Positions 1 to 64,000 of a stretch of 64,000 nucleotides of DNA are shown in pieces. The number at the start of each line of letters is the position of its first letter. Position 1 is the first letter of the stretch. Made by a program: the position numbers and the translations under genes. The notes below the pieces were generated by a model that saw only the letters and a program-made list of their open reading frames with translations, was not told the origin of the DNA and ran no database searches. The stretch covers positions 160,001 to 224,000 of the forward strand of contig CAWFDF010000014.1 of assembly GCA_963814585.1 (NCBI GenBank). The letters are read 5' to 3'. Origin of the DNA: an uncultured delta proteobacterium (GTDB lineage Bacteria > Myxococcota > Myxococcia > Myxococcales > Anaeromyxobacteraceae).

Positions 1-621
1 GATGGGCCGGTCGCGCCGCGCGCTCTCGAGGTGGATGGCGCGGGCCACCACCTCCTTGCCGGCGCCGCTCTCGCCCTCGATCAGCACGGTGGTGGTGTCG
101 GAGCCGGCCAGGCGGCCGATCACCGTGCGCAGCTGCTCCATGGCCGCCGAGCCACCCACGATGGCCTCCAGCGGGCTGGGCCGGCCTCGATCGGCGGAGA
201 GGACGGCGATCTGGCGGCGGGTGCGCGAGGTGGAGAGGGCGCGGGCCACGGCGGCGTCGAGCGCGGTGAGCGGAAACGGCTTCACCAGGAAGTCGACGGC
301 CCCGTGCTTCATGGCCTCCACGGCCACGTCCACCGTGCTGTGAGCCGACATCATCAGCACCGCCAGCTCCGGGTGGAGCCCGAGCGCCTGGCGCAGGGTC
401 TCCACGCCGTCGATCCCCGGGAGCTTCACGTCGAGCAGCATGACGTCGGGAGGGCTGGCGGCGATGAGCTCCAGGGCCTGCTCCCCCGACTCGGCGGCGA
501 GCACCTGGTAGCCGTCGCGCTGCAGCCGCTCCGAGATCGACCAGCGGATCAGCTTCTCGTCGTCGACGACGAGGATCCGGGCGGGGGCCGGGGCGGGGGT
601 CGGGATGGGCGTCGGGTTCAT
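1..621 (-). CDS. Sigma-54-dependent (NtrC-family) response regulator, N-terminal part; runs off the window edge
   Basis: Not in the ORF track because it is truncated. Manual translation from ATG 621: RILVVDDEKLIRW...DVMLLDVKLPGIDG...GAVDFLVKPF (receiver), then TVLIEGESGAGKEVVARAIH (AAA+ Walker A). ATGA overlap with the kinase stop. Confidence 0.93.
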   Translation of the reverse strand, partial: MNPTPIPTPAPAPARILVVDDEKLIRWSISERLQRDGYQVLAAESGEQALELIAASPPDVMLLDVKLPGIDGVETLRQALGLHPELAVLMMSAHSTVDVAVEAMKHGAVDFLVKPFPLTALDAAVARALSTSRTRRQIAVLSADRGRPSPLEAIVGGSAAMEQLRTVIGRLAGSDTTTVLIEGESGAGKEVVARAIHLESARRDRPI

Positions 622-2123
622 GGGGCCTGGTCGGCGCCAGCGGGTGCCTGGGCTTCCTTGAGCGTCACGGAGAAGATGGTACCGCCCTCCGGAGGGCACC
701 TATACCCGATGTGCCCGCCATGTTCCGCAATGATCCGCGCCGAGATGGCCAGGCCCAGGCCGTTCCCCTCCCGCTTGGTGGTGAAGAAGGGCTTGAAGAG
801 CTCCTCGCGCAGGTCGGGCGAGATGCCCGGCCCGGTGTCGGCGACGTCCACGATCACCAGGCCGGCCTCCCCGGCCCGTGAGCTGATCCGGAGCGAGCCC
901 GGGCTCCCGGCCATCGCCTGCACGGCGTTGAGGCAGAGGTTGAGGAAGACCTGCTCGAGCTGGGCGGGATCGGCCAGGACCGGCGGCAGCGCCGGACCCA
1001 GCCTCGCCTCCACCTCCACCTGCGTGCCGCGGCTCTGCTGCCGGATGAGGAAGAGCACCTTCTCCAGCGTGGCGTTCACGTCGGTGGAGCGGAGCCGGGC
1101 CTTGGGCGGCCGGGCGAAGGAGAGCAGGCTCTCCATGGTGTTGGTGAGCCGCTGCACCTGGTGTCGCATCTCGCCCACCACCTCGGCGTGGCGCGGGTGG
1201 CTGGCCAGGTCCTCGGCCAGCAACTCCAGCGCGCCGGAGAGCCCGGCCAGCGGGTTCTTGATCTCGTGGGCCAGGCCGGTGGCCACCTCGCCGACCGCGG
1301 CGAAGCGGTCGGCGCGGGCCATCCGCTCCAGGTAGAAGGCCTCCAGCTCGGCCTGGCTGCGGCGCAGCGCCGCCAGCGTGGCGTCGAAGCCACGCGCCGC
1401 CACGCCCAGCTCGTCGGTCCGCCCCTCGTCGGCCACCACCGTCAGCTCGCCGGCCTCGGCCCGCCGCATGGCGGCCACCAGCCGCTGGAGCGGCCCGATG
1501 GCCTGCTGCCCCAGCAGCCAGAGCGCGATGCCGAGCAGGGCCACCAGCGCCCCGCCGGCCGAGAGCGCCAGGGTCCCGGCCAGCGCCTGCTTGGCCTCCC
1601 GCACCGGGACGGTGGAGAAGCGGAGCTCCAGCCAGCCCCGCATCGGCGCCGAGCCCTCGTGGCACCGGAAGCAGGCGGGGACGCTGACGATGGGCCGGAT
1701 CACCGCGTACTGGCCCTGGACGCCTCCCGGCTCGGTCACCACCGTGGTGTCGGCGAAGCGGTCCGGCTGCCCCCACGGGCGGGCGCCGACGTAGTCGAGG
1801 TCGGACGAGATGGAGACCTGGCCGCTCGGGGCGATCAGCGAGGCGGACACCAGGTCGCTGCGGTGGGCCAGCAGGGACTCGAGCAGCTGCGGCACGGCCT
1901 GCGGCTGGCCCGAGAGCATCACGTTGGAGACCCCGGTGGCCACCATGTGGGCGAAGATCTCGCCGCGTTCCTGCCGCCCACGCTCCAGCCCGGAGCCGTA
2001 CAGCTGGACGGCGCCGACCACCATGGCCGCCAGCGTCAGGCCGAAGAGGACGGCGGTGGGGATCAGGATGCGGGCGCGAAGGCTGGCGTCGAGCCGGCGG
2101 TAGATCGATCTCAGGAATGGCAT
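618..2123 (-). CDS. Sensor histidine kinase (2 TM, HAMP, HisKA, HATPase) with a periplasmic CxxCH
   Basis: LAHEIKNPL H-box, QVFLNLCLNAVQA N-box, DTGPGI, PFFTTK, GNGLGL; periplasmic ACFRCHE. Start could be 2156. Confidence 0.92.
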   Translation of the reverse strand: MPFLRSIYRRLDASLRARILIPTAVLFGLTLAAMVVGAVQLYGSGLERGRQERGEIFAHMVATGVSNVMLSGQPQAVPQLLESLLAHRSDLVSASLIAPSGQVSISSDLDYVGARPWGQPDRFADTTVVTEPGGVQGQYAVIRPIVSVPACFRCHEGSAPMRGWLELRFSTVPVREAKQALAGTLALSAGGALVALLGIALWLLGQQAIGPLQRLVAAMRRAEAGELTVVADEGRTDELGVAARGFDATLAALRRSQAELEAFYLERMARADRFAAVGEVATGLAHEIKNPLAGLSGALELLAEDLASHPRHAEVVGEMRHQVQRLTNTMESLLSFARPPKARLRSTDVNATLEKVLFLIRQQSRGTQVEVEARLGPALPPVLADPAQLEQVFLNLCLNAVQAMAGSPGSLRISSRAGEAGLVIVDVADTGPGISPDLREELFKPFFTTKREGNGLGLAISARIIAEHGGHIGYRCPPEGGTIFSVTLKEAQAPAGADQAP

Positions 2124-2219
2124 CCGGGAAGCTGATCGGCTCGGGCGAACCGCCATCTTCTCAGAGACACCCTCCCGGGGGAAGCCCGTGACCGGGAACG
2201 CCAGATTCCACCAGACGAG

Positions 2220-2256
2220 CGGGTGAAAACACGCATCCCTTGCGTGATTTCACCCG
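2220..2256. promoter_or_regulatory. Palindrome, candidate upstream activator site
   Basis: CGGGTGAAAACACGCA-tccct-TGCGTGATTTCACCCG, 15/16 arm match, about 110-145 bp upstream of the sigma-54 motif. Confidence 0.55.
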
Positions 2257-2363
2257 GATCCCCTGGCTCGATGCCGCGGGTGCTGCCAGGCGCGGGCGTC
2301 GCTTCCCGGCGTGAAGCCGGCTCACGCGCCACGGGGGGCCCTGGCGCCCAGGGGGGGGCCTCG

Positions 2364-2379
2364 CGGCATCCAGCTTGCA
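2364..2379 (+). promoter_or_regulatory. Sigma-54 (-24/-12) promoter
   Basis: CGGCATCCAGCTTGCA: GG-N10-GC matching YGGCAC-N5-TTGCW; followed by GGAGGT (2421-2426) and ATG 2438. Confidence 0.72.
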
Positions 2380-2437
2380 CGAAACTGGCGCCACAGGCCC
2401 ACAGTTCCCGACACCGCCTGGGAGGTGGAACCAGCCC

Positions 2438-3043
2438 ATGGTCAAGCAACTCACCACCGGTCCCGCCGTGGTCATCCTTGCTGCCGGCCAGCCGCCCCTC
2501 CCGGTCCCGACCGCAGGCGCCGTGGCTTCGAGCCTGGCGCCCGAACGCCGACCGCCGGCTCAAGGCGCGATTCGATCCATGACCAGGGAGCTCCGTGCCA
2601 TCAGGGGACCCGCCGGGACGCTTCCCGTGCGTCGAGACGACGACGCCGGGGTGGACCTCCTGATGCTGATCGAAGGCGAGACGAGCGGGAGGCCGCTGGA
2701 CGCCGTGCTCCAGGAGTTCGGGAGGTCCCGCAGCACCTACTACGAGAAGCTCCGCCGCTTCCGTGAGCTCGGCGTCGAAGGGCTGCTGGAGCGGCCTTCC
2801 GGCCCGAAGACGGCCTGGCGCCGTCCCATCGAGGTGGTCCGCTTCATCGTCCGGGTTCGTCTCGAGGACCCCAGCCGCGGCGCCGCGGAGATCGCGGCCG
2901 ACCTGCTGCGCCATGGCCACACCGTGAGCGTCCGCTCGGTCGAGCGCACCTTGACCCAGTTCGGCTTGACGCGCCCCGCTCCGAAGGCCCCCGGAGCCGT
3001 CGAGGCGGCGGCCCCGCCCTCGACGGGGAGCACCGGGACCTGA
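2438..3043 (+). CDS. Helix-turn-helix protein resembling the DNA-binding N-terminus of IS481/IS630-type transposases, no catalytic domain
   Basis: FGRSRSTYYEKLRRFRELGVEGLLERPSGPK...PSRGAAEIAADLLRHGHTVSVRSVERTL; strong RBS; 201 aa, no DDE region. Confidence 0.7.
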   Translation: MVKQLTTGPAVVILAAGQPPLPVPTAGAVASSLAPERRPPAQGAIRSMTRELRAIRGPAGTLPVRRDDDAGVDLLMLIEGETSGRPLDAVLQEFGRSRSTYYEKLRRFRELGVEGLLERPSGPKTAWRRPIEVVRFIVRVRLEDPSRGAAEIAADLLRHGHTVSVRSVERTLTQFGLTRPAPKAPGAVEAAAPPSTGSTGT

Positions 3044-3197
3044 CCGGGCCTGGTGAGGCGTTGCCTGGGCAGGCCGCTTCGCGCTACACCGCCAGCACCG
3101 GGCGCGGCAGCCGAGGCGTCCTGGTCTGCCACGGCCAGACCCGCGACCCGCTCCTTCCCTCCCGGGTGGCGGGTCCCATGCCACGCCGACCGTCGAG

Positions 3198-4379
3198 GTG
3201 AGGGTGCGGATCGCGGTCTTCACCGGCCACTTCCATCCGCACGTCGGCGGGGTGGAGCGGTACGCCCGCGCCGTGTTCTCCCGGCTGGTGAGGCGCGGCC
3301 ACGAGGTGGCGCTGGTCACCTCGGCGGCCGGCGGAGGGGCGCCACGCGAGTCCGTGGATGGAATCGAGGTGGCGCGGCTGCCGGTGCTGCCGCTCTTCAG
3401 CGCCCGCTTCCCGCTGCCCCTCCCCGGCCCCAGGCTGGCAGGCGTGGTGACCTGGCTCCGGCGCTTCGGGCCCGAGGTGGTGGTCACCAACACCCGCTTC
3501 TTCCCCTCCAGCTGGCTCGGCGCCTGGTTCGCCGGCGCCCACTCGCTTCCCCTCCTCCACGTCGAGCACGGCTCGGGCCACGTCAGGCTCGGCGGAGCCC
3601 TGGCCGACCGGCTCTCGGCGGCCGTCGATCACGGCCCGGGGCGCTGGGTGGTCCGCCGCGCCGCGCGCTGCGTGGGAGTCTCCGGAGCCGTGGTGGAGTT
3701 CGTCGCCCACCTCGGTCGCCCCGGGGCCGGCGTCCTGAGCAATGGCGTCGACCTGCCGGGGCCAGGGCTCGCCGGCGAACGCGTCGCGGTGCGGGCGCGG
3801 CTCGGCATCGGGCCCGGCGAGCCCCTGGCGCTCTACGCCGGGCGCGTCACCGCCGACAAGGGGGTGCTGGTGCTGGTCGATGCGCTGGAGAGGCTGCCGC
3901 GGCTCCACCTCGCGGTGGCCGGCGACGGAGAGGCCCTCTCCGGGCTGAGGCAGCGGGCGACCCGGCTGCCGCGGCTCCACCTGCTCGGCCAGGTCGCACC
4001 GGCCGAGGTGGAGCGCCTCCTCGCCGCCGCCGACCTCTTCGTCCACCCCTCCCTCTGCGCCGAGGGGCTTCCCAGCTCGGTCCTCGAGGCCGCCGCCGCC
4101 GGCGTGGCCATCGTGGCGACGCCCCAGGGGGGCACGGTGGAGGTGGTCCGGTCCCCCGAGCACGGGATCCTGGTGCCTCCAGGGGACGCGGCGGCGCTGG
4201 CGGCGGCCATGGAGCGGCTGGTGGACGACCCGGCACTCCGGTCCCGGCTCGGCGCCGAGGCCCGGGGGCTGGTCGCCGAGCGCTTCACCTGGGACCGGAT
4301 CGCCGAGGCGGCCGAGAGGGAACTGCTGGCGCTGGTCGCCGGGGCGCGGCCTGGCCGCGATCCGGCTCCTCCCGCCTGA
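3198..4379 (+). CDS. Glycosyltransferase family 4
   Basis: GGVERY, YAGRVTADKG, EGLPSSVLEAAAAG (EX7E motif). Confidence 0.93.
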   Translation: MRVRIAVFTGHFHPHVGGVERYARAVFSRLVRRGHEVALVTSAAGGGAPRESVDGIEVARLPVLPLFSARFPLPLPGPRLAGVVTWLRRFGPEVVVTNTRFFPSSWLGAWFAGAHSLPLLHVEHGSGHVRLGGALADRLSAAVDHGPGRWVVRRAARCVGVSGAVVEFVAHLGRPGAGVLSNGVDLPGPGLAGERVAVRARLGIGPGEPLALYAGRVTADKGVLVLVDALERLPRLHLAVAGDGEALSGLRQRATRLPRLHLLGQVAPAEVERLLAAADLFVHPSLCAEGLPSSVLEAAAAGVAIVATPQGGTVEVVRSPEHGILVPPGDAAALAAAMERLVDDPALRSRLGAEARGLVAERFTWDRIAEAAERELLALVAGARPGRDPAPPA

Positions 4380-4464
4380 TCCACGGAACCGCCGGCCTCG
4401 TTCACCGGGCGCCTGCCTTGGGCTATGGTGCGGTCCGTCACCCGACGAATCCGTCCCTGGAATC

Positions 4465-5181
4465 ATGGGTTCCATGCCCCCCCCGCACAACCTCCTCGTC
4501 GTCATCCCCGCCTTCAACGAGGCCCTCCGCATCCGGGGCGTGGTGGAGGCGGTGCGCGGCCAGGTGGCCGCCGACGTGCTGGTGGTGGACGACGGCTCGC
4601 GCGACGCCACCGCCGCCGAGGCCCGGGCCGGGGGGGCCATCGTGGCCACCCACCCGGTCAACCTGGGCTACGGCTCGGCGCTGCAGACCGGCTACCGCTA
4701 TGCCCTGCGCCACCACCACGACGCCGTCCTCCAGCTCGACGCCGACGGCCAGCACGATCCGGCCTCGATCCCGGCGCTGCTCGAGGCGCTGTCCAGCCAC
4801 GACGTGGTGGTCGGCTCGCGCTTCCTCCACCCGGGCTCCTACCGGCCCCCGATCTCGCGCCGGATCGGCATGACGTTCTTCGGCGCCATCGCCAGCCACC
4901 TCTGCGGCCAGCGGCTCACCGACCCGACCAGCGGCTTCCAGGCCATCTCCCGGCGGGCTCTCGAGTTCTACGCGCACGACCGCTGGCCCCACGACTACCC
5001 CGACGCCGACGTGCTGGCCATGGTGGCCCGCTCCGGCATGAGGCTCGTCGAGGTGCCGGTCCGCATGCTCGGCTCCCCCGAGGGCAAGAGCATGCACGGC
5101 GGCGTCCTCAAGCCGCTCTACTACGTCTTCCGGATGACCCTCGCCCTGGCGCTGGTCCCCCTGCGGAACGAGCGGCCATGA
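4465..5181 (+). CDS. Glycosyltransferase family 2 (polyprenol-phosphate sugar synthase-like)
   Basis: VIPAFNE, VVDDGSRD, NLGYGSALQTG, LDADGQHDP, DVVVGSRF, TDPTSGF. Confidence 0.93.
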   Translation: MGSMPPPHNLLVVIPAFNEALRIRGVVEAVRGQVAADVLVVDDGSRDATAAEARAGGAIVATHPVNLGYGSALQTGYRYALRHHHDAVLQLDADGQHDPASIPALLEALSSHDVVVGSRFLHPGSYRPPISRRIGMTFFGAIASHLCGQRLTDPTSGFQAISRRALEFYAHDRWPHDYPDADVLAMVARSGMRLVEVPVRMLGSPEGKSMHGGVLKPLYYVFRMTLALALVPLRNERP

Positions 5182-5585
5182 CCCCCACCCAGCGCGTCTT
5201 CGCCATCGTCATCTCGGTCACCACCTTCCTGGTGGTCATGGAGCTGATCCGCCGCCGCCGCCTGCGCGAGGAGTACGCCCTCCTCTGGGTGCTCACCACC
5301 GTCGGCATGATGGTGCTGGCCACCTGGTACGGGCTGATCGAGCGGATCACGCAGGTGATCGGCGCGGTGGCCGTGACCACCACCCTCTTCCTCTTCGCGC
5401 TCATCTTCCTGCTGCTCATCAGCGTCCACTTCACCACCGTCCTCTCCCGCCTCACCGTCCAGGTCCGCCGCCTCACGCAGGAGCTGGCCATCCTGGAGGC
5501 GGAGCGAGGCCGCCCTGGCGAGGCCTCCGGCACGTCCGCCTCACCCTCCACCGGAGCTCCGGCCGGCCCGGAGCGCCGCTCGTGA
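5178..5585 (+). CDS. DUF2304-like small membrane protein
   Basis: MTPTQRVFAIV...RRRRLREEYALLW...VRRLTQELAIL; three hydrophobic helices plus coiled coil; ATGA-coupled to the GT2, the usual pairing for this family. Confidence 0.8.
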   Translation: MTPTQRVFAIVISVTTFLVVMELIRRRRLREEYALLWVLTTVGMMVLATWYGLIERITQVIGAVAVTTTLFLFALIFLLLISVHFTTVLSRLTVQVRRLTQELAILEAERGRPGEASGTSASPSTGAPAGPERRS

Positions 5586-8062
5586 ACGTCTCCTCGAGGC
5601 CGCTCGACCGGCGCTGGTTCGCGGCCGCGGCGGTACTGGCCGCCGCGGGCGGGTTCGTCGCCTACCTCACCGAGGTGCGCGACCCCGACATGTTCCATCA
5701 CATGGCCTACGGGCGGGACATCGCCCAGCACGGCCTGCGCGCCGAGGAGCCGTTCCTCTTCCCGCTGCGGGGCACACAGACCGGGCCGATGCCCTACTGG
5801 CTGGGCAGCTTCCTCATCTACCTGTGGGCCTCGGCCTTCGGCGACGGGTCGATGGCCTGGTTCCCGGCCCTCTTCGGGGCCCTGATCGCGCTGGTCCTGC
5901 TCCTGGACTCCAGCCCTCGGCGCGGGCCGTGGACCATCACGTCGCTCCTGGCCACCGCGGCGGTGCTGGTGCCGCTGCTCTCCTTCGGCCGCTACCGGGC
6001 CTTCGCTCGCCCGGAACTCCTGGCCACCTTGCTGCTGGCGCTGGTGATGTGGGCCATCCGCCGCTTCGAAGAGGGGCAGCCGAAGCTGCTCTACGCCCTG
6101 CCGGTGCTGGCCGTCCTCTGGACCAACCTCCACCCCTCGGTCCCGGTGGCCGTCGTCCCGCTCGCCGTCATGGTGGCGGTGGGGCTGCTGGTCCACGCCC
6201 TGCGCCGCGTCACCGGCCGGACCCTGCAGGCGGTGCCGCCGCTGCGCGCCCTCGGCTACGCCGTGGTGGTGGGCGCGGCCACCCTGCTGGCGGCGCTGCT
6301 CTCGCCCTCGCCGTTCAACCCGCTCGCCACCTCGCTGCGCTTCGCCCTCTCCAGCCTCGGCTTCGAGAACGTCGGCCCCGCCGCGGTGGAGGCCATGGAG
6401 CGGATGCTCCCGTTCGCCAAGCGGATGGTGCTGGAGATGCAGCCGCTCGACTGGAGCGCGCTCAACGACACCTTCGGCGTGGTGCTGGGGATCACCGTGG
6501 CCGGCTTCCTCGCCAACCTGCCGCGGCTCCGCTGGCGAGAGCTGGTGACGGTGCTGGCCTTCGCCTACCTCGGCTTCAGCGCCGGCCGCTTCGCCGTCAT
6601 GCTGGGCGTGGTGGCCGCGCCCATCACCGCCCGCAACCTCGGGGAGGCGCTGGATCGGCTGCCCGAGCGCTGGTGGGCCGGCTGGGCGCGACCGGTCGTG
6701 GCGGCCGCGCTGGTCGTCGCCACCGTGGCCGGCTGCGCCTGGTTCCCGGTCCCGAGCGTGGTCCGCTTCGGCACCGGCCTGCGCCGGTACGCCTTCCCGG
6801 TCCGCGCCGTGGACTACCTGGTCGCCAACCGCATCGACGGTCCCATCTTCAACACCTTCCACTTCGGCGGCTACATCGAGTGGCGCACCAACCGGATGAC
6901 CTACCAGGACGGCCGGGGCCTGATCGTCCCGGGCGACGAGGACGCCTCGGTGAGCGGGTCGCAGAACTACGGCCTGTTCCACCACCTCGACCGGAAGCAC
7001 CGCTTCGAGGCGCTGGTGGTGAACTACCCGCAGCCCGATCCGGTCACCGCCGCCTCGCTGGCCTCCTCCAACCCCGACGCCGACTGGGGCGCCGACCGGC
7101 GCCTCTGGGCACTGGTGGCCTTCGACGACGGCGGGATGCTCTACCTGCGACGGGGCGGCCGCCACGCCGCGCTCATCGAGCGGGACGAGTTCCGCCTGGT
7201 CCGCCCGGCCAACAGCTACCTGAGCATCCCCGCCAACCAGTCCGGCCCGTACCTGACCGAGCTGCGCCGCAGCGTGGCCGCCGCCCCGGCCTGCGTCCGC
7301 TGCCGCCAGCTGCTGGGCGCCACCGCCCTGACCATCGGCGCCTGGGACGAGGCCTGGGCCGCGGTGGCCCCGCTGCTCCAGAGGCCGGTCCTGGAGCACG
7401 CCGGCGCCATGCTGGTGGGCGCCCAGGCCGCCGAGGGGCTGGGACGGCTCGACGAGGCCGCCGCCCTCTACCGGCGGCTCCTCGGGTTTCGGCAGGAGGT
7501 GGGCACCTCCCGCCGCGCGCTCTCCAGGCTGGCGCTTCGGCGCAATGACCTGGGCGAGGCCATGAACGTGCTGGCGCCCTCGCTGGCGGGAGGTGGCACC
7601 GACCCGGCGGACGTGGCCCTGGCCATCGAGCTGATGCGAGCCGCCAGGAGACCGGCCGAGGAGGCCGCCTGGACGGCCCGCCTGCAGCGGCTCCAGACCG
7701 AGCAGAGAGCGCTCCAGTACCAGGACCGGGGCCTGGCCGCGGCCGGCCAGGGGGACCTCCAGACGGCCATCACCTGGTACGAGGCGGCGCTGGCGGTGAC
7801 CGACACGGCGCCCATCCGGACCAACCTCGGGCGCGCCTACTTCGATCAGGGCCGGTACGCCGACGCCGAGGCGCAGTACCGCCGTGCCGTCGCCCTCGCC
7901 CCCCGCTTCGGCCTGGGCTGGTACGGCCTGGCCGAGACGCTGGCCGCGCGGGGGGATCGCGCCGGCGCCGCGGCCGCCTTCCGCCACTTCATGGAGATCG
8001 AGCCCGCCGGGTTCTGGGCGGCCAAGGCCAAGCAGGCGCTCGACCGGCTCGAGCGGCGCTGA
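5582..8062 (+). CDS. Multi-pass membrane protein with C-terminal TPRs; possible GT-C-fold glycosyltransferase
   Basis: DPDMFHHMAYG after TM1, about 11 hydrophobic segments, RPE, LWTNLH, FNTFHFGGY, QDGR; TPRs such as TNLGRAYFDQGRYADAEAQYRRAVALAP. Function inferred. Confidence 0.65.
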   Translation: MNVSSRPLDRRWFAAAAVLAAAGGFVAYLTEVRDPDMFHHMAYGRDIAQHGLRAEEPFLFPLRGTQTGPMPYWLGSFLIYLWASAFGDGSMAWFPALFGALIALVLLLDSSPRRGPWTITSLLATAAVLVPLLSFGRYRAFARPELLATLLLALVMWAIRRFEEGQPKLLYALPVLAVLWTNLHPSVPVAVVPLAVMVAVGLLVHALRRVTGRTLQAVPPLRALGYAVVVGAATLLAALLSPSPFNPLATSLRFALSSLGFENVGPAAVEAMERMLPFAKRMVLEMQPLDWSALNDTFGVVLGITVAGFLANLPRLRWRELVTVLAFAYLGFSAGRFAVMLGVVAAPITARNLGEALDRLPERWWAGWARPVVAAALVVATVAGCAWFPVPSVVRFGTGLRRYAFPVRAVDYLVANRIDGPIFNTFHFGGYIEWRTNRMTYQDGRGLIVPGDEDASVSGSQNYGLFHHLDRKHRFEALVVNYPQPDPVTAASLASSNPDADWGADRRLWALVAFDDGGMLYLRRGGRHAALIERDEFRLVRPANSYLSIPANQSGPYLTELRRSVAAAPACVRCRQLLGATALTIGAWDEAWAAVAPLLQRPVLEHAGAMLVGAQAAEGLGRLDEAAALYRRLLGFRQEVGTSRRALSRLALRRNDLGEAMNVLAPSLAGGGTDPADVALAIELMRAARRPAEEAAWTARLQRLQTEQRALQYQDRGLAAAGQGDLQTAITWYEAALAVTDTAPIRTNLGRAYFDQGRYADAEAQYRRAVALAPRFGLGWYGLAETLAARGDRAGAAAAFRHFMEIEPAGFWAAKAKQALDRLERR

Positions 8063-8123
8063 CCGGGGACCGCGCCGCGGACGACCCGCAGGGCGGGCGC
8101 GCCGGCAAGGCGCCGCGCCCCCG

Positions 8124-9638
8124 CTACCCCGCCTTCCGGCTCGAGCCCGGGCCACCCGCCACCGGCCCGGTGATGGGGCCAAGCTCGGCCAGCATGGCGC
8201 GGACCGACTCGGGCATCTCGGCGCCGCTGGCCATGTGCTTCATCTCGTGGCCGAGGTAGCTCTTCTCGATGAGCAGCTTGAGCACGCTCACCATGAAGGC
8301 CCGCTTCTCCGGCGTGAGCTTGTCGAGGTTCTTGAACTTGTCGTGGAAGAAGTGGCCGGTGGCGCGGTGGAGCTCCCGCTGGACCTCCTCCAGGGTCATG
8401 TTGTCCGGCTTCATGACCGGCTCGACCAGGTTGTAGCGCCGGTAGTCCCGGGTGGCGACGTGCGCGTCGAGGTCGCCGGCGATCTCGGCGTAGGGCCAGG
8501 GCGTCAGGGCCAGGAAGAAGGCCATGTCCGGCGCGTACCACTTGGCCAGCTCGACCGTCTTGCGGATGGACGCGGCGGTCTCGTCGGGCGTGCCGAGCAC
8601 GAAGGAGGTCTCGCTGACCATGCCGTGCTGGTTGATGAGGTCGATGGCCCTCTTCGACTCGTTGACCTTGATGTCCTTGTGGTACAGGTCGAGCGTCGAC
8701 TGGCTGGTCGACTCGACGCCGACGTAGATGTGGCTGATGCCCGCCTTGACGTACTTGGGCAGCATCCGCTCGTCGCGGATGACGTCGTCGACGCGGGTCT
8801 CCATGAGGATCTCGACGCCGACCTGCCGCTCGATCAACAGGTCGAGGATGGCCTCCCAGCGCGCCCGGTCGGAGGTGGGGGTCTCGTCGGAGAGCATGGT
8901 GACCGCGACGCCGTAGCTGTCACGAAGGTGCTCCAGCTCGGCGACGAACCTGAGCGGCTGGCGCCCGCGCCAGCTCCGCCCCCAGAACTTCTGCTGCGAG
9001 CAGAAGCTGCAGCGCGAGGAGCAGCCGCGCGCCGAGTTGGCGATGGCGAGGCGGCCGTGCGGCCTGGGCCGGTAGTGGTAGAGCGGCCAGTCGAGGAGGT
9101 CCCAGGCCGGCTGGACGGCGTCGATGTCGGCGAGGAGCGCGCGCGGGCCGTTGCTGGCCGGATGGCCATCCCGGCGCCAGGCCAGCCCGTCGATCCGGTC
9201 GAACCCCTCGCCGGCCTCGAGCGCCTTGACCAGCTCGATGACGGTCAGCTCCCCCTCGCCGCGGACCACGAAGTCGACGCTGGGGTCGTCGCGGAGGATC
9301 TGCTCCCAGCAGAAGGTGGCGTGGACGTTGCCGATGACGGTCTTGACCGCCGGGTTCCAGGCCTTGGCGGTGGCGCAGATGACGCGACTGTCGGGCTCGG
9401 TGGCCGTGATGGCGGTGGTGCCGACCAGGTCCGGCTTGAAGGCCTCGATCTTCTTCCGGATGTCATCGTGCGACGCGAACAGGCTCATCGCGTCGTAGAT
9501 CTCGACCTCGGCGCCGGCCAGCCGGGCCGCCCCGGCGACGTAGGCGAGGTTGAGCGGCATCCAGACGCCGGCCGACTCGACCACCCCGGAGTGATAGGGC
9601 GCGGTGACGAGCAGGACTCGGAGGCGGCGAGCGGTCAT
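8124..9638 (-). CDS. Cobalamin-binding radical SAM enzyme
   Basis: N-terminal B12-binding region (PLNLAYVAG, PDLVG, GNVHATF, VVRGEGE) and ARGCSSRCSFC (CxxxCxxC), GVES. Confidence 0.92.
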   Translation of the reverse strand: MTARRLRVLLVTAPYHSGVVESAGVWMPLNLAYVAGAARLAGAEVEIYDAMSLFASHDDIRKKIEAFKPDLVGTTAITATEPDSRVICATAKAWNPAVKTVIGNVHATFCWEQILRDDPSVDFVVRGEGELTVIELVKALEAGEGFDRIDGLAWRRDGHPASNGPRALLADIDAVQPAWDLLDWPLYHYRPRPHGRLAIANSARGCSSRCSFCSQQKFWGRSWRGRQPLRFVAELEHLRDSYGVAVTMLSDETPTSDRARWEAILDLLIERQVGVEILMETRVDDVIRDERMLPKYVKAGISHIYVGVESTSQSTLDLYHKDIKVNESKRAIDLINQHGMVSETSFVLGTPDETAASIRKTVELAKWYAPDMAFFLALTPWPYAEIAGDLDAHVATRDYRRYNLVEPVMKPDNMTLEEVQRELHRATGHFFHDKFKNLDKLTPEKRAFMVSVLKLLIEKSYLGHEMKHMASGAEMPESVRAMLAELGPITGPVAGGPGSSRKAG

Positions 9639-9811
9639 GCGGTTTCTCCCGAGCAAGCGACCCCGGCTGGCGGGGTGCTCTCACTGTACCATGGCCGCCG
9701 GTCCACGACGGCTGGTTCCAGGAAAGATCCCTGTCCTTTCAGCTACATCGGACAAACGATTGTTTGGAGTCCGGGGGGCGTCAAACTGTCGCATGCTAGA
9801 CTCCGCCTCCG

Positions 9812-10162
9812 ATGCGCGACCGGCTCACCATCCTCAACGCCTTCGTCCACGACGTCGCCACCGGCACCTGGATCGGGACGCTCCTCCTCCTGACCATGCT
9901 CCACCGGGAGGCCCAGCGGCCGGCCTGGTTCCTGGCCGGCCACCTGGTGCCCGGCCTGGAGCGGAAGTTCCTGGTGGTCACCTGGGTGAGCCTGGCGGTG
10001 ATCGTGGCCACCGGCGTCATCCGCATGGTGACCTGGAAGGTCTTCGGCTGGACCGGGGACATGGAGAAGAGCCGCATCCAGCTGCTCAAGGTGAAGCACG
10101 CCCTGCTCGGCGTGGTCTTCGCCGCCGGCACCCTGTACCAGTGGCTGCTGGTCTACTCGTGA
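9812..10162 (+). CDS. Small membrane protein, CopD/DUF4149-like
   Basis: 116 aa, three TM segments, FVHDVATGTWIG and LLKVKH; preceded by extended -10 TGcTAGACT (9794-9802). Confidence 0.55.
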   Translation: MRDRLTILNAFVHDVATGTWIGTLLLLTMLHREAQRPAWFLAGHLVPGLERKFLVVTWVSLAVIVATGVIRMVTWKVFGWTGDMEKSRIQLLKVKHALLGVVFAAGTLYQWLLVYS

Positions 10163-10275
10163 TCGCCTCGCGCCGCCGCCGCTGCCCCCCTGGCTTGCGC
10201 GACGCACCGCACGCTGAACGATGTAGGTCGCGGCGCGCGACGTGGTCACGTCCCGACTCCGTCCAGTGAGGATCG

Positions 10276-13200
10276 TCAGTAGGCCCCGCCCAGGCGAGTA
10301 GGTCTCGGTGGTGTCGCCGAGCGTGCAGCCCCCAGGTGCTGCCGCAGGGACTGGCCGCTCTGCAGCGTACGCGGGAGTAGCGTCGAGCCGCCGATCTGCG
10401 GCGGGCTGGTGGTTCGACATGCTCCGTGGTGTTGCGGATGAAGGCGTAGGGCCTGGCGTTGACCTGTGCCGGGGAACCGGTCGAGGTTCCAGCCCACCGT
10501 CCCGGTCTTGCGGTCACCGGTGAAGCCGGCAGCACGTTGACCCCGTGGACGTCCTGCGCGCGAACCGGCCGCACCACCGCGGTCGTGTAGTCGCTGCCGT
10601 GACACCTGTTGCAGCCATACTGCAGGTAGACCTGCATGGTGTTGTTGGAGTCGAAGTCGAATGCCGAACCCGGGCCGTGTGACACGTTGGAGTTGCACGT
10701 GTTGGTCGCGCCCCCGCAGGTGTCGTAGCCTGGCGTGGCAGACGGCGCAGAGCGTCGCACCGGTGGTCGCCGAGGGCGCCGTGCCGCTGGCCGTGGCGTT
10801 GCCCCGGAGCGTCACCGCTCCGCCGTGGGCCGTGACCGTGGTGGTGATGGTGCCGCGTGACTCCCGTGCCGCGCATGGCAGTCCCAGCAGGAGAGCAGCA
10901 GACCCCAGCCGGTGGTGGTGCCGGCCGTCTTGGTCGACGCTCCAGGGCGCCACCATGCGGGTGCCTGATGCGTAGGAGTTGTTCTGCTTCCCGGTCACCG
11001 GGTGGTACGAGGAGTTGGTCGGCGCGAAGGAGGCGTTGACGTCGGCGACGCCGCCCGCGACGCCGTTGGCGGTCACGCCCGCGCCCACGTAGGCCGCGCC
11101 CGCGATGGTGGTGCCGAAGGGCTTCTCCGCCGTCCCGGTCGTCGGCACCCGCGCCGAGGCGCTCAGCGCGCCGTTGCCGTCGTGGCACTTGAGGCACTGG
11201 TTGATCATGATGGCCTGGACCGCCGGCTCCAGCGTGGCGCTGGCCAGGTTGCGGCTGAACGCCGTGAAGGTCGCGTCGGTGGCGGTGCTGGCGTAGGCCC
11301 CGGCGCCGGTGCCGCCGAAGGTGACCCCCTTGATGTTCAGACCGGTGTCCGGATCCCTCAGGTTGATGAGCCCGTCCCTGTGGACGCCCGACGGGTTGCC
11401 GGTGGCCGCGTCGCCTTCCATGTGGCAGACCACGCAGTCCCACTTGGTGACGACGGTGTTGGCGGGCACGCCGCCACTGGAGGAGCGTTTGTGCGACCAG
11501 GCGTTCCTGAACTCGGGGACGATGGGGCGCCTCGTCCCCTGGACCTCGTCGTGGCAGGTCACGCAGTCGCCGCCGCCGTCGAGCTGGCCGTTGATGTGGC
11601 TCAGCTGGTTCACCGCCGCGATGGTGCTCGCCGAGGTCGGCGAGCTGGCGTAGCCCGGGTGGCAGGAGCCGCAGAGCGGATCGCTCGGGTGGGCCGCCGT
11701 GACGGGTGGCAGGCCGTGGCAGGAGCCACACTGGGCCGCGCTGGCCGCGCCGGTCCAGGCCGGGGCGTTGACCTGGCCAGCGGCCGTGTCCGTGCTCTTC
11801 GGATCGTGGCAGTAGGTGCTGGAGCAGGTGGGCTGCGCGTAGGAGGCCGCCTTGGTCTCGAAGGCGTTGTCGCCGGCCAGGGCGCCGAAGGTCAGCGTGG
11901 CGCGGGCCACGCCGGTCCCCACGCCGGTGGCGTGGGCGACGTCGGTGTTGCTCGTCGGGACCAGGTGGCACTCGGCGCAGGCGATGGCCGTGGAGCGCCA
12001 GCGCGGCGTGTTGCCGGCGCCGTTCCCCACCAGGTGGGCCTCGTGGGCGCCGACGCCGACGGCCGTGGTGGCCACCGCGCCGACGGTGTCGTACGAGTTG
12101 GTGCCGCTGCCCGAGGCCCCCGGCGCCGACTTGAGCGGCGCCGCCGCCAGGACGTTGGCTGCCCCCAGCTCGCCGTGGCAGCCGGTGCAGCCCGAGGTCG
12201 ACCTGGTGACGATGGCGTCGACGTGGGTCGCCGCCGTCACCGTGGTGCTGGTGGAGCCGGCGTGGCAGGTGCTGCAGGTGGTGTTCTGCGGGTGCGGGTA
12301 GGTCGGCTGCGAGGCGGTGGTCCCCTGCCCGTGGCAGGCGGTGCAGGCCAGCTTGGCGGTGGTCCCGGTGCCCCAGCTCACCGTGTTGGCGAGCTTGCCG
12401 CCCGGGAAGTTGCCGTGGCAGTAGGTGTTCGAGCAGGTCTTGCTGGCCGCGCTGTAGGCCGTCGGCGTGATCCCGCCCGCCGTGGCGATGTTGCCCCACA
12501 GCACCGGGTTGGCCGGCGTGGCGTGCGGCGCGGTGGTCCAGACCTGGCCGAGGTGGCAGTTGTCGCAGCGCAGCGCATTCGAGAGCGGCCCCGGCGCCGC
12601 GACGTCGCCCTGGTTCACGTGGGCCTGGTGGGCCCCGACCAGGTTGCCGGTGGCCACGCCGCTGCCGTCGAGCGGCGGCGCCGCCTTGACCAGGTTCTGC
12701 CCGTTGACGTCGTTCCAGACCGCGGTGGCGACCGGGGTCCGGCCCACCGCTCCGTGGCACGAGGTGCAGGTCATGTTGGCCACGTCGAGCGACCCGTTGA
12801 TGTGGGCCAGGGCGTTGACCGCGGCGATGGTGCTGGCCGTGGACGGCGCGTCGGCGTAGCCGGGGTGGCAGCCGCTGCAGGCCGTGCTGGACGTGTGGCC
12901 GCTGGCCAACGGAGGCAGGCCGTGGCAGGAACCGCACTGGGCCGTGGCGGCCGCCCCGATCCAGGACGGCGCCTGGTTCAGTCCGGCCACCGTGTCGGCG
13001 CGCGGCGCGTGGCAGTAGGTGCTGGCGCAGCCGGGCTGCGTGTAGGTCGGCGTCCGGGCCCCGAAGGCGTTGTCGCCGGCCAGGGCGCCGAAGGTCAGCG
13101 TGGCGCGGGCCACGCCGGTCCCCACGCCGGTGGCGTGGGCGACGTCGGTGTTGCTCGTCGGAACCACGTGGCACTCGGCGCAGGCGATGGCCGTGGAGCG

Positions 13201-16200
13201 CCAGCGCGGCGTGTTGCCGGCGCCGTTCCCCACCAGGTGGGCCTCGTGGGCGCCGACGCCGACGGCCGTGGTGGCCACCGCGCCGACGGTGTCGTACGAG
13301 TTGGTGCCGCTGCCCGAGGCCCCCGGCGCCGACTTGAGCGGCGCCGCCGCCAGGACGTTGGCCGCCCCCAGCTCGCCGTGGCAGCCGGTGCAGCCCGAGG
13401 TCGACCTGGTGACGATGGCGTCGACGTGGGTCGCCGCCGTCACCGTGGTGCTGGTGGAGCCGGCGTGGCAGGTGCTGCAGGTGGTGTTCTGCGGGTGCGG
13501 GTAGGTCGGCTGCGAGGCGGTGGTCCCCTGCCCGTGGCAGGCGGTGCAGGCCAGCTTGGCCGTCGTCCCGGTGCCCCAGCTCACCGTGTTGGCGAGCTTG
13601 CCGCCCGGGAAGTTGCCGTGGCAGTAGGTGTTCGAGCAGGTCTTGCTGGCCGCGCTGTAGGCCGTCGGCGTGATCCCGCCCGCCGTGGCGATGTTGCCCC
13701 ACAGCACCGGGTTGGCCGGCGTGGCGTGCGGCGCGGTGGTCCAGACCTGGCCCAGGTGGCAGTTGTCGCAGCGCAGCGCATTCGAGAGCGGCCCCGGCGC
13801 CGCGGCGTCGCCCTGGTTCACGTGGGCCTGGTGGGCCCCGACCAGGTTGCCGCCGGCGGTGCCGCTGGCGTCGACCGGCGGCGCCGCCCTGACCAGGTTC
13901 TGCCCGTTGACGTCGTTCCAGACCGCGGTGGCGACCGGGGTCCGGGCCACGTCGCCGTGGCAGGTCGTGCAGGTCATCGGGACGAGGTCGAGCTGGCCGT
14001 TGATGTGGTTGGTCGCGCTGACCGTGGTGCCGGTGTAGCCGGAGTGGCACCGGCCGCAGTCGGTGCTCGACTGGGGGTGGGTCCCACCGGGCAGCGTCGC
14101 CGTCGCCCCGGCGCCGGCCCCGTGGCAGGAGTTGCAGGTGAGCGCGGCGTCCTGCGCCCAGCCCACGGTGAAGGCGGGGCCCTTGCCGTTGGTGAAGTTG
14201 CCGTGGCAGTAGGTCGCGGTGCAGCCGACGCCCCCGGCCCGGCTGTAGGTCGGCGTCACCGCCGGCGACCAGATGGTGTTCACCGCGCCGCGCGCCAGCG
14301 CGCTCCACGTCAGGGTGGCCCGCGCCCCGCCCGTCCCGACGCCCACGGCGTGGGCCGTGTTGCCGTCGGCCGGCACCAGGTGGCAGTCGGCGCAGGCGAT
14401 GGCCGCCGACCGGTAGGTCGTCTGCTGCAGGTGGGCCTGGTGCGCGCCGTACTCGTTGGTCGTCGCCGCCACCGGCCCGCCCGTCGTCGACAGGCCCGTC
14501 CCGCCGGCGCCAGGCGCCGAGTTGAGCGGCGTCGCGGCCAGCACGCCCGGCGACGGCGTCGAGAGCACGCCGTGGCAGCCGCTGCAGCCGAAGGTCCCCC
14601 TGTTCACCGCACCGTCGACGTGGGTGCTCGCCGTCACCGAGCTCGCGGAGTAGCCGGCGTGGCAGGTGACGCAGGTGGCGTTCTGCGGGTGCGGGTAGCC
14701 CGGCTGCGGCGCCGCCACCGACTGGCCGTGGCAGGCGTTGCAGGCCAGCTTGGTGGCGGCCGTCGGTCCGGTCCCCCAGGCCACCACGTTCGACGGGATG
14801 CCGCCGGCGAACTGGCCGTGGCAGTACGTCGAGCTGCAGCTCAGGGTGGCCGGCGCGTAGGCCGCCCCGGCGGCGACGGCGATGTCACCGAAGGTCACCG
14901 TGGTCACGCCGTCGGAGTGGGTCGTCGAGGACGGCACCACGTGGCAGGCGACGCAGCGCTGGGCGGCGGAGAGCGGGGCGCCCGTCGCCCCCTGGTTGAC
15001 GTGGGCGAGGTGGGCGCCGACCTGGTTGCCGGAGGCCAGGCCGCTCAGGTCGATCGGCGGGGCGGACTGCTGCAGCGGCTGGTTGAAGACGTCGAGGTCG
15101 GTGGCGGTGGCCACCGAGGCGCGGGCGAGGTTGCCGTGGCACCCCGTGCAGGTGTCGGCGGCGGCGTCGAGCCGGCCGTTGAGGTGGAGCGCGGCGCTGG
15201 CGGTGGTGGTGGTGTAGCCGGCGTGGCAGACCGAGCAGTCCGTGTTGCCCTGCGGGTGCGTCCCGCCGGGCAGCGAGGCGATGGCGACGGTGGCGGCCGC
15301 GGCGCCGTGGCAGGAGTTGCAGGTCAGGGGGCCGACCGTGGTCCAGCCCACGGTGGCGTTCTTGCCGTTGCGGAAGTTGCCGTGGCAGTAGGTCGAGGCG
15401 CAGCTGCCGCCGGCGGTGCCGCCGGCGAACGAGGCCGACCCCGTGTAGGACGGGTTGACTGGCGCCCCGGACCAGGCGTTGACCGCCCCGGTGGCGGTGG
15501 TGCTCCAGGCCAGGGTGGCCCGGGCGCCGCCGGTGCCGGCCCCGCCGGTGGCGTGGGCGGTGTCGGTGTTGCCGGACGGGAGCGCGTGGCACTCCCCGCA
15601 GGCGATGGCGACGCGGCCGATGACCCCGGCGCCGAGGTGGGCCCTGTGGGCTCCCACGCCCGCCGAGGTGGCGGCCGTCTGGCCAACCGTGTCCATGGTG
15701 CCCAGGGCGTTCGTGCCGGTGGCGCCAGGCGCCGCGGCCGCCAGGTTGGCGGGCGGCGTCACCGTCACGCCCGTGGCCGAGAGCTGGCCGTGGCAGGAGG
15801 TGCAGCCCGACGTGGTCTTGTTCACCGTCCCGTCGACGTGCGTGGCCGCCGTCACCGCCGAGGAGGTGTAGCCGGCGTGGCAGGTGGCGCAGGCCAGGTT
15901 CTGCGGGTGCGGGTGCGGTGGCTGGGCCGCCGTGGCCTGGCCGTGGCAGGCGTTGCAGGCCAGCTTTCCGGCCGCGTTCCAGCCCACCGTGTTTCCCTGC
16001 AGGCCCCCCGTGAACTGGCCGTGGCAGTAGGTGGCGCTGCAGCCCCGGGCGACCGGGTCGTAGGTCGGCGAGGCGCCGTTGGTGGCCAGGCCGCCGAAGG
16101 TGACGAGGACGCTGCCGTTGGAGTGCGCCCCGGCGAGCGGGATCAGGTGGCAGGCGTCGCAGCGGACCGCGCTGGAGAGCGCCGGCGGCGTGGCCCCCTG

Positions 16201-19200
16201 GTTGACGTGGGCGAGGTGGGCGCCCACCTGGTTGGCGGTGGTGACGCCGGCCGGCGGCGAGGCCTGGACCAGCGGGGCCCCGTTGGCGTCGAGCTCGGCC
16301 GCGGTGAGCACCGGCGCGCGGGCCGGGTCGCCGTGGCAGGAGGAGCAGCTCAGGGTCGACACCTGCACCAGGCCGTCGAGGTGGGTGGCCTTGTCGACCG
16401 CGGTGCCGCCGTAGCCGGCGCCGTGGCAGCTGCCGCAGGCGGTGCTGCCCTGCGGGTGGCTGCCGCCCGGGAGGGTGGCGGTGGGGCCGGTGCCGGCGCC
16501 GTGGCAGGAGTTGCAGGTCAGCCCGCCGGTGCTGGTCCAGGCCACGGTGGCCTTGCCGCCGTTCTTGAACTGCCCGTGGCAGTAGGTGGAGGCGCAGCTG
16601 CCGGCGGTGGTCCCGTAGGCCGCCGAGGTCGAGCCCGCGTAGCTCGGCGCGACCGCCTCGTTGTTCCAGGAGGCCGGCGTCCCCAGCGCGAGGTTGCCCC
16701 AGGCCAGGGTGGCGCGGGCGCCGCCGGTGCCGGCGCCGGTGGCGTGGGCCCGGTCGGCGTTGGTGGGCGGCAGGGCGTGGCACTCGGTGCAGGCCAGCGC
16801 GGCCGAGCGGTAGGTGGTCCCGGAGGCGTGGGCGGCGTGGGCACCGACACCGGGGGCCGAGACCAGGCCCTGGCCGGTGGTGTCGAGCTGGTTGCCGCCG
16901 GACGGGGCGGAGGCCGCCAGGCCGTTGCCGAGCGTGACGCCGGCGACGGCGCGGTCGCCGTGGCAGGACGTGCACCCGCTCACCACCAGGGTGACGAGGG
17001 TGTCGACGTGCGTGGTCCGGGCCGTGCCGCTGATCCCGGCCACGGCGTAGCCGGCGCCGTGGCAGCTGGCGCAGACCGGGTTCTGCGGGTGGTTGGCGCC
17101 GGCCGGCGAGGCCGCCAGCGGAGGAGGCGCGCCGTGGCAGGTGCCGCAGGCGACCTGGCCGGCGCCGGCCGTCCAGCTGGGCGTCTTGTTGGTGCCGCCG
17201 GCCGCGGTGAGCGAGGCGCCGTGGCAGTAGTTGGTGCAGGTCGGGGCCGCCTCCCAGGCGGCGACCGGGAGCGCCCCGGCGAGCGGCGCCGGGGTCACGC
17301 CGCCGGCCGTGGCCGGCGCGGTCCAGGCCATGTCGACCTGGTCGTTGCCGTGGCGCAGGCTGGCCGGGCCGGTGTGGCAGGTGCCGCAGCCGTAGCCGGC
17401 CGCCACCAGCGTGCCGCCAGCGGTGTGCGGCTGGTGGGCGCCGACCTTGACGCCCGAGGAGGCGCCGGTGGTGGCGTACGGCGGCGCCGGGTTGCCCGAC
17501 GGGCCGCCGTGGCAGCTGGTGCAGTTGGTGCCGGCCGGGTCGATGAGCCCGTTGACGTGGGTGAGGGCGTTGACGCCGCTGGCGGAGTAGCCCGGGTGGC
17601 ACTGGCCGCAGGCCCCGTTGTTCGGGTGCCAGGTGCCGGGCCGGGCGGCGTGGCAGGTGCCGCAGGCCGCCTCGGGGGCGCCGGCCACCCAGTTCGGGTT
17701 GACCTTGGCGCCGCCGCCGGCCAGCGTGATGCCGTGGCAGTAGTTGGTGCAGGTCGGGTTCGCCTCCCAGCCGGCGATCAGGTTCCCCTCCGCCGGCGTC
17801 GGGACGGCGCTGCGGGCCCTGGCGAGCGAGCCCCAGCCGATGGCCACGCTGCCGTCGGCGTGCTTCTCGTCGCCGGGCAGGACCGCGCCGTGGCACTCGG
17901 TGCACTGGATCTGGATGGCCAGCGCGCCGGCGGGGTTGAGGCTGCTGGACGGCTGGATGTGGGCGAGGTGGGCGCCCACCGCCGGCTGGTTGGCGCCGGT
18001 CTCGCCCTGGGTCCCCTCGGGCGGCGCGGCCCTGTTGGCGGCCACCGGTGGGTTGCCGACCGCCGCGAAGGCGGCGTCGGCGGCCCGGTTGCCGGCGCCG
18101 TGACAGAAGGTGCAGTCGGTCAGCCAGGTCGGCCGGCCGGCCGCCGCGTGGCACGCCGTGCAGGACGGCGCCGCGCCCTGCCCGGCGAAGCTCGAGCCGT
18201 GGCAGGTGGCGCAGGCGGCCAGTCCCTGCAGCGCCTGGGGCCCGTGGGTGGCCGGGTTGGAGTAGCCGACCGGGTGGTAGTCGAATTCCGGGAGACCGTT
18301 CACGTGCAGGCCGTTGCCGGTGTTGATGGTGCCGTCGGCGTTGACGGTGCCGGGATGGCACTGGGCGCACTGGGTGGCGGCGGTGATGGCGAGGCCCGAC
18401 TTGTCGGTGACCGGGTGCGGCGCGACCGGGCCGGAGATGAAGTGGCAGCTGCCGCAGGCCCCGGCGCCCGGGGTGTTCCAGGCCGGCGTCTTGTTGCTCC
18501 CGCCGGCGAGCGAGCCGCCGTGGCAGTAGGTCGAGGCGCAGGACCCGGCGGCGTAGGACGGGCTGAGGCCGTCGAGGTCGACGAGGTCGTTGGTCCCGGT
18601 GGCCCACTGGATGACGGGCTGGCCGTGCGGACCGCCGTTGGTCGGGACCCGGTGGCACTCGCTGCACTCGAACGGCCTGGAGATGCGCGAGCCGAGCGAG
18701 GCCACGGTGGAGACGTGGCGCAGGTGGGCGCCGACCTGGGGGCCGGTGGTCTGCCCCCTGGAGTCCCTGGGCGGGGCCCAGGCGGCCTGGGAGCCGACCG
18801 GCTCGCCGCGGGTGGTGTCACCGTGGCAGGCGGTGCAGCCGCTGGCCTGGACCTGGCCGTCGATGTGGGCGCCGGTGGTGGTGAGCTGGCCGGCCGGCGT
18901 GACGGTGTCGGGGTGGCAGGTGGCGCAGTCCGTCGGCGTGAGGCCCGCGGCGTGGCTCGGAGGGGCGCCCGTGGTGTTGGGGCTCGACGGGTTGGCGACC
19001 GCGTCGCCGTGGCAGGAGCCGCAGTTCATCGGCGGGTCGCCCCAGGCCGGCGTCGTGGCGGAGCCGCCGCTGGCGCCGAGCGAGGCGCCGTGGCAGTAGA
19101 CGGTGCAGCTGCCGCCCTTCCCCGGAGCCGGGGCCGGCGAGAAGCTGGCGCTGAAGGTGCCTCCGTGGGTGGCGCGCGCCCCCCAGGTGATCTCGGCGCG

Positions 19201-19512
19201 GCGGTCGCCGTCGGGCGTGCCGTCCGGCTTCACCATGTGGCCGGCGTCGCCGATCAGCCCGGGGACCTTGTGGCAGTCGTCGCAGGCGACCAGCTTGCCG
19301 AGGTGCGCCGTGTGGGCGCCGATCGCGCCGCCGATCGCGGAGCCGGCGAGGTCGTTGGGCGGTGCCCCGGTCTGGTCGCCGGCCGCTCCGCCGTGGCAAC
19401 CGAGGCAGCTGCCCGGCCCGGATGGGTTGGGTGGCGTTCGCCTCGCCTTGTCGCAGCTTCCGAGGGAGAGCGCGGCGAAGAGGGCGGCGACTGCGAAGGC
19501 ATGACGGCGCAT
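10276..19512 (-). CDS. Giant multihaem c-type cytochrome lipoprotein with CxxxxCH...CxxCH repeat domains; 3' end frameshifted as given
   Basis: Start MRRHAFAVAALFAALSLGSC (lipobox) after GAGGT. Manual count: 58 in-frame CxxCH, 2 more in shifted frames, 3 CxxxCH, 10 CxxxxCH. True C-terminus is spread over three frames at 10276-10940. Confidence 0.93.
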   Translation of the reverse strand: MRRHAFAVAALFAALSLGSCDKARRTPPNPSGPGSCLGCHGGAAGDQTGAPPNDLAGSAIGGAIGAHTAHLGKLVACDDCHKVPGLIGDAGHMVKPDGTPDGDRRAEITWGARATHGGTFSASFSPAPAPGKGGSCTVYCHGASLGASGGSATTPAWGDPPMNCGSCHGDAVANPSSPNTTGAPPSHAAGLTPTDCATCHPDTVTPAGQLTTTGAHIDGQVQASGCTACHGDTTRGEPVGSQAAWAPPRDSRGQTTGPQVGAHLRHVSTVASLGSRISRPFECSECHRVPTNGGPHGQPVIQWATGTNDLVDLDGLSPSYAAGSCASTYCHGGSLAGGSNKTPAWNTPGAGACGSCHFISGPVAPHPVTDKSGLAITAATQCAQCHPGTVNADGTINTGNGLHVNGLPEFDYHPVGYSNPATHGPQALQGLAACATCHGSSFAGQGAAPSCTACHAAAGRPTWLTDCTFCHGAGNRAADAAFAAVGNPPVAANRAAPPEGTQGETGANQPAVGAHLAHIQPSSSLNPAGALAIQIQCTECHGAVLPGDEKHADGSVAIGWGSLARARSAVPTPAEGNLIAGWEANPTCTNYCHGITLAGGGAKVNPNWVAGAPEAACGTCHAARPGTWHPNNGACGQCHPGYSASGVNALTHVNGLIDPAGTNCTSCHGGPSGNPAPPYATTGASSGVKVGAHQPHTAGGTLVAAGYGCGTCHTGPASLRHGNDQVDMAWTAPATAGGVTPAPLAGALPVAAWEAAPTCTNYCHGASLTAAGGTNKTPSWTAGAGQVACGTCHGAPPPLAASPAGANHPQNPVCASCHGAGYAVAGISGTARTTHVDTLVTLVVSGCTSCHGDRAVAGVTLGNGLAASAPSGGNQLDTTGQGLVSAPGVGAHAAHASGTTYRSAALACTECHALPPTNADRAHATGAGTGGARATLAWGNLALGTPASWNNEAVAPSYAGSTSAAYGTTAGSCASTYCHGQFKNGGKATVAWTSTGGLTCNSCHGAGTGPTATLPGGSHPQGSTACGSCHGAGYGGTAVDKATHLDGLVQVSTLSCSSCHGDPARAPVLTAAELDANGAPLVQASPPAGVTTANQVGAHLAHVNQGATPPALSSAVRCDACHLIPLAGAHSNGSVLVTFGGLATNGASPTYDPVARGCSATYCHGQFTGGLQGNTVGWNAAGKLACNACHGQATAAQPPHPHPQNLACATCHAGYTSSAVTAATHVDGTVNKTTSGCTSCHGQLSATGVTVTPPANLAAAAPGATGTNALGTMDTVGQTAATSAGVGAHRAHLGAGVIGRVAIACGECHALPSGNTDTAHATGGAGTGGARATLAWSTTATGAVNAWSGAPVNPSYTGSASFAGGTAGGSCASTYCHGNFRNGKNATVGWTTVGPLTCNSCHGAAAATVAIASLPGGTHPQGNTDCSVCHAGYTTTTASAALHLNGRLDAAADTCTGCHGNLARASVATATDLDVFNQPLQQSAPPIDLSGLASGNQVGAHLAHVNQGATGAPLSAAQRCVACHVVPSSTTHSDGVTTVTFGDIAVAAGAAYAPATLSCSSTYCHGQFAGGIPSNVVAWGTGPTAATKLACNACHGQSVAAPQPGYPHPQNATCVTCHAGYSASSVTASTHVDGAVNRGTFGCSGCHGVLSTPSPGVLAATPLNSAPGAGGTGLSTTGGPVAATTNEYGAHQAHLQQTTYRSAAIACADCHLVPADGNTAHAVGVGTGGARATLTWSALARGAVNTIWSPAVTPTYSRAGGVGCTATYCHGNFTNGKGPAFTVGWAQDAALTCNSCHGAGAGATATLPGGTHPQSSTDCGRCHSGYTGTTVSATNHINGQLDLVPMTCTTCHGDVARTPVATAVWNDVNGQNLVRAAPPVDASGTAGGNLVGAHQAHVNQGDAAAPGPLSNALRCDNCHLGQVWTTAPHATPANPVLWGNIATAGGITPTAYSAASKTCSNTYCHGNFPGGKLANTVSWGTGTTAKLACTACHGQGTTASQPTYPHPQNTTCSTCHAGSTSTTVTAATHVDAIVTRSTSGCTGCHGELGAANVLAAAPLKSAPGASGSGTNSYDTVGAVATTAVGVGAHEAHLVGNGAGNTPRWRSTAIACAECHVVPTSNTDVAHATGVGTGVARATLTFGALAGDNAFGARTPTYTQPGCASTYCHAPRADTVAGLNQAPSWIGAAATAQCGSCHGLPPLASGHTSSTACSGCHPGYADAPSTASTIAAVNALAHINGSLDVANMTCTSCHGAVGRTPVATAVWNDVNGQNLVKAAPPLDGSGVATGNLVGAHQAHVNQGDVAAPGPLSNALRCDNCHLGQVWTTAPHATPANPVLWGNIATAGGITPTAYSAASKTCSNTYCHGNFPGGKLANTVSWGTGTTAKLACTACHGQGTTASQPTYPHPQNTTCSTCHAGSTSTTVTAATHVDAIVTRSTSGCTGCHGELGAANVLAAAPLKSAPGASGSGTNSYDTVGAVATTAVGVGAHEAHLVGNGAGNTPRWRSTAIACAECHLVPTSNTDVAHATGVGTGVARATLTFGALAGDNAFETKAASYAQPTCSSTYCHDPKSTDTAAGQVNAPAWTGAASAAQCGSCHGLPPVTAAHPSDPLCGSCHPGYASSPTSASTIAAVNQLSHINGQLDGGGDCVTCHDEVQGTRRPIVPEFRNAWSHKRSSSGGVPANTVVTKWDCVVCHMEGDAATGNPSGVHRDGLINLRDPDTGLNIKGVTFGGTGAGAYASTATDATFTAFSRNLASATLEPAVQAIMINQCLKCHDGNGALSASARVPTTGTAEKPFGTTIAGAAYVGAGVTANGVAGGVADVNASFAPTNSSYHPVTGKQNNSYASGTRMVAPWSVDQDGRHHHRLGSAALLLGLPCAARESRGTITTTVTAHGGAVTLRGNATASGTAPSATTGATLCAVCHARLRHLRGRDQHVQLQRVTRPGFGIRLRLQQHHAGLPAVWLQQVSRQRLHDRGGAAGSRAGRPRGQRAAGFTGDRKTGTVGWNLDRFPGTGQRQALRLHPQHHGACRTTSPPQIGGSTLLPRTLQSGQSLRQHLGAARSATPPRPTRLGGAY
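11859..13945. repeat. Near-identical intragenic direct repeat, period 1,203 bp (401 aa)
   Basis: 11859-12742 and 13062-13945 are almost identical; duplicated shadow ORFs (12378/13581, 12467/13670) confirm the 1,203 offset. Confidence 0.95.
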
Positions 19513-19606
19513 TGAGGCGACCTCGTACCGTCCTCCGGTGACAGGAGGATGCGGCGACCGGGATTGCGGAGACGCCCCATCGTGCCGGATTCGCACCAGC
19601 AGCGAA

Positions 19607-19620
19607 TTGATGCAGGTCAA
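19607..19620. promoter_or_regulatory. FNR/CRP-family-like box upstream of the giant cytochrome
   Basis: TTGAT-GCAG-GTCAA, one mismatch from TTGAT-N4-ATCAA, in an AT-richer intergenic stretch about 95 bp before the start codon. Confidence 0.5.
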
Positions 19621-19721
19621 GCGATCGAAAATTTACCTGTCGGAACGCACTTTTCACGACATGGCCGCGGCGCCGAGGCCAGCGCGCAGAGCGCCCGTGG
19701 ACGGGGGGCGGGGCTGGAACG

Positions 19722-21220
19722 TCACAGCTTGTTCGGGCCGGGTGTCTCCGACTGCAACCCGGCCGGGTGGTCCTCCAGCTTCTGCTTTCGCGCCTGCTCC
19801 ACGAACCACTCCATGGGGCGCTCGGTCTGGTCCTTGAACGTCTGGAGGGACTCGTCGCGCTGGCGCGCGGCGTCCTCGTCACCCTGCGAGACCAGGATCT
19901 CGTCCACCACCTGCGGGCAGGAGGCCACCGAGCCCGGGCGGGCCTCGATCTCCTCGCGGGTGCTCGGCTCGGCCGGTGGCGCCCTGGCGATCAGCATCTT
20001 CAGGTCGATGGAGAAGTTCACGTAGGTCTCCAGCATCCGGAAGATGGCCGAGTCGCCCATGCCGCCCACCGGCCGCTCGTCGGGCAGCGGCGAGACCTTG
20101 CCGCCCTCGAGCTTGGCCCGGCCCACGATCTCGCAGCCTCGACCCGCCGTCGGTGGTGTACCCGAGGTTGTCGGTGATGACCGCCAGCACGGTGGGGACG
20201 TTGGCGAGGTCCCAGTGGGCCATCAGCCCGACCTTCCCGTCGGGCAGTGGCTCGAGCGTGTCGACGTCCATGGCCAGCACGCGCGACCAGGGCGGCACCG
20301 GGCGGATCCGGTTGCGCGGCGGCAGGCCCTGGACGCGGCGCCGGAGGGCGTCGTCGAAGAGGTTGGTGGCGGTCTCGGCCTCGCCGAGCACGTTGACGCA
20401 GTGTGAGGAGGGGACCCCGAGCGTCTCCTCCACCATGGCGTAGTAGTCGTCGCGGGTCACCGTCCCGAAGCGCCCACGGTAGCCGCCGCCGTCGCAGATG
20501 CGGCTCCCGGTAGGCAGCTTGAAGGTCCATCTTCTTCCGCTTGCAGGCCTGGAAGAAGTAGACGTAGGCGGAGGTGGCGCCGATGATCGCCACCGGCACG
20601 CCACTCGCCTCCGCCTCGCGCAGCGCCTTGAGCAGGCCGTGGATGTCGATGCCGGTCCGGTTCAGCAGGAACTGGCTGTCGGGGGTGCCGAAGTGGGTCC
20701 GCGTCTGCTCCATGCCGATGGCCATGCCCATGGAAGGCGCCATCTCCGGGCTGGGGGCCAGGATGAGGATGCGGCAGCGCCGCCCCTCCTCGAAGTCGGG
20801 GAAGAGGTAGGCGCCGGTCATCCGCTTGTTGGCGCCGAAGACCAGCCGCTTGCCGTCCTCGTCGCGGAAGATGCGGCCCCGCTGGGTCAGGCTGGTGGTC
20901 CCGCCGGTGAGGCAGCCCATCACCGCCCGCTCCAGCGGGAAGGAGGCCACCAGGTGGGTCTTGAACATGTCGTTGTAGACCAGCGGGATGTCCTGCCAGC
21001 GAGACACGTCGCCGGGGCGCACCTTCTTGGCCTCACAGAACTCGCGGAAGATCGGGTTCACCTCGTGGTGAAGGGCGAACATCCGCAGGCAGGAGCCGTT
21101 GAAGTCGGGCACCTCGGCGTCCACGCCGGCCTCGATGTACCCGAGGACCTCGTCGGTCAGCCTCCGGCGCTCGAGGGCGGGGCCGGACGGCTCGGAGGTG
21201 GCGGCGGGCGGGGTCGGCAT
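19722..21220 (-). CDS. LuxE/PaaK-like acyl-protein synthetase with two apparent +1 frameshifts (probably sequencing errors)
   Basis: Three consecutive frames join: WQDIPLVYNDMFK...TGGTT...KKM / TFKLPTGSRICDGGGYRG...PPWSRV...WDLAN...ITDNLG / CEIVGRA. Removing one base near 20527 and one near 20144 gives a 498-aa ORF. Confidence 0.8.
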
Positions 21221-21285
21221 GCTCGGTTCCTTTGCACGAGGAAGGCCAGCAGGAGCGGCGCGCTCGCGCACCGCGGCACCGGCGG

Positions 21286-22653
21286 CTACGGGGCGATCGA
21301 ACCGGTGAGGGCGGGACCGGGCCGCGCCTGCTTCTCGCGCACGGCCTGCTTCGATTCCTTCCACTTCTGGTACGCGATCTTCATGCCGGTGCGGACCGGG
21401 AGCTGGTTCATCAGCGAGAGGACGTGGGCGTGGGGGAAGCCGGACGCCGGGACCTCGAACATGTGCTTCCAGATCCGCCCCAGCTTGAGCAGCTCCAGCG
21501 AGGTCTCGTAGAACCGCTCCTCGCGGACGTCCGGCGTCATGGCCGGATCCGGGTGCTCGAAGAGCGCGTAGGCGCCCGTGTAGTACTCCCAGCCCAGGTC
21601 CCTGTAGAGGTAGGGCTCGTACTCCTGGCGCAGGTCGGTGCCCGGGTACGGGACCACCAGCGAGGGGTGCATGCTCACGCCCAGCCGGTCGGCCAGGTCG
21701 ACGGCGCGCCGGTAGTCGTCGAGCGAGTCGGCGCGCGAGCCGAGCATGAAGAAGAGGGAGACGTCGATGCCGTGGTCCTTCAGGGTCCGCACCGCCCGCT
21801 CCCGGTCGACGCCGACCTTGCGGTCGGCGCGGTACGCCTCGAGCCCTCCATCGGTGATCGACTCCCACCCCACCCAGACCGTCAGCATGCCGCTCGCCCG
21901 GGCCGCCCTGAGCATGCGGGAGCCCTCCGGGGCGAGCACCGGCGCCAGGCTGCCGAACCCCATCCACTTCTTCCTGCTGCCCCGGAGCGCCGTGAAGAGC
22001 TCGGTGGCCCGATCCGTCTTCCCGAGCCACCAGATGTTCTCGTCGCCGTTGATGTACATCTTGCCCGGGATGGCATCGACGTCGCGCACCACGTCGTCGA
22101 TGGGGCGCATGCGGATCCGCGAGCCGAAGACCTTCCTCACCGTGCAGAAGCTGCACGGGTACGGGCAGCCGCGGGCGGTGCTGACGATGCGGAAGTCGTG
22201 GCCGTGCTTGAGGAGGCCGTAGGCCGGCGTCGGCAGGCCGTCGAGCGGCAGCTGCTCGCCCCGGTAGAAGGGCTGGAGCCGGCCGGCGCGGAAGTCCGCC
22301 AGGACGGTCGGCCAGACCGACTCGGCCTCGCCGGTCACCACCGCATCGGCGTGTTGCCTGGCCTCCTCGGGCAGGGCCGTGGCGTGCATGCCGCCCACCA
22401 CCACCTTGATGCCCCGGGCGCGCAGCCCGTCGGCGATCCGGTAGCCGGGGACGGAGGTCGGCGTCAGCAGGCTGATGGCGGCCAGGTCGCACTCCAGCGT
22501 GTCGAAGACGTCCGGCGTGGCGCTGGCGCTGTAGAGCTCGATCTCGATGCTGGGATCGGCCTGGCGGGTGAGTGCCGCCAGGTACTCGAGGATGGGCGGC
22601 GCGACCGGGGTCCAGCCGAAGGGGAGCGGTGGCTTGATGATGCAGAGCTTCAC
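21286..22653 (-). CDS. Cobalamin-binding radical SAM enzyme
   Basis: VVVGGMHATALPEEA, DAVVTGEAE, TARGCPYPCSFC, GWES, PYPGT. Confidence 0.92.
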   Translation of the reverse strand: MKLCIIKPPLPFGWTPVAPPILEYLAALTRQADPSIEIELYSASATPDVFDTLECDLAAISLLTPTSVPGYRIADGLRARGIKVVVGGMHATALPEEARQHADAVVTGEAESVWPTVLADFRAGRLQPFYRGEQLPLDGLPTPAYGLLKHGHDFRIVSTARGCPYPCSFCTVRKVFGSRIRMRPIDDVVRDVDAIPGKMYINGDENIWWLGKTDRATELFTALRGSRKKWMGFGSLAPVLAPEGSRMLRAARASGMLTVWVGWESITDGGLEAYRADRKVGVDRERAVRTLKDHGIDVSLFFMLGSRADSLDDYRRAVDLADRLGVSMHPSLVVPYPGTDLRQEYEPYLYRDLGWEYYTGAYALFEHPDPAMTPDVREERFYETSLELLKLGRIWKHMFEVPASGFPHAHVLSLMNQLPVRTGMKIAYQKWKESKQAVREKQARPGPALTGSIAP

Positions 22654-22760
22654 GTCAGTCCTCGTCCCCCGGAGGCGGCGGATCGTACCCGATGCCGGAG
22701 GCGGAGTGGAGAGGCCTGCCGGTAAACGAAGTTATTCGAAGCCCTCGGAGGGCTGCGAAA

Positions 22761-24083
22761 TCACAGCGGCTCCACCTTCCAGGCGAGCCGGAGACCATCC
22801 TTCACGCCATAGGCGACCGACCTGCCGTCGGCCGTGAACCGGACCGGGAAGACCTGCTGGTAGGGCGGATGCTGCCGGACCGTCCTGCCGCCGAGGTCGG
22901 CCACCACCACGAAGCGCCTCCCGTCCTGGCGCGCCCGGTAGACGAGGAACCTGCCGTCCGGGCTGAACGCCGGCGAGACCACCCGGTCGAGCGGCGGCCC
23001 TTCCTTGCCGTTCACCACCACGAACCAGCGCTCGCCTCGGCGCGCCACGTAGGCATGTGAGCGGCCGTCGCTGGAGTAGACCAGCGCCTCGAGCTCGTCC
23101 ACGGCCGGTCCGGCAGCCTCGCCCGCGGCGAAGGGCTGGAGCAGGCGAACCAATCCGCCCTCCAGGATCGCGACGCCGAGGGCCTTCTTCCCTGGACGGA
23201 TCACCGGGGGTCCGAACACCTCCCCGGGCGGCAGCGGCTCCTCCAGGTCGTCGAGCACCACCAGCCGCCGGCCGGCTCGCTCCGCCAGGTAGGCCACCGA
23301 CGCGCCGTCCGGACCGAGGGCCGGGCTGGACGCCGCATCGTAGCCCGGCCCCCGGTGGACCCGGCCTGGCGCGGCGAAGGCCAGCTTCAGCACGGTGGCC
23401 TTCCCTTCCCGTTCCCCGACGGCCGCGAGCCACCTCCCATCCGCGCTGCTCACCAGCTCGGAGGCGCGTGCCTCGACCACCACCTGCTCCTGGAAGTCGA
23501 GGTCGCTCACCAGCAGCCGTCCGACGCCCTGCTGGTCGGGGTCGGCGATGAAGGCGAGCCGCGAGGAGTCGCCGCTGAACCGGAGCTCCGGAGGGGGCGA
23601 CCGGGCGCCCGGGCCCAGCGTGCCGTCGATGACCGGGTGCCACCGCTCCCCGGCCCGGGCCAGGTAGGCGACGTGCGCGCCGTCGGGGCTGAAGGCGGGG
23701 GCCTGGATCTCGGCGAACCCCGGCCCCTCCGCGCCATCGACGACCAGCCGCCAGGTCCCGTCGACGAGCGCGCCGTGGGCGCAGCGCCGCCCGTCGGGGC
23801 TGAGGACGATCGTCCCCACGGCGGCGAAGGCCTTGCCGGGGCGCCCGTCGTGGACGACCTGGAAGCGGCCGCCCTCCTGCTCGACCCAGGCGACGCCACC
23901 GCCGCGCTCGGCGAAGAGGTACTCCCGCTCCGCGTCCGCCGGCAGGGTGGCGAGGACGGCCGGCCGGTCGGCGACGGCGGTTGGCGGAGGGCCGCGCACC
24001 GGCTCCGGCCTTCCGCAGCGGCAGCCCGCGAGCGACAGCCAGACGCTGCACGCGGCCGCCAGCGTTCCGAGGCGACGATCCAT
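22761..24083 (-). CDS. Lipoprotein with TolB/WD40-like beta-propeller repeats
   Basis: Lipobox LAGC; repeated (F/L)SPDG..AY.A motifs (LSPDGRR, FSPDGAHVAY, FSGDSSRLAF, YSSDGRSHAY, FSPDGRFLVY, FTADGRSVAY). Confidence 0.8.
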   Translation of the reverse strand: MDRRLGTLAAACSVWLSLAGCRCGRPEPVRGPPPTAVADRPAVLATLPADAEREYLFAERGGGVAWVEQEGGRFQVVHDGRPGKAFAAVGTIVLSPDGRRCAHGALVDGTWRLVVDGAEGPGFAEIQAPAFSPDGAHVAYLARAGERWHPVIDGTLGPGARSPPPELRFSGDSSRLAFIADPDQQGVGRLLVSDLDFQEQVVVEARASELVSSADGRWLAAVGEREGKATVLKLAFAAPGRVHRGPGYDAASSPALGPDGASVAYLAERAGRRLVVLDDLEEPLPPGEVFGPPVIRPGKKALGVAILEGGLVRLLQPFAAGEAAGPAVDELEALVYSSDGRSHAYVARRGERWFVVVNGKEGPPLDRVVSPAFSPDGRFLVYRARQDGRRFVVVADLGGRTVRQHPPYQQVFPVRFTADGRSVAYGVKDGLRLAWKVEPL

Positions 24084-24096
24084 GGCGGGTCTGCCT

Positions 24097-24921
24097 TCAG
24101 TGCTCGACGCGGAAGCCCTTGTGGAAGGTCTCGACCGAGAAGGGAATGCCCCAGTAGCTCACGATCATGACCACCACCGCGGCCAGCGCGTACCAGGCCA
24201 GCCGCCGCCCGCGCCAGCCCATGGTGATGCGCAGGTGGAGGTAGATGCCGTAGACCAGCCAGGAGACCAGGGACCAGACCTCCACCGGGTCCCAGTTCCA
24301 GTAGCTGCCCTTGGCCTGGTCGGCCCAGAGCGCCCCGGTCACGATCATCAGCCCGTACATGATGAAGCCGGCGGCGACGAACCGGTAGCCGAGCCGGTCG
24401 ATGTCGGCCGGGGACGGCAGCCGGTCGTAGATGCCGCCCGATCGCCCCTCCTTGAGCAGGAACATCAACGCCATCCCCGCCGCCATGAGCACGGCGGCGA
24501 AGCCGATGGTGGCGCCGACGATGTGCGCCCAGAGCCAGCCGCTCTGCAGCGCCGGGGCCACCTGCGACGCGGCCGCCTCGCGCAGCGTGCCGGCCCAGCC
24601 GATGAGGACGAAGACCACCGGGAGCACGAAGGCGCCGAGCGGCCGCACCCTGGGCGTCGAGGCCTGCACCACCAGGAAGAGCGCCACCGCCATGAAGGTC
24701 CCGAGCGCCAGCGACTCGGAGATGGAGAAGAACGGGCTGACCCCGCCGGCCACCCAGCGGACGGCGATGCTGGAGAGGTGGGCGACGAAGCCGAGCGCGG
24801 CCGCGCCCAGACCGGCGGCGAGCAGCTTGCCGTTCTCGGCAATGAACCCGAAGACGTAGGCGAAGGCGCTCACCCCGTAGAGCCCGATGGCACACCAGAA
24901 CAGCAGCTGCTCGACGTTCAC
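24097..24921 (-). CDS. ccsA: Cytochrome c biogenesis protein CcsA/ResC (System II)
   Basis: WWD domain GALWADQAKGSYWNWDPVEVWSLVSWLVYGIYLH; LQSGWLWAH; about 8 TM. Confidence 0.92.
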   Translation of the reverse strand: MNVEQLLFWCAIGLYGVSAFAYVFGFIAENGKLLAAGLGAAALGFVAHLSSIAVRWVAGGVSPFFSISESLALGTFMAVALFLVVQASTPRVRPLGAFVLPVVFVLIGWAGTLREAAASQVAPALQSGWLWAHIVGATIGFAAVLMAAGMALMFLLKEGRSGGIYDRLPSPADIDRLGYRFVAAGFIMYGLMIVTGALWADQAKGSYWNWDPVEVWSLVSWLVYGIYLHLRITMGWRGRRLAWYALAAVVVMIVSYWGIPFSVETFHKGFRVEH

Positions 24922-26126
24922 GGGATCTCCTTCGGCACCGGGGTGCCTGGCTCTGGGCGGCTCGGTGCGCGCCTGCCGCGCTTCTCGTCCTGCCGGATGC
25001 GGCCGATGAAGGTCATGGTCATGCCGGCCAGGCCCGCCCAGAGGCTGGTGAGGATGACCGTGAGGCCGGGGTCGTGGCGGACCGTCATGCCGACCCAGTA
25101 TCTCACCTCCCGGGCCTCCAGCCGGTGGTCCCCGGCCTCGAACGTGCCGCCGACGGTCACCTTGCCGGTGGCGGCCGGCTCCGTGGCGCCTGGCACCGCC
25201 TGGTGGTCCTTCCCCGTGGCGCCCCCCGGCCCGGCGCCCGCCTCGCCCAACGGCCAGGTGAAGAACTCCACCTGCCCCGCCCGATCCTGCTCCCGGTCCG
25301 GCACGTACCCCACCTGGAGCAGCAACGCCGGCCTGTCGGGGGGAGGCGGGAACGGGAAGGAGCCCGGCTCCCTGGCTGAACCGGTGGTGTAGAGGAAGGC
25401 CTCCTTGCCCATGGGAATGCTCTGCAGCGGGACCATGGCCGCGTAGAGCTCCCGACCCTGCCGGTCGTGGAGGACGACGCCGAGCGAGTAGCCCTCCTTC
25501 GAGACCAGGTAGCGCACGCCGCGGTGGTCCAGGTTCTGCGTCATGTAGATGGTCGCGGTCGCCCTTCCCTCGCCGTCGCCGACCGCGATCTCGTAGGCGG
25601 CGCGCTTGTCCTGCCCGTCCACCTTGTAGTCCCGGTGCATCTTCAGGAGCGTGGTCTCGCCTCGGAGCCGCGTGAAGTCGAAGAGGCGCCCCACCTCCAC
25701 CGTGTCGTAGCTGGACGCCTCGCCGTTGGGCAGCGTCTCGCCCTCGGTCAGCCGCAGCACCCCCTTGAAGTGGAAGAGGCTGTTGAAGACCACGCCGCCC
25801 AGCAGGGCCATGAAGCTCACGTGGAACAGGATCATGCCCACGGAGATGAGCGTGAGCTTCCGGCCCCAGGTGCGGGCCAGGAAGGTCACTCCCGAGCTCA
25901 GCGCCAGCAGGACCAGCAGCCCGTTGAACCAGAGCGTGTCGAAGATCAGCGCCCAGGCCCGCTCGCCGGTGAAGACGGTCACGCCCACCAGGCAGCAGGC
26001 GAGGACGGCGACCAGCAGGGCGATGGCGAGGCGCGGCGAGGAGATCACCGCGAAGGCCCGCCGGCCCAGGCCGGGCCCGGGGCGGCGCGGAGGCACGGTC
26101 GCGGCTGGGCCTTCGACGGGCGTCAT
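24918..26126 (-). CDS. resB: Cytochrome c biogenesis protein ResB/CcsB-like
   Basis: ISSPRLAIALL, IFDTLWFNGLLVLL, GMILFHVS, LRLTEGET, VRHDPG then C-terminal TM; GTGA-coupled to ccsA. Confidence 0.85.
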   Translation of the reverse strand: MTPVEGPAATVPPRRPGPGLGRRAFAVISSPRLAIALLVAVLACCLVGVTVFTGERAWALIFDTLWFNGLLVLLALSSGVTFLARTWGRKLTLISVGMILFHVSFMALLGGVVFNSLFHFKGVLRLTEGETLPNGEASSYDTVEVGRLFDFTRLRGETTLLKMHRDYKVDGQDKRAAYEIAVGDGEGRATATIYMTQNLDHRGVRYLVSKEGYSLGVVLHDRQGRELYAAMVPLQSIPMGKEAFLYTTGSAREPGSFPFPPPPDRPALLLQVGYVPDREQDRAGQVEFFTWPLGEAGAGPGGATGKDHQAVPGATEPAATGKVTVGGTFEAGDHRLEAREVRYWVGMTVRHDPGLTVILTSLWAGLAGMTMTFIGRIRQDEKRGRRAPSRPEPGTPVPKEIP

Positions 26127-26176
26127 GGATGGGCGCACCTTACCAAAGCTCCACGCCGCACCGTGACCGGAGTCAA

Positions 26177-26356
26177 AGCGCCCCTCGCCTGGCCCGAGCC
26201 CGTCGCGAGGCACACGATGCCGTCGGCGAGCCGGGTCGCACGACGACGGAGCAGCGGAAGCGGGCTGGTGGCCCGCTGAGCAGCGGACGGAGGAGTCCGC
26301 CCGGCGCAGCCAGGCAGCGTGCGCCGCAGTAGGGATCGGGTCAGGCGAGTGGCGCT
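26177..26356. repeat. 180-bp MITE/REP-like element with 25-bp imperfect terminal inverted repeats
   Basis: AGCGCCCCTCGCCTGGCCCGAGCCC (26177-26201) vs reverse complement of 26332-26356, 22/25 match; core 26226-26301 resembles 52657-52731. Confidence 0.65.
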
Positions 26357-26367
26357 ATCAGCCCGGC

Positions 26368-27021
26368 CTACTCGTCCACCCGGACCACGCCCCGCTTGAT
26401 GGCGAAGCGGACCAGCTCGGTGCGGTTGTGCAGCCCGAGCTTCTCCATCACGTGCTCGCGATGCGTCATGGCGGTCTTGACGCTGATGCCGAGCACGTCG
26501 GCCACCTCCTTGTTGCTCTTCCCGTCGGCCACCAGCTTCAGCACCTGCTTCTCGCGATCGGTGAGCCCGTCGTACGGGTCGGCCTGCCCGGTCGAGGCCG
26601 GCCCGCCCTCCGACATGGCGACCCGGGCCACGGCCGGGTCGAGCACCAGCCCCCCCTTGTGGACGGCGCGGATGGCCCCGGCCAGCTCGGCGCCGGCCGA
26701 GCGCTTGAGCACGTAGCCCGAGACCCCGGCCTGGAGCAGCCGCCGCACGTACTCGCGGTCATCGTACTGGGAGAGGATGAGGATGCGGGCCCGGCGCCCC
26801 TGCTTCTTCAGCTCCAGGCTGGTCTCGATGCCGCCCAGCCCGGGCATGGCGATGTCCATCAGCACCACGTCGGGGTCGAGCCGGGCCACCGCCGCCAGCG
26901 CCTCCTGCCCGTCGCTGGCCTCGCCGACCACCTCGAGGTCCTCGTGCTCCCTGAGCAGCGCGCGCACGCCCTCGCGCAGGATGGCGTGGTCGTCGACGAT
27001 GAGGATGCGGATGGCGCTCAT
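26368..27021 (-). CDS. NarL/LuxR-family response regulator
   Basis: IRILIVDDHAILREG, PDVVLMDIAMP, LTDREKQVLKLVADGKSNKEVADVLGISVKT. Confidence 0.95.
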   Translation of the reverse strand: MSAIRILIVDDHAILREGVRALLREHEDLEVVGEASDGQEALAAVARLDPDVVLMDIAMPGLGGIETSLELKKQGRRARILILSQYDDREYVRRLLQAGVSGYVLKRSAGAELAGAIRAVHKGGLVLDPAVARVAMSEGGPASTGQADPYDGLTDREKQVLKLVADGKSNKEVADVLGISVKTAMTHREHVMEKLGLHNRTELVRFAIKRGVVRVDE

Positions 27022-28880
27022 GGGTGCTCCTCGGCGAGCGGGATGCGGACCTCGAGGCGGGTGCCGGCGCCGGGCGAGGAGTCGACGCGGGCGCGCCCGC
27101 CCAGCAGGACGGCGCGCTCCTGGATGCCCAGCAGCCCCCAGTGCGGCCGCCCCTCGCGCTGCGCCGTCGCGGCCTGGTCGAAGCCCACGCCGTCGTCCTC
27201 GACGTCGACGCAGAGCCAGGCCCCCTCGGCGCGCAGCTCCACCAGCACGTGGGAGGCCTGGGCGTGGCGGGAAACGTTGCTGATGGCCTCCTGGCAGATG
27301 CGGAAGAGGGCGGTCTCCAGCTCGGGCGTCAGGGTGGGCAGCTCGCCGAACTCGCAGCGCACCGCCACGCCACGGGCCGCGAGCGTCCGCTCGGCGTACC
27401 ACTGGACGGCGGAGGCCAGGCCGAGGTCGTCGAGCACCGAGGGGCGCAGGTCGAGGATGAGCCGGTGGACGTCGGCCAGCGCCCGGTTGGCCAGGGTCCG
27501 CAGCTCGTCCAGCTCCGGCGTCCTGCCGGCGCGGACCGCCTCGGCCGCCTGGTCGACGCGCATCAGCAGCGCCGCCAGCGCCTGGGTGGTCTCGTCGTGG
27601 AGCTCCCGCGCCACCCGCTTGCGCTCGTCCTCCTGGGCCGTGATCACCTTGCGCAGCAGCTCGCCGCGCGCCAGCTCGCGCTCCCGCAGCGCCGCGTTGG
27701 CCTGGTTGAGGTCGCGGGTCCGCTCCTCGACCCGCCCCTCCAGCTCCAGGTTGGCCCGCTCCACCCGGGCCACCAGCGCCTGGAGCGACTGGCGCATCCG
27801 GTCGAGGGCCTGGCCCAGGTGGCCGACCTCGTCGTCCCCCAGCTCCGGGATGGGCCAGTCGAGCTGGCCGGAGGCGATTCGCCTGGCCTCGGCGGTGAGC
27901 ACCGCCACCGGCTGGGTCACGCTGCGGGCCGCGCCCCAGGCGAAGAAGCCCGAGAGGGCCACGTGCGCCAGCAGGACGGCGGCCACGGCGAACCACGGCA
28001 GCACCCCTTCGCTCGGCGAGGCGTCCTGCCGGATCACCAGGCCCCAGGGGGCGCTGGCCAGCGGCGCGAAGGTCATCAGCGCGCCGAAGCGGCTCCGCTC
28101 CCCGCGTTCCTCGTGACAGGCGTCGCAGCGCGACGACAGGACCGTCCTGGCCTTCACCAGGCGCGCCAGGTTGGCGCTGCACTCGATCCTGGTCCCGGCC
28201 CGCCGCGGCTCCGACGAGGCGACGATGAGCCCGGTCGGGTCGACCAGCTCGGCCCGCCCGCTCGGGCCCCGGCGGAGCCGGAGCAGCATCTTCCGGAAAT
28301 CGCGGCGGCTCGGGTCGAAGGTCCCACCGGCCACGCCCACCACCAGGCCGGCGAGGTCCCGGACCGGCACCAGCTCGAGGACCAGCGGGCCCTGGCCGTC
28401 GACCTGCAGGACGGAGGTGCGCGGCAGGCCGGTGGCCAGCACCTCCCTCACCAGCGGGACGGCCGCCTGGTGCGCGGGCGCGACGCGGCCGTGCGGCTCC
28501 TCCGCCACCACTTGCTGATCGGCGTCGATGAGGAAGATCGCCTCGCGATGGCGGAAGTGGGCGAAGGCCTCCCGCACCGACCTCCGCAGGAGCGCCGGAT
28601 CGGCCACCTCCAGGCGCGAGCCGATCCCGGCGGCCAGCCGCTGCAGCAGCTCGAGGTCGCCGGTGAGCTCCTCGTCGAAGTGGGCCGCCACCGTGTCGGC
28701 CGCCCTCACCCGGGCCTCCTGCAGGCGGCCGTCGAGCTCGCGGAGCCAGTACCAGGAGGCCAGCGAGACCACCACCAGCGGGAAGAAGGTCCCGATGGCC
28801 ATCAGCAGGTAGACGCGCCTGCGCAGCCCGATGCCGGCCCCCTGGCTCGATGCCGTGGTGCCCGAGGCCGGCGGGGTCAC
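27018..28880 (-). CDS. HisKA_3 (NarX-like) sensor kinase with Cache-like periplasmic domain and CxxCH
   Basis: QEDERKRVARELHDETTQ, DLRPSVLDDLGL, QEAISNVSRHA, DDGVGFD, GLLGIQER; periplasmic SSRCDACHEE; GTG start coupled to the upstream stop. Confidence 0.92.
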   Translation of the reverse strand: MTPPASGTTASSQGAGIGLRRRVYLLMAIGTFFPLVVVSLASWYWLRELDGRLQEARVRAADTVAAHFDEELTGDLELLQRLAAGIGSRLEVADPALLRRSVREAFAHFRHREAIFLIDADQQVVAEEPHGRVAPAHQAAVPLVREVLATGLPRTSVLQVDGQGPLVLELVPVRDLAGLVVGVAGGTFDPSRRDFRKMLLRLRRGPSGRAELVDPTGLIVASSEPRRAGTRIECSANLARLVKARTVLSSRCDACHEERGERSRFGALMTFAPLASAPWGLVIRQDASPSEGVLPWFAVAAVLLAHVALSGFFAWGAARSVTQPVAVLTAEARRIASGQLDWPIPELGDDEVGHLGQALDRMRQSLQALVARVERANLELEGRVEERTRDLNQANAALRERELARGELLRKVITAQEDERKRVARELHDETTQALAALLMRVDQAAEAVRAGRTPELDELRTLANRALADVHRLILDLRPSVLDDLGLASAVQWYAERTLAARGVAVRCEFGELPTLTPELETALFRICQEAISNVSRHAQASHVLVELRAEGAWLCVDVEDDGVGFDQAATAQREGRPHWGLLGIQERAVLLGGRARVDSSPGAGTRLEVRIPLAEEHP

Positions 28881-29452
28881 GGCGCTCCCCGGCGGTGGGC
28901 GCTGCGGGCCATGCGGAACAGCTCCTCGACGTCCCCTCGGGTGCGCAGCACCATCCGGCGTCCGTCGCGCTCCCATGCCAGCTGGTGCCAGACCTCCCCG
29001 GCGATGGTCCGGCGGGACAGCCGGGCCGGGTGGCTGGCCACCGTGGCCGGCGACGAGGAGAGCTCGGTCCCCGGCGGCTCCAGGTCCGGGGGGAACGACG
29101 CGCCCGGCGTGGTGGCCTGGAGAAGCTGCAGCTGGTCACCACCGCCCGAGCGCTCCCTGAAGGTCAGCTCGACGGCGCCGCCCTGGCCGCCGGCGACGCG
29201 GATCCGCGCTGGAGGCCAGCCGAGGTGGGCGGGATAGTAGGAGGGGAGCGCCAGCCCGGCGCCCAGGCTCCGCTCGGCCGCCTCGATGCTGGAGACCGTG
29301 CGCACCTCGCGAGGCTCCCCGGCGATCCAGCCGGGCAGCGCCCCGAGGCCGGCCAGCGTCACCGCGGTGGCCCCCACCACCCAGCCGAGGGCGGCCAGCA
29401 GCCGGAGCAGCTCCGAGCCGGGGGCGCGGGCGGGCTGGGCGGGCGCGGTCAT
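28877..29452 (-). CDS. Hypothetical membrane-anchored protein
   Basis: MTAPAQP...LLAALGWVVGATAVTLAGLGALPGW, LALPSYYPAHLGWPP; translationally coupled on both sides. Confidence 0.65.
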   Translation of the reverse strand: MTAPAQPARAPGSELLRLLAALGWVVGATAVTLAGLGALPGWIAGEPREVRTVSSIEAAERSLGAGLALPSYYPAHLGWPPARIRVAGGQGGAVELTFRERSGGGDQLQLLQATTPGASFPPDLEPPGTELSSSPATVASHPARLSRRTIAGEVWHQLAWERDGRRMVLRTRGDVEELFRMARSAHRRGAP

Positions 29453-30429
29453 GTGACGAAGTAGAGCAGGCCGGTCATCGAGGTGGCCGCCAGGCCGAGC
29501 CGCAGCCGGTTGAAGGGCAGCCGAGGCGGCGCCGGCTGGAGCAGCGCCTCGACGCGCCGCTCCACGTCGTGGGAGCGGGCCCGCCGCAGCGTCCCCTCCA
29601 GCGCGCCCCGGAAGACCAGGGTGTGCCGCCCGTCCGAGCCGCCGGTGGCCCGGTGGAGCTTGAGCAACGCGCTGGCCAGCGCCAGTCGGTCGGCGCCCCG
29701 CGCCACGCTGCTCTCGTCGGCGAGCCGCTCGGCGTCGCGAGCCAGCGCCCGCGACAGGACCTGGAACGTGGGGTTCCACCACATCATGATGCGCAGCCCG
29801 AGCATCGCCCAGCTCCGGACCGGATCGCGCCGGTCCAGGTGGGCCAGCTCGTGGGCCAGCGCCGCCTGCAGCTCGTCGGCGTCGAGCAGGTCGACGGCGC
29901 CCCGGGTGACGAAGATGGCGGGACGGCGCACCCCCGCGCAGAAGAGGCTGGGCAGCGGGCGGTCGAGGTAGAGCACCGGCGGCGAGGACCTGCCGGCGAG
30001 CCTCGGGGGCAGCGCCGCCTCGAGCGCCGCGGCGTGGGCTGCGTCCGGCTGGCCCGGCGGAGGGCGGCCCCGGCGCAGGGTGCGCCCCAGCGACACCAGG
30101 TCGATGGACAGGAGCAGGAGCCCGAGCGCCGCCAGCGCGGCGGCGAAGGCGAGGTGGAGGTCGACCCCGAGGAAGGCCACGTCGCTCCAGCGCCGGCCGG
30201 AGAGCAAGGCGGTGTCGCGGAACGCCTCCCCGGCGCGGTGCGGGAAGAGCAGGACCAGCGCCGGGAAGGCCACCAGCGGATAGGCGACCGCCACCAGCCG
30301 AAGGGCCACGCGCTGCGCCGGGTGGCCGACCTGCCAGCTCCGCACCAGCGCCTCGACGAAGAGCGCCGCCACCAGCGAGTGGAAGATGCCCTGGGAGAGG
30401 AGGTCAACCGTGAGGACGCTCGGAGCCAT
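29449..30429 (-). CDS. M56/M48-family membrane zinc metallopeptidase
   Basis: ELQAALAHELAH (HExxH), WWNP, ERLADE; N-terminal TM helices. Start could be 30444. Confidence 0.85.
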   Translation of the reverse strand: MAPSVLTVDLLSQGIFHSLVAALFVEALVRSWQVGHPAQRVALRLVAVAYPLVAFPALVLLFPHRAGEAFRDTALLSGRRWSDVAFLGVDLHLAFAAALAALGLLLLSIDLVSLGRTLRRGRPPPGQPDAAHAAALEAALPPRLAGRSSPPVLYLDRPLPSLFCAGVRRPAIFVTRGAVDLLDADELQAALAHELAHLDRRDPVRSWAMLGLRIMMWWNPTFQVLSRALARDAERLADESSVARGADRLALASALLKLHRATGGSDGRHTLVFRGALEGTLRRARSHDVERRVEALLQPAPPRLPFNRLRLGLAATSMTGLLYFVT

Positions 30430-31138
30430 GGTCGGGCGCGGCATGCCCGCCGAGCTCCTCCACGGGCCGCCCCTCGATGCGGGCCAGCTCCAGAGGATGC
30501 TCGTGCAGCATCCGCTCCCGGCTGATCTTACCCGTGAACATCGACGCGTCGAAGGGGAAGACGTCCGGGTTCAGGTGGGCGTTGAAGATGTGCCAGATGG
30601 TGATGACGAAGAAGGCCATCAGGCCCTCGTTGGAGTGGGCCACCTTGGCGGCCGGGATGATCTGCCCGGGGACCAGGTTGGCGAAGGCCACCGGGAAGTA
30701 GAGCACGAACCCGGTCGCCACCATGATGACGTTGCCGAACACCAGCCCCCAGTACTCGAACTTCTGCTTGTAGTCGTAGCGGTCGTACCTGGGCTGCTGG
30801 TTGGTCATCCCCAGGTAGAACTTGAGCTGGAGCACGGCGTCGTCGAAGTCCTTGCGCACCGGCGCCATGGTGAAGCCCGCCTTCTTGGCCCACATGGTGA
30901 CGGCGGCGTTGGCGAAGTGGACCACGGTGGAGAGCGCCAGCACCACGCCGCAGAACCGGTGGATCCAGCGGGTCCGGTCGATGCCGCCGAAGAGGCCGAC
31001 GAGCGTGCGGGCCCAGTCCGTGTCGAAGAACTTCTGCGGCAGGCCGGTCAGGCAGAGGAGCACGAACACCGCCATGGTGACGAAGTGCTCGGCGCGCTGC
31101 TGGAAGGTGAAGCGGAGGATCTGGGTGCCCTTGCTCAT
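30404..31138 (-). CDS. FdnI/HydC-like dihaem cytochrome b subunit
   Basis: RFTFQQRAEH, TGLPQKF, WIHR, RYDYKQKFEYWG, AHSNEGLMA, IWHIFNAHL, EHPLEL. Confidence 0.9.
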   Translation of the reverse strand: MSKGTQILRFTFQQRAEHFVTMAVFVLLCLTGLPQKFFDTDWARTLVGLFGGIDRTRWIHRFCGVVLALSTVVHFANAAVTMWAKKAGFTMAPVRKDFDDAVLQLKFYLGMTNQQPRYDRYDYKQKFEYWGLVFGNVIMVATGFVLYFPVAFANLVPGQIIPAAKVAHSNEGLMAFFVITIWHIFNAHLNPDVFPFDASMFTGKISRERMLHEHPLELARIEGRPVEELGGHAAPDHGSERPHG

Positions 31139-31155
31139 GGTGTGCTCCCGGCGCG

Positions 31156-32196
31156 CTAGCGGTTGACGACGACGCGCCAGAGGTGGAGCGCGATCTGCAG
31201 GACGAGGCCGCCCACCATGAAGGGGATCATCAGGCGGTAGAACACCTGGACCAGCCAGACCAGCGGCGCCTTCTCCATGCTGGGCGGGTAGTGCGAGAGC
31301 CAGGCCTTGGGGAAGGTCTCGCTGGCACCGGAGTGGCAGCGGGCGCAGGTCTTCTGCAGGTTGGCCGACATCACCGCCGAGCGGGGATCATCGGCCTTCT
31401 GGATGTCGTGGACGCCGTGGCAGTCGGTGCAGACCGCGGCCAGCCGCTTGCCGTCCGCCGGACGCTGTCCCTTCTGGAAGGAGGCCGACATGCCATGGAA
31501 GTCGGCCAGGTAGGTGGACACCACCTCGGTGGAGAGGCCGTACTTCTTCATCAGCTGCTGGTCGGAGTGGCAGCGGCCGCAGATCTCCGGGGAGCGCATG
31601 GCCAGCGCGCCGTCGCGGGGGTCGGTGGTGTCGTGGGCCTTGTGGCAGTCGGTGCAGACCGGCACGTCGGGGTTACCGGCCGAGGCGCGGCCGTGGACGC
31701 TCTTGGCGTACACGTCGGCCTCCCCCTGGTGACAGCGGCTGCACATGCTGGAGATGCGGGTGCGAGGCTGGGCTGGCCGGGAGATGTCATGGGCGCCGTG
31801 GCAGTCGACGCAGAGCGCCGCCTTGGGGTTCCCCTTGGACATCACGGCGTAGTGCACGCCGTCGAGCGTCTTGGTGTAGTTGGCGAAGTGGCAGCCCTTG
31901 CACTGCTCGTAGTAGGCGCGGGTCACCTCGCGGCGCGACTTGAACTTGACCTCGCCGGTGGCGTGGTCGCTGGCCTTGTCGGCGTGGCAGTCGGTGCACC
32001 GCAGGTTCTCGCCGTGGACCGACCTGGCGAAGGCGTCCTGGTCGATGGAGAGCGGCAGCTTCTCGCCGCTGGCCAGCGTGAAGGTCTCCTTGGGATCGGT
32101 GTGGCACCCGAGGCAGTCCTCCTGCTCGGCCGGGATGGCCGCCGACGCGGCCGTGGCCACCAGGAGGAAGGCTGCCGCGCACATCGTCATTCTCAT
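31156..32196 (-). CDS. Nonahaem cytochrome c with signal peptide and C-terminal TM anchor (CbcL c-domain-like)
   Basis: Nine CxxCH: CLGCH, CTDCH, CKGCH, CVDCH, CSRCH, CTDCH, CGRCH, CTDCH, CARCH. Confidence 0.92.
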   Translation of the reverse strand: MRMTMCAAAFLLVATAASAAIPAEQEDCLGCHTDPKETFTLASGEKLPLSIDQDAFARSVHGENLRCTDCHADKASDHATGEVKFKSRREVTRAYYEQCKGCHFANYTKTLDGVHYAVMSKGNPKAALCVDCHGAHDISRPAQPRTRISSMCSRCHQGEADVYAKSVHGRASAGNPDVPVCTDCHKAHDTTDPRDGALAMRSPEICGRCHSDQQLMKKYGLSTEVVSTYLADFHGMSASFQKGQRPADGKRLAAVCTDCHGVHDIQKADDPRSAVMSANLQKTCARCHSGASETFPKAWLSHYPPSMEKAPLVWLVQVFYRLMIPFMVGGLVLQIALHLWRVVVNR

Positions 32197-32294
32197 CGTG
32201 AGCCCCAGGGCGCGAGCGGCCGCTCGTGCCAGATCCGGTTCGTTCCAAACGGTGCGTCATTCCTAGCAGGGCGCGGCGGATCGCGCCCTGCGGC

Positions 32295-32313
32295 GAATGA
32301 CCACGCGTCATTC
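32295..32313. promoter_or_regulatory. Palindromic candidate operator
   Basis: GAATGAC-N5-GTCATTC with an extra half-site GTCATTC at 32256-32262, upstream of the cytochrome c/b operon. Confidence 0.5.
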
Positions 32314-32378
32314 CGCACCACGGGTGCGAGAGGCGTGGCGAATTGATCCCGAGCAGGATCCTGCTACCTTCCCGGGCC

Positions 32379-33239
32379 GTGCCCGACCCTCGCGCCATCC
32401 TCCTGGTCCGCTGCCCGGACCAGCCCGGCATCATCGCCGCCATCTCCGGCTTCCTCTTCCAGCACGGCGCCAACATCATCGACTTCGATCAGCACTCGAC
32501 CGACGACGACGGCGGCGTCTACTTCACCCGGCTGGAGTTCCAGACCAGCCGCGTCGACCTGCCGATCGACGACCTGCGCCGCGCCTTCGAGGCCGAGGTG
32601 GCCCGGCGCTTCGCCATGACCTGGCGCCTCTCGGTGCCGAGGCCGCGCAGGCGGGTGGCCGTGCTGGTGTCGCGCCACGACCACGCCCTGCTGGAGCTGC
32701 TCTGGACCTGGCAGCGCGGCGAGCTGCCCGCCGAGATCTCGCTGGTGATCTCGAACCACCCCGACCTGCGCGGGGCGGTGGAGGGCTTCGGAGTCCGCTT
32801 CGAGCACGTCCCCAACGGCCCCGACCGGCGCCAGGCCGCCGAGCGGCGCATGGTGGAACTGCTCGACGCCGCCGCCGAGGTGGTGGTGCTCGCCCGCTAC
32901 ATGCAGATCCTCTCGGGCGAGTTCGCGGCCCGCTACCGCGAGCGGCTCATCAACATCCATCACAGCTTCCTGCCCGCCTTCGCCGGCGCCGATCCGTATC
33001 GCCAGGCGCACGAGCGGGGCGTCAAGATCGTCGGGGCCACCGCCCACTACGTCACCGAGGCGCTCGACGCCGGCCCCATCATCGAGCAGGACGTGGCCCG
33101 GGTCTCGCACCGTGACGAGGTGGACGACCTGAAGCGCCTGGGGCGCGACCTGGAGCGGCGGGTGCTGGCCCGGGCGGTGCGCTGGCACTGCGAGGACCGG
33201 GTGCTGGTCCATGGGAACAGGACCGTCGTGTTCGCGTGA
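32379..33239 (+). CDS. purU: Formyltetrahydrofolate deformylase
   Basis: ACT domain CPDQPGII, VISNHPDL, VLARYMQILS, INIHHSFLPAF, GVKIVGATAHYVT, DAGPIIEQ. Confidence 0.96.
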   Translation: MPDPRAILLVRCPDQPGIIAAISGFLFQHGANIIDFDQHSTDDDGGVYFTRLEFQTSRVDLPIDDLRRAFEAEVARRFAMTWRLSVPRPRRRVAVLVSRHDHALLELLWTWQRGELPAEISLVISNHPDLRGAVEGFGVRFEHVPNGPDRRQAAERRMVELLDAAAEVVVLARYMQILSGEFAARYRERLINIHHSFLPAFAGADPYRQAHERGVKIVGATAHYVTEALDAGPIIEQDVARVSHRDEVDDLKRLGRDLERRVLARAVRWHCEDRVLVHGNRTVVFA

Positions 33240-33283
33240 CGGCGCCTCCTCCCGGCGGCTCCAGCGCCTGGGCGCCGGGTGCG

Positions 33284-33312
33284 TTGACGCCCCGGCGCCT
33301 GCGCCCTATGAC
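33284..33312 (+). promoter_or_regulatory. Sigma-70-type promoter for the RND operon
   Basis: TTGACG-N17-TATGAC, 9 nt before ATG 33322. Confidence 0.6.
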
Positions 33313-33321
33313 GGCAGCCGC

Positions 33322-34794
33322 ATGATCCCCGCGCCCTCACCCCTCGCCACCCCCCAGCGCCCGGTCCGGCCGGCGTGGGCCGCCGCCCTGCTCTCCGTGG
33401 CGCTGGCCGGGTGCAGCGCCTTCTTCCCCTCGAGCTACGCCGAGCGGCGGCTGGCCGAGCCCCTCCCCACCGGCGCGCCCCCGGCGCCGCCACCCGAGCC
33501 GGCCCCGCCCCCACCCACGGCGCCCGGGGCCTCCGACGTGGCCCCCGCCGCCACCCGCAGCGTGAGCGGACTGGCCGACATGCTCGACCTGGCGCTGCGC
33601 CACGACCCGGGGACGCGCGCGGCCTGGCTCGATGCGCGCGCCGCCGCCAGCGCGGCCGGGGCCCGCCGCGCCGCCTGGCTCCCCACGGTCGAGGGCGACG
33701 CCGGGCTGCAGCGCGCCCAGGCGCCCAGCTCCACCTCGTGGGAGGCCCGCCGCACCGACGCCTCCGTCTCGGCGCGGCTCACCTGGCTGCTGCTCGACCT
33801 CGGCGCCCGCAGCGCCTCGCAGGACGAGGCCAACCAGCAATTGCTGGCCGCCCGGCTGGCCCACGAGACCGCGGTGCTCGACCTGGCTCTCCGCGTGGAG
33901 GAGACCTGGTACGGCTACCAGACCTCGCGAGCGCTGCTGGCGGCCGCCGACGCCACCATCAAGCAGGCCGAGACCAGCCTGAGGGCCGCCGAGGAGCGGC
34001 GCGCCGCCGGCGCCGCCACCGTGGCCGACGTGCTGCAGGCCAGGACCGCCCTCTCCCAGCTCTGGCTGGACGTGCAACGCGTCGAGGGGCAGTCGGCGGT
34101 GCTGCGCGGGAGGCTGGCCTCGCTGGCCGGACTGCCGCCGACCGTCGAGCTCACGGTGCCGCCGCTCCCCGAGGACGTCCACGCCGATCAGGCCATGCCC
34201 GAGGTGACGCGGCTGCTCGACGAGGCGGCCCGCGCCAACCCCGACCTGGCCCGGGCCCGGGCGCTCGCGGACGCCGCCGACGCCCGGGCCCGGGCCGTCT
34301 CACGCGCCGACCTCCCCACCCTCTCCGGCGTGGCCAGCGCCGGCTCCGACTGGCCGCTGGCGCCGGAGAGCGACCGCTACACCTTCTGGAGCGCCGGGCT
34401 GCTGCTCCGCGTCCCGCTCTTCGCCGGCGGCCGTCCCACCTTCGACGCCGCCAGCGCCCGGGCCACCGCCGAGGCGGCCCAGCAGCGCACCGAGGCGGCC
34501 GGTCGGCAGGTGCAGCTCGACGTCTGGACCGCCTACCAGGCGCTCCGCACCGCCGCGCGCCGCGGCCAGACCGCCCGGGACCTGCTGGCCTCGGCCACCG
34601 AGGGCGTCGAGGTGGCCAACGGCCGCTACCGCGAGGGCCTCGGCTCGATCCTCGACCTGCTCTCGTCCCAGTCGGCCCTGGAGAGCGCCCGCGCCGAGGA
34701 GATCCTGGCCCGCGCCGACTGGCTGCTGGCGCTGGCCCGCCTGGCGCGCGCCACCGGCCGCCTGGTCCCCGCCACCTCTGGAGCCGCGCCATGA
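33322..34794 (+). CDS. TolC-family outer-membrane efflux lipoprotein
   Basis: Lipobox LAGC; two OEP repeats (ATVADVLQAR, RYREGLGSILDLL). Confidence 0.9.
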   Translation: MIPAPSPLATPQRPVRPAWAAALLSVALAGCSAFFPSSYAERRLAEPLPTGAPPAPPPEPAPPPPTAPGASDVAPAATRSVSGLADMLDLALRHDPGTRAAWLDARAAASAAGARRAAWLPTVEGDAGLQRAQAPSSTSWEARRTDASVSARLTWLLLDLGARSASQDEANQQLLAARLAHETAVLDLALRVEETWYGYQTSRALLAAADATIKQAETSLRAAEERRAAGAATVADVLQARTALSQLWLDVQRVEGQSAVLRGRLASLAGLPPTVELTVPPLPEDVHADQAMPEVTRLLDEAARANPDLARARALADAADARARAVSRADLPTLSGVASAGSDWPLAPESDRYTFWSAGLLLRVPLFAGGRPTFDAASARATAEAAQQRTEAAGRQVQLDVWTAYQALRTAARRGQTARDLLASATEGVEVANGRYREGLGSILDLLSSQSALESARAEEILARADWLLALARLARATGRLVPATSGAAP

Positions 34795-35939
34795 TCCGCC
34801 CGACCCGCCTCCTCCCCCTGGCCGTCCTCCTCGCCGCCGCCCTCCCCGCCTGCCGCGGAGGCGACGCCACCGGCCGGGTCCAGAAGCCGGTCCAGGTGCG
34901 GCTGGCCACCGCCGTCGAGAAGGCGGTGCCGGTCGAGGTCCGCGCCGTGGGCCGGGTGGTCTCGGCCCGCTCGGTGGTGGTCCGCCCGCAGGTGACCGGC
35001 CAGCTGGTCGCCGTCCGGTTCACCGAGGGCCAGGTCGTCCGTGAGGGCGACCTGCTCTTCGAGATCGACCGGCGCCCGTTCGAGGCGGCGCTGGCGGAGG
35101 CCCGGGCCAACCTGGCCCGCGACCAGGCCCGCGCCGTGTCGGCCCGGGCCGACGCCACCCGCTACGAGGGGCTGGCCGCCAAGGAGTACGTGACCAGGCA
35201 GCAGGCCGAGGGGGCCCGGGCCGCCGCCGGGGCGCTCGACGCCACGCTCGACGCCGGCCGCGCCGCCATCGAGCGGGCCGAGCTCAACCTCGCCTACTGC
35301 GCCATCCGCTCGCCGCTGACCGGGCGCACCGGGCGGGTGCTGGTCCACGCCGGCAACCTGGTCAACGCCGGCACGCAGGACCTCGTCACCATCGAGCAGC
35401 AGAAGCCGCTGCTGGCCAGCTTCACGCTGCCGGAGCGCCACCTCGCTGCCCTGCGCGCCGCGGGTCCGGGCGCGGAGGTCACGGTCGAGCCGGCCAGCGG
35501 CGGGCCGAGCTCGCTCGGCACGGTCGAGTTCATCGACAACGCCGTCGACCAGGCCACCGGCACCGTGCTGGTGAAGGCGAAGGTGCCCAACCGGGACGAG
35601 GCGCTCTGGCCCGGGCAGGCGGTCGAGGTCCGGGTCCGGCTGTCCGACCGGCCGCGTGCCGTCGTGGTGCCGTCGGCGGCGGTGGCGCAGGGCCAGCAGG
35701 GCGACTACGCCTGGGTGGTGAGGGACGGCGCCGTCGAGGTCCGCCAGGTCTCCGTCGAGGAGGCCGGCGAGCGCGAGGTGGTGGTGCGGCAGGGGCTGGC
35801 CGCCGGCGAGCAGGTGGTCATCGAGGGGCAGATGAAGCTGGTTCCGGGAACCCGCGTCGAGCCGCTGCCGCCGCCCTCGGCCGCGCCCGCTCCGGCCGGC
35901 CCCGCCGCCGCGCCCGCCGCGGCGCCGGTGAAGCCGTGA
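34791..35939 (+). CDS. RND periplasmic adaptor (MdtA-like)
   Basis: VRPQVTGQL, FTEGQVVREGDLLFEID, IRSPLTGRTG, IDNAVDQATGT, LWPGQ. Confidence 0.93.
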   Translation: MIRPTRLLPLAVLLAAALPACRGGDATGRVQKPVQVRLATAVEKAVPVEVRAVGRVVSARSVVVRPQVTGQLVAVRFTEGQVVREGDLLFEIDRRPFEAALAEARANLARDQARAVSARADATRYEGLAAKEYVTRQQAEGARAAAGALDATLDAGRAAIERAELNLAYCAIRSPLTGRTGRVLVHAGNLVNAGTQDLVTIEQQKPLLASFTLPERHLAALRAAGPGAEVTVEPASGGPSSLGTVEFIDNAVDQATGTVLVKAKVPNRDEALWPGQAVEVRVRLSDRPRAVVVPSAAVAQGQQGDYAWVVRDGAVEVRQVSVEEAGEREVVVRQGLAAGEQVVIEGQMKLVPGTRVEPLPPPSAAPAPAGPAAAPAAAPVKP

Positions 35940-38900
35940 ACATCTCCGAGCCCTTCATCCGGCGGCCGGTCGCCACCGCGCTGCTGACCGGCTCGCTCAT
36001 CATCTTCGGCGTCGTCGCCTACCGCCTGCTGCCGGTCTCCGATCTGCCGGCCGTCGACTACCCGACCATCCAGGTCTCGGCCTCGCTGCCGGGCGCCAGC
36101 CCGGAGACCATGGCCACCACCGTGGCCGCGCCGCTGGAGCGCCAGTTCTCGGCCATCGCCGGCCTGACCTCGATGAACTCCACCTCGGGCCAGGGGCAGA
36201 CGTCGATCACGCTCGAGTTCGACCTGGCCCGCAACCTCGACGGCGCGGCGCTCGACGTCCAGTCGGCCATCTCGGCGGCCGGTGGCCAGCTGCCGCCCAA
36301 CCTCCCGGCCGCCCCCACCTACCGCAAGGTCAACCCGGCCGACGAGCCCATCATCTACCTGGCCATCACCTCGCCGACCCTGCCGCTCTCCATGCTCAAC
36401 CGTTACGGGCAGGACATCGTCGCCCAGCGGCTCGCCACCATCCCCGGCGTGGCGCAGGTGCAGGTGTTCGGCTCGCAGAAGTACGCGGTCCGGGTGCAGG
36501 TCGATCCCCGCGCCCTCACCTCCCGCGGCATCGGCCTCGACGAGCTGGCGCAGGCCATCCGCGGCCAGAACTCCAACCTGCCCACCGGCGTGGTGCAGGG
36601 CACCTCCCGCTCCTACACCGTCGAGGCCACCGGCGGCCTGGAGCGGGCCAGCGAGTTCGGCAGCGCGGTGGTGGCCTACCGGAACGGGGCGCCGGTCCGC
36701 CTCGCCGACCTCGGCCGCGTCCGCGACGGGGTCGAGAACGAGAACACCGCCGCCTGGTTCTACCGGGACGGCCAGGAGCGGCGGGCCATCGTGATGGCGG
36801 TGATGCGCCAGCCCGGCACCAACACCGTGGCGGTGGCCGAGGCCGTCAACCAGATGCTGCCGCTGGTGGAGGCCCAGCTGCCGGCCGCGGCCCGGCTCTT
36901 CGTGCTCTACGACCGCGCCGTCTCCATCCGCGAGTCGGTCGCCGACGTGAAGTTCACGCTCTGGCTGACGCTCGGGCTGGTGGTGCTGGTCATCTTCGTC
37001 TTCCTGCGCAACCTCCCGGCCACCGTCATCCCCTCGCTGGCGCTGCCGGTCTCGCTGCTCGGCACCTTCGCGCTGATGTGGTGGGCCGGCTACAGCCTCG
37101 ACAACCTCTCGCTGATGGCGCTGACGCTGGCGGTCGGCTTCGTGGTCGACGACGCCATCGTCATGCTGGAGAACGTGGTCCGCCACCAGGAGATGGGGAA
37201 GCCGCCGCTGCAGGCGGCGCTGGAGGGCTCGCGTGAGGTGGCCTTCACCATCGTCTCCATGACCATCTCGCTGGCGGCGGTCTTCCTCCCCATCCTCTTC
37301 ATGCCCGGGCTGGTGGGCCGGCTCTTCCACGAGTTCGCCGTCACCATCGGCTCGGCCATCCTGGTCTCCGGCCTGGTCTCGCTGACGCTGACCCCCATGC
37401 TGTGCGCCCGCTTCCTTCGCCACGCCCCGCACGCCCAGCGCCACGGCGCCCTCTACCAGTGGACCGAGCGCGGCTTCGAGGCCACCATCCGCCTCTACGA
37501 CCGCGGCCTGCGCTGGTCGCTGGACCACCCGCGCCGGGTGATGGCCTTCTCGGCCGTGGTGCTGGTGTCGATGGTGCCGCTCTGGAACATGGTGCCCAAG
37601 GGCTTCCTTCCCATCGACGACACCGGCCGGGTTCGCGGCGTCACCGAAGGACCGGAGGGGACCAGCTTCGACGCCATGGCCCGGACCCAGCGCGCCGCCG
37701 CGGCGCTGGTGGCCTCGCAGCCCGAGGTGGAGCAGTTCATGTCCTCGGTCGGCGCCCGCGGCGTGGGCGGCGTGACCCAGGGGATCATGTTCATGAAGCT
37801 GAAGGACCACGCGGTGCGGCGCCACGTCGACGCCGTGGTGGCGGACCTGCGCGCCCTCATGACCCGGGTGCCGGGGCTGCGGGTCATCTTCCAGGTGCCG
37901 CCCCCCATCTCGCTGGGCGGCGGCGGGCGGGCCCTGTACACGGTGACGCTGCAGGACGCCGATCTGCAGGGGCTCTACCAGGCGGCGCCGGCCTTCGAGG
38001 CGGCCCTTCGGGCCCTCCCCGAGTTGCAGGACGTCACCAGCGACCTGCGCCTCGCCAGCCCGCGGCTCAAGGTGGAGATCGACCGCGACCGGGCCGCGCT
38101 GCTGGGCGTGCCGGCCCAGGCGGTCGAGGAGGCGCTCTACTCCGCGTACGGGTCGCGCCAGGTCTCGACCATCATGGCGCCGGAGGACCAGTACCAGGTG
38201 ATCCTGGAGCTGCTCCCGGAGCTGCGCACCGACCCGCAGGCCCTCTCCTGGCTGCACCTGCGCGGCCCGGGCGGCAAGCTGGTCCCGCTCGAGGCGCTGG
38301 CCCGGGTGGAGCGGTCGGTCGGGCCGCTCACCGTGAGCCACGCCGGCCAGCTCCCGGCGGTCAACGTCTCCTTCAACCTGAGGCCGGGGCGGGCCATCGG
38401 CGACGCGGTGACCGCCATCGACAGGACGGCGGCGGCGACGCTGCCGCCCACGGTGGTGACGCGCTTCCAGGGGGCGGCCCAGGCCTTCCGCGACTCGCTC
38501 ACCGGGCTCGGGCTGCTGCTGGCCGTCTCCATCCTGGTCATCTACGTGGTGCTGGGCGTGCTCTACGAGAGCTTCGCCCACCCGGTGACCATCCTCACCG
38601 CCCTCCCCTTCGCCGGCTTCGGGGCGCTGGTGACGCTCTGGATCTTCCGCGCCGAGCTCTCGGTCTACGCCTTCGTCGGCATCGTCATGCTGGTCGGCCT
38701 GGTCAAGAAGAACGGCATCATGATGGTCGACTTCGCCCTCGAGGCGCAGCGCGCCGGGGCGAGCGCCCGGGACGCCATCCACCAGGCCTCCATCACCCGC
38801 TTCCGCCCCATCATGATGACCACCATGGCGGCGCTCTTCGGGACGCTGCCCCTGGCCATCGGCATCGGGGCGGGCGCCGAGGGGCGCCGGCCGCTGGGCC

Positions 38901-39016
38901 TGGCAGTGGTGGGAGGCCTGGTCTTCTCGCAGTTCTTGACGCTCTACGTCACGCCGGTGTTCTACGTACTCATCGACCGGTGGCGGCCATCCGAGAAGCC
39001 TCGCCCCAGGACATAG
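35936..39016 (+). CDS. RND efflux permease (MdtB/MdtC-like)
   Basis: FIRRPVAT, LPGASPETMA, GFVVDDAIVMLEN, GLVKKNGIMMVDF, RFRPIMMTT; 1,026 aa. Confidence 0.95.
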   Translation: MNISEPFIRRPVATALLTGSLIIFGVVAYRLLPVSDLPAVDYPTIQVSASLPGASPETMATTVAAPLERQFSAIAGLTSMNSTSGQGQTSITLEFDLARNLDGAALDVQSAISAAGGQLPPNLPAAPTYRKVNPADEPIIYLAITSPTLPLSMLNRYGQDIVAQRLATIPGVAQVQVFGSQKYAVRVQVDPRALTSRGIGLDELAQAIRGQNSNLPTGVVQGTSRSYTVEATGGLERASEFGSAVVAYRNGAPVRLADLGRVRDGVENENTAAWFYRDGQERRAIVMAVMRQPGTNTVAVAEAVNQMLPLVEAQLPAAARLFVLYDRAVSIRESVADVKFTLWLTLGLVVLVIFVFLRNLPATVIPSLALPVSLLGTFALMWWAGYSLDNLSLMALTLAVGFVVDDAIVMLENVVRHQEMGKPPLQAALEGSREVAFTIVSMTISLAAVFLPILFMPGLVGRLFHEFAVTIGSAILVSGLVSLTLTPMLCARFLRHAPHAQRHGALYQWTERGFEATIRLYDRGLRWSLDHPRRVMAFSAVVLVSMVPLWNMVPKGFLPIDDTGRVRGVTEGPEGTSFDAMARTQRAAAALVASQPEVEQFMSSVGARGVGGVTQGIMFMKLKDHAVRRHVDAVVADLRALMTRVPGLRVIFQVPPPISLGGGGRALYTVTLQDADLQGLYQAAPAFEAALRALPELQDVTSDLRLASPRLKVEIDRDRAALLGVPAQAVEEALYSAYGSRQVSTIMAPEDQYQVILELLPELRTDPQALSWLHLRGPGGKLVPLEALARVERSVGPLTVSHAGQLPAVNVSFNLRPGRAIGDAVTAIDRTAAATLPPTVVTRFQGAAQAFRDSLTGLGLLLAVSILVIYVVLGVLYESFAHPVTILTALPFAGFGALVTLWIFRAELSVYAFVGIVMLVGLVKKNGIMMVDFALEAQRAGASARDAIHQASITRFRPIMMTTMAALFGTLPLAIGIGAGAEGRRPLGLAVVGGLVFSQFLTLYVTPVFYVLIDRWRPSEKPRPRT

Positions 39017-39112
39017 ACTATACAACAGCTTGACGTTGACCTGACGGACGCCTAAGTCCGGGATCAACCAGCCACAGCTTCCTGGCCCGAACCACCACAA
39101 GGGGTTGAAGAC

Positions 39113-39775
39113 ATGCTGACCCAGAAGCTCCTCGACCTGACCGCCGGCTTCGGCGCCGACTGGGTCAACTTCGTCCTGGTCGGCGTCTCCATCGTCGGCC
39201 TCGGCGTCTTCATCGATCGGGTCGTCTTCTACGCCCGGACCGCCGAGCGGTTCCCCGGGCTCAAGGCCGCCTTCTCGTCCGCCCTCGCAGCCGGTGACCT
39301 GACGGGCGCGCTGCGCGCCGTCGAGGGGGACTCCCTGGCGCGAAACGTGGTCCGCGCCGGCCTCGAGCTGGCGGCCCGCGGGGAGCGGCAGCCGGCCTCG
39401 GTGGAGCAGGCCATGCTCGGACAGCTCTCCGAGGAGCGGGGCCGCTACGAGGCCCGGCTCTCGGTGCTCGCCACCATCGGGAACATCGCGCCGCTCATCG
39501 GGCTGCTGGGCACCGTCATCGGCATCGTCGGGGCCTTCTACGTGCTCGGGAAGGTGGGGACGGTGCAGGCCTCCTCGAACTCGCTGGTGATGGCCTCCAT
39601 CGGCGAGGCGCTGGTGGTCACCGGCTTCGGCATCACCGTGGCGGTCCCGGCGGTGGTGGCCTTCAACGGCCTCAAGGCCCACGTCAACGGCCGGCTCAAG
39701 CAGGCCGAGGCGCTGTGCCGGGAGCTGGTGGCCAACCTGCCCCGGCTGGACACCGACGGCGGGGCGGAGAACTGA
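39113..39775 (+). CDS. exbB: MotA/TolQ/ExbB proton channel
   Basis: LATIGNIAPLIGLLGTVIGI, IGEALVVTGFGITVAVPA. Confidence 0.9.
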   Translation: MLTQKLLDLTAGFGADWVNFVLVGVSIVGLGVFIDRVVFYARTAERFPGLKAAFSSALAAGDLTGALRAVEGDSLARNVVRAGLELAARGERQPASVEQAMLGQLSEERGRYEARLSVLATIGNIAPLIGLLGTVIGIVGAFYVLGKVGTVQASSNSLVMASIGEALVVTGFGITVAVPAVVAFNGLKAHVNGRLKQAEALCRELVANLPRLDTDGGAEN

Positions 39776-39779
39776 GACC

Positions 39780-40226
39780 ATGGCCAGCAACTGGGGCGGC
39801 GCCGGTGACGAGGAGCTGATCGGCGGCGTCAACGTCACGCCCATCGTCGACGTCTGCCTGACCCTGCTGGTGGTCTTCATCGTCACCGCCTCGCAGGTGG
39901 TGAACCGGTCGATGCCGGTCAACCTGCCGATGGCCGCGTCGGCCGAGAGCGCGCCGCCGTCGATCCTCAACGTGGCCATCGCCCGGAACGGCGAGGTCTT
40001 CATCAACGGCGCCCCGGCCCGGCTCTCCGACATCCCGCGCGAGGTCGAGGCCGCCAGGGCCCGGGCCGCCTCCGCCGGCGCCGGCGCCGATGCCAGGCTG
40101 GCCGGCTTCGTCTCCGCCGACGTCGACGCCCCGTACGGCAAGTTCGCCGAGGCGGTCGACCAGCTCCGCATCGCCGGCGTCAACGACATCGCGCTCGACA
40201 CCCAGCCCCCCGGCGCGAACCCCTGA
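39780..40226 (+). CDS. exbD: ExbD/TolR protein
   Basis: VNVTPIVDVCLTLLVVFIVT, VNLP, ADVDAPYG. Confidence 0.9.
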   Translation: MASNWGGAGDEELIGGVNVTPIVDVCLTLLVVFIVTASQVVNRSMPVNLPMAASAESAPPSILNVAIARNGEVFINGAPARLSDIPREVEAARARAASAGAGADARLAGFVSADVDAPYGKFAEAVDQLRIAGVNDIALDTQPPGANP

Positions 40227-40236
40227 AGCTCGTCCC

Positions 40237-40992
40237 GTGACCCTGGTCCGTTCCCGCTTCTGGCCGTCGCTCCTGGCCGCCGGCGTCCTCCACCTCGCCG
40301 CCGGGGCCTGGGTCGCCACCCGTCCACCGCCGCGCCTGCAGCCGCGGCGGCCGCCGACCACGGTGCGGCTGGTGGCCCGGGAACGCCCGGCGCCGCCGGA
40401 GGCGCTCAAGCCCAGGGCGCCCGAGCCGGCCAGGCCGCCCCCGCTGGTCTCCAGCAGGCCCAGCGCGCCGGCCCGCGCCGCGCCGCCACCCACGCCGGCT
40501 GCCCCGCAGCCGCCCGGCACGCCGCCCCCGCAGCCTCGCCGCTTCGCCGTCTCCATGGACGCGGTGGTGACGTCCGGCACCGGCGGCATCGCCGTGCCCA
40601 CCACCGCCGGGCCCACCGCCGCTCGAGGCGACCCCGGCGCGCCCGCCTCGGCCTCGGCCGGGGACAACACCGCCTTCGCCAGCCGACCCTCCGACGTGAC
40701 CGACCTGGAGCAGGCGCCCCGGCTGCTGCGCCAGCCGTCCCGGCTCGACCTGCGCGCCCTCTACCCCGAGGCGGCGCGCCGGGAGGGTCTCGAGGCCAAC
40801 GTCGAGGTGGAGCTGCTGGTCGACGAGACCGGCGCCGTGCGCGAGGCCCGCGTCGTCGAGGGCGGCGGTGGCCCCTTCGACGAGGCCGTCCAGCGGCTGG
40901 CCCGCCTGCTCGCCTTCTCTCCCGGCACCCGCGGGGGCCGTCCCGTCCCGGTGCGCTACGCCTGGACCTTCAAGTTCCGGCTCGACGAGTGA
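40237..40992 (+). CDS. tonB: TonB energy transducer
   Basis: N-terminal TM with His, Pro-rich linker, YPEAARREGLEANV...FSPGTRGGRPV. Confidence 0.88.
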   Translation: MTLVRSRFWPSLLAAGVLHLAAGAWVATRPPPRLQPRRPPTTVRLVARERPAPPEALKPRAPEPARPPPLVSSRPSAPARAAPPPTPAAPQPPGTPPPQPRRFAVSMDAVVTSGTGGIAVPTTAGPTAARGDPGAPASASAGDNTAFASRPSDVTDLEQAPRLLRQPSRLDLRALYPEAARREGLEANVEVELLVDETGAVREARVVEGGGGPFDEAVQRLARLLAFSPGTRGGRPVPVRYAWTFKFRLDE

Positions 40993-43565
40993 CCTCCATG
41001 ATCGAACCACGCACCCTGCGAACCGCCCTGGCGTCGATGGCCCTCCTGCTCGCCGCCACGGCGGGGCCGGCCGGGGCGGCGGAGCCGGAGCCGGTCCTGG
41101 CCGTCCCGCCAGCGGCCAAGCTGCTGGTCCCGGCCGAGCTCCCGGCCGGCACCGTCTTCACGTCCCCCGAGGTGCTGGTGGTGCTGTCGATCGACGTGGC
41201 CGCCACCGGCCTGGTCGAGGCGGTCCACGTCGAGCAGGGCGCCGGCGAGCCTTTCGACGAGGCCGCCGCCGCCGCCGCACGGAAGTTCGTCTTCGAGCCG
41301 GGCCGGCTCTCCACCGGCGAGGCGGTGCCGGTCACCATCAGCTTCCGGATGCGCCTCACCCCGCCGCTGGAGGCCCCGGCCCCGCCGCCGGCCCCGGTCC
41401 GCCTCGCCGGCCGGCTCCTGGAGCGCGGCACCCGCAAGCCGCTGGCCAACGTCGCGGTGGCCGCCCGCACCGGCGCCGAGCCGCTCAAGGCGACCACCGG
41501 CCCCGACGGCCGCTTCCTGCTGGAGGTGCCGGAACCCACCTTCACGCTGGTGGCGGTGCCGCCCGGACACGACCGGCTGGAGCTGCGCATCGAGGCGAGG
41601 CCCGGGGAGGAGCGGGAGGAGACCTTCTACCTGGAGCGGTCCGGAGGCGGGAACGAGACGGTGGTGAGCGCCAGCCCGGTCCGCCGCGAGATCACGCGCC
41701 AGGTGATCCCCGCCAGCGAGGTGGCGAAGGTGGCCGGCACGCAGGGCGACACCATCAAGGCGGTGCTCAACCTGCCGGGCGTGGCCCGCACCGCCTTCGG
41801 CTCCGGCCAGCTCGTCCTGCGCGGCTCCGGGCCGGGTGACTCGCGCGTCTTCCTCGAGGGCCAGGAGATCCCGCTCCTCTACCACTTCGGCGGGCTGCGC
41901 AGCACCATCAACCCCCGCTTCCTCGAGCAGGTCGAGTTCGTCCCCGGCAACTTCGCCCCCGACTACGGCCGCGCCACCGGCGGCATCGTCGACGTGAAGC
42001 TGCGCGACCCGGCCTCCGACATGGTGCGGGGCGAGGCCTTCGTGAACTTCTACGACGCCGGCGGCGCCGTGGAGGGCCCCCTCGGCGGCGGCTGGGCCGG
42101 CGGTGCCTCCTTCCGCCGCTCCTGGATCGACACCATCCTGCCGCTGGTGCTGCCGCGGGAGGCCAACCTCTCCTTCGACTCGGCGCCCCGCTACTACGAC
42201 TACCAGTTCCTGGTGACGAAGAGGCTCGGCGGCCAGGCGGTGCGCCTCCTCTGGTACGGCTCGATGGACAAGGTGGTGGTGATCCTCGAGCGGCCGCCCG
42301 ACGACCCGAAGATCACCGGGACCATCTCGGCCCGCACCATGTTCCACGCCCTGCAGGGCTCGATCGCCGGCGAGGTGCGCCCCGGGCTGCGGCAGGAGTC
42401 GAGCGTCCAGCTCTCGTTCAACCAGTTCCGCACCCAGTTCGGTCCTGAGTTCTTCTTCGACCTCGACGTGCCGCAGCTGGCCATCCGCAGCACCTGGACG
42501 CTCGATCTCGCCAGGGGGCTGCAGCTGCGCGGCGGGGTCGACGCCACCACCGCCGGCGTCACCATCAAGCTCAACGCCCCCGCACCGCCGAAGGAGGGCG
42601 AGCCCGGCACCCCCGTCTCCACCTCGAGCGTCCTCTCCCTCGAGGAGAAGACCAGCCAGGCGGAGCCGGCCGCCTTCCTCGAGCTGCGCTGGGAGCCGCT
42701 GCCCCCGCTGCTGGTGCTGGCCGGCGTCCGCGTCGACTGGTACAGCGCCATCTCCAGCGGGTCGGTCGACCCCCGCCTCGGCGCCCGCTGGGAGCTGCGT
42801 CCGGGCAGCACGCTCAAGGCCGGCGTCGGACTCTTCCACCAGCCGCCCCAGCCCGACGAGAGCGCTCCCGACGTCGGCAACCCCGACCTCGAGCCCGAGG
42901 CGGCCATCCACTACTCGGTCGGGTTCGAGCAGCGGCTCGGCGACGCCTTCGAGTCCGAGGCGACCGGCTACTCCAAGAAGGTCACCGGCCTGGTGGTGCG
43001 CAACCCGGCCGCCTCCTACGACCCGGCCCAGGTGCCCTACACCAATGACGGCACCGGGCGGGTCCACGGCCTCGAGCTGATCCTCAAGGCCCGCGCCGGC
43101 GACAGGTTCTTCGGCTGGATCGCCTACACCTTCCAGCGGGCCTACCGGACCGACGTCCCCGGCCAGGCGGAGCGCCCGTTCTCGTTCGACCAGCCGCACA
43201 ACCTGACCGTGGTCGGGACCTGGAACTTCGCCAGGGCCTGGTCCTTCGGCGGCCGCTTCCGCTACGTGTCGGGGAATCCGAGCACGCCCGTGACCGGCTC
43301 GGTGCTGGACGCCGGCAGCGGCGCCTACGTGCCGCGCTACGGGGCCATCAACTCGACGCGCCTCCCGGCCTTCGGCCAGCTCGACCTGAGGCTCGACCGG
43401 ACCTGGACCTGGGCGACCTGGAGGCTGGTCGGCTTCCTCGACGTCCAGAACGTCACCAACCGCGGCAACGTCGAGGGCTACTCCTACAGCTACGACTACC
43501 GGCAGAAGACCCCCGCCACCGGCCTCCCCATCCTGCCCATCCTCGGCGTCAACGCGGAGTGGTGA
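40989..43565 (+). CDS. TonB-dependent receptor with N-terminal TonB-C-like and carboxypeptidase-regulatory-like domains
   Basis: FDEAAAAAARKFVFEPG; plug NLPGVA...LRGSGP...LYHFGG; GNPDLEPE; DQPHNL; ends in GVNAEW. Start may be 40998. Confidence 0.9.
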   Translation: MTSMIEPRTLRTALASMALLLAATAGPAGAAEPEPVLAVPPAAKLLVPAELPAGTVFTSPEVLVVLSIDVAATGLVEAVHVEQGAGEPFDEAAAAAARKFVFEPGRLSTGEAVPVTISFRMRLTPPLEAPAPPPAPVRLAGRLLERGTRKPLANVAVAARTGAEPLKATTGPDGRFLLEVPEPTFTLVAVPPGHDRLELRIEARPGEEREETFYLERSGGGNETVVSASPVRREITRQVIPASEVAKVAGTQGDTIKAVLNLPGVARTAFGSGQLVLRGSGPGDSRVFLEGQEIPLLYHFGGLRSTINPRFLEQVEFVPGNFAPDYGRATGGIVDVKLRDPASDMVRGEAFVNFYDAGGAVEGPLGGGWAGGASFRRSWIDTILPLVLPREANLSFDSAPRYYDYQFLVTKRLGGQAVRLLWYGSMDKVVVILERPPDDPKITGTISARTMFHALQGSIAGEVRPGLRQESSVQLSFNQFRTQFGPEFFFDLDVPQLAIRSTWTLDLARGLQLRGGVDATTAGVTIKLNAPAPPKEGEPGTPVSTSSVLSLEEKTSQAEPAAFLELRWEPLPPLLVLAGVRVDWYSAISSGSVDPRLGARWELRPGSTLKAGVGLFHQPPQPDESAPDVGNPDLEPEAAIHYSVGFEQRLGDAFESEATGYSKKVTGLVVRNPAASYDPAQVPYTNDGTGRVHGLELILKARAGDRFFGWIAYTFQRAYRTDVPGQAERPFSFDQPHNLTVVGTWNFARAWSFGGRFRYVSGNPSTPVTGSVLDAGSGAYVPRYGAINSTRLPAFGQLDLRLDRTWTWATWRLVGFLDVQNVTNRGNVEGYSYSYDYRQKTPATGLPILPILGVNAEW

Positions 43566-43567
43566 CC

Positions 43568-44476
43568 ATGCGCTCGCTCGACCGCACCTTGCTCCTCCCG
43601 CTGGCGGCGCTGCTGCTGGGCGGCTGTGCCGACACCTTCACCCCCGCCTCGGTGGTCGAGGACCTCCGGGTGCTGGCCATCGTGGCCGATCCGCCCGAGG
43701 TCCGGCCCCCGGCCGCGCCCGGTGCACCCACCGAGACGGTGACGCTGCGGGCCACCGTGGTGGCCCCTCCGGCCTCACCCGGCGGCCCCCCGGCGACACC
43801 GGCTCCCGCCGACGTGCGGTGGACCTTCTGCCCGTTCTCGGTGGGAGCCTCGAGCGGCTACGCCTGCGCCGTCCCGTCCTGCGAGACGCCGCTGGCGCCG
43901 GCCGCCGACGGGAGCGTCTCCGTCGACCCGCTGGTGCTGGGCGCCGCGTGCCTCTCCTCGCTGGGCGGCTCGCTCCCCGGCGCCCCGGCCGGATCGGGCC
44001 TGCCGGACCAGGTCGAGGTGCTGGTCCGCTACGTGGCCACGCTCGACGGGTTGCGGCGCGAGGCGGTGCAGCGGATCCCGGTCTGGATCACCTCGCCGCC
44101 GGCGACGCAGGAGCGCAACGCCAATCCGCTCGTCTCCGGCTTCCTGGTGGGAGCCGGCTGCGCCGGCGGCGCCTCCGGCTGCTCGGTGGCGTCGGTGGCC
44201 CTCAGCGTGACCATCGATCCGGCCTCCTTCCAGCCCTACCCGGCCGGCCCCGACCGGACCGTGGAGGAGACGGTGGTGATCTCCTTCTTCACCACCGCCG
44301 GCCGCTTCACCGACGAGCGTGACCAGGCCACCGTCGAGGCGCCGCAGGGCGGCACCACGCTCGAGGCCACCGAGCTGGCTGGCGCGACCGAGGCCTGGGT
44401 CTGGGCCGTGGCCCGCGACCTGCGCGGCGGCGAGGCCGTGGCCGGGCCGGTGCGGGTGGTCTTCTCGGTGCCGTGA
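43568..44476 (+). CDS. Lipoprotein associated with the TBDR
   Basis: LLLGGC lipobox; SVVEDLRVLAIVADPPE, NANP, VARDLRGG. Confidence 0.75.
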   Translation: MRSLDRTLLLPLAALLLGGCADTFTPASVVEDLRVLAIVADPPEVRPPAAPGAPTETVTLRATVVAPPASPGGPPATPAPADVRWTFCPFSVGASSGYACAVPSCETPLAPAADGSVSVDPLVLGAACLSSLGGSLPGAPAGSGLPDQVEVLVRYVATLDGLRREAVQRIPVWITSPPATQERNANPLVSGFLVGAGCAGGASGCSVASVALSVTIDPASFQPYPAGPDRTVEETVVISFFTTAGRFTDERDQATVEAPQGGTTLEATELAGATEAWVWAVARDLRGGEAVAGPVRVVFSVP

Positions 44477-44477
44477 G

Positions 44478-44591
44478 CCGCTACCAGCCGCAGGCGCGGC
44501 CGGCGAACGGCAGCGCCGGCCCGCTACCAGCCGCAGGCGCGGCCGGCGAACGGCAGCGCCGGCCCGCTACCAGCCGCAGGCGCGGCCGGCG
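44478..44591. repeat. 43-bp tandem repeat, about 2.65 copies
   Basis: CCGCTACCAGCCGCAGGCGCGGCCGGCGAACGGCAGCGCCGGC at 44478 and 44521, partial third copy at 44564 containing the peptidase stop codon. Confidence 0.95.
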
Positions 44592-46384
44592 TTCTGCTGC
44601 TCGAGCCAGGCCCGCAGCGGCGCGAAGTACTCCAGCAGCGCCCCGGCGTCGGCCTTGCCGCTGCCGGTGAGCGCCGCGTAGGCCTCCGGCCAGGGCCTCG
44701 ACATGCCCATCGCCAGCATGTCGTTCAGCTTCTTGCCGGCCGCCCTGGAGCCGTAGATGGAGCACTCGTGGAGCGGCCCCTTCCAGCCGGCCGCCTCGCA
44801 GAGCGACTTGTGGAACTGGAACTGGTAGACGTGCGCGAGGAAGTAGCGGGTGTACGGGACGTTGGCGGGGATGTGGTACTTGGCGCCCGGGTCGAAGTCG
44901 GCCTCGCTGCGCGCCACCGGCGGCGCCACGCCCTGGTACCTGGCCCTCAGCGCCCACCAGGCCTCGTTGTACTTCGAGGGCGGGGTCTTGCCGCTGAAGA
45001 CGTCCCAGCGCCACTGGTCGATGAGCTTGCCGAACGGCAGGAAGGCGACCTTGGCCAGCGCCCGCTTCAGCTGCACGTTGATGAGCCCCTTGTCGTCCTT
45101 GGGCAGCTCGCCGAGCAGCCCGACCTGCTTCAGGTAGCTGGGCGTGATGGAGAGCGCGATGGCGTCGCCGATGGCCTCGTGGAAGCCGTCGTTGGCGCCG
45201 TTCTGGAAGAGGACGGGCTGGTGGGCGTAGGCCCGCTGGTAGTAGTTGTGGCCGAGCTCGTGATGGATGGTGACGAGATCCTCCTCGTTCGGCTTGATGC
45301 ACATCTTGATGCGCAGGTCTGCGGCGAAGGTGACGTCCCAGGCGCTGGCGTGGCAGACCACCTCGCGATCGCGCGGCCTGGTGAGCTGGGAGCGCTCCCA
45401 GAACGTCGCCGGCAGCGGCTCGAAGCCGAGCGACGTGAAGAAGGCCTCGCCCAGCTTCACCATCCGCTTCGCGTCCCATCCCTGCTTCACCAGCGCGCCG
45501 CTCACGTCCTGCGAGGGCTGCCCCTTGAAGGGCTCGAGGTCGGCGTAGAGGTTGTCCCAGCTCTGCGCCCACATGTTGCCGAGCAGGTGGGCCGGGATGG
45601 GCTTCCGGTCCGGCACCTTGTCCGGTCCGTACTTCTTCTGCAGCTCGGCCCGGACGTAGCAGTGGAGCTGGTCGTAGAAGGGCTTCACCTCGCCCCAGAG
45701 CCGGTCGGTGTCGGCCTCGAAGTCCGCGGCCGGCATGTCGTAGCCGCCGCGCCAGAGCTCGCCGGTGTCCTTCCAGCCCAGGCCGCGGGCCCCCTGGTTG
45801 GCCAGCTCGACCAGCCGCTCGTACTGAGGACGCATCTCGCGCGAGATGGTGTGCCAGCCGGCCCAGGCGCCGAGCAGCTCGTCCCAGTCCCGGCTCTTCG
45901 CCAGGACCTCCTCCAGGTCGAGCAGGTCGCGGCAGGGCGCCTTGCCGTCGGCGCCGCACCACTTCGCCTTCCCGTAGAGCCCGTCGAGCCTCGCCGAGAT
46001 GGCCGCCATCTCGGCCTGCCTGACCGGATCGATCGGCGAGACCACGGGCAGGCCGGCCGCCAGCACCGACGGGTTGCGAAGCAACGTCAGCTGCCGCGCC
46101 ACCGCCGGCGACGAGGCCTGGGCGGCGTTGAAGTGGAGCGACTGGAACACCAGGCCGGTGACGATCGCCAGGGCGTCGGCGTTCAGCTCGGCGGCGAGGA
46201 ACTCGGTGTCGTCGGTGATGTGGGTCTGCCGGACCCAGTCGGCGCTGGAGGAGCGGACCCAGGCGCGGCGCAGCGCAGCATTGGCGCCGTCGACGAAGAG
46301 GGCGTCGGCCGGCTTCGGCCCCGCGGGCGCAGCGGAGGTGGGCGCCGCGGCGAGGGCCGCGGCGAGGACGATGGCGCCGATCAT
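44567..46384 (-). CDS. M2-family peptidyl-dipeptidase (ACE-like)
   Basis: IPAHLLGNMWAQSW, VCHASAWD, HHELGH, GFHEAIGD, FDPGAKYHIP, PYTRYF. Confidence 0.95.
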   Translation of the reverse strand: MIGAIVLAAALAAAPTSAAPAGPKPADALFVDGANAALRRAWVRSSSADWVRQTHITDDTEFLAAELNADALAIVTGLVFQSLHFNAAQASSPAVARQLTLLRNPSVLAAGLPVVSPIDPVRQAEMAAISARLDGLYGKAKWCGADGKAPCRDLLDLEEVLAKSRDWDELLGAWAGWHTISREMRPQYERLVELANQGARGLGWKDTGELWRGGYDMPAADFEADTDRLWGEVKPFYDQLHCYVRAELQKKYGPDKVPDRKPIPAHLLGNMWAQSWDNLYADLEPFKGQPSQDVSGALVKQGWDAKRMVKLGEAFFTSLGFEPLPATFWERSQLTRPRDREVVCHASAWDVTFAADLRIKMCIKPNEEDLVTIHHELGHNYYQRAYAHQPVLFQNGANDGFHEAIGDAIALSITPSYLKQVGLLGELPKDDKGLINVQLKRALAKVAFLPFGKLIDQWRWDVFSGKTPPSKYNEAWWALRARYQGVAPPVARSEADFDPGAKYHIPANVPYTRYFLAHVYQFQFHKSLCEAAGWKGPLHECSIYGSRAAGKKLNDMLAMGMSRPWPEAYAALTGSGKADAGALLEYFAPLRAWLEQQNAGRACGW

Positions 46385-46415
46385 GTGGGCTCCGGGAGGC
46401 GGGAAGCGCCGCAGC

Positions 46416-46640
46416 TCAGGCGCCGCGCCGGTCGTTGGCGAAGGAGGTGGCGTGATCGCGCGGCTCCGCCGCGGACTGGAACAGCCGGCACTTCTCGCAG
46501 GACCAGCTGTCCCAGTCGTGCTTCACCGCCACGTCGAGGCAGCCGTCGTAGTGGAAGCAGTAGAGGCTGCGGTAGCCCGACACGACCGTCTCGGAGCGGA
46601 TCAGCTGGGCGAGCGGCGAAGGATTGGGATGGAGGGTCAC
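46416..46640 (-). CDS. Small four-cysteine hypothetical protein
   Basis: 74 aa, YCFHYDGCLD...WSCEKC; GGGAG RBS before GTG; GC3-rich codon use. Confidence 0.7.
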   Translation of the reverse strand: MTLHPNPSPLAQLIRSETVVSGYRSLYCFHYDGCLDVAVKHDWDSWSCEKCRLFQSAAEPRDHATSFANDRRGA

Positions 46641-46808
46641 GGAGGCTCCCCGGACGGCGGATTGGGGCCGGACAGGCCAGGAGGACGCGCCAAGGTGCCG
46701 CTGACTGGCAGGTCAAGGAAATACCTCCGATGGGGGATCTTGCCTACATCCTCGACGTCATTGAGGTATGAGCCGAAGGACCGCCTGGGGCGGGGGGAGC
46801 AAGCAGCC

Positions 46809-47306
46809 ATGAACGAGCGTCCCTGTAGCGCCTGTGAGCTGCTCGCCGGGCGCCGGAGCGTCCCCGGCGGCGTGGTCTGGCGAGGTGGGGGACTGGCGCT
46901 CCACGCCCTCGACGGCCCGTGTCCGATCCCGGGCTGGCTGGTGCTCACCGCCGAACGCCATTGCCGGGCGCTCCACGACCTGGATGCCGGGACCACCGCG
47001 CAGCTCGGTCCCATCGCGCAGCGGGTGGCGGTGGCGCAGCGAGACGTGCTCGGGGCGGAGCACGTCTACGCCTTCGCCATCGGCGACATGCTGCACCACT
47101 TCCACCTGCACCTCGTGCCTCGCTACGCCGCCACGCCCCAGCGGCTGCGTGGGCGCGGCTGCTTCGACGCCACGCCGGCCGACGCGGTCGGCGAGGCCGA
47201 GCTGGCGGCCGCGGCCAGGCTGGTGGCGGAGGCGCTCGGCGCGGCTGGACCCGGTCAGGGCCCCGCCGGGATGAGCGGCGTCAGCCCGGCGCGGAAGTCG
47301 GGGTAG
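46809..47306 (+). CDS. HIT-family protein
   Basis: CSAC at the N-terminus, PGWLVL, HHFHLHLVPR. Confidence 0.85.
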   Translation: MNERPCSACELLAGRRSVPGGVVWRGGGLALHALDGPCPIPGWLVLTAERHCRALHDLDAGTTAQLGPIAQRVAVAQRDVLGAEHVYAFAIGDMLHHFHLHLVPRYAATPQRLRGRGCFDATPADAVGEAELAAAARLVAEALGAAGPGQGPAGMSGVSPARKSG

Positions 47307-48100
47307 CGGAGCGTCACGCCCAGGACCTCCCGGGTCCAGGTCGAGTCGATCCGCCGGCTCGGCCCACCCGCCGCCACGCCGCTCCTCGGCGGCTCGATCC
47401 CGAGCTGTCTCGCCACCCACTCGACCACCTCGCGGCGGCGTGGAGGGGCGGCGTCGCTGCCGTGATAGGCGGCGCCCGGCTCGCCCCGGTCGAGCGCGGC
47501 CAGCACGAAGGACACCGCGTCGTCGAGGTGGCACCAGTTCATGAAGGCGTCGTCGCCCGGCCCGAGCGCCATGACCCCGGAGCGGACCCGCTGCAGCACC
47601 CCCGAGCGCCCCGGGCCGTAGAGCCCGGAGAGCCGCAGCAGGCAGGCCGGCACGCCGGGCGCGGCGCCCCGGACCAGCCGCTCCGCCTCGACCAGCACCT
47701 CGGCGGTCGGGCTCGAGGGGGCCGGCGGCGTGGTCTCCACCACCAGCGAGCCGTCGCGCTGGCCGAAGACGCCGGTCGAGCCGGTGTAGACGAGGCGCCG
47801 GGCGCCGTGCCGCGCCGCCGCCTCGAGCAGCGTCCGGGTGGCCTCCACGTAGGCGGCCCGGTAGGCCTCGGCGTTGTCGGCGCCCGCCGACTGGCAGGCC
47901 ACCACGGCGTCGAAGGGCGGCAGCCGGGTCGCGGCCCCCGGCGCCGCGAGATCGACGGCCAGCGGCGTGATCCCCGGGGCCCGGAGCGCCTCGACCCGGC
48001 CCAGGTCGCGGCGCACCACGATCACCTGGTCGCCGCGCGCCGCCAGCGACCTGGCCACCACCGAGCCCAGCCACCCCGCTCCCGCCACCAGCACGCGCAT
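47255..48100 (-). CDS. NAD-dependent epimerase/dehydratase (atypical SDR)
   Basis: VLVAGAGWLG, YTGSTGVFG, LRLSGLYGPGR; AAGGAG RBS. Confidence 0.88.
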   Translation of the reverse strand: MRVLVAGAGWLGSVVARSLAARGDQVIVVRRDLGRVEALRAPGITPLAVDLAAPGAATRLPPFDAVVACQSAGADNAEAYRAAYVEATRTLLEAAARHGARRLVYTGSTGVFGQRDGSLVVETTPPAPSSPTAEVLVEAERLVRGAAPGVPACLLRLSGLYGPGRSGVLQRVRSGVMALGPGDDAFMNWCHLDDAVSFVLAALDRGEPGAAYHGSDAAPPRRREVVEWVARQLGIEPPRSGVAAGGPSRRIDSTWTREVLGVTLRYPDFRAGLTPLIPAGP

Positions 48101-48194
48101 CGGCCTCTCCTTCGCCCGCAGCATGTCGACCCAGGGCCGGTCGGCCCCCTCGGCCGCTGGCGGACGGCCGACCTCGTCGTTACCATGGGGAATC

Positions 48195-49385
48195 GTGGCT
48201 CGCCGGGAACCGCGGCGCCTCCGGGGCGCGATCCTCTCGCTCCTCGCGGCCGGGGCCTCCCTTCCGGGGTGTGGCACTCCCGGGCTGACCCGGTCGAGCC
48301 CGACCGACCTGGCTCGCCTGCTGGAGCGGGAGCTGGAGCGGAACCACGCCGCGGGCGTGGTGGTGGCGGCGGCCTGGGCGGACGGGAGGAAGGTGGTGAG
48401 CTCGGCGGGGTGGTCCCGGCTCTCGCCTCCGGAGGCCGCAACGGGCGAGACCCGCTGGCCCTGGTTCTCGGTGACCAAGCTGTTCACCGCCACCGCCATC
48501 CTCCAGCTCGCCGAGGCCGGGAGGGTCCGGCTCGACGAGCCGGCCGCCACCTACGTCCCCTCCTTCCGCCCGCGGGGCCACCGCCCGCCGACGGTCGGGG
48601 AGCTGCTGGCCCACACCTCGGGTCTCGCCAACCCGATCCCGGTGACCTGGATCCACCTGGCCAGCGAGGCCGGCCCGACGCTCGACGAGCTGACGGCGCG
48701 GCTCCTCGCTGCGCACCCCGATCTGGAGTTCGAGCCCGGCTCGCGCTTCCGGTACTCGAACCTCGGCTACCTGGTGCTCGGGCAGGTCGTCGAGCGGGCC
48801 TCGGGCGAGCCCTTCGAGGCCTACCTGCACCACCACGTGCTGGACCCGCTGCAGGCCTCGGGAAGCTCCTTCTCGGTGACCTCGGGGACCGCGACCGGCT
48901 ACTCGGCGCGGTGGTCCCTCATGGGGCTCGCCGCGTGGTGGATGCTGGACGCGCGGTTCTTCGGCGCCACCGAGAGCGGGTTGACCGAGCTGCGGCCCTT
49001 CTCGGTGGACGGCGCGCCCTACGGTGGCCTGGTCGGGACGGCGTCCGACCTGGTCAGGCTCGGCCAGGCGATGCTCGGAGGCGGCCAGCTCGACGGCCGC
49101 AGGCTGCTCTCGGAGGAGCAGGCGGCGCTGGCCCTGACGCCTTCCCGCACCACGGCGGGGGGCGCGCTCCCCATCGGGCTCGGGTGGCACCTCGGGGAGG
49201 TCGGGGGCGAGCCGTTCGCGCACCACATCGGGGGCGGCGGGGGGTTCCGATCCGAGCTGCGCATCTACCCGCGACTCGGTTACGCCATCGCCGTGATCGG
49301 CAACGAGACCAGCTTCGACACCGACCTGCTGGCCCGGGTCCTCGTCGAGCCCCAGGCCCCGGCGCCGGGGAGCCCAGGCCGGTAG
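48195..49385 (+). CDS. Beta-lactamase-family serine hydrolase, probable lipoprotein
   Basis: FSVTK (SxxK), LLAHTSGL, FRYSNLGY, HIGGGGGF; LPGC lipobox. Start inferred. Confidence 0.85.
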   Translation: MARREPRRLRGAILSLLAAGASLPGCGTPGLTRSSPTDLARLLERELERNHAAGVVVAAAWADGRKVVSSAGWSRLSPPEAATGETRWPWFSVTKLFTATAILQLAEAGRVRLDEPAATYVPSFRPRGHRPPTVGELLAHTSGLANPIPVTWIHLASEAGPTLDELTARLLAAHPDLEFEPGSRFRYSNLGYLVLGQVVERASGEPFEAYLHHHVLDPLQASGSSFSVTSGTATGYSARWSLMGLAAWWMLDARFFGATESGLTELRPFSVDGAPYGGLVGTASDLVRLGQAMLGGGQLDGRRLLSEEQAALALTPSRTTAGGALPIGLGWHLGEVGGEPFAHHIGGGGGFRSELRIYPRLGYAIAVIGNETSFDTDLLARVLVEPQAPAPGSPGR

Positions 49386-49393
49386 CGACCTCG

Positions 49394-50179
49394 CTACCCG
49401 TGGACCTTCCGCCCGAACTCGCGCATCCAGCCCTGCTCCTCGTCGGAGAGCGGCCCGCGCGCGAGCGCCGCCAGGTTCTCGCGCAGCTCCTTCACGTCCT
49501 TCGGGCCGGTCAGCACCACGTCGACGTGCGGGCTGGAGAGGCAGAAGCGGTAGCAGTCGCCGGCGGTCATGACCGGGCCGGTCCAGCCGCGGGGCGCCCG
49601 GAGCAGCTTCCGCCACGACGTGGCGGTGTAGGCCACCACCGCCGGCAGCCGCCTCGCCAGGTGGGGGAAGATGTCGGTCTCGGCCCCCGGGTGGGCGGCG
49701 TTGTAGCGGATCATGAGGACGTCGAGCGGGGAGTCGAGGGCCAGCTTCCCGGCCCGGGGCCGGTCGTGGATGGAGACCGCCAGCGCCCGGACCGCCCCGG
49801 TCTCGCGGATGCGGGCCAGCTCGTCGGCCATGGCCGGCGAGAGGCGCGACATCTTGCCGAGCCAGTAGAGCTGCAGCACGTCGAGGTAGTCGGTGCCGAG
49901 CACCTTCCTGGCCCGGTCGACGTACTTCTGCAGCTGGCCCGGGAAGAAGGTGAGCGTCGGCCCTCCCGCGATCACGTACCGCTCGCGGTCGCGCCGGCAG
50001 GCCTGGCGCAGCGGCCCGGTCAGCCTCGAGGCCCGTGGGTTCCAGAAGACGTACTGGAGCTGCTCCAGCGCCTCGGCGCAGCCGGCCTCGTCGAGGCCGA
50101 AGCTGGGGGCCAGGCCGAGCCGGTGGATCCGCTTCCCGCCCAGCGCCCGCACCGGGCGATGCGTGAAGCCGTCGGCCAT
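49394..50179 (-). CDS. Aldo/keto reductase-like oxidoreductase
   Basis: LGTDYLDVLQL, GAVRALAVSIH, DVLMIRYNAAH, FCLSSPHVDVVLTG, ELRENL. Confidence 0.82.
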   Translation of the reverse strand: MADGFTHRPVRALGGKRIHRLGLAPSFGLDEAGCAEALEQLQYVFWNPRASRLTGPLRQACRRDRERYVIAGGPTLTFFPGQLQKYVDRARKVLGTDYLDVLQLYWLGKMSRLSPAMADELARIRETGAVRALAVSIHDRPRAGKLALDSPLDVLMIRYNAAHPGAETDIFPHLARRLPAVVAYTATSWRKLLRAPRGWTGPVMTAGDCYRFCLSSPHVDVVLTGPKDVKELRENLAALARGPLSDEEQGWMREFGRKVHG

Positions 50180-50183
50180 GCGG

Positions 50184-51827
50184 CTACCCTCCTCGCGTCG
50201 CGACCGCGACGATGGCCTGGGCCTCCTCGACGATGCGGGCCAGGTGGGCCTCGTCGCGGAAGCTCTCGGCGTAGATCTTCTGCACGTCCTCGGTCCCCGA
50301 CGGGCGCGCGGCGAACCAGCCGCTGGCAGTGGTCACCTTGAGCCCGCCGATCTCGGCGCCGTTCCCCGGGGCGCGGGTGAGCCGGGCGGTGATGGGGTCG
50401 CCGGCCAGCGTCGCGGCGGTGACCGCCTCCGGCGAGAGCTTCCTGAGCGCGGCCTTCACGGCCGGCGAGGCGGGGGCGTCGAGGCGCCGGTAGACCGGCG
50501 CCCCCAGCTCGGCGGTCAGTTCGCGGTAGCGCTCGCCCGGATCCCGCCCGGTCCGCGCCAGCAGCTCCACCGCCAGGAGATCGAGCAGGATGCCGTCCTT
50601 GTCGGTGGTCCAGGTGGTCCCGTCGCGGCGCAGGAAGGAGGCGCCGGCGCTCTCCTCGCCACCGAAGCCGATCGAGCCGTCGCCCAGCCCGGCGACGAAC
50701 CACTTGAAGCCGACCGGAACCTCGACGAGCCGCCGGCCGAGCCGCGTCGCCACCCGGTCGATGAGCGCCGACGAGACCAGCGTCTTGCCGACGGCGGCGG
50801 TGGCCGGCCAGCCCGGGCGGTGCCGGAAGAGGTAGTCGATGGCCACCGCCAGGTAGGCGTTCGGGTCGAGCAGCCCCATGGACGGCGTGACGATGCCGTG
50901 CCGGTCGGCGTCGGCGTCGTTCCCGAAGGCGAGGTCGAACCGGTCCTTCAGGGCGATGAGGCCGCTCATGGCGTACCGCGACGAGCAGTCCATGCGGATC
51001 CGGCCGTCGTGGTCGAGCGGCATGAAGCCGAAGGTGGGGTCGAGCTCCGGGCGGGTGACGGTGAGGTCGAGCCCCAGCTCCGCGGCGATCGGCTCCCAGT
51101 AGGGCGCGCTGGCGCCGCCCATGGGATCGGCGCCGAGCCTCAGCCTCGCGCCGCGCAGCACCTCCAGGTCGAGCACGGCGCCGAGATCCCTCACGTAGGG
51201 GCGGACGTAGTCGCGCGCCGAGGTGGTGGCGGCGGCGCGGGCCCGCTGGTACGGGAACCGCTTCACGTCGCGGTTCCCCCCCTCCAGCAGCAGGTTGGCC
51301 CGCCGCTCGATCCACCCGGTGGCGTCGGCGTCGGCCGGGCCGCCATGGGGCGGGTTGTACTTGATGCCGCCGTCCTCCGGCGGGTTGTGGCTCGGCGTGA
51401 TGATGAGCCCGTCGGCGAGGTGGGCGGCCCGGCCGCGGTTGTGGCCGAGGATGGCGTGGGAGAGGACCGGCGTCGGCACCGGGGTGCCGCCCTCGGAGAC
51501 GACGACGGTGACCCCGTTGGCGGCCAGCACCTCGAGCGTGGTGCGCTCGGCCGGCGCGGAGAGCGCGTGGGTGTCGCTGCCCAGGAAGAGCGGGCCGTCG
51601 ATCCCCTGCCCGGCCCGGTACTCGGCGGTGGCCTGGGCCACCGCCGCGATGTGGGCGTCGTTGAAGCCACGCCTCAGCCCGTTGCCGCGGTGGCCGGAGG
51701 TGCCGAAGGCGACCCGCTGCGCCGGGATCGACGGATCGGGCGCCTCCTCGGCGTAGCGGCGCCGCAGGTCGGCGACGTCGATGAGCTGGTCGCGGGGGGC
51801 CGGCTGGCCGGCGAGGGGGTGGGCCAT
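50184..51827 (-). CDS. pgm: Phosphoglucomutase
   Basis: [43 protein letters not shown]. Confidence 0.96.
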
Positions 51828-51966
51828 CGCAGCAGTCTAGCCCGCCACCCCCCGGGGAGGGGCCGGGCAGGTGGGGACAGCGCCCAGGAGCCGCGGCGCG
51901 GGCGCCGCCACCCTCCTAGATCACGGGGGGCGAGGCCCTTCCGGGCCGCCAGCGGAGGAGGAGACC

Positions 51967-52611
51967 ATGAAGATCGGCGTGCTCGGTTCAGGCGTGGTCG
52001 GGGAGGCGCTGTCCAACGGATTGCTGAAGCACGGCCACGAGGTGATGCGCGGCTCGAGGGACCCGGCCAAGCTGCAGGCCTGGCGCAGCGGCGCCGGTCC
52101 TCGCGCCCGGACCGGCACCCTGGCCGAGACGGCGGGCTTCGGTTCCATGGTGGTGCTGGCGGTGAAGGGGAGCGCGGCGGTGGAGGCCGTCGAGTCCTGC
52201 CGGGAGGCCCTGGCGGGGAAGGCGGTGATCGACACCACCAACCCCATCGCCGAGGCCCCTCCCGTGAACGGCGTGCTCCAGTTCTTCACCGGCCCGGGGG
52301 ACTCCCTCCTGGAGCGGCTCCAGGCCCGAGTCCCCGCCGCCCACTTCGTCAAGGCGTTCTCCTGCGTCGGCAACGCGCTGATGGTGGACCCCAGGCTGCC
52401 CGGCGGTCCGCCCACCATGTTCATCTGCGGCAACGACGAGGGAGCCAGGCGGCAGGTGGCCACCCTGGTCGAGCAGCTGGGCTGGGAGGTGGACGACCTG
52501 GGCGCCGCCGAGGCGGCCCGGGCCATCGAGCCGCTCTGCATGCTCTGGTGCATCCCCGGATTCCTGAGGAACCGGTGGGACCACGCCTTCAAGATGCTCC
52601 GCGCCTCGTAG
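51967..52611 (+). CDS. NADPH-dependent F420 reductase-like oxidoreductase
   Basis: KIGVLGSGVVG, VIDTTNP, FVKAF, ARAIEP; GGAGGAGG RBS. Confidence 0.85.
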   Translation: MKIGVLGSGVVGEALSNGLLKHGHEVMRGSRDPAKLQAWRSGAGPRARTGTLAETAGFGSMVVLAVKGSAAVEAVESCREALAGKAVIDTTNPIAEAPPVNGVLQFFTGPGDSLLERLQARVPAAHFVKAFSCVGNALMVDPRLPGGPPTMFICGNDEGARRQVATLVEQLGWEVDDLGAAEAARAIEPLCMLWCIPGFLRNRWDHAFKMLRAS

Positions 52612-52656
52612 CACCGCGCCCCGGGCAAGATGACGTGACGAGAGGCCGAGACCGAA

Positions 52657-52731
52657 GCGAGCCTGGCGCCCGAGGAGGGAGCCGCGGAAGCGTCGCAGCG
52701 CTGCCCTGAGCAGCGGACCGACGAGGCCGCC
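52657..52731. repeat. Second copy of the dispersed intergenic repeat core
   Basis: Shares GCGAGCC..., GGAGC.GCGGAAGCG and CTGAGCAGCGGAC.GA.GAG.CCGCC with 26226-26301; bracketed by TGACGTGAC at 52631-52639 and 52768-52776. Confidence 0.65.
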
Positions 52732-52799
52732 TGCATCTGGCACCGCCGGCACGCCCCACCCCCACCCTGACGTGACCTCGCGCAGGCTCCCGGTGGTGC

Positions 52800-52816
52800 G
52801 GGGGGGGGGGGGGGGG
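52800..52816. repeat. Intergenic poly-G tract (17 nt)
   Basis: Read directly; lies between convergent genes. Confidence 0.85.
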
Positions 52817-52828
52817 CCGGGGCGGCCG

Positions 52829-53515
52829 TCAGTCGCCCGTGGCCGAGAGCGTGAACCCCCGCAGGTCGGGGAGGCTGCGTGCCGCCGCGCCGAGACGGGA
52901 CAGGTTGCCCGGGTCCACGGTCCGGACGGCCATCCGGTACTCGAACGTCCCGAGGTGCTCGTCGAGGTCGTAGGCCAGGTTGATGATGAAGAAGTGGTGC
53001 GCCGCCATGAGCTTCCGCGCGTCCTCCTCCAGGAAGGGGCCGTCGCGGGCCGTGCGCAGGGTGCACTGGGCGTACACCTGGGCCGGGAAGTGGTTCTCGA
53101 TCTGCCGGAACACCGACAGGATGCCGAGGGTGAGCGCGGTGGCCAGCGCGCCCGCCGCGTAGAACCCCACGCCCATGAGGACCCCGACGGCCGCCGTCGT
53201 CCAGATGGACGCGGCGGTGGTGAGCCCCCGGACCGTCAGGCCCTCCTTGAAGATGACCCCGGCACCGAGAAAGCCGATTCCGGTCATGATCCCCTGGGCC
53301 ATCCGGGTCGGGTCCACGCGGACGGCGTCGCTGATGGTGAACCACTGCCCCTGAAAGAGCGTGACGAGCATCAGCATGCTCGACGCCATGGCCACCAGGG
53401 CGTGGGTCCGGAACCCGGCGGCGCGGCCGTGGTAGCTGCGCTCCATGCCGATGATCCCGCCGGCGACCACCGCCGCCAGCATGTGCTCCGCGAACACGCC
53501 TATCGACTGCGGCAT
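52829..53515 (-). CDS. MgtC/SapB-family membrane protein
   Basis: GIIGMER, AAGFRTHALV, DPTRMAQGIMTGIGFLGAGVI, GLTTAASIW. Confidence 0.93.
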   Translation of the reverse strand: MPQSIGVFAEHMLAAVVAGGIIGMERSYHGRAAGFRTHALVAMASSMLMLVTLFQGQWFTISDAVRVDPTRMAQGIMTGIGFLGAGVIFKEGLTVRGLTTAASIWTTAAVGVLMGVGFYAAGALATALTLGILSVFRQIENHFPAQVYAQCTLRTARDGPFLEEDARKLMAAHHFFIINLAYDLDEHLGTFEYRMAVRTVDPGNLSRLGAAARSLPDLRGFTLSATGD

Positions 53516-53556
53516 GGGGCCCCCGTGGTCAGATGGTACGCCGGCCGCGGCGCGGC

Positions 53557-54372
53557 TCACAGTTCCCAGAGCGAGGCGCCGCGCCGGACGTAGCCCCGCT
53601 CCACCGCCAGGCCGTCGTGGGCCAGCGTCGGCCAGTCGGCGAGGTAGACCGCCTCCTCGCCCTCCCGGGTGTAGACCTTCAGGTAGCCCTTGCAGGCCTC
53701 GCAGACGTCGAGCCGCAGGCCGGTGCTCGTCTTCGACTCCAGCCGCGCCTGCCGCCCGGCGTCGCGGTTGCCGCAGTGCGGGCAACCCGGGGGCGCGTCG
53801 CGCCAGCGCGAGGTGCAGCAGCCGCAGACCAGGGTCCGCTCGCCCCCCCGGGCGTGCGCCATCATGGGGAGGGCGCCGCAGAGCGGACAGGTCGAGCGCC
53901 CCCACCGCAGACCGTTCCGCCAGGCGGCGAACGGCTCGAGGACCGGGGCCAGCAGCCGCCCGAAGGCCCTCCAGGCCAGCAGCTGGAGCAGCGCCGGCTG
54001 GACCGGCGCCGTGGCGGGCGCCGCTCCGCTGAGCAGCCAGCGGATGGTGGCCACCCTCGCCTCGGCGTGCGCCATCGCCGCGCGGACCTCCTTCATCCCC
54101 TTGGCCAGCGGCGCGGGGAGCCCGGCCGCTGCGGCCTGCACGCTGGCCGGCTCGAGCAGGTCGGCGGCCGCCGCCCTCAGCACCGCCCCGTGGCTCTCGC
54201 CCAGCAGCAGCGCCACCCCGTTCTCGTGCTCGGCCCGGTGCTCCGCCCACGGCGGCAGCGCCAGCGCCGGGACCGGCACCGCCTCGGCCGCACCCCGGAC
54301 CAGCCCCTCGAAGCGCGCCAGGGGCACGAGGAAGGGGTTCTGCTGCAGCCAGCGCTGGAGCGCGGGATCCAT
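53557..54372 (-). CDS. fdhE: Formate dehydrogenase accessory protein FdhE-like
   Basis: CPLCG, CGCC..W, CPHCG, DVCEACKGYLK, DGLAVERGY. Confidence 0.85.
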   Translation of the reverse strand: MDPALQRWLQQNPFLVPLARFEGLVRGAAEAVPVPALALPPWAEHRAEHENGVALLLGESHGAVLRAAAADLLEPASVQAAAAGLPAPLAKGMKEVRAAMAHAEARVATIRWLLSGAAPATAPVQPALLQLLAWRAFGRLLAPVLEPFAAWRNGLRWGRSTCPLCGALPMMAHARGGERTLVCGCCTSRWRDAPPGCPHCGNRDAGRQARLESKTSTGLRLDVCEACKGYLKVYTREGEEAVYLADWPTLAHDGLAVERGYVRRGASLWEL

Positions 54373-54433
54373 TCGGCTCGACGTCTCCCTCCGTTCGGGC
54401 GCCGACGGCGCCCGCGCGCTACAATCGCACGTC

Positions 54434-55573
54434 ATGCCCCTCCCGGTCAGCACCTCGTCCCCGCGCCTCGTCGCGCACCTCGCCCTCCTCCTGCTCGGCG
54501 CGGCCGGCGCCCGGCCTGCAGGGGCCTCCTCCGGGGCCACGCCCCCTCCGCCGGTCCTCCGCCCCACGCCGCTGGTCTCGCTCGGCGCCTGGACCACCGG
54601 CTCGAGGCCGGACACCGGCCGGCTGGTCGACGGCCGCTTCCGGGGCTCCTCCTGGGGCGGCGGCCAGCCGACCGAGTCCCGGCCCGCCTGGGCGGCCATC
54701 AGGCTGCAGCGGCCCTACCACAGGCTCCTGCTGAGCTGGACCTCCTCCCACAACCACGACTACTTCGAGCAGTTCTACGGCGCCCCGCGCGACTACCGGA
54801 TCGAGACCAGCGCCGACTCCACCGACGGCGAGGACGGCCGCTGGACGCTGGCCGCCGCGGTGACCGGGAACCCCGCCCGCAGCCGCGCCCACGCCGTGCC
54901 GTTCGAGGGCCAGCGCTGGATCCGCATGAGCGTGACCCGGCTGCCGGAGAAGGTGAACGAGTGGGGGCTGTTCCTCGACGAGGTCGAGCTGTTCGACCTC
55001 TCCGCCGGCGGGAACGACCTGTGGGTCTTCCTCGGAGACTCCATCACCGCGGGCGTCTTCGACCGGGCCGACGAGCGGCGTCCGTCGTTCGCCGAGAGCG
55101 TGGCGGCGCTCCACCCCGGCTACTCCCCCGCCATGATCAACGCCGGCCTGCCCAGGCTCCGGAGCTGGGAGGCCATCGACCGGGTGGACGAGGTGCTGGC
55201 GCTCAACCCCGACGCCACCGTGGTGGCCATCACGCTCGGCTCCAACGACGGCGATCTCGACAAGCTGCGCGCCGCGCTCGGGGGGATCATCGACAAGGTG
55301 CAGGCGGCCGGCAAGATCCCGCTGCTCTCCCGCATCCCCTACCAGACCAAGTACGACCAGGACTACGTGGCCGTGAAGAACCAGGTGGTGGACCAGCTGA
55401 TCCGGGATCGCGGCCTCGTCCCCGGCCCCGACCTCTACGGCTGGTTCAAGGCCCGGCCCGGCCGCCTCCACGACGGCCTCCACCCCGACGGCCCCGGATC
55501 GGTGGACATGAGCCGTGAGTTCGCCCGCTCCGCGGCGCCGCTCTACCCGCCCTCCCCTGGTCACTCGCCGTGA
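54434..55573 (+). CDS. Secreted SGNH/GDSL hydrolase with N-terminal discoidin-like domain
   Basis: Signal peptide; FLGDSIT, LGSND, DGLHP; N-terminal YRIETSADS...RWIRM. Confidence 0.82.
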
Positions 55574-56445
55574 AGGTGGTGCTGACCGTGGCCGGCTCCG
55601 ACTCGGGCGGAGGAGCCGGCGTCCAGGCCGACCTGCGCACCTTCGCCGCCCACCGGGTCCACGGCACCTCGGCCCTCACCGCGGTGACCGCGCAGAACTC
55701 GGTGGCGGTGACGGCCTGGACGGCGCTGGACCCGGCGCTGGTGGTGGCGCAGCTCGAGGCCGTGGCCGACGACATGGTGGTGGCGGCCACCAAGACCGGC
55801 ATGCTGGCCACCGAGCCGATCATCCGGGCCGTGGCCGAGGCGGCCGGGCGGCTGCGGCTCGGGCCGCTGGTGGTCGACCCGGTCATGGTGGCCAAGAGCG
55901 GGGACCGGCTGCTCGACGAGGGGGCCCAGCTGGCCTACGTGGAGACGCTCTTCCCGCTGGCGACGCTGGTGACCCCGAACCTCTTCGAGGCCGAGGCGCT
56001 GCTGGGCCGCCCCGTCCCCGACGCCGCCGCCATGCTGGACGCGGCGCGCGACCTGCTGGCGCTGGGAGCGCGGGCGGTCCTGCTCAAGGGCGGCCGGCTC
56101 GAGGGCGCGGCCGTCGACGTCTTCGCCGACGGCGCGAGGCTGGTCGGGCTCCCCGCGGAGCGGATCGACACCCGCCACACCCAGGGGACCGGCTGCACGC
56201 TCTCGGCGGCCATCGCCGCCCGGCTGGCGCTGGGCGACGAGCTGCTCGAGGCGGTGCGAGGCGCCAAGGCCTGGCTCACCGAGGCCCTGCGCCACGCCTA
56301 CGCCGTGGGCCGGGGGCGCGGCCCGGTCGATCACCTCTTCGCGCTGACGCCCCCGCCTACCAGCCTCCCGGGTGGAACGGCCACCAGCGCTGGAGGCGGG
56401 CCGCCACCAGCGCCAGCAGCACCAGCACCACCAGCAGGACCGTGA
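55570..56445 (+). CDS. thiD: Hydroxymethylpyrimidine/phosphomethylpyrimidine kinase
   Basis: [44 protein letters not shown]. Confidence 0.95.
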
Positions 56446-58522
56446 CCCGGCGCCGCTGCCTGGCCCTGACGTCCTCGAAGGGATCCTGGAGCGACCGCCG
56501 GGCGCCGGGAGGCAGGGCCGCGACGTCGGTGAGCGCGGTCCCGAGCGGGATGTTGACGCGGATCCGTCCGTTGATGGCCCAGCCGGTGGCGTCGAGCAGG
56601 GGCCCCAGCGTCCGCTGGCGCAGCTTGAGCCAGGCGATGAGCATCGAGGGGCCGGAGATGATGAGCACCACGCCGCCCACCGCCACCAGCTTGGCCCACC
56701 AGGGCTGCAGCCCGATGAAGCCGGAGACGAAGGCGCCGAGGAAGGTGGCCATGGCCCCGACGCCGACGCCGAGCGCGGCGATGATGCCGACCATCTTGCC
56801 GACGTCGACCGGCGGCGGCGACGTGGGCGAGGCCGGAGCCGCCCCGGGAACGGTCGCGGCCGCGGCGGCGGACAGCCTGGCGTCCGACTCCTTCTCCTTG
56901 GCGGCGGCGAACCTGGCGATCTGCTGCTCGAGCATCCGCAGGAACTTCTTGTAGGGCGCGGCGAAGGCCTGCCGCAGGGCGATGGGGTTGTCGACCACCC
57001 GGACCACGGTGGCGTCCCAGTCACGCCCCCTTCGATCGTAGAAGAGGCCGTTGCGTCCCACCGTGACGAAGTCGCCGTCGCCCCGGGTGAAGCAGGCGGC
57101 GATCCTCATGGTCTCGCCTCCGGCGCGGCGCAGGTCGCAGTAGGCGATGAACAGGTTCGAGCCCAGCGCCTGGGCGGCGTGGGCGGCCGGGTCGGCCACG
57201 CGGATGCACAGGTGGCAGCTGCGTCCGTCGAGGTAGAGCGTCCCGGCCTGGAAGATGGTCGGGGTCCTCGGGTCGTAGAAATGGGCGAAGTTGACGAAGT
57301 TGCGCAGCAGCACCACCAGGTCCCGGTGGCAGTGGACCATGCGGGCCACGTCGGCCACCGCCGTGGCCTCGGGCCGGAGCGCCTCGTCCTCGGCGATGAG
57401 CTTCTCGACCTGCGCCCGCACCCCGCCGCCCAGCAGCTCGCGGACGCGGGCCGGCCCCAGGGCCTCGACGCCGCTCCCCTGCTTGCGCGCCTCCCAGTCC
57501 CGGCAGGGGTCCAGCCGCGCCACCAGCTCGCGCCACGCCGTCTCGGTGAGCGCCTCCCGGCCGGCGCCGAAGGCGGCCCTCACGGCGGTGTCGCGCAGGG
57601 CGGTGAGCGGCCCGGCCCAGGCCGGGTTGACGCCGTCGGCCAGCGGCAGCGCCCGACCCGCCTCGGCGCGGGCAGCGGGGAAGGCCGCCAGCTCGGCGCT
57701 GCCGGCGCCCAGCGGCCTGGCCGCCAGCGCCTGGAACTCCTCCTCGGACCGGTTGAGCAGGGCCGCACCGCGCGGGTCCATGGCGGCCAGCTGGCAGCGC
57801 GCGAAGTAGTCGTCCACCTTCTCGCGCACCTGCTGCACCGCGATCCAGGCCGGGCCGGTGGCGTCCCCGAAGACCAGCGCCCCCGAGGTGCGCCCGTCCT
57901 CCTGCCAGGCCTGGAAGGCGGCCAGCTCGGCGAAGAAGGCCTCCAGCTTCGCTCGGTCGATGCCTGGCTTCCCGTTCCTCCCCGTGACCGGGCCAACGCA
58001 CGCCATGGCATCGAGGATGGCCTGCCGGAGCGCCGCGTCGTCGCCGGCCTGCTCCGGCGGGACCACGCCGTCACCGTCCAGCGGGCCGGCATCGAAGACG
58101 TGGGAGAGGTCCTTGACGTCGTCCGGCGTGAGCTCGGTGGCATCGGGCTTGCCGTGGCTGGCGAGGACGCGCCGGGCCGCGGCCCGGAGGGTCCTTCCCT
58201 CCGGCGAGGCCTCCGACAGCGCCGAGAGCGGCAGGGCCGCCTCCCCCTTCAGCAGCGATCCGAGATCGGCGAGCCGGGCCTCGCAGAAGGCCAGCGCCGC
58301 CAGCAGCTCGGGCGCTCGCACCCGGCCGTCGTGGTCGAGGTCGATCAGCTCCAGCGTCCGCTGGTCGAGCTCGAGCCCGCTCACCGGGCAGGAGAGCGCC
58401 ACCCAGAGCTTCTGATCGAGCTGGTGGATGTGGCGCAGGTCCTCGGCGGTCTGGATGGTGACCTGGTCGAGGCCGCCGAGGCGGATGAACAGCCAGCGAT
58501 GGGGCGAGGAGGTGTCGGCCAT
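56357..58522 (-). CDS. Hypothetical membrane protein with EF-hand-like motif
   Basis: 721 aa; DLDHDGRVRAPE; three C-terminal TM segments; no recognisable catalytic motif. Confidence 0.75.
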   Translation of the reverse strand: MADTSSPHRWLFIRLGGLDQVTIQTAEDLRHIHQLDQKLWVALSCPVSGLELDQRTLELIDLDHDGRVRAPELLAALAFCEARLADLGSLLKGEAALPLSALSEASPEGRTLRAAARRVLASHGKPDATELTPDDVKDLSHVFDAGPLDGDGVVPPEQAGDDAALRQAILDAMACVGPVTGRNGKPGIDRAKLEAFFAELAAFQAWQEDGRTSGALVFGDATGPAWIAVQQVREKVDDYFARCQLAAMDPRGAALLNRSEEEFQALAARPLGAGSAELAAFPAARAEAGRALPLADGVNPAWAGPLTALRDTAVRAAFGAGREALTETAWRELVARLDPCRDWEARKQGSGVEALGPARVRELLGGGVRAQVEKLIAEDEALRPEATAVADVARMVHCHRDLVVLLRNFVNFAHFYDPRTPTIFQAGTLYLDGRSCHLCIRVADPAAHAAQALGSNLFIAYCDLRRAGGETMRIAACFTRGDGDFVTVGRNGLFYDRRGRDWDATVVRVVDNPIALRQAFAAPYKKFLRMLEQQIARFAAAKEKESDARLSAAAAATVPGAAPASPTSPPPVDVGKMVGIIAALGVGVGAMATFLGAFVSGFIGLQPWWAKLVAVGGVVLIISGPSMLIAWLKLRQRTLGPLLDATGWAINGRIRVNIPLGTALTDVAALPPGARRSLQDPFEDVRARQRRRVTVLLVVLVLLALVAARLQRWWPFHPGGW

Positions 58523-58650
58523 GGCCGCATGGTGGCCGAGCCGCGCCGCCCGTCCAAGGGTCCTCACGGGTCGTGCCCCTCGAAAAGGGTGTCCCTCCGA
58601 CGGGGCCTTTCCTTGCGCGCGCGGACCGCGAGTGAGAGGGTGCGGCCCAT

Positions 58651-59412
58651 ATGAAGCGTGAGAGCCACGATCAACGCATCGCCCTGTTCATCGACTTCGA
58701 GAACCTGGTCACCCGCACCGGCCACTCGGCCGACAACTTCGACCTCCAGCCGGCGCTCGACACCCTGCTGGAGAAGGGCAAGGTGGTCTTCCGCCGCGCC
58801 TACGCCGACTGGACCCGCTTCGCGGCCGCCACCCAGCGCCTCCACGACAAGGGCGTGGAGCTGATCGACGTGCCCCCGTCCACGCGCGCCGGGAAGAACG
58901 GAGCCGACGTCCGCCTGGTGATCGACGCGCTCGAGCTCTGCTACCTGCGCGAGCACATCGACACCTTCGTGCTCGCCTCCGGCGACTCGGACTTCTGCCC
59001 GCTGGCCTACAAGCTGCGCGAGAACGACCGCACCGTGATCGGCATGGCGGTGAAGGAGGCCACCAGCCCGCTCTTCGTGAAGGCCTGCGACGAGTTCATC
59101 TACCTGCGCGCGCCCGCCAAGCGGCGCGAGGCCAACGAGCCGCCTCGCGAGAAGCCGCCGGCCAAGGAGAAGGTCATCCCGGAGATCGCCCGGGAGGCGA
59201 CCGCCGCGCTGCTCTCCAAGGCGACCTCACCGATCAACCCGTCGGCCATCAAGGCGGCCATCGTCCGGCGCGAGCCGGACTTCGACGAGCGCGACCACGG
59301 CTTCTCCTCCTTCTCGCGGCTGCTCGAGGCCATGGAGGTGGCCGGGCTGCTCCGGCGGGAGCAGGGGGCCAAGGGGCAGTGGTACGTGCTGCCCCCGGCC
59401 GAGACGTCGTAG
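58651..59412 (+). CDS. NYN (LabA/DUF88) domain protein with OST-HTH/LOTUS domain
   Basis: ALFIDFEN, RRAYADW, GKNGADV, SGDSDF, ACDEFIY, DFDERDHGFSSFSRLL. Confidence 0.92.
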   Translation: MKRESHDQRIALFIDFENLVTRTGHSADNFDLQPALDTLLEKGKVVFRRAYADWTRFAAATQRLHDKGVELIDVPPSTRAGKNGADVRLVIDALELCYLREHIDTFVLASGDSDFCPLAYKLRENDRTVIGMAVKEATSPLFVKACDEFIYLRAPAKRREANEPPREKPPAKEKVIPEIAREATAALLSKATSPINPSAIKAAIVRREPDFDERDHGFSSFSRLLEAMEVAGLLRREQGAKGQWYVLPPAETS

Positions 59413-59509
59413 GCCTCCATCCGGGGTGGCGCCAATGGGCGCGCCATGACGCACCGTGACGGCCTGGTGACCGGGTTCTGGCATCATCTTTCGCCAGGAG
59501 AACCCGACG

Positions 59510-61285
59510 ATGAACCGCCCGCCCATCCACCGCTTCCCCGATCGCACCCTCCCCGCCCAGCTGCTCCGCACCGTCCAGCGCTTCGGAGAGAAGCCGTTCC
59601 TCCACTTCTTCGACCCGGCTCGCCCCGACGCGCCCCCGCGGCTCGTCACCTTCGCCGGCTTGCGCGAGCTGACGGCGCGCGCCGCGACGTTCCTGGTGGA
59701 GGCCAGCCTCGCCCCCGGCGACCGCGTCCTGCTGCTGGCCGAGAACGCGCCGGAGTGGGTGGCGGTGTCGCTGGCCACGCAGACGCTGCGCGCCGAGCCG
59801 GCCGGCCTGTTCTCGGTCCTCTCGACCGAGGCCTGCGCGTCGATCGCCCTCCGGGTGAGGCCTCGCGTGGTCTACGTCTCCACCGAGGCGCAGTGGCTCA
59901 AGCTGGCGCCGGCGGCGGCCCAGCTCATGGCGGCCGGGCTGCGCGCCGTGCTCTCGCACCAGCCGCTCCCGGCCGCCTCGCTGCCGGCCGGCCTGCGCGT
60001 GGCGACGGTGGCCGAGGCGCTGGGTGAGGGGGCCACCCCGCTGGCCGACTTCGACGCACGGGCCGCCGCGGTGAAGCAGGACGACCCCTTCCTCCTCCTC
60101 TTCACCAGCGGCACCACCGGCCGGCAGAAGGGGGTCAGGCTCTGCCAGCGCGCCATCACCACCGCCATCGAGAACGGCGCCGCCGGCTGCGAGACCACCG
60201 CCGACGACCTCGGCCTCCACCTCCTCCCCTTCGGCCACGTCGCCGGCCACGACCAGCTCTGCCTGGCGCTGGCGCAGGGACACGGCCTGGCGATGATCGC
60301 CCGCAAGGAGGACCTGGCCCGCGCCCTGGCGCTCTCGCCCACCTACGTCTTCTCGGTGCCGCTGGTCTACGAGCGGATCCGCGCCCAGGCCCTCTCGTCC
60401 ATCGGGAACATGCCGTCGCCGCTGCGCCGGCTCCTCACCGCCGGGCTGCAGGCGGGCGTGCGCGTGCGGGTGGACGGCTCGCGCTCCCCGCTCGATCGGC
60501 TGCTCGGCGCCATCGCCTCGGCCCTGGTGGGCGGCAAGGTGCGGCGCGGGCTGGGTGGCCGCGTGCGCGGGGTCTTCTCGGGAGGCGCCCCGGCGGCTGC
60601 GGCCCTCTTCCGCTTCTTCGAGGGCCTGGGCATCCCCTTCATCGAGCTCTACGGAATGACCGAGACGGCCGGGATGATCTCGCAGAACCCGTTCGGCGGC
60701 CCCCGCCGGGCCGGCTCGGTCGGCCTGATCTCCCCCGACCATGAGGCGCGCCTGGCCGAGGACGGCGAGCTGCAGGTGCGTGGCCCGCTGCTCCTCACCA
60801 GCTACCTCGAGCCGGAGGACAACGCCGGGGCCTTCACCGAGGACGGCTACTACCGGACCGGCGACATCGCCCGCCTCGACGCCGACGGCTCGCTCTGGAT
60901 CACCGGCCGCAAGAAGCACCTCCTGGTCCTCTCCACCGGCAAGAAGATCGCGCCCGAGCCGATCGAGCTGGCCATCGCCTCGACCCCGCCGTTCCAGGGA
61001 GCGGTGCTGCTCGGCGAGGGCCGGCCGTTCGTGGCCGCCGCGGTCTTCGTCGAGGCCGAGGTGCTGGCCCGGCTGGCGGCCACCGGACGGGAGTCGCCCG
61101 AGGCCCTGCTCTCCTCGCTGGACGCGGCGCTGGCCGGCTTCTCGGCCCACGAGAAGCCCAAGAAGCTGCTGGTGGTGGCGGGCGCGCCCACCGACTACCC
61201 GGAGCTGGTGACCCCGACGCTCAAGGTGAAGCGCGACGCCGCCGTCGCCTTCCTCGGCCCCCGCGTCGCGGCCCTCTACGCCTGA
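59510..61285 (+). CDS. AMP-dependent long-chain acyl-CoA synthetase
   Basis: FTSGTTGRQKG, YGMTET, YRTGD, ITGRKKHLLVLSTGKKIAP, TPTLKVKR. Confidence 0.92.
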   Translation: MNRPPIHRFPDRTLPAQLLRTVQRFGEKPFLHFFDPARPDAPPRLVTFAGLRELTARAATFLVEASLAPGDRVLLLAENAPEWVAVSLATQTLRAEPAGLFSVLSTEACASIALRVRPRVVYVSTEAQWLKLAPAAAQLMAAGLRAVLSHQPLPAASLPAGLRVATVAEALGEGATPLADFDARAAAVKQDDPFLLLFTSGTTGRQKGVRLCQRAITTAIENGAAGCETTADDLGLHLLPFGHVAGHDQLCLALAQGHGLAMIARKEDLARALALSPTYVFSVPLVYERIRAQALSSIGNMPSPLRRLLTAGLQAGVRVRVDGSRSPLDRLLGAIASALVGGKVRRGLGGRVRGVFSGGAPAAAALFRFFEGLGIPFIELYGMTETAGMISQNPFGGPRRAGSVGLISPDHEARLAEDGELQVRGPLLLTSYLEPEDNAGAFTEDGYYRTGDIARLDADGSLWITGRKKHLLVLSTGKKIAPEPIELAIASTPPFQGAVLLGEGRPFVAAAVFVEAEVLARLAATGRESPEALLSSLDAALAGFSAHEKPKKLLVVAGAPTDYPELVTPTLKVKRDAAVAFLGPRVAALYA

Positions 61286-61911
61286 TCTCCGTGGCTGCCC
61301 CGGCGCGGCCTCCAGCCGGGCCGGTGGCGCGGGCTCCTGCGCGCGTCCGTGCTGCACTCCAGCTGCAGCTCGACCGCGCGGCGGAAGGCGGTACGCATGG
61401 GCGCGAAGCGGGCCGGATCCCCCTCCAACGCCGCCAGCGCCTCGGCCACCGCGTCGATGGTGGCGAGGTGGCCATCCACGGGCTCGCGCCGCAGGCCGCC
61501 GTAGCCGCTCGGCGCCACCGCCACCACGCCGATCCGCGGCAGCGCCGCGATGGCCGGGTTGGCGCGCAGCATCTTCGCGGCCTGCCGCCAGGTGCCGTCG
61601 ATGACCAGCAGGGACTCGGGAGGTGGACCGGCCAGCTGGTCGGCCGGGGTCGACCCCTCGCCGGGGAAGAGGAGCATGGTGCCGGGCGAGGCGCAGAGGG
61701 CCCGCACCCGGGGATGGTCGGCGAAGCAGAACCCCTGGAAGAGCTCCGAGCCGGCCAGCGCCACGTGGGTCAGCCAGGCCGAGCAGATGGCCAGCCGGGC
61801 CTCGCGCGGGTGCTGCAGGATCACCACCCGCGTTCGCGGCGCCAGCGTCGGCAGCTGGGCGCAGACGCAGAAGTCCTCCGGCCGGAGACAGCGGCGGCAC
61901 ACGGTGCGCAC
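61276..61911 (-). CDS. DTW-domain tRNA-uridine aminocarboxypropyltransferase
   Basis: CRRCLRPEDFCVC, LQHPRE, LLFPG, IDGTWRQA, LATIDA. Confidence 0.88.
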   Translation of the reverse strand: MRTVCRRCLRPEDFCVCAQLPTLAPRTRVVILQHPREARLAICSAWLTHVALAGSELFQGFCFADHPRVRALCASPGTMLLFPGEGSTPADQLAGPPPESLLVIDGTWRQAAKMLRANPAIAALPRIGVVAVAPSGYGGLRREPVDGHLATIDAVAEALAALEGDPARFAPMRTAFRRAVELQLECSTDARRSPRHRPGWRPRRGSHGDQA

Positions 61912-61920
61912 GGCGGCCGC

Positions 61921-62364
61921 TCAGCGCTGGATCAGGAAGACGCCGGCCGCCAGCAGGGCCACCCCGGCCAGCCGCCCCGGGGTGACCTCCCGGGTGGCCA
62001 GGCCGAGCACGCCAGCGCCATCGAGCAGCAGGGCCGAGACCAGCTGGCCGGCCAGGATGACCGCCAGCGAGGTGGCCACGCCGAGGCGTGGCGTGAGCAC
62101 CACGGTGGCGTAGACGAAGAAGGCGCCGAGGGCGCCCCCGGTCCAGGTCCACCAGGGCGCCCGGGCCAGCTGGGCCGACGTGGGCAGCGCGGCCCGTTGC
62201 ACGACGAGGACCGCGGCCATGGCGACGAAGCCCACGCCGAAGTTGGCCAGGGTGGCCCACTCCGGGCGCCCCAGGTGCTGGCGAAGGGCCGAGTTGAGGC
62301 TGGCCTGGACCGGGATCCCGGAGCCGGCCACCAGGCCGAGCAGGACGAGCAGGAAGGTCTCCAT
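61921..62364 (-). CDS. YdcZ/DUF606-family DMT membrane protein
   Basis: PVQASLN, PWWTWTGGALG, PRLG, GQLVSALLLD. Confidence 0.9.
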   Translation of the reverse strand: METFLLVLLGLVAGSGIPVQASLNSALRQHLGRPEWATLANFGVGFVAMAAVLVVQRAALPTSAQLARAPWWTWTGGALGAFFVYATVVLTPRLGVATSLAVILAGQLVSALLLDGAGVLGLATREVTPGRLAGVALLAAGVFLIQR

Positions 62365-62498
62365 GCCGCCCTTCTACCCCACGTGGCGGCCCCGGGCACC
62401 CGGCCCGCACCCACCTGCGGAGAGCCGCCACTTTCACGGTGCGGATGTCAGGCCACTTGAGTAGGGTGCGCCGTCGCCCACTCCCAACCGAGGAACGC

Positions 62499-63281
62499 AT
62501 GCACCCTCATCACCCGAAGCCGTCCCCCGTCCGCCTGCTGGCCGCCCTCACGCTCGCCGCCCTGCTGGCGCCAGCCGCGGCCCAGGCCGAGTTCGGGACC
62601 ACCAACTTCCAGCTCCTGCAGGGGTACAGCTTCACCAAGGACGCCAACGATCCGAACAGCACCACCGACGAGAAGCTGACCACGCTGACCGTCAACCACT
62701 TCAGCACCTGGGCCTACGGCGACAACTTCGTCTTCGCCGACTTCGCCAAGGGCAAGGGGGTCAACTTCGGCGGCGACTCCAACGTCTACGCCGAGTGGCA
62801 CCCCCGCCTCTTCCTCAACAAGCTGGGCGCGCCCGCCGGCGGCTTCATCAAGAACTGGGGCATCGCCGGCGAGATGAACATGGGCGGCAACTTCTTCGCC
62901 TACCTGGGCGGCGCCACCGTCGACCTCGCCATCCCCGGCTTCCAGGTGGCGGGCCTCTCGGTCTTCTACCGCTACGACAAGTTCGCCTACAGCACCTGGC
63001 AGGTCAGCCCGTGGTGGGACGTGCCGTTCAAGATCGGCCCCACCAGCTGGGACTTCTCCGGCTTCGTCGACGTCACCACCAACAAGGACGGCGACATCGA
63101 CGTGATGACGCAGCCGCAGCTCCAGCTCGACCTCGGCGCCTTCGCCGGCGCCCCGGGCAAGATCTCCGCGGGCGTGGAGTGGTACCTGCACACCTTCACC
63201 GACTTCACCGGCAAGAGCCAGACGGTGTCGGCGCCCCAGATCATGGTCCAGTGGACGCCCTTCACGCAGTTCGTCCCCTAG
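62499..63281 (+). CDS. Tsx-like nucleoside-specific outer-membrane channel
   Basis: Signal peptide; STWAYGDNFVFAD, YAEWHPRL, FSGFVD, TQPQLQLD; adjacent to a uracil permease. Confidence 0.78.
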   Translation: MHPHHPKPSPVRLLAALTLAALLAPAAAQAEFGTTNFQLLQGYSFTKDANDPNSTTDEKLTTLTVNHFSTWAYGDNFVFADFAKGKGVNFGGDSNVYAEWHPRLFLNKLGAPAGGFIKNWGIAGEMNMGGNFFAYLGGATVDLAIPGFQVAGLSVFYRYDKFAYSTWQVSPWWDVPFKIGPTSWDFSGFVDVTTNKDGDIDVMTQPQLQLDLGAFAGAPGKISAGVEWYLHTFTDFTGKSQTVSAPQIMVQWTPFTQFVP

Positions 63282-63372
63282 GTAGCCGTCACTCCCGGAC
63301 CTCCCGGGCGACCATCGGCCAGGCCGGTGGTCGCCTCTCCACCTCCACGCCTCGAGCCGTGAAGGACCGCCC

Positions 63373-64000
63373 ATGACCACGCCACGGACCATCCAGATCG
63401 AGGAGCGCGTCCCGCTCCTGCAGGCCTTCCCCCTGTCGCTCCAGCACCTCTTCGCCATGTTCGGCGCCACCGTGCTGGTGCCCTTGCTGGTAGGCCTGCA
63501 CCCCTCGGTGACGCTCTTCACCAGCGGCGTCGGCACCCTGCTCTACATCCTCATCACCAAGGGGAAGATCCCCGCCTACCTGGGCTCCTCCTTCGCCTTC
63601 ATCGCCGCCATCGCCTCCATCACCCACGCCTCCTTCGGCGTGCCGTCGAGCGACGAGGCCATCGCCCTGGCCATGGGCGGCTGCGTGGTGGTCGGGCTGA
63701 TCTACGTGGCGGTGGCCGCCGCCATCGGCGCCTTCGGCTCGGGCTGGATCAACAGGCTCCTGCCGCCGGTGGTCATCGGCCCGGTGGTCATGGTCATCGG
63801 CCTCGGCCTGGCCCAGGTGGCCGTGGCCATGGCCACCACCGGCAGCGGCGTCCCGTCCAACGTGTTCAAGCCCGAGCTCTTCCGCGGCGACTACTTCGCC
63901 GTGGCCATGGCGGCGCTGGTGATCGCCATCCTGGCGGCCCAGTTCCTCAAGGGCTTCCTCGGCGTCATCCCCGTCCTGATCGGCGTCATCGGCGGCTACA
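63373..64000 (+). CDS. uraA: Uracil/xanthine permease (NCS2, UraA/PyrP-like), truncated at window edge
   Basis: Manual translation: SLQHLFAMFGATVLVP, SGVGTLLY, IPAYLGSSFAFI, LLPPVVIGPVVMVIGL. Confidence 0.9.
   Translation, partial: MTTPRTIQIEERVPLLQAFPLSLQHLFAMFGATVLVPLLVGLHPSVTLFTSGVGTLLYILITKGKIPAYLGSSFAFIAAIASITHASFGVPSSDEAIALAMGGCVVVGLIYVAVAAAIGAFGSGWINRLLPPVVIGPVVMVIGLGLAQVAVAMATTGSGVPSNVFKPELFRGDYFAVAMAALVIAILAAQFLKGFLGVIPVLIGVIGGY

Follow-up and report, generated by a model that had tools for sequence, protein, structure and literature searches.

In Wolinella succinogenes, NrfI (CxxCK) and CcsA1 (CX15CH) are extra CcsBA proteins that keep the TM-His/P-His/WWD core and, like the pair described here, are encoded beside their client cytochrome (PMC10663686, PMC12285233). 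The former proposes K842 and W833 of CcsBA as Cys pockets for CXXCH. For Geobacter, Table S5 of PMC2700814 lists a cytochrome biogenesis cluster 3 (Gmet_0592-0598/GSU2887-2893) comprising, in order, ResB, ResC, an acyl-protein synthetase, a conserved hypothetical protein, a radical SAM protein and a 23-27-haem cytochrome; judging from gene order, GSU2888/Gmet_0597 may be the BchE-like enzyme discussed below. Each ResB/ResC pair was proposed to serve nearby cytochromes for efficient expression (Aklujkar 2009). BchE itself yields hydroxy, keto and olefin products at a porphyrin propionate (PMC13598231).

Organization of the locus

The window, a 64,000-nucleotide stretch of an Anaeromyxobacteraceae contig, encodes on its reverse strand a ResB/CcsB protein (24918..26213, with a start probably near 26126; PF05140, 41.3 bits), whose gene overlaps by 4 bp that of a variant CcsA, here called type II (24097..24921; PF01578, 121.8 bits; TIGR03144, 176.7 bits, below the cut-off of 187.6). 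These are followed on the same strand by a PD40/TolB-type β-propeller, probably a lipoprotein, that recurs in type-II modules (22761..24083), a B12-binding radical SAM enzyme outside any named family, rSAM2 (21286..22653), a long LuxE-like adenylating enzyme (19722..21220; about 497 residues in relatives) and a giant multihaem lipoprotein cytochrome with an LGSC lipobox (10276..19512, within an ORF spanning 10276-19620). Pfam and NCBIfam searches show that every gene called in the first-pass annotation is real, including the LuxE-like pieces and a second, BchE-like B12 radical SAM gene (8124..9656, reverse strand). That annotation set the second radical SAM just downstream of the run; the gene is present, but it does not continue the co-oriented run because a forward-strand gene missing from the earlier list (9812..10162) separates them, converging on the cytochrome gene and divergent from the radical SAM gene. 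It encodes a 116-residue, three-helix, CopD-clan-like membrane protein.

Compared with intact relatives, the LuxE-like gene contains two insertions of one base each. The extra bases (~20142-20146 and ~20527-20530) are each missing from contigs of related DNA in three of four public runs, so an assembly error is likely; a strain-specific lesion could also account for them. The top 120 homologues are 76-93% identical and include proteins of Nitrospirota and Geobacteraceae.

The neighborhoods that had been suggested for Geobacteraceae do recur there and in other phyla, with a variant CcsBA, both radical SAM enzymes and the LuxE-like protein accompanying giant multihaem cytochromes. The gene set is present in many bacteria that respire metals. 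The view that the arrangement is conserved yet functionally undescribed has also held up: our literature search, which reached few subscription journals, returned no paper that describes the tail or assigns these enzymes to cytochrome maturation. Across loci, gene order is shuffled and membership is kept. Genes for glycosyltransferases and TPR membrane proteins lie on the flanks of many module loci. Apparent radical SAM-tetrahaem fusions at L002, L023, L030, L037, L039 and L056 were rejected as overlapping-frame artefacts.

A C-terminal Cys tail on giant cytochromes

As first annotated, the cytochrome ORF carries 13 wide motifs (three CX3CH and ten CX4CH), every one ending Y-C-H; across 1000 composition-shuffled sequences the mean count was 0.63 and the highest 4. 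A further 58 CxxCH motifs accompany them and two more lie in another frame of the 3' part, giving about 73 haem motifs altogether. TIGR01904, the CxxxxCH/CxxCH domain, matches 13 stretches above its cut-off (341.5 bits), and an internal duplication spans 401 residues (349/401 identical).

The final ~220 codons (window ~10276-10913) are spread over three frames, and a metagenome pattern scan for the cytochrome tail gave 0 matches. A profile of class-B tails (A1) matches 10341-10595 (E 2.3e-16), within a frameshifted reverse-strand region (10276..10640) that reads DxHG...AFIRN...Cys pair...YxxGGxY and is the proposed client of the module. An intact paralogue lies elsewhere in the same genome (G000:C8:544309-544566). 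Judged by sequence, this tail, C-x(3-15)-C...YxxGGx[Y/F], is an unnamed feature of giant cytochromes that tracks the module. A global search returned 220 representatives, strictly C-terminal on cytochromes; among the best 150, two Cys at a spacing of 3-15 are found in 148, 145 end in GGx[YFW], and C-H occurs in none. His or Met is present in 121 of 140 parsed tails, against 31% expected, and as parsed it occupies one of two mutually exclusive places (58 in the loop only, 55 after Cys2 only, 8 in both, 19 in neither). In class-A tails, some of which have a single Cys, His or Met lies within six residues of the last Cys in 30 of 37. Profile comparison gives no detectable homology between classes A and B (probability 1.3%). 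Searches of PDB sequences with profiles A1, A2 and A6 found nothing meaningful, Pfam returned no family for A1, and the Atlas returned just generic cytochrome clusters (below 0.9). The AlphaFold model of the 300-residue terminal cytochrome module is too low in confidence for use (pLDDT 43).

A variant CcsA with changes in the proposed Cys pocket

Together, the CcsA and ResB of the window possess the core hallmarks of a System II synthase (WWD, P-His1, P-His2, TM-His2 and a CcsB partner); in alignments, H133, H229, H267 and the WWD residues W199/W208/W210/D211/W216 are retained. ResB has a candidate TM-His in the sequence LFHVS, which by its position we take to be TM-His1. With numbering transferred by motif mapping from PMC10663686, K204 replaces W833 and V213 replaces K842 at the proposed Cys-pocket positions, and the canonical pair is absent. 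The K842 position is V, I, L or M in 61 of the 63 readable CcsAs from module loci (76 in total), 23 of which also have K at the W833 position. Ten motif-rich genomes lacking the module were used for comparison, and their CcsAs have K at the K842 position in 19 of 19 readable sequences (29 hits). The proposal that a private CcsBA serves the wide motifs is not supported by this comparison, which covers the CcsA of System II.

The accompanying enzymes

The downstream enzyme pairs a B12-binding domain (PF02310) with a radical SAM domain (PF04055), and its C212/C216/C219 are invariant. It scores 387.3 against TIGR02026, and its relatives 394-441, below the cut-off of 481.35; true BchE scores 781-792. 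In a quick tree the BchE-like enzymes and true BchE are sister groups, joined at SH-aLRT 99. At 103 compared conserved positions, 81 are identical between the two and 22 differ, and they have in common 40 positions missing in most control B12 radical SAM enzymes. The host genome (91.7% complete) gave 0 matches to the reaction centre family PF00124 and none above cut-off to BchM (TIGR02021). BchE-like genes lie within 10 kb of ccsA in 48 of 80 loci, and the sister enzyme is found beside ccsA in at least eight phyla; several paralogues (L099, L102, L103, L190, L197, L047) lie apart from any cytochrome gene. Just four of the 80 loci have a LuxE-like gene, suggesting that LuxE is dispensable for the BchE-like step.

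The small membrane protein gene is present in 38 of the 80 loci, with H13/D14/R71/K95 invariant and H96 nearly so. Its resemblance to CopD (PF05425) is below the gathering cut-off (17.2 against 32.1 bits), with an Atlas lead of only 0.78. Its model is confident (pLDDT 89.6) and retrieves generic helical bundles only (best Z 9.6); a predicted complex with the BchE-like enzyme and haem scored 0.00 and carries no weight here. Paralogues of rSAM2 in this genome (31-36% identity) adjoin GH3 and MMPL genes, which suggests a lipid chemistry for rSAM2.

The module tracks the tail rather than the wide motifs

Co-occurrence was assessed in 151 Desulfuromonadia and 201 Myxococcota genomes. In Desulfuromonadia, rSAM2 orthologues (at least 65% identity) occur in 21 genomes, including all 20 with a long LuxE. 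Nineteen genomes have both class-B tail and rSAM2, one the tail only, two the enzyme only and 129 neither; omitting the six genomes whose sequences went into training leaves 13, 1, 2 and 129. For either tail class and BchE-like enzymes of at least 53% identity, the corresponding counts are 31, 5, 2 and 113; class A is under-counted here (e.g. in G023) because 12 of 37 class-A tails, mostly of the IHG subtype, were not included in the A2 profile. In Myxococcota, class-B tails occur in 6 of 201 genomes, exactly those with a long LuxE, and rSAM2 was seen at the loci of all six; a BchE-like protein of at least 41% identity is found in 15 of 15 tail-bearing genomes. Nearly all unlinked tail copies lie in genomes that bear the module. 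The remote class-B copies have no ccsA or resB hit in five of five fetched 20-kb stretches, and the G000:C8 copy likewise lacks ccsA, a pattern that fits clients served in trans.

There are exceptions. Five Desulfuromonadia drafts (G226, G280, G319, G343 and G354) have a tail, and even a profile search finds no BchE-like enzyme in them; the module of G354 stops at a contig end, and G226 has a class-B tail without a type-II CcsA. In G232 and G344, rSAM2/LuxE occur with the tail absent or weak. Moreover, relatedness among the genomes and physical linkage of the genes mean that these associations are inflated by joint transfer.

Profiling had been suggested as a check on the wide motifs as client. 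rSAM2 is always accompanied by the wide-motif domain (21 genomes with both, none with the enzyme only), but 63 genomes have the domain without rSAM2 (67 have neither). With the domain in 84 of 151 Desulfuromonadia and rSAM2 in 21, the wide motifs fail as the client. The idea that a dedicated lyase is needed wherever CxxxxCH domains occur was rejected, the domains being far commoner than the module. In genomes of Elusimicrobia and Bacillota, TIGR01904 gave 0 matches at the module loci.

Proposed function and alternatives

The tail is probably the client of the module. That a haem is attached there we consider slightly favored, and that this haem is chemically modified is a tentative suggestion. 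The chances seem to us evenly poised that the locus serves as a dedicated module for cytochrome c maturation, with a C-terminal, non-CxxCH client site on large surface cytochromes. Housekeeping CcsBA would load the ordinary CxxCH and CxxxxCH haems, and the variant ResB/CcsA would join one extra haem to the tail Cys pair, the iron being ligated by the His or Met in or after the loop. Before that, in the cytoplasm, the BchE-like enzyme would alter the haem with the aid of the small two-His membrane protein; oxidation of a propionate side chain is the likeliest change (to a hydroxy, keto or olefin product, or by ring closure, as BchE does). In class B, the LuxE-like protein may use acyl-AMP and its C-terminal Cys to activate a carboxylate, either of a haem propionate or of a fatty acid, rSAM2 may contribute a further radical step, and the propeller lipoprotein may assist in the periplasm. 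In its fullest form the proposal is rather doubtful: giant electron-transfer cytochromes of Geobacter, Anaeromyxobacter, Nitrospirota, Bacillota and others would end in a new haem site in which the two Cys lie far apart and the His/Met ligand changes place, with their own CcsBA and a new haem c, propionate-oxidized or ring-closed by the BchE sister and, in class B, tailored by the LuxE-like protein and second B12 radical SAM enzyme.

An unlikely alternative is that the tail, stapled by a disulfide, acts as a signal for export or anchoring, that a modified acyl group is both made by rSAM2 and the LuxE-like protein and passed by them to the cytochrome or the envelope, and that the extra CcsBA only adds throughput for very large cytochromes, as the proposal of Aklujkar (2009) on ResB/ResC pairs would allow. 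The strictly C-terminal position, the aromatic last residue and the variable Cys spacing suit such a signal (a two-Cys loop also suits a disulfide), as do the propeller lipoprotein, the GH3 and MMPL genes beside rSAM2 paralogues and the glycosyltransferases and TPR membrane proteins beside many loci. It leaves unexplained the mutually exclusive His/Met, the systematic loss of K842 in CcsA, and the BchE sister next to ccsA in so many phyla. Hitchhiking on a mobile cytochrome island with unrelated tailoring genes, the BchE-like enzyme providing general haem or cofactor supply, is improbable. The patchy distribution, physical linkage, orphan BchE-like paralogues and the FtrD/FTR1 iron-uptake genes adjoining some Nitrospirota and Geobacteraceae copies are set against unlinked tails that keep almost wholly to module-bearing genomes, a membership that survives shuffled gene order, LuxE-like proteins 76-80% identical between phyla, and a ferrochelatase already encoded in the genome. 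A Cys/His/Met ligand set resembles copper sites, and the weak CopD signal of the small protein would fit its loading of a non-haem metal (Cys2-His/Met, e.g. copper) into the tail; this reading is very improbable, as the small protein goes with the BchE-like enzyme, the ligands vary too much in their spacing for a cupredoxin-like site, and the variant CcsA is left unexplained. The earlier version, in which the module makes or installs a special haem at CxxxCH/CxxxxCH motifs, is scarcely credible: although all 33 Desulfuromonadia genomes with a BchE-like enzyme (at least 53%) have TIGR01904, 51 of the 84 motif-bearing genomes lack the enzyme, 9 of 27 Anaeromyxobacteraceae have no match even at 1e-30 despite the domain in 27 of 27, module-less genomes have only K-type CcsA, 15 of 105 long tail-B proteins have no wide motif, and the wide motifs of archaeal MmcA bear plain haem c (PMC11024163).

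If the terminal site does hold a modified haem, this would add a new haem type or tetrapyrrole cofactor and a new attachment motif, and through that haem the cytochrome could make contact with minerals, electrodes or partner cells or act on them catalytically. A function would also be gained for the nearest relative of BchE outside photosynthesis, bearing on the origin of chlorophyll synthesis and offering a candidate ancestral function for its ring-closing enzyme. The analysis predicts the genes needed for the tail, and removes CxxxxCH as the obvious but wrong candidate.

Comparison with known systems

Unlike the sites served by NrfI and CcsA1, the proposed tail site has no His or Lys right after Cys2 and its spacing is variable, and the module lyase is accompanied by radical SAM and adenylating enzymes of the cytoplasm. 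In the Wolinella enzymes the conserved features are retained according to a review, whereas K842 and W833 are substituted in the module CcsA. BchE has the same B12 plus radical SAM architecture as its sister clade, at 35-37% identity and with a common N-terminal signature; the module enzyme differs in falling below the family cut-off, in a host without a reaction-centre or BchM match, and in adjoining cytochrome maturation genes. The LuxE-like protein has the ANL adenylation core of LuxE (PF04443; E 1e-12 to the solved LuxE, PDB 7xc6_E), but lies far under the NF052244 cut-off (36.6 bits for the window fragment against 550; at 1e-20, NCBIfam gives nothing for the intact copy from L001) and carries a ~110-residue C-terminal extension with an invariant Cys433. 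It also lacks, at the LuxE position, the RGC that we take to be the C-terminal acceptor motif of LuxE and that is present in the outgroup L108. Geobacter cluster 3 was printed in 2009 as annotation, its enzymes without function and the tail unmentioned in Table S5 (PMC2700814). Geobacter and its relatives have several extra ResB/CcsA pairs and huge cytochromes without assigned function, for which the tail is now a concrete candidate client.

A conserved module surrounds the giant cytochrome

The window (GC ~74%) belongs to an 18-contig assembly that is 91.7% complete and, judging by its relatives, Anaeromyxobacteraceae-like; the window's minus strand carries the co-oriented run read in the first-pass annotation: resB (24918-26213), ccsA (24097-24921), a PD40 propeller (22761-24083), a B12 radical SAM gene termed here rSAM2 (21286-22653), a LuxE-like gene (19722-21220) and a giant lipoprotein cytochrome (10276-19512), separated by -4, 13, 107, 65 and ~210 bp. 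A second B12 radical SAM gene, here BchE-like (8124-9656, minus strand), does lie downstream of the cytochrome as described, but an overlooked gene for a 116-aa membrane protein (9812-10162, plus strand) intervenes, and the radical SAM gene is divergently transcribed from that small gene. The cytochrome ORF encodes 58 CxxCH, three CX3CH and ten CX4CH motifs, agreeing with the 13 wide sites counted previously; shuffling yielded a mean of 0.63 and a maximum of four (1000 shuffles). All 13 end in Y-C-H, with a Tyr that is invariant and not tied to the module, and the same ORF holds an internal duplication of 401 residues (~11560-13970, minus strand; 349/401 identical). Compared with intact relatives, the LuxE-like gene is interrupted by two insertions of one base each. 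Public sequencing runs of related DNA yielded contigs without these extra bases, and contigs from runs X2 and X3 bridge the LuxE-cytochrome junction. The giant cytochrome's tail is split across three frames; further split genes in the assembly, among them a ferrochelatase and several cytochromes, suggest indel noise.

Directly upstream of resB, a NarL/LuxR response regulator and a HisKA_3 sensor kinase (26428-28976, minus strand) possibly regulate the module. Beyond them lie an M56 peptidase gene, a small ORF and a 9-haem cytochrome (29449-32196, minus strand), and then an RND efflux system (33375-39016). Just downstream of the module are a GT2 glycosyltransferase, a DUF2304 protein, a TPR-bearing multi-pass membrane protein and a GT4 (4465-8062 and 3198-4379, plus strand). 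Many module loci in Geobacteraceae are likewise flanked by TPR membrane proteins and glycosyltransferases of a similar type, a hint that the Thr/Ser-rich module cytochromes may be glycosylated.

We compared 80 loci with the downstream radical SAM, drawn from Myxococcota, Desulfobacterota, Nitrospirota, Ignavibacteria, Elusimicrobia, Bacillota, Acidobacteriota and others. With many contigs short, these loci also contained ccsA (48/80), a multihaem cytochrome (48/80), the small gene (38/80), a wide-motif (YCH) cytochrome (12/80), an rSAM2 relative (7/80) and LuxE (4/80). The module has two layers: a widespread core, made up of variant ResB/CcsA together with the small protein and the BchE-like enzyme, and a rarer 'type II' addition, in which a propeller and a distinct CcsA accompany rSAM2 and a long LuxE-like protein that retains 76-93% identity across three phyla. 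In a variant arrangement, FtrD/FTR1-like iron-uptake and MacB-type ABC genes sit between ccsA/resB, rSAM2-like, small-protein and BchE-like genes (L198:3883-16946, L050:2534-11467). The first-pass annotation mentioned similar neighbourhoods in Geobacteraceae, and matching gene types in Geobacter are given, with no function assigned, by Aklujkar et al. 2009 (PMC2700814, Table S5). The module is real and conserved, and the literature searched held no explanation for it.

Wide haem motifs are unlikely to be the client

The proposal that the module serves CxxxCH/CxxxxCH motifs is contradicted by the spread of their TIGR01904 domain, which is far commoner than the module. The domain occurs in 27/27 Anaeromyxobacteraceae, of which 18 match the BchE-like query at a loose cut-off and six have LuxE; profiling across 151 Desulfuromonadia found it in 84 genomes, whereas the BchE-like enzyme (at least 53%) was present in 33, rSAM2 in 21 and long LuxE in 20. 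In 10 module-less genomes, each with 10-35 domain matches, all 19 readable hits (of 29) were canonical WDxK CcsA, in a comparison that covered System II. Conversely, one Elusimicrobia and one Bacillota genome with the module had no TIGR01904 match, and the MmcA study (PMC11024163) reports ordinary haem c on CXXXCH and CXXXXCH peptides. Together, these data largely rule out the wide motif as client.

A C-terminal cysteine tail tracks the module

Module-adjacent cytochromes share a different feature: after the last CxxCH, an HG motif is followed by extra Cys at the C-terminus. Two classes were profiled, class A (25/37 sequences) and class B (11 sequences), the latter being the class that accompanies type-II modules and occurs in this window. 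In the 151 Desulfuromonadia, class B and rSAM2 occurred together in 19 genomes, tail only in one, enzyme only in two and neither in 129 (13/1/2/129 without training genomes), while either tail against the BchE-like enzyme gave 31/5/2/113. Among 201 Myxococcota, the genomes with class B are precisely the six that encode long LuxE; all 15 tail-bearing genomes have the BchE-like protein, and four of the 19 with that protein lack a tail by these profiles. In 19 fetched loci the first cytochrome met on the upstream side of the module was class B (exceptions G232 and G344). Five distal class-B copies had no ccsA/resB within 20 kb. All these counts are inflated by linkage, and related genomes do not count as independent. 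The BchE-like enzyme is absent from five draft genomes that do bear a tail. A degenerate second class-B tail copy is stranded within one module (L004:5242-5754).

A global search recovered 220 representative tails. Among the best 150, two Cys spaced 3-15 apart occur in 148 and a GGx[YFW] ending in 145, and none contains Cys-His. It is possible that the two Cys form a disulfide. Of the 140 tails parsed for His/Met, 121 carry one (31% expected): the residue falls inside the loop in 58, after the second Cys in 55 and at both in eight, and 19 have it at neither. Axial ligands of haem typically interchange His and Met in this way. The last 300 residues contain four CxxCH and, besides these, four conserved His; each ordinary haem thus already has its partner, which makes the ligand in the tail a surplus one. 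No relatives of the tail were found in Pfam or PDB. At L062:6195-8117 and related loci of Elusimicrobia/Ignavibacteria, cytochromes with a class-A tail are ~640 aa long and have an N-terminal tetrahaem domain similar to PDB 7tfs, the OmcE filament, and 9yuq. The module with its giant cytochrome stands, conserved across phyla, with its proposed client reassigned from CxxxxCH to the C-terminal Cys2-His/Met tail; our best model, in which a dedicated lyase would attach a haem at this tail, is about as likely as not.

Accessory enzymes

The BchE-like enzyme scores 387 on TIGR02026, against a cut-off of 481 and 781-792 for true BchE, and the host genome has no reaction-centre or BchM matches; by these defining tests it is not BchE. 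A quick tree of 57 rows, chosen from 97 collected, joins it to BchE with support of 99. Of 103 conserved positions that could be compared, 81 match BchE, and 40 of these are rare among four control B12 enzymes. According to PMC13598231, BchE acts on a porphyrin propionate, which it oxidises to hydroxy, keto and olefin species, and it closes a ring. By analogy, a haem substrate is the natural inference for the BchE-like enzyme; that a chemically new haem is involved seems less likely than not. Some BchE-like paralogues are remote from cytochromes. In Thermodesulfovibrio-type loci, including L048:6552-8498, the enzyme is fused to a C-terminal START/polyketide-cyclase-like domain (PF10604), possibly a ligand-binding carrier. 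Several Myxococcota also carry BchE-clade genes (L179-L184, from G014, G022, G004, G057, G020 and G190); all three scanned pass the TIGR02026 cut-off, and among the ORFs listed for four of these stretches no other bacteriochlorophyll gene was evident.

The small protein folds as a bundle of three helices, has two conserved His, and is not CopD by CopD's defining test. The LuxE-like protein keeps the adenylation motifs and a Cys433 present in 53/53 long forms, but lacks the terminal RGC motif of LuxE, and is not LuxE by LuxE's defining tests. rSAM2 matched no named family; its paralogues in the host genome adjoin GH3 and MMPL genes, which leaves open a lipid role for rSAM2. On contig C14 of the host genome (252000-263300), four rSAM2-related B12 radical SAM genes are grouped with GH3 and MMPL genes, probably as a separate, lipid-tailoring cluster.

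The variant CcsA as a possible dedicated lyase

The module CcsAs retain P-His1, TM-His2, P-His2 and WWD. K842 is replaced by V/I/L/M in 61 of 63 readable sequences, and the 23 type-II CcsAs additionally have W833 replaced by K; both residues are proposed to form the Cys pocket (PMC10663686). Dedicated lyases for CxxCK and CX15CH (PMC12285233) provide the precedent, and the sequences suggest that the module operates as such a dedicated System II lyase would.
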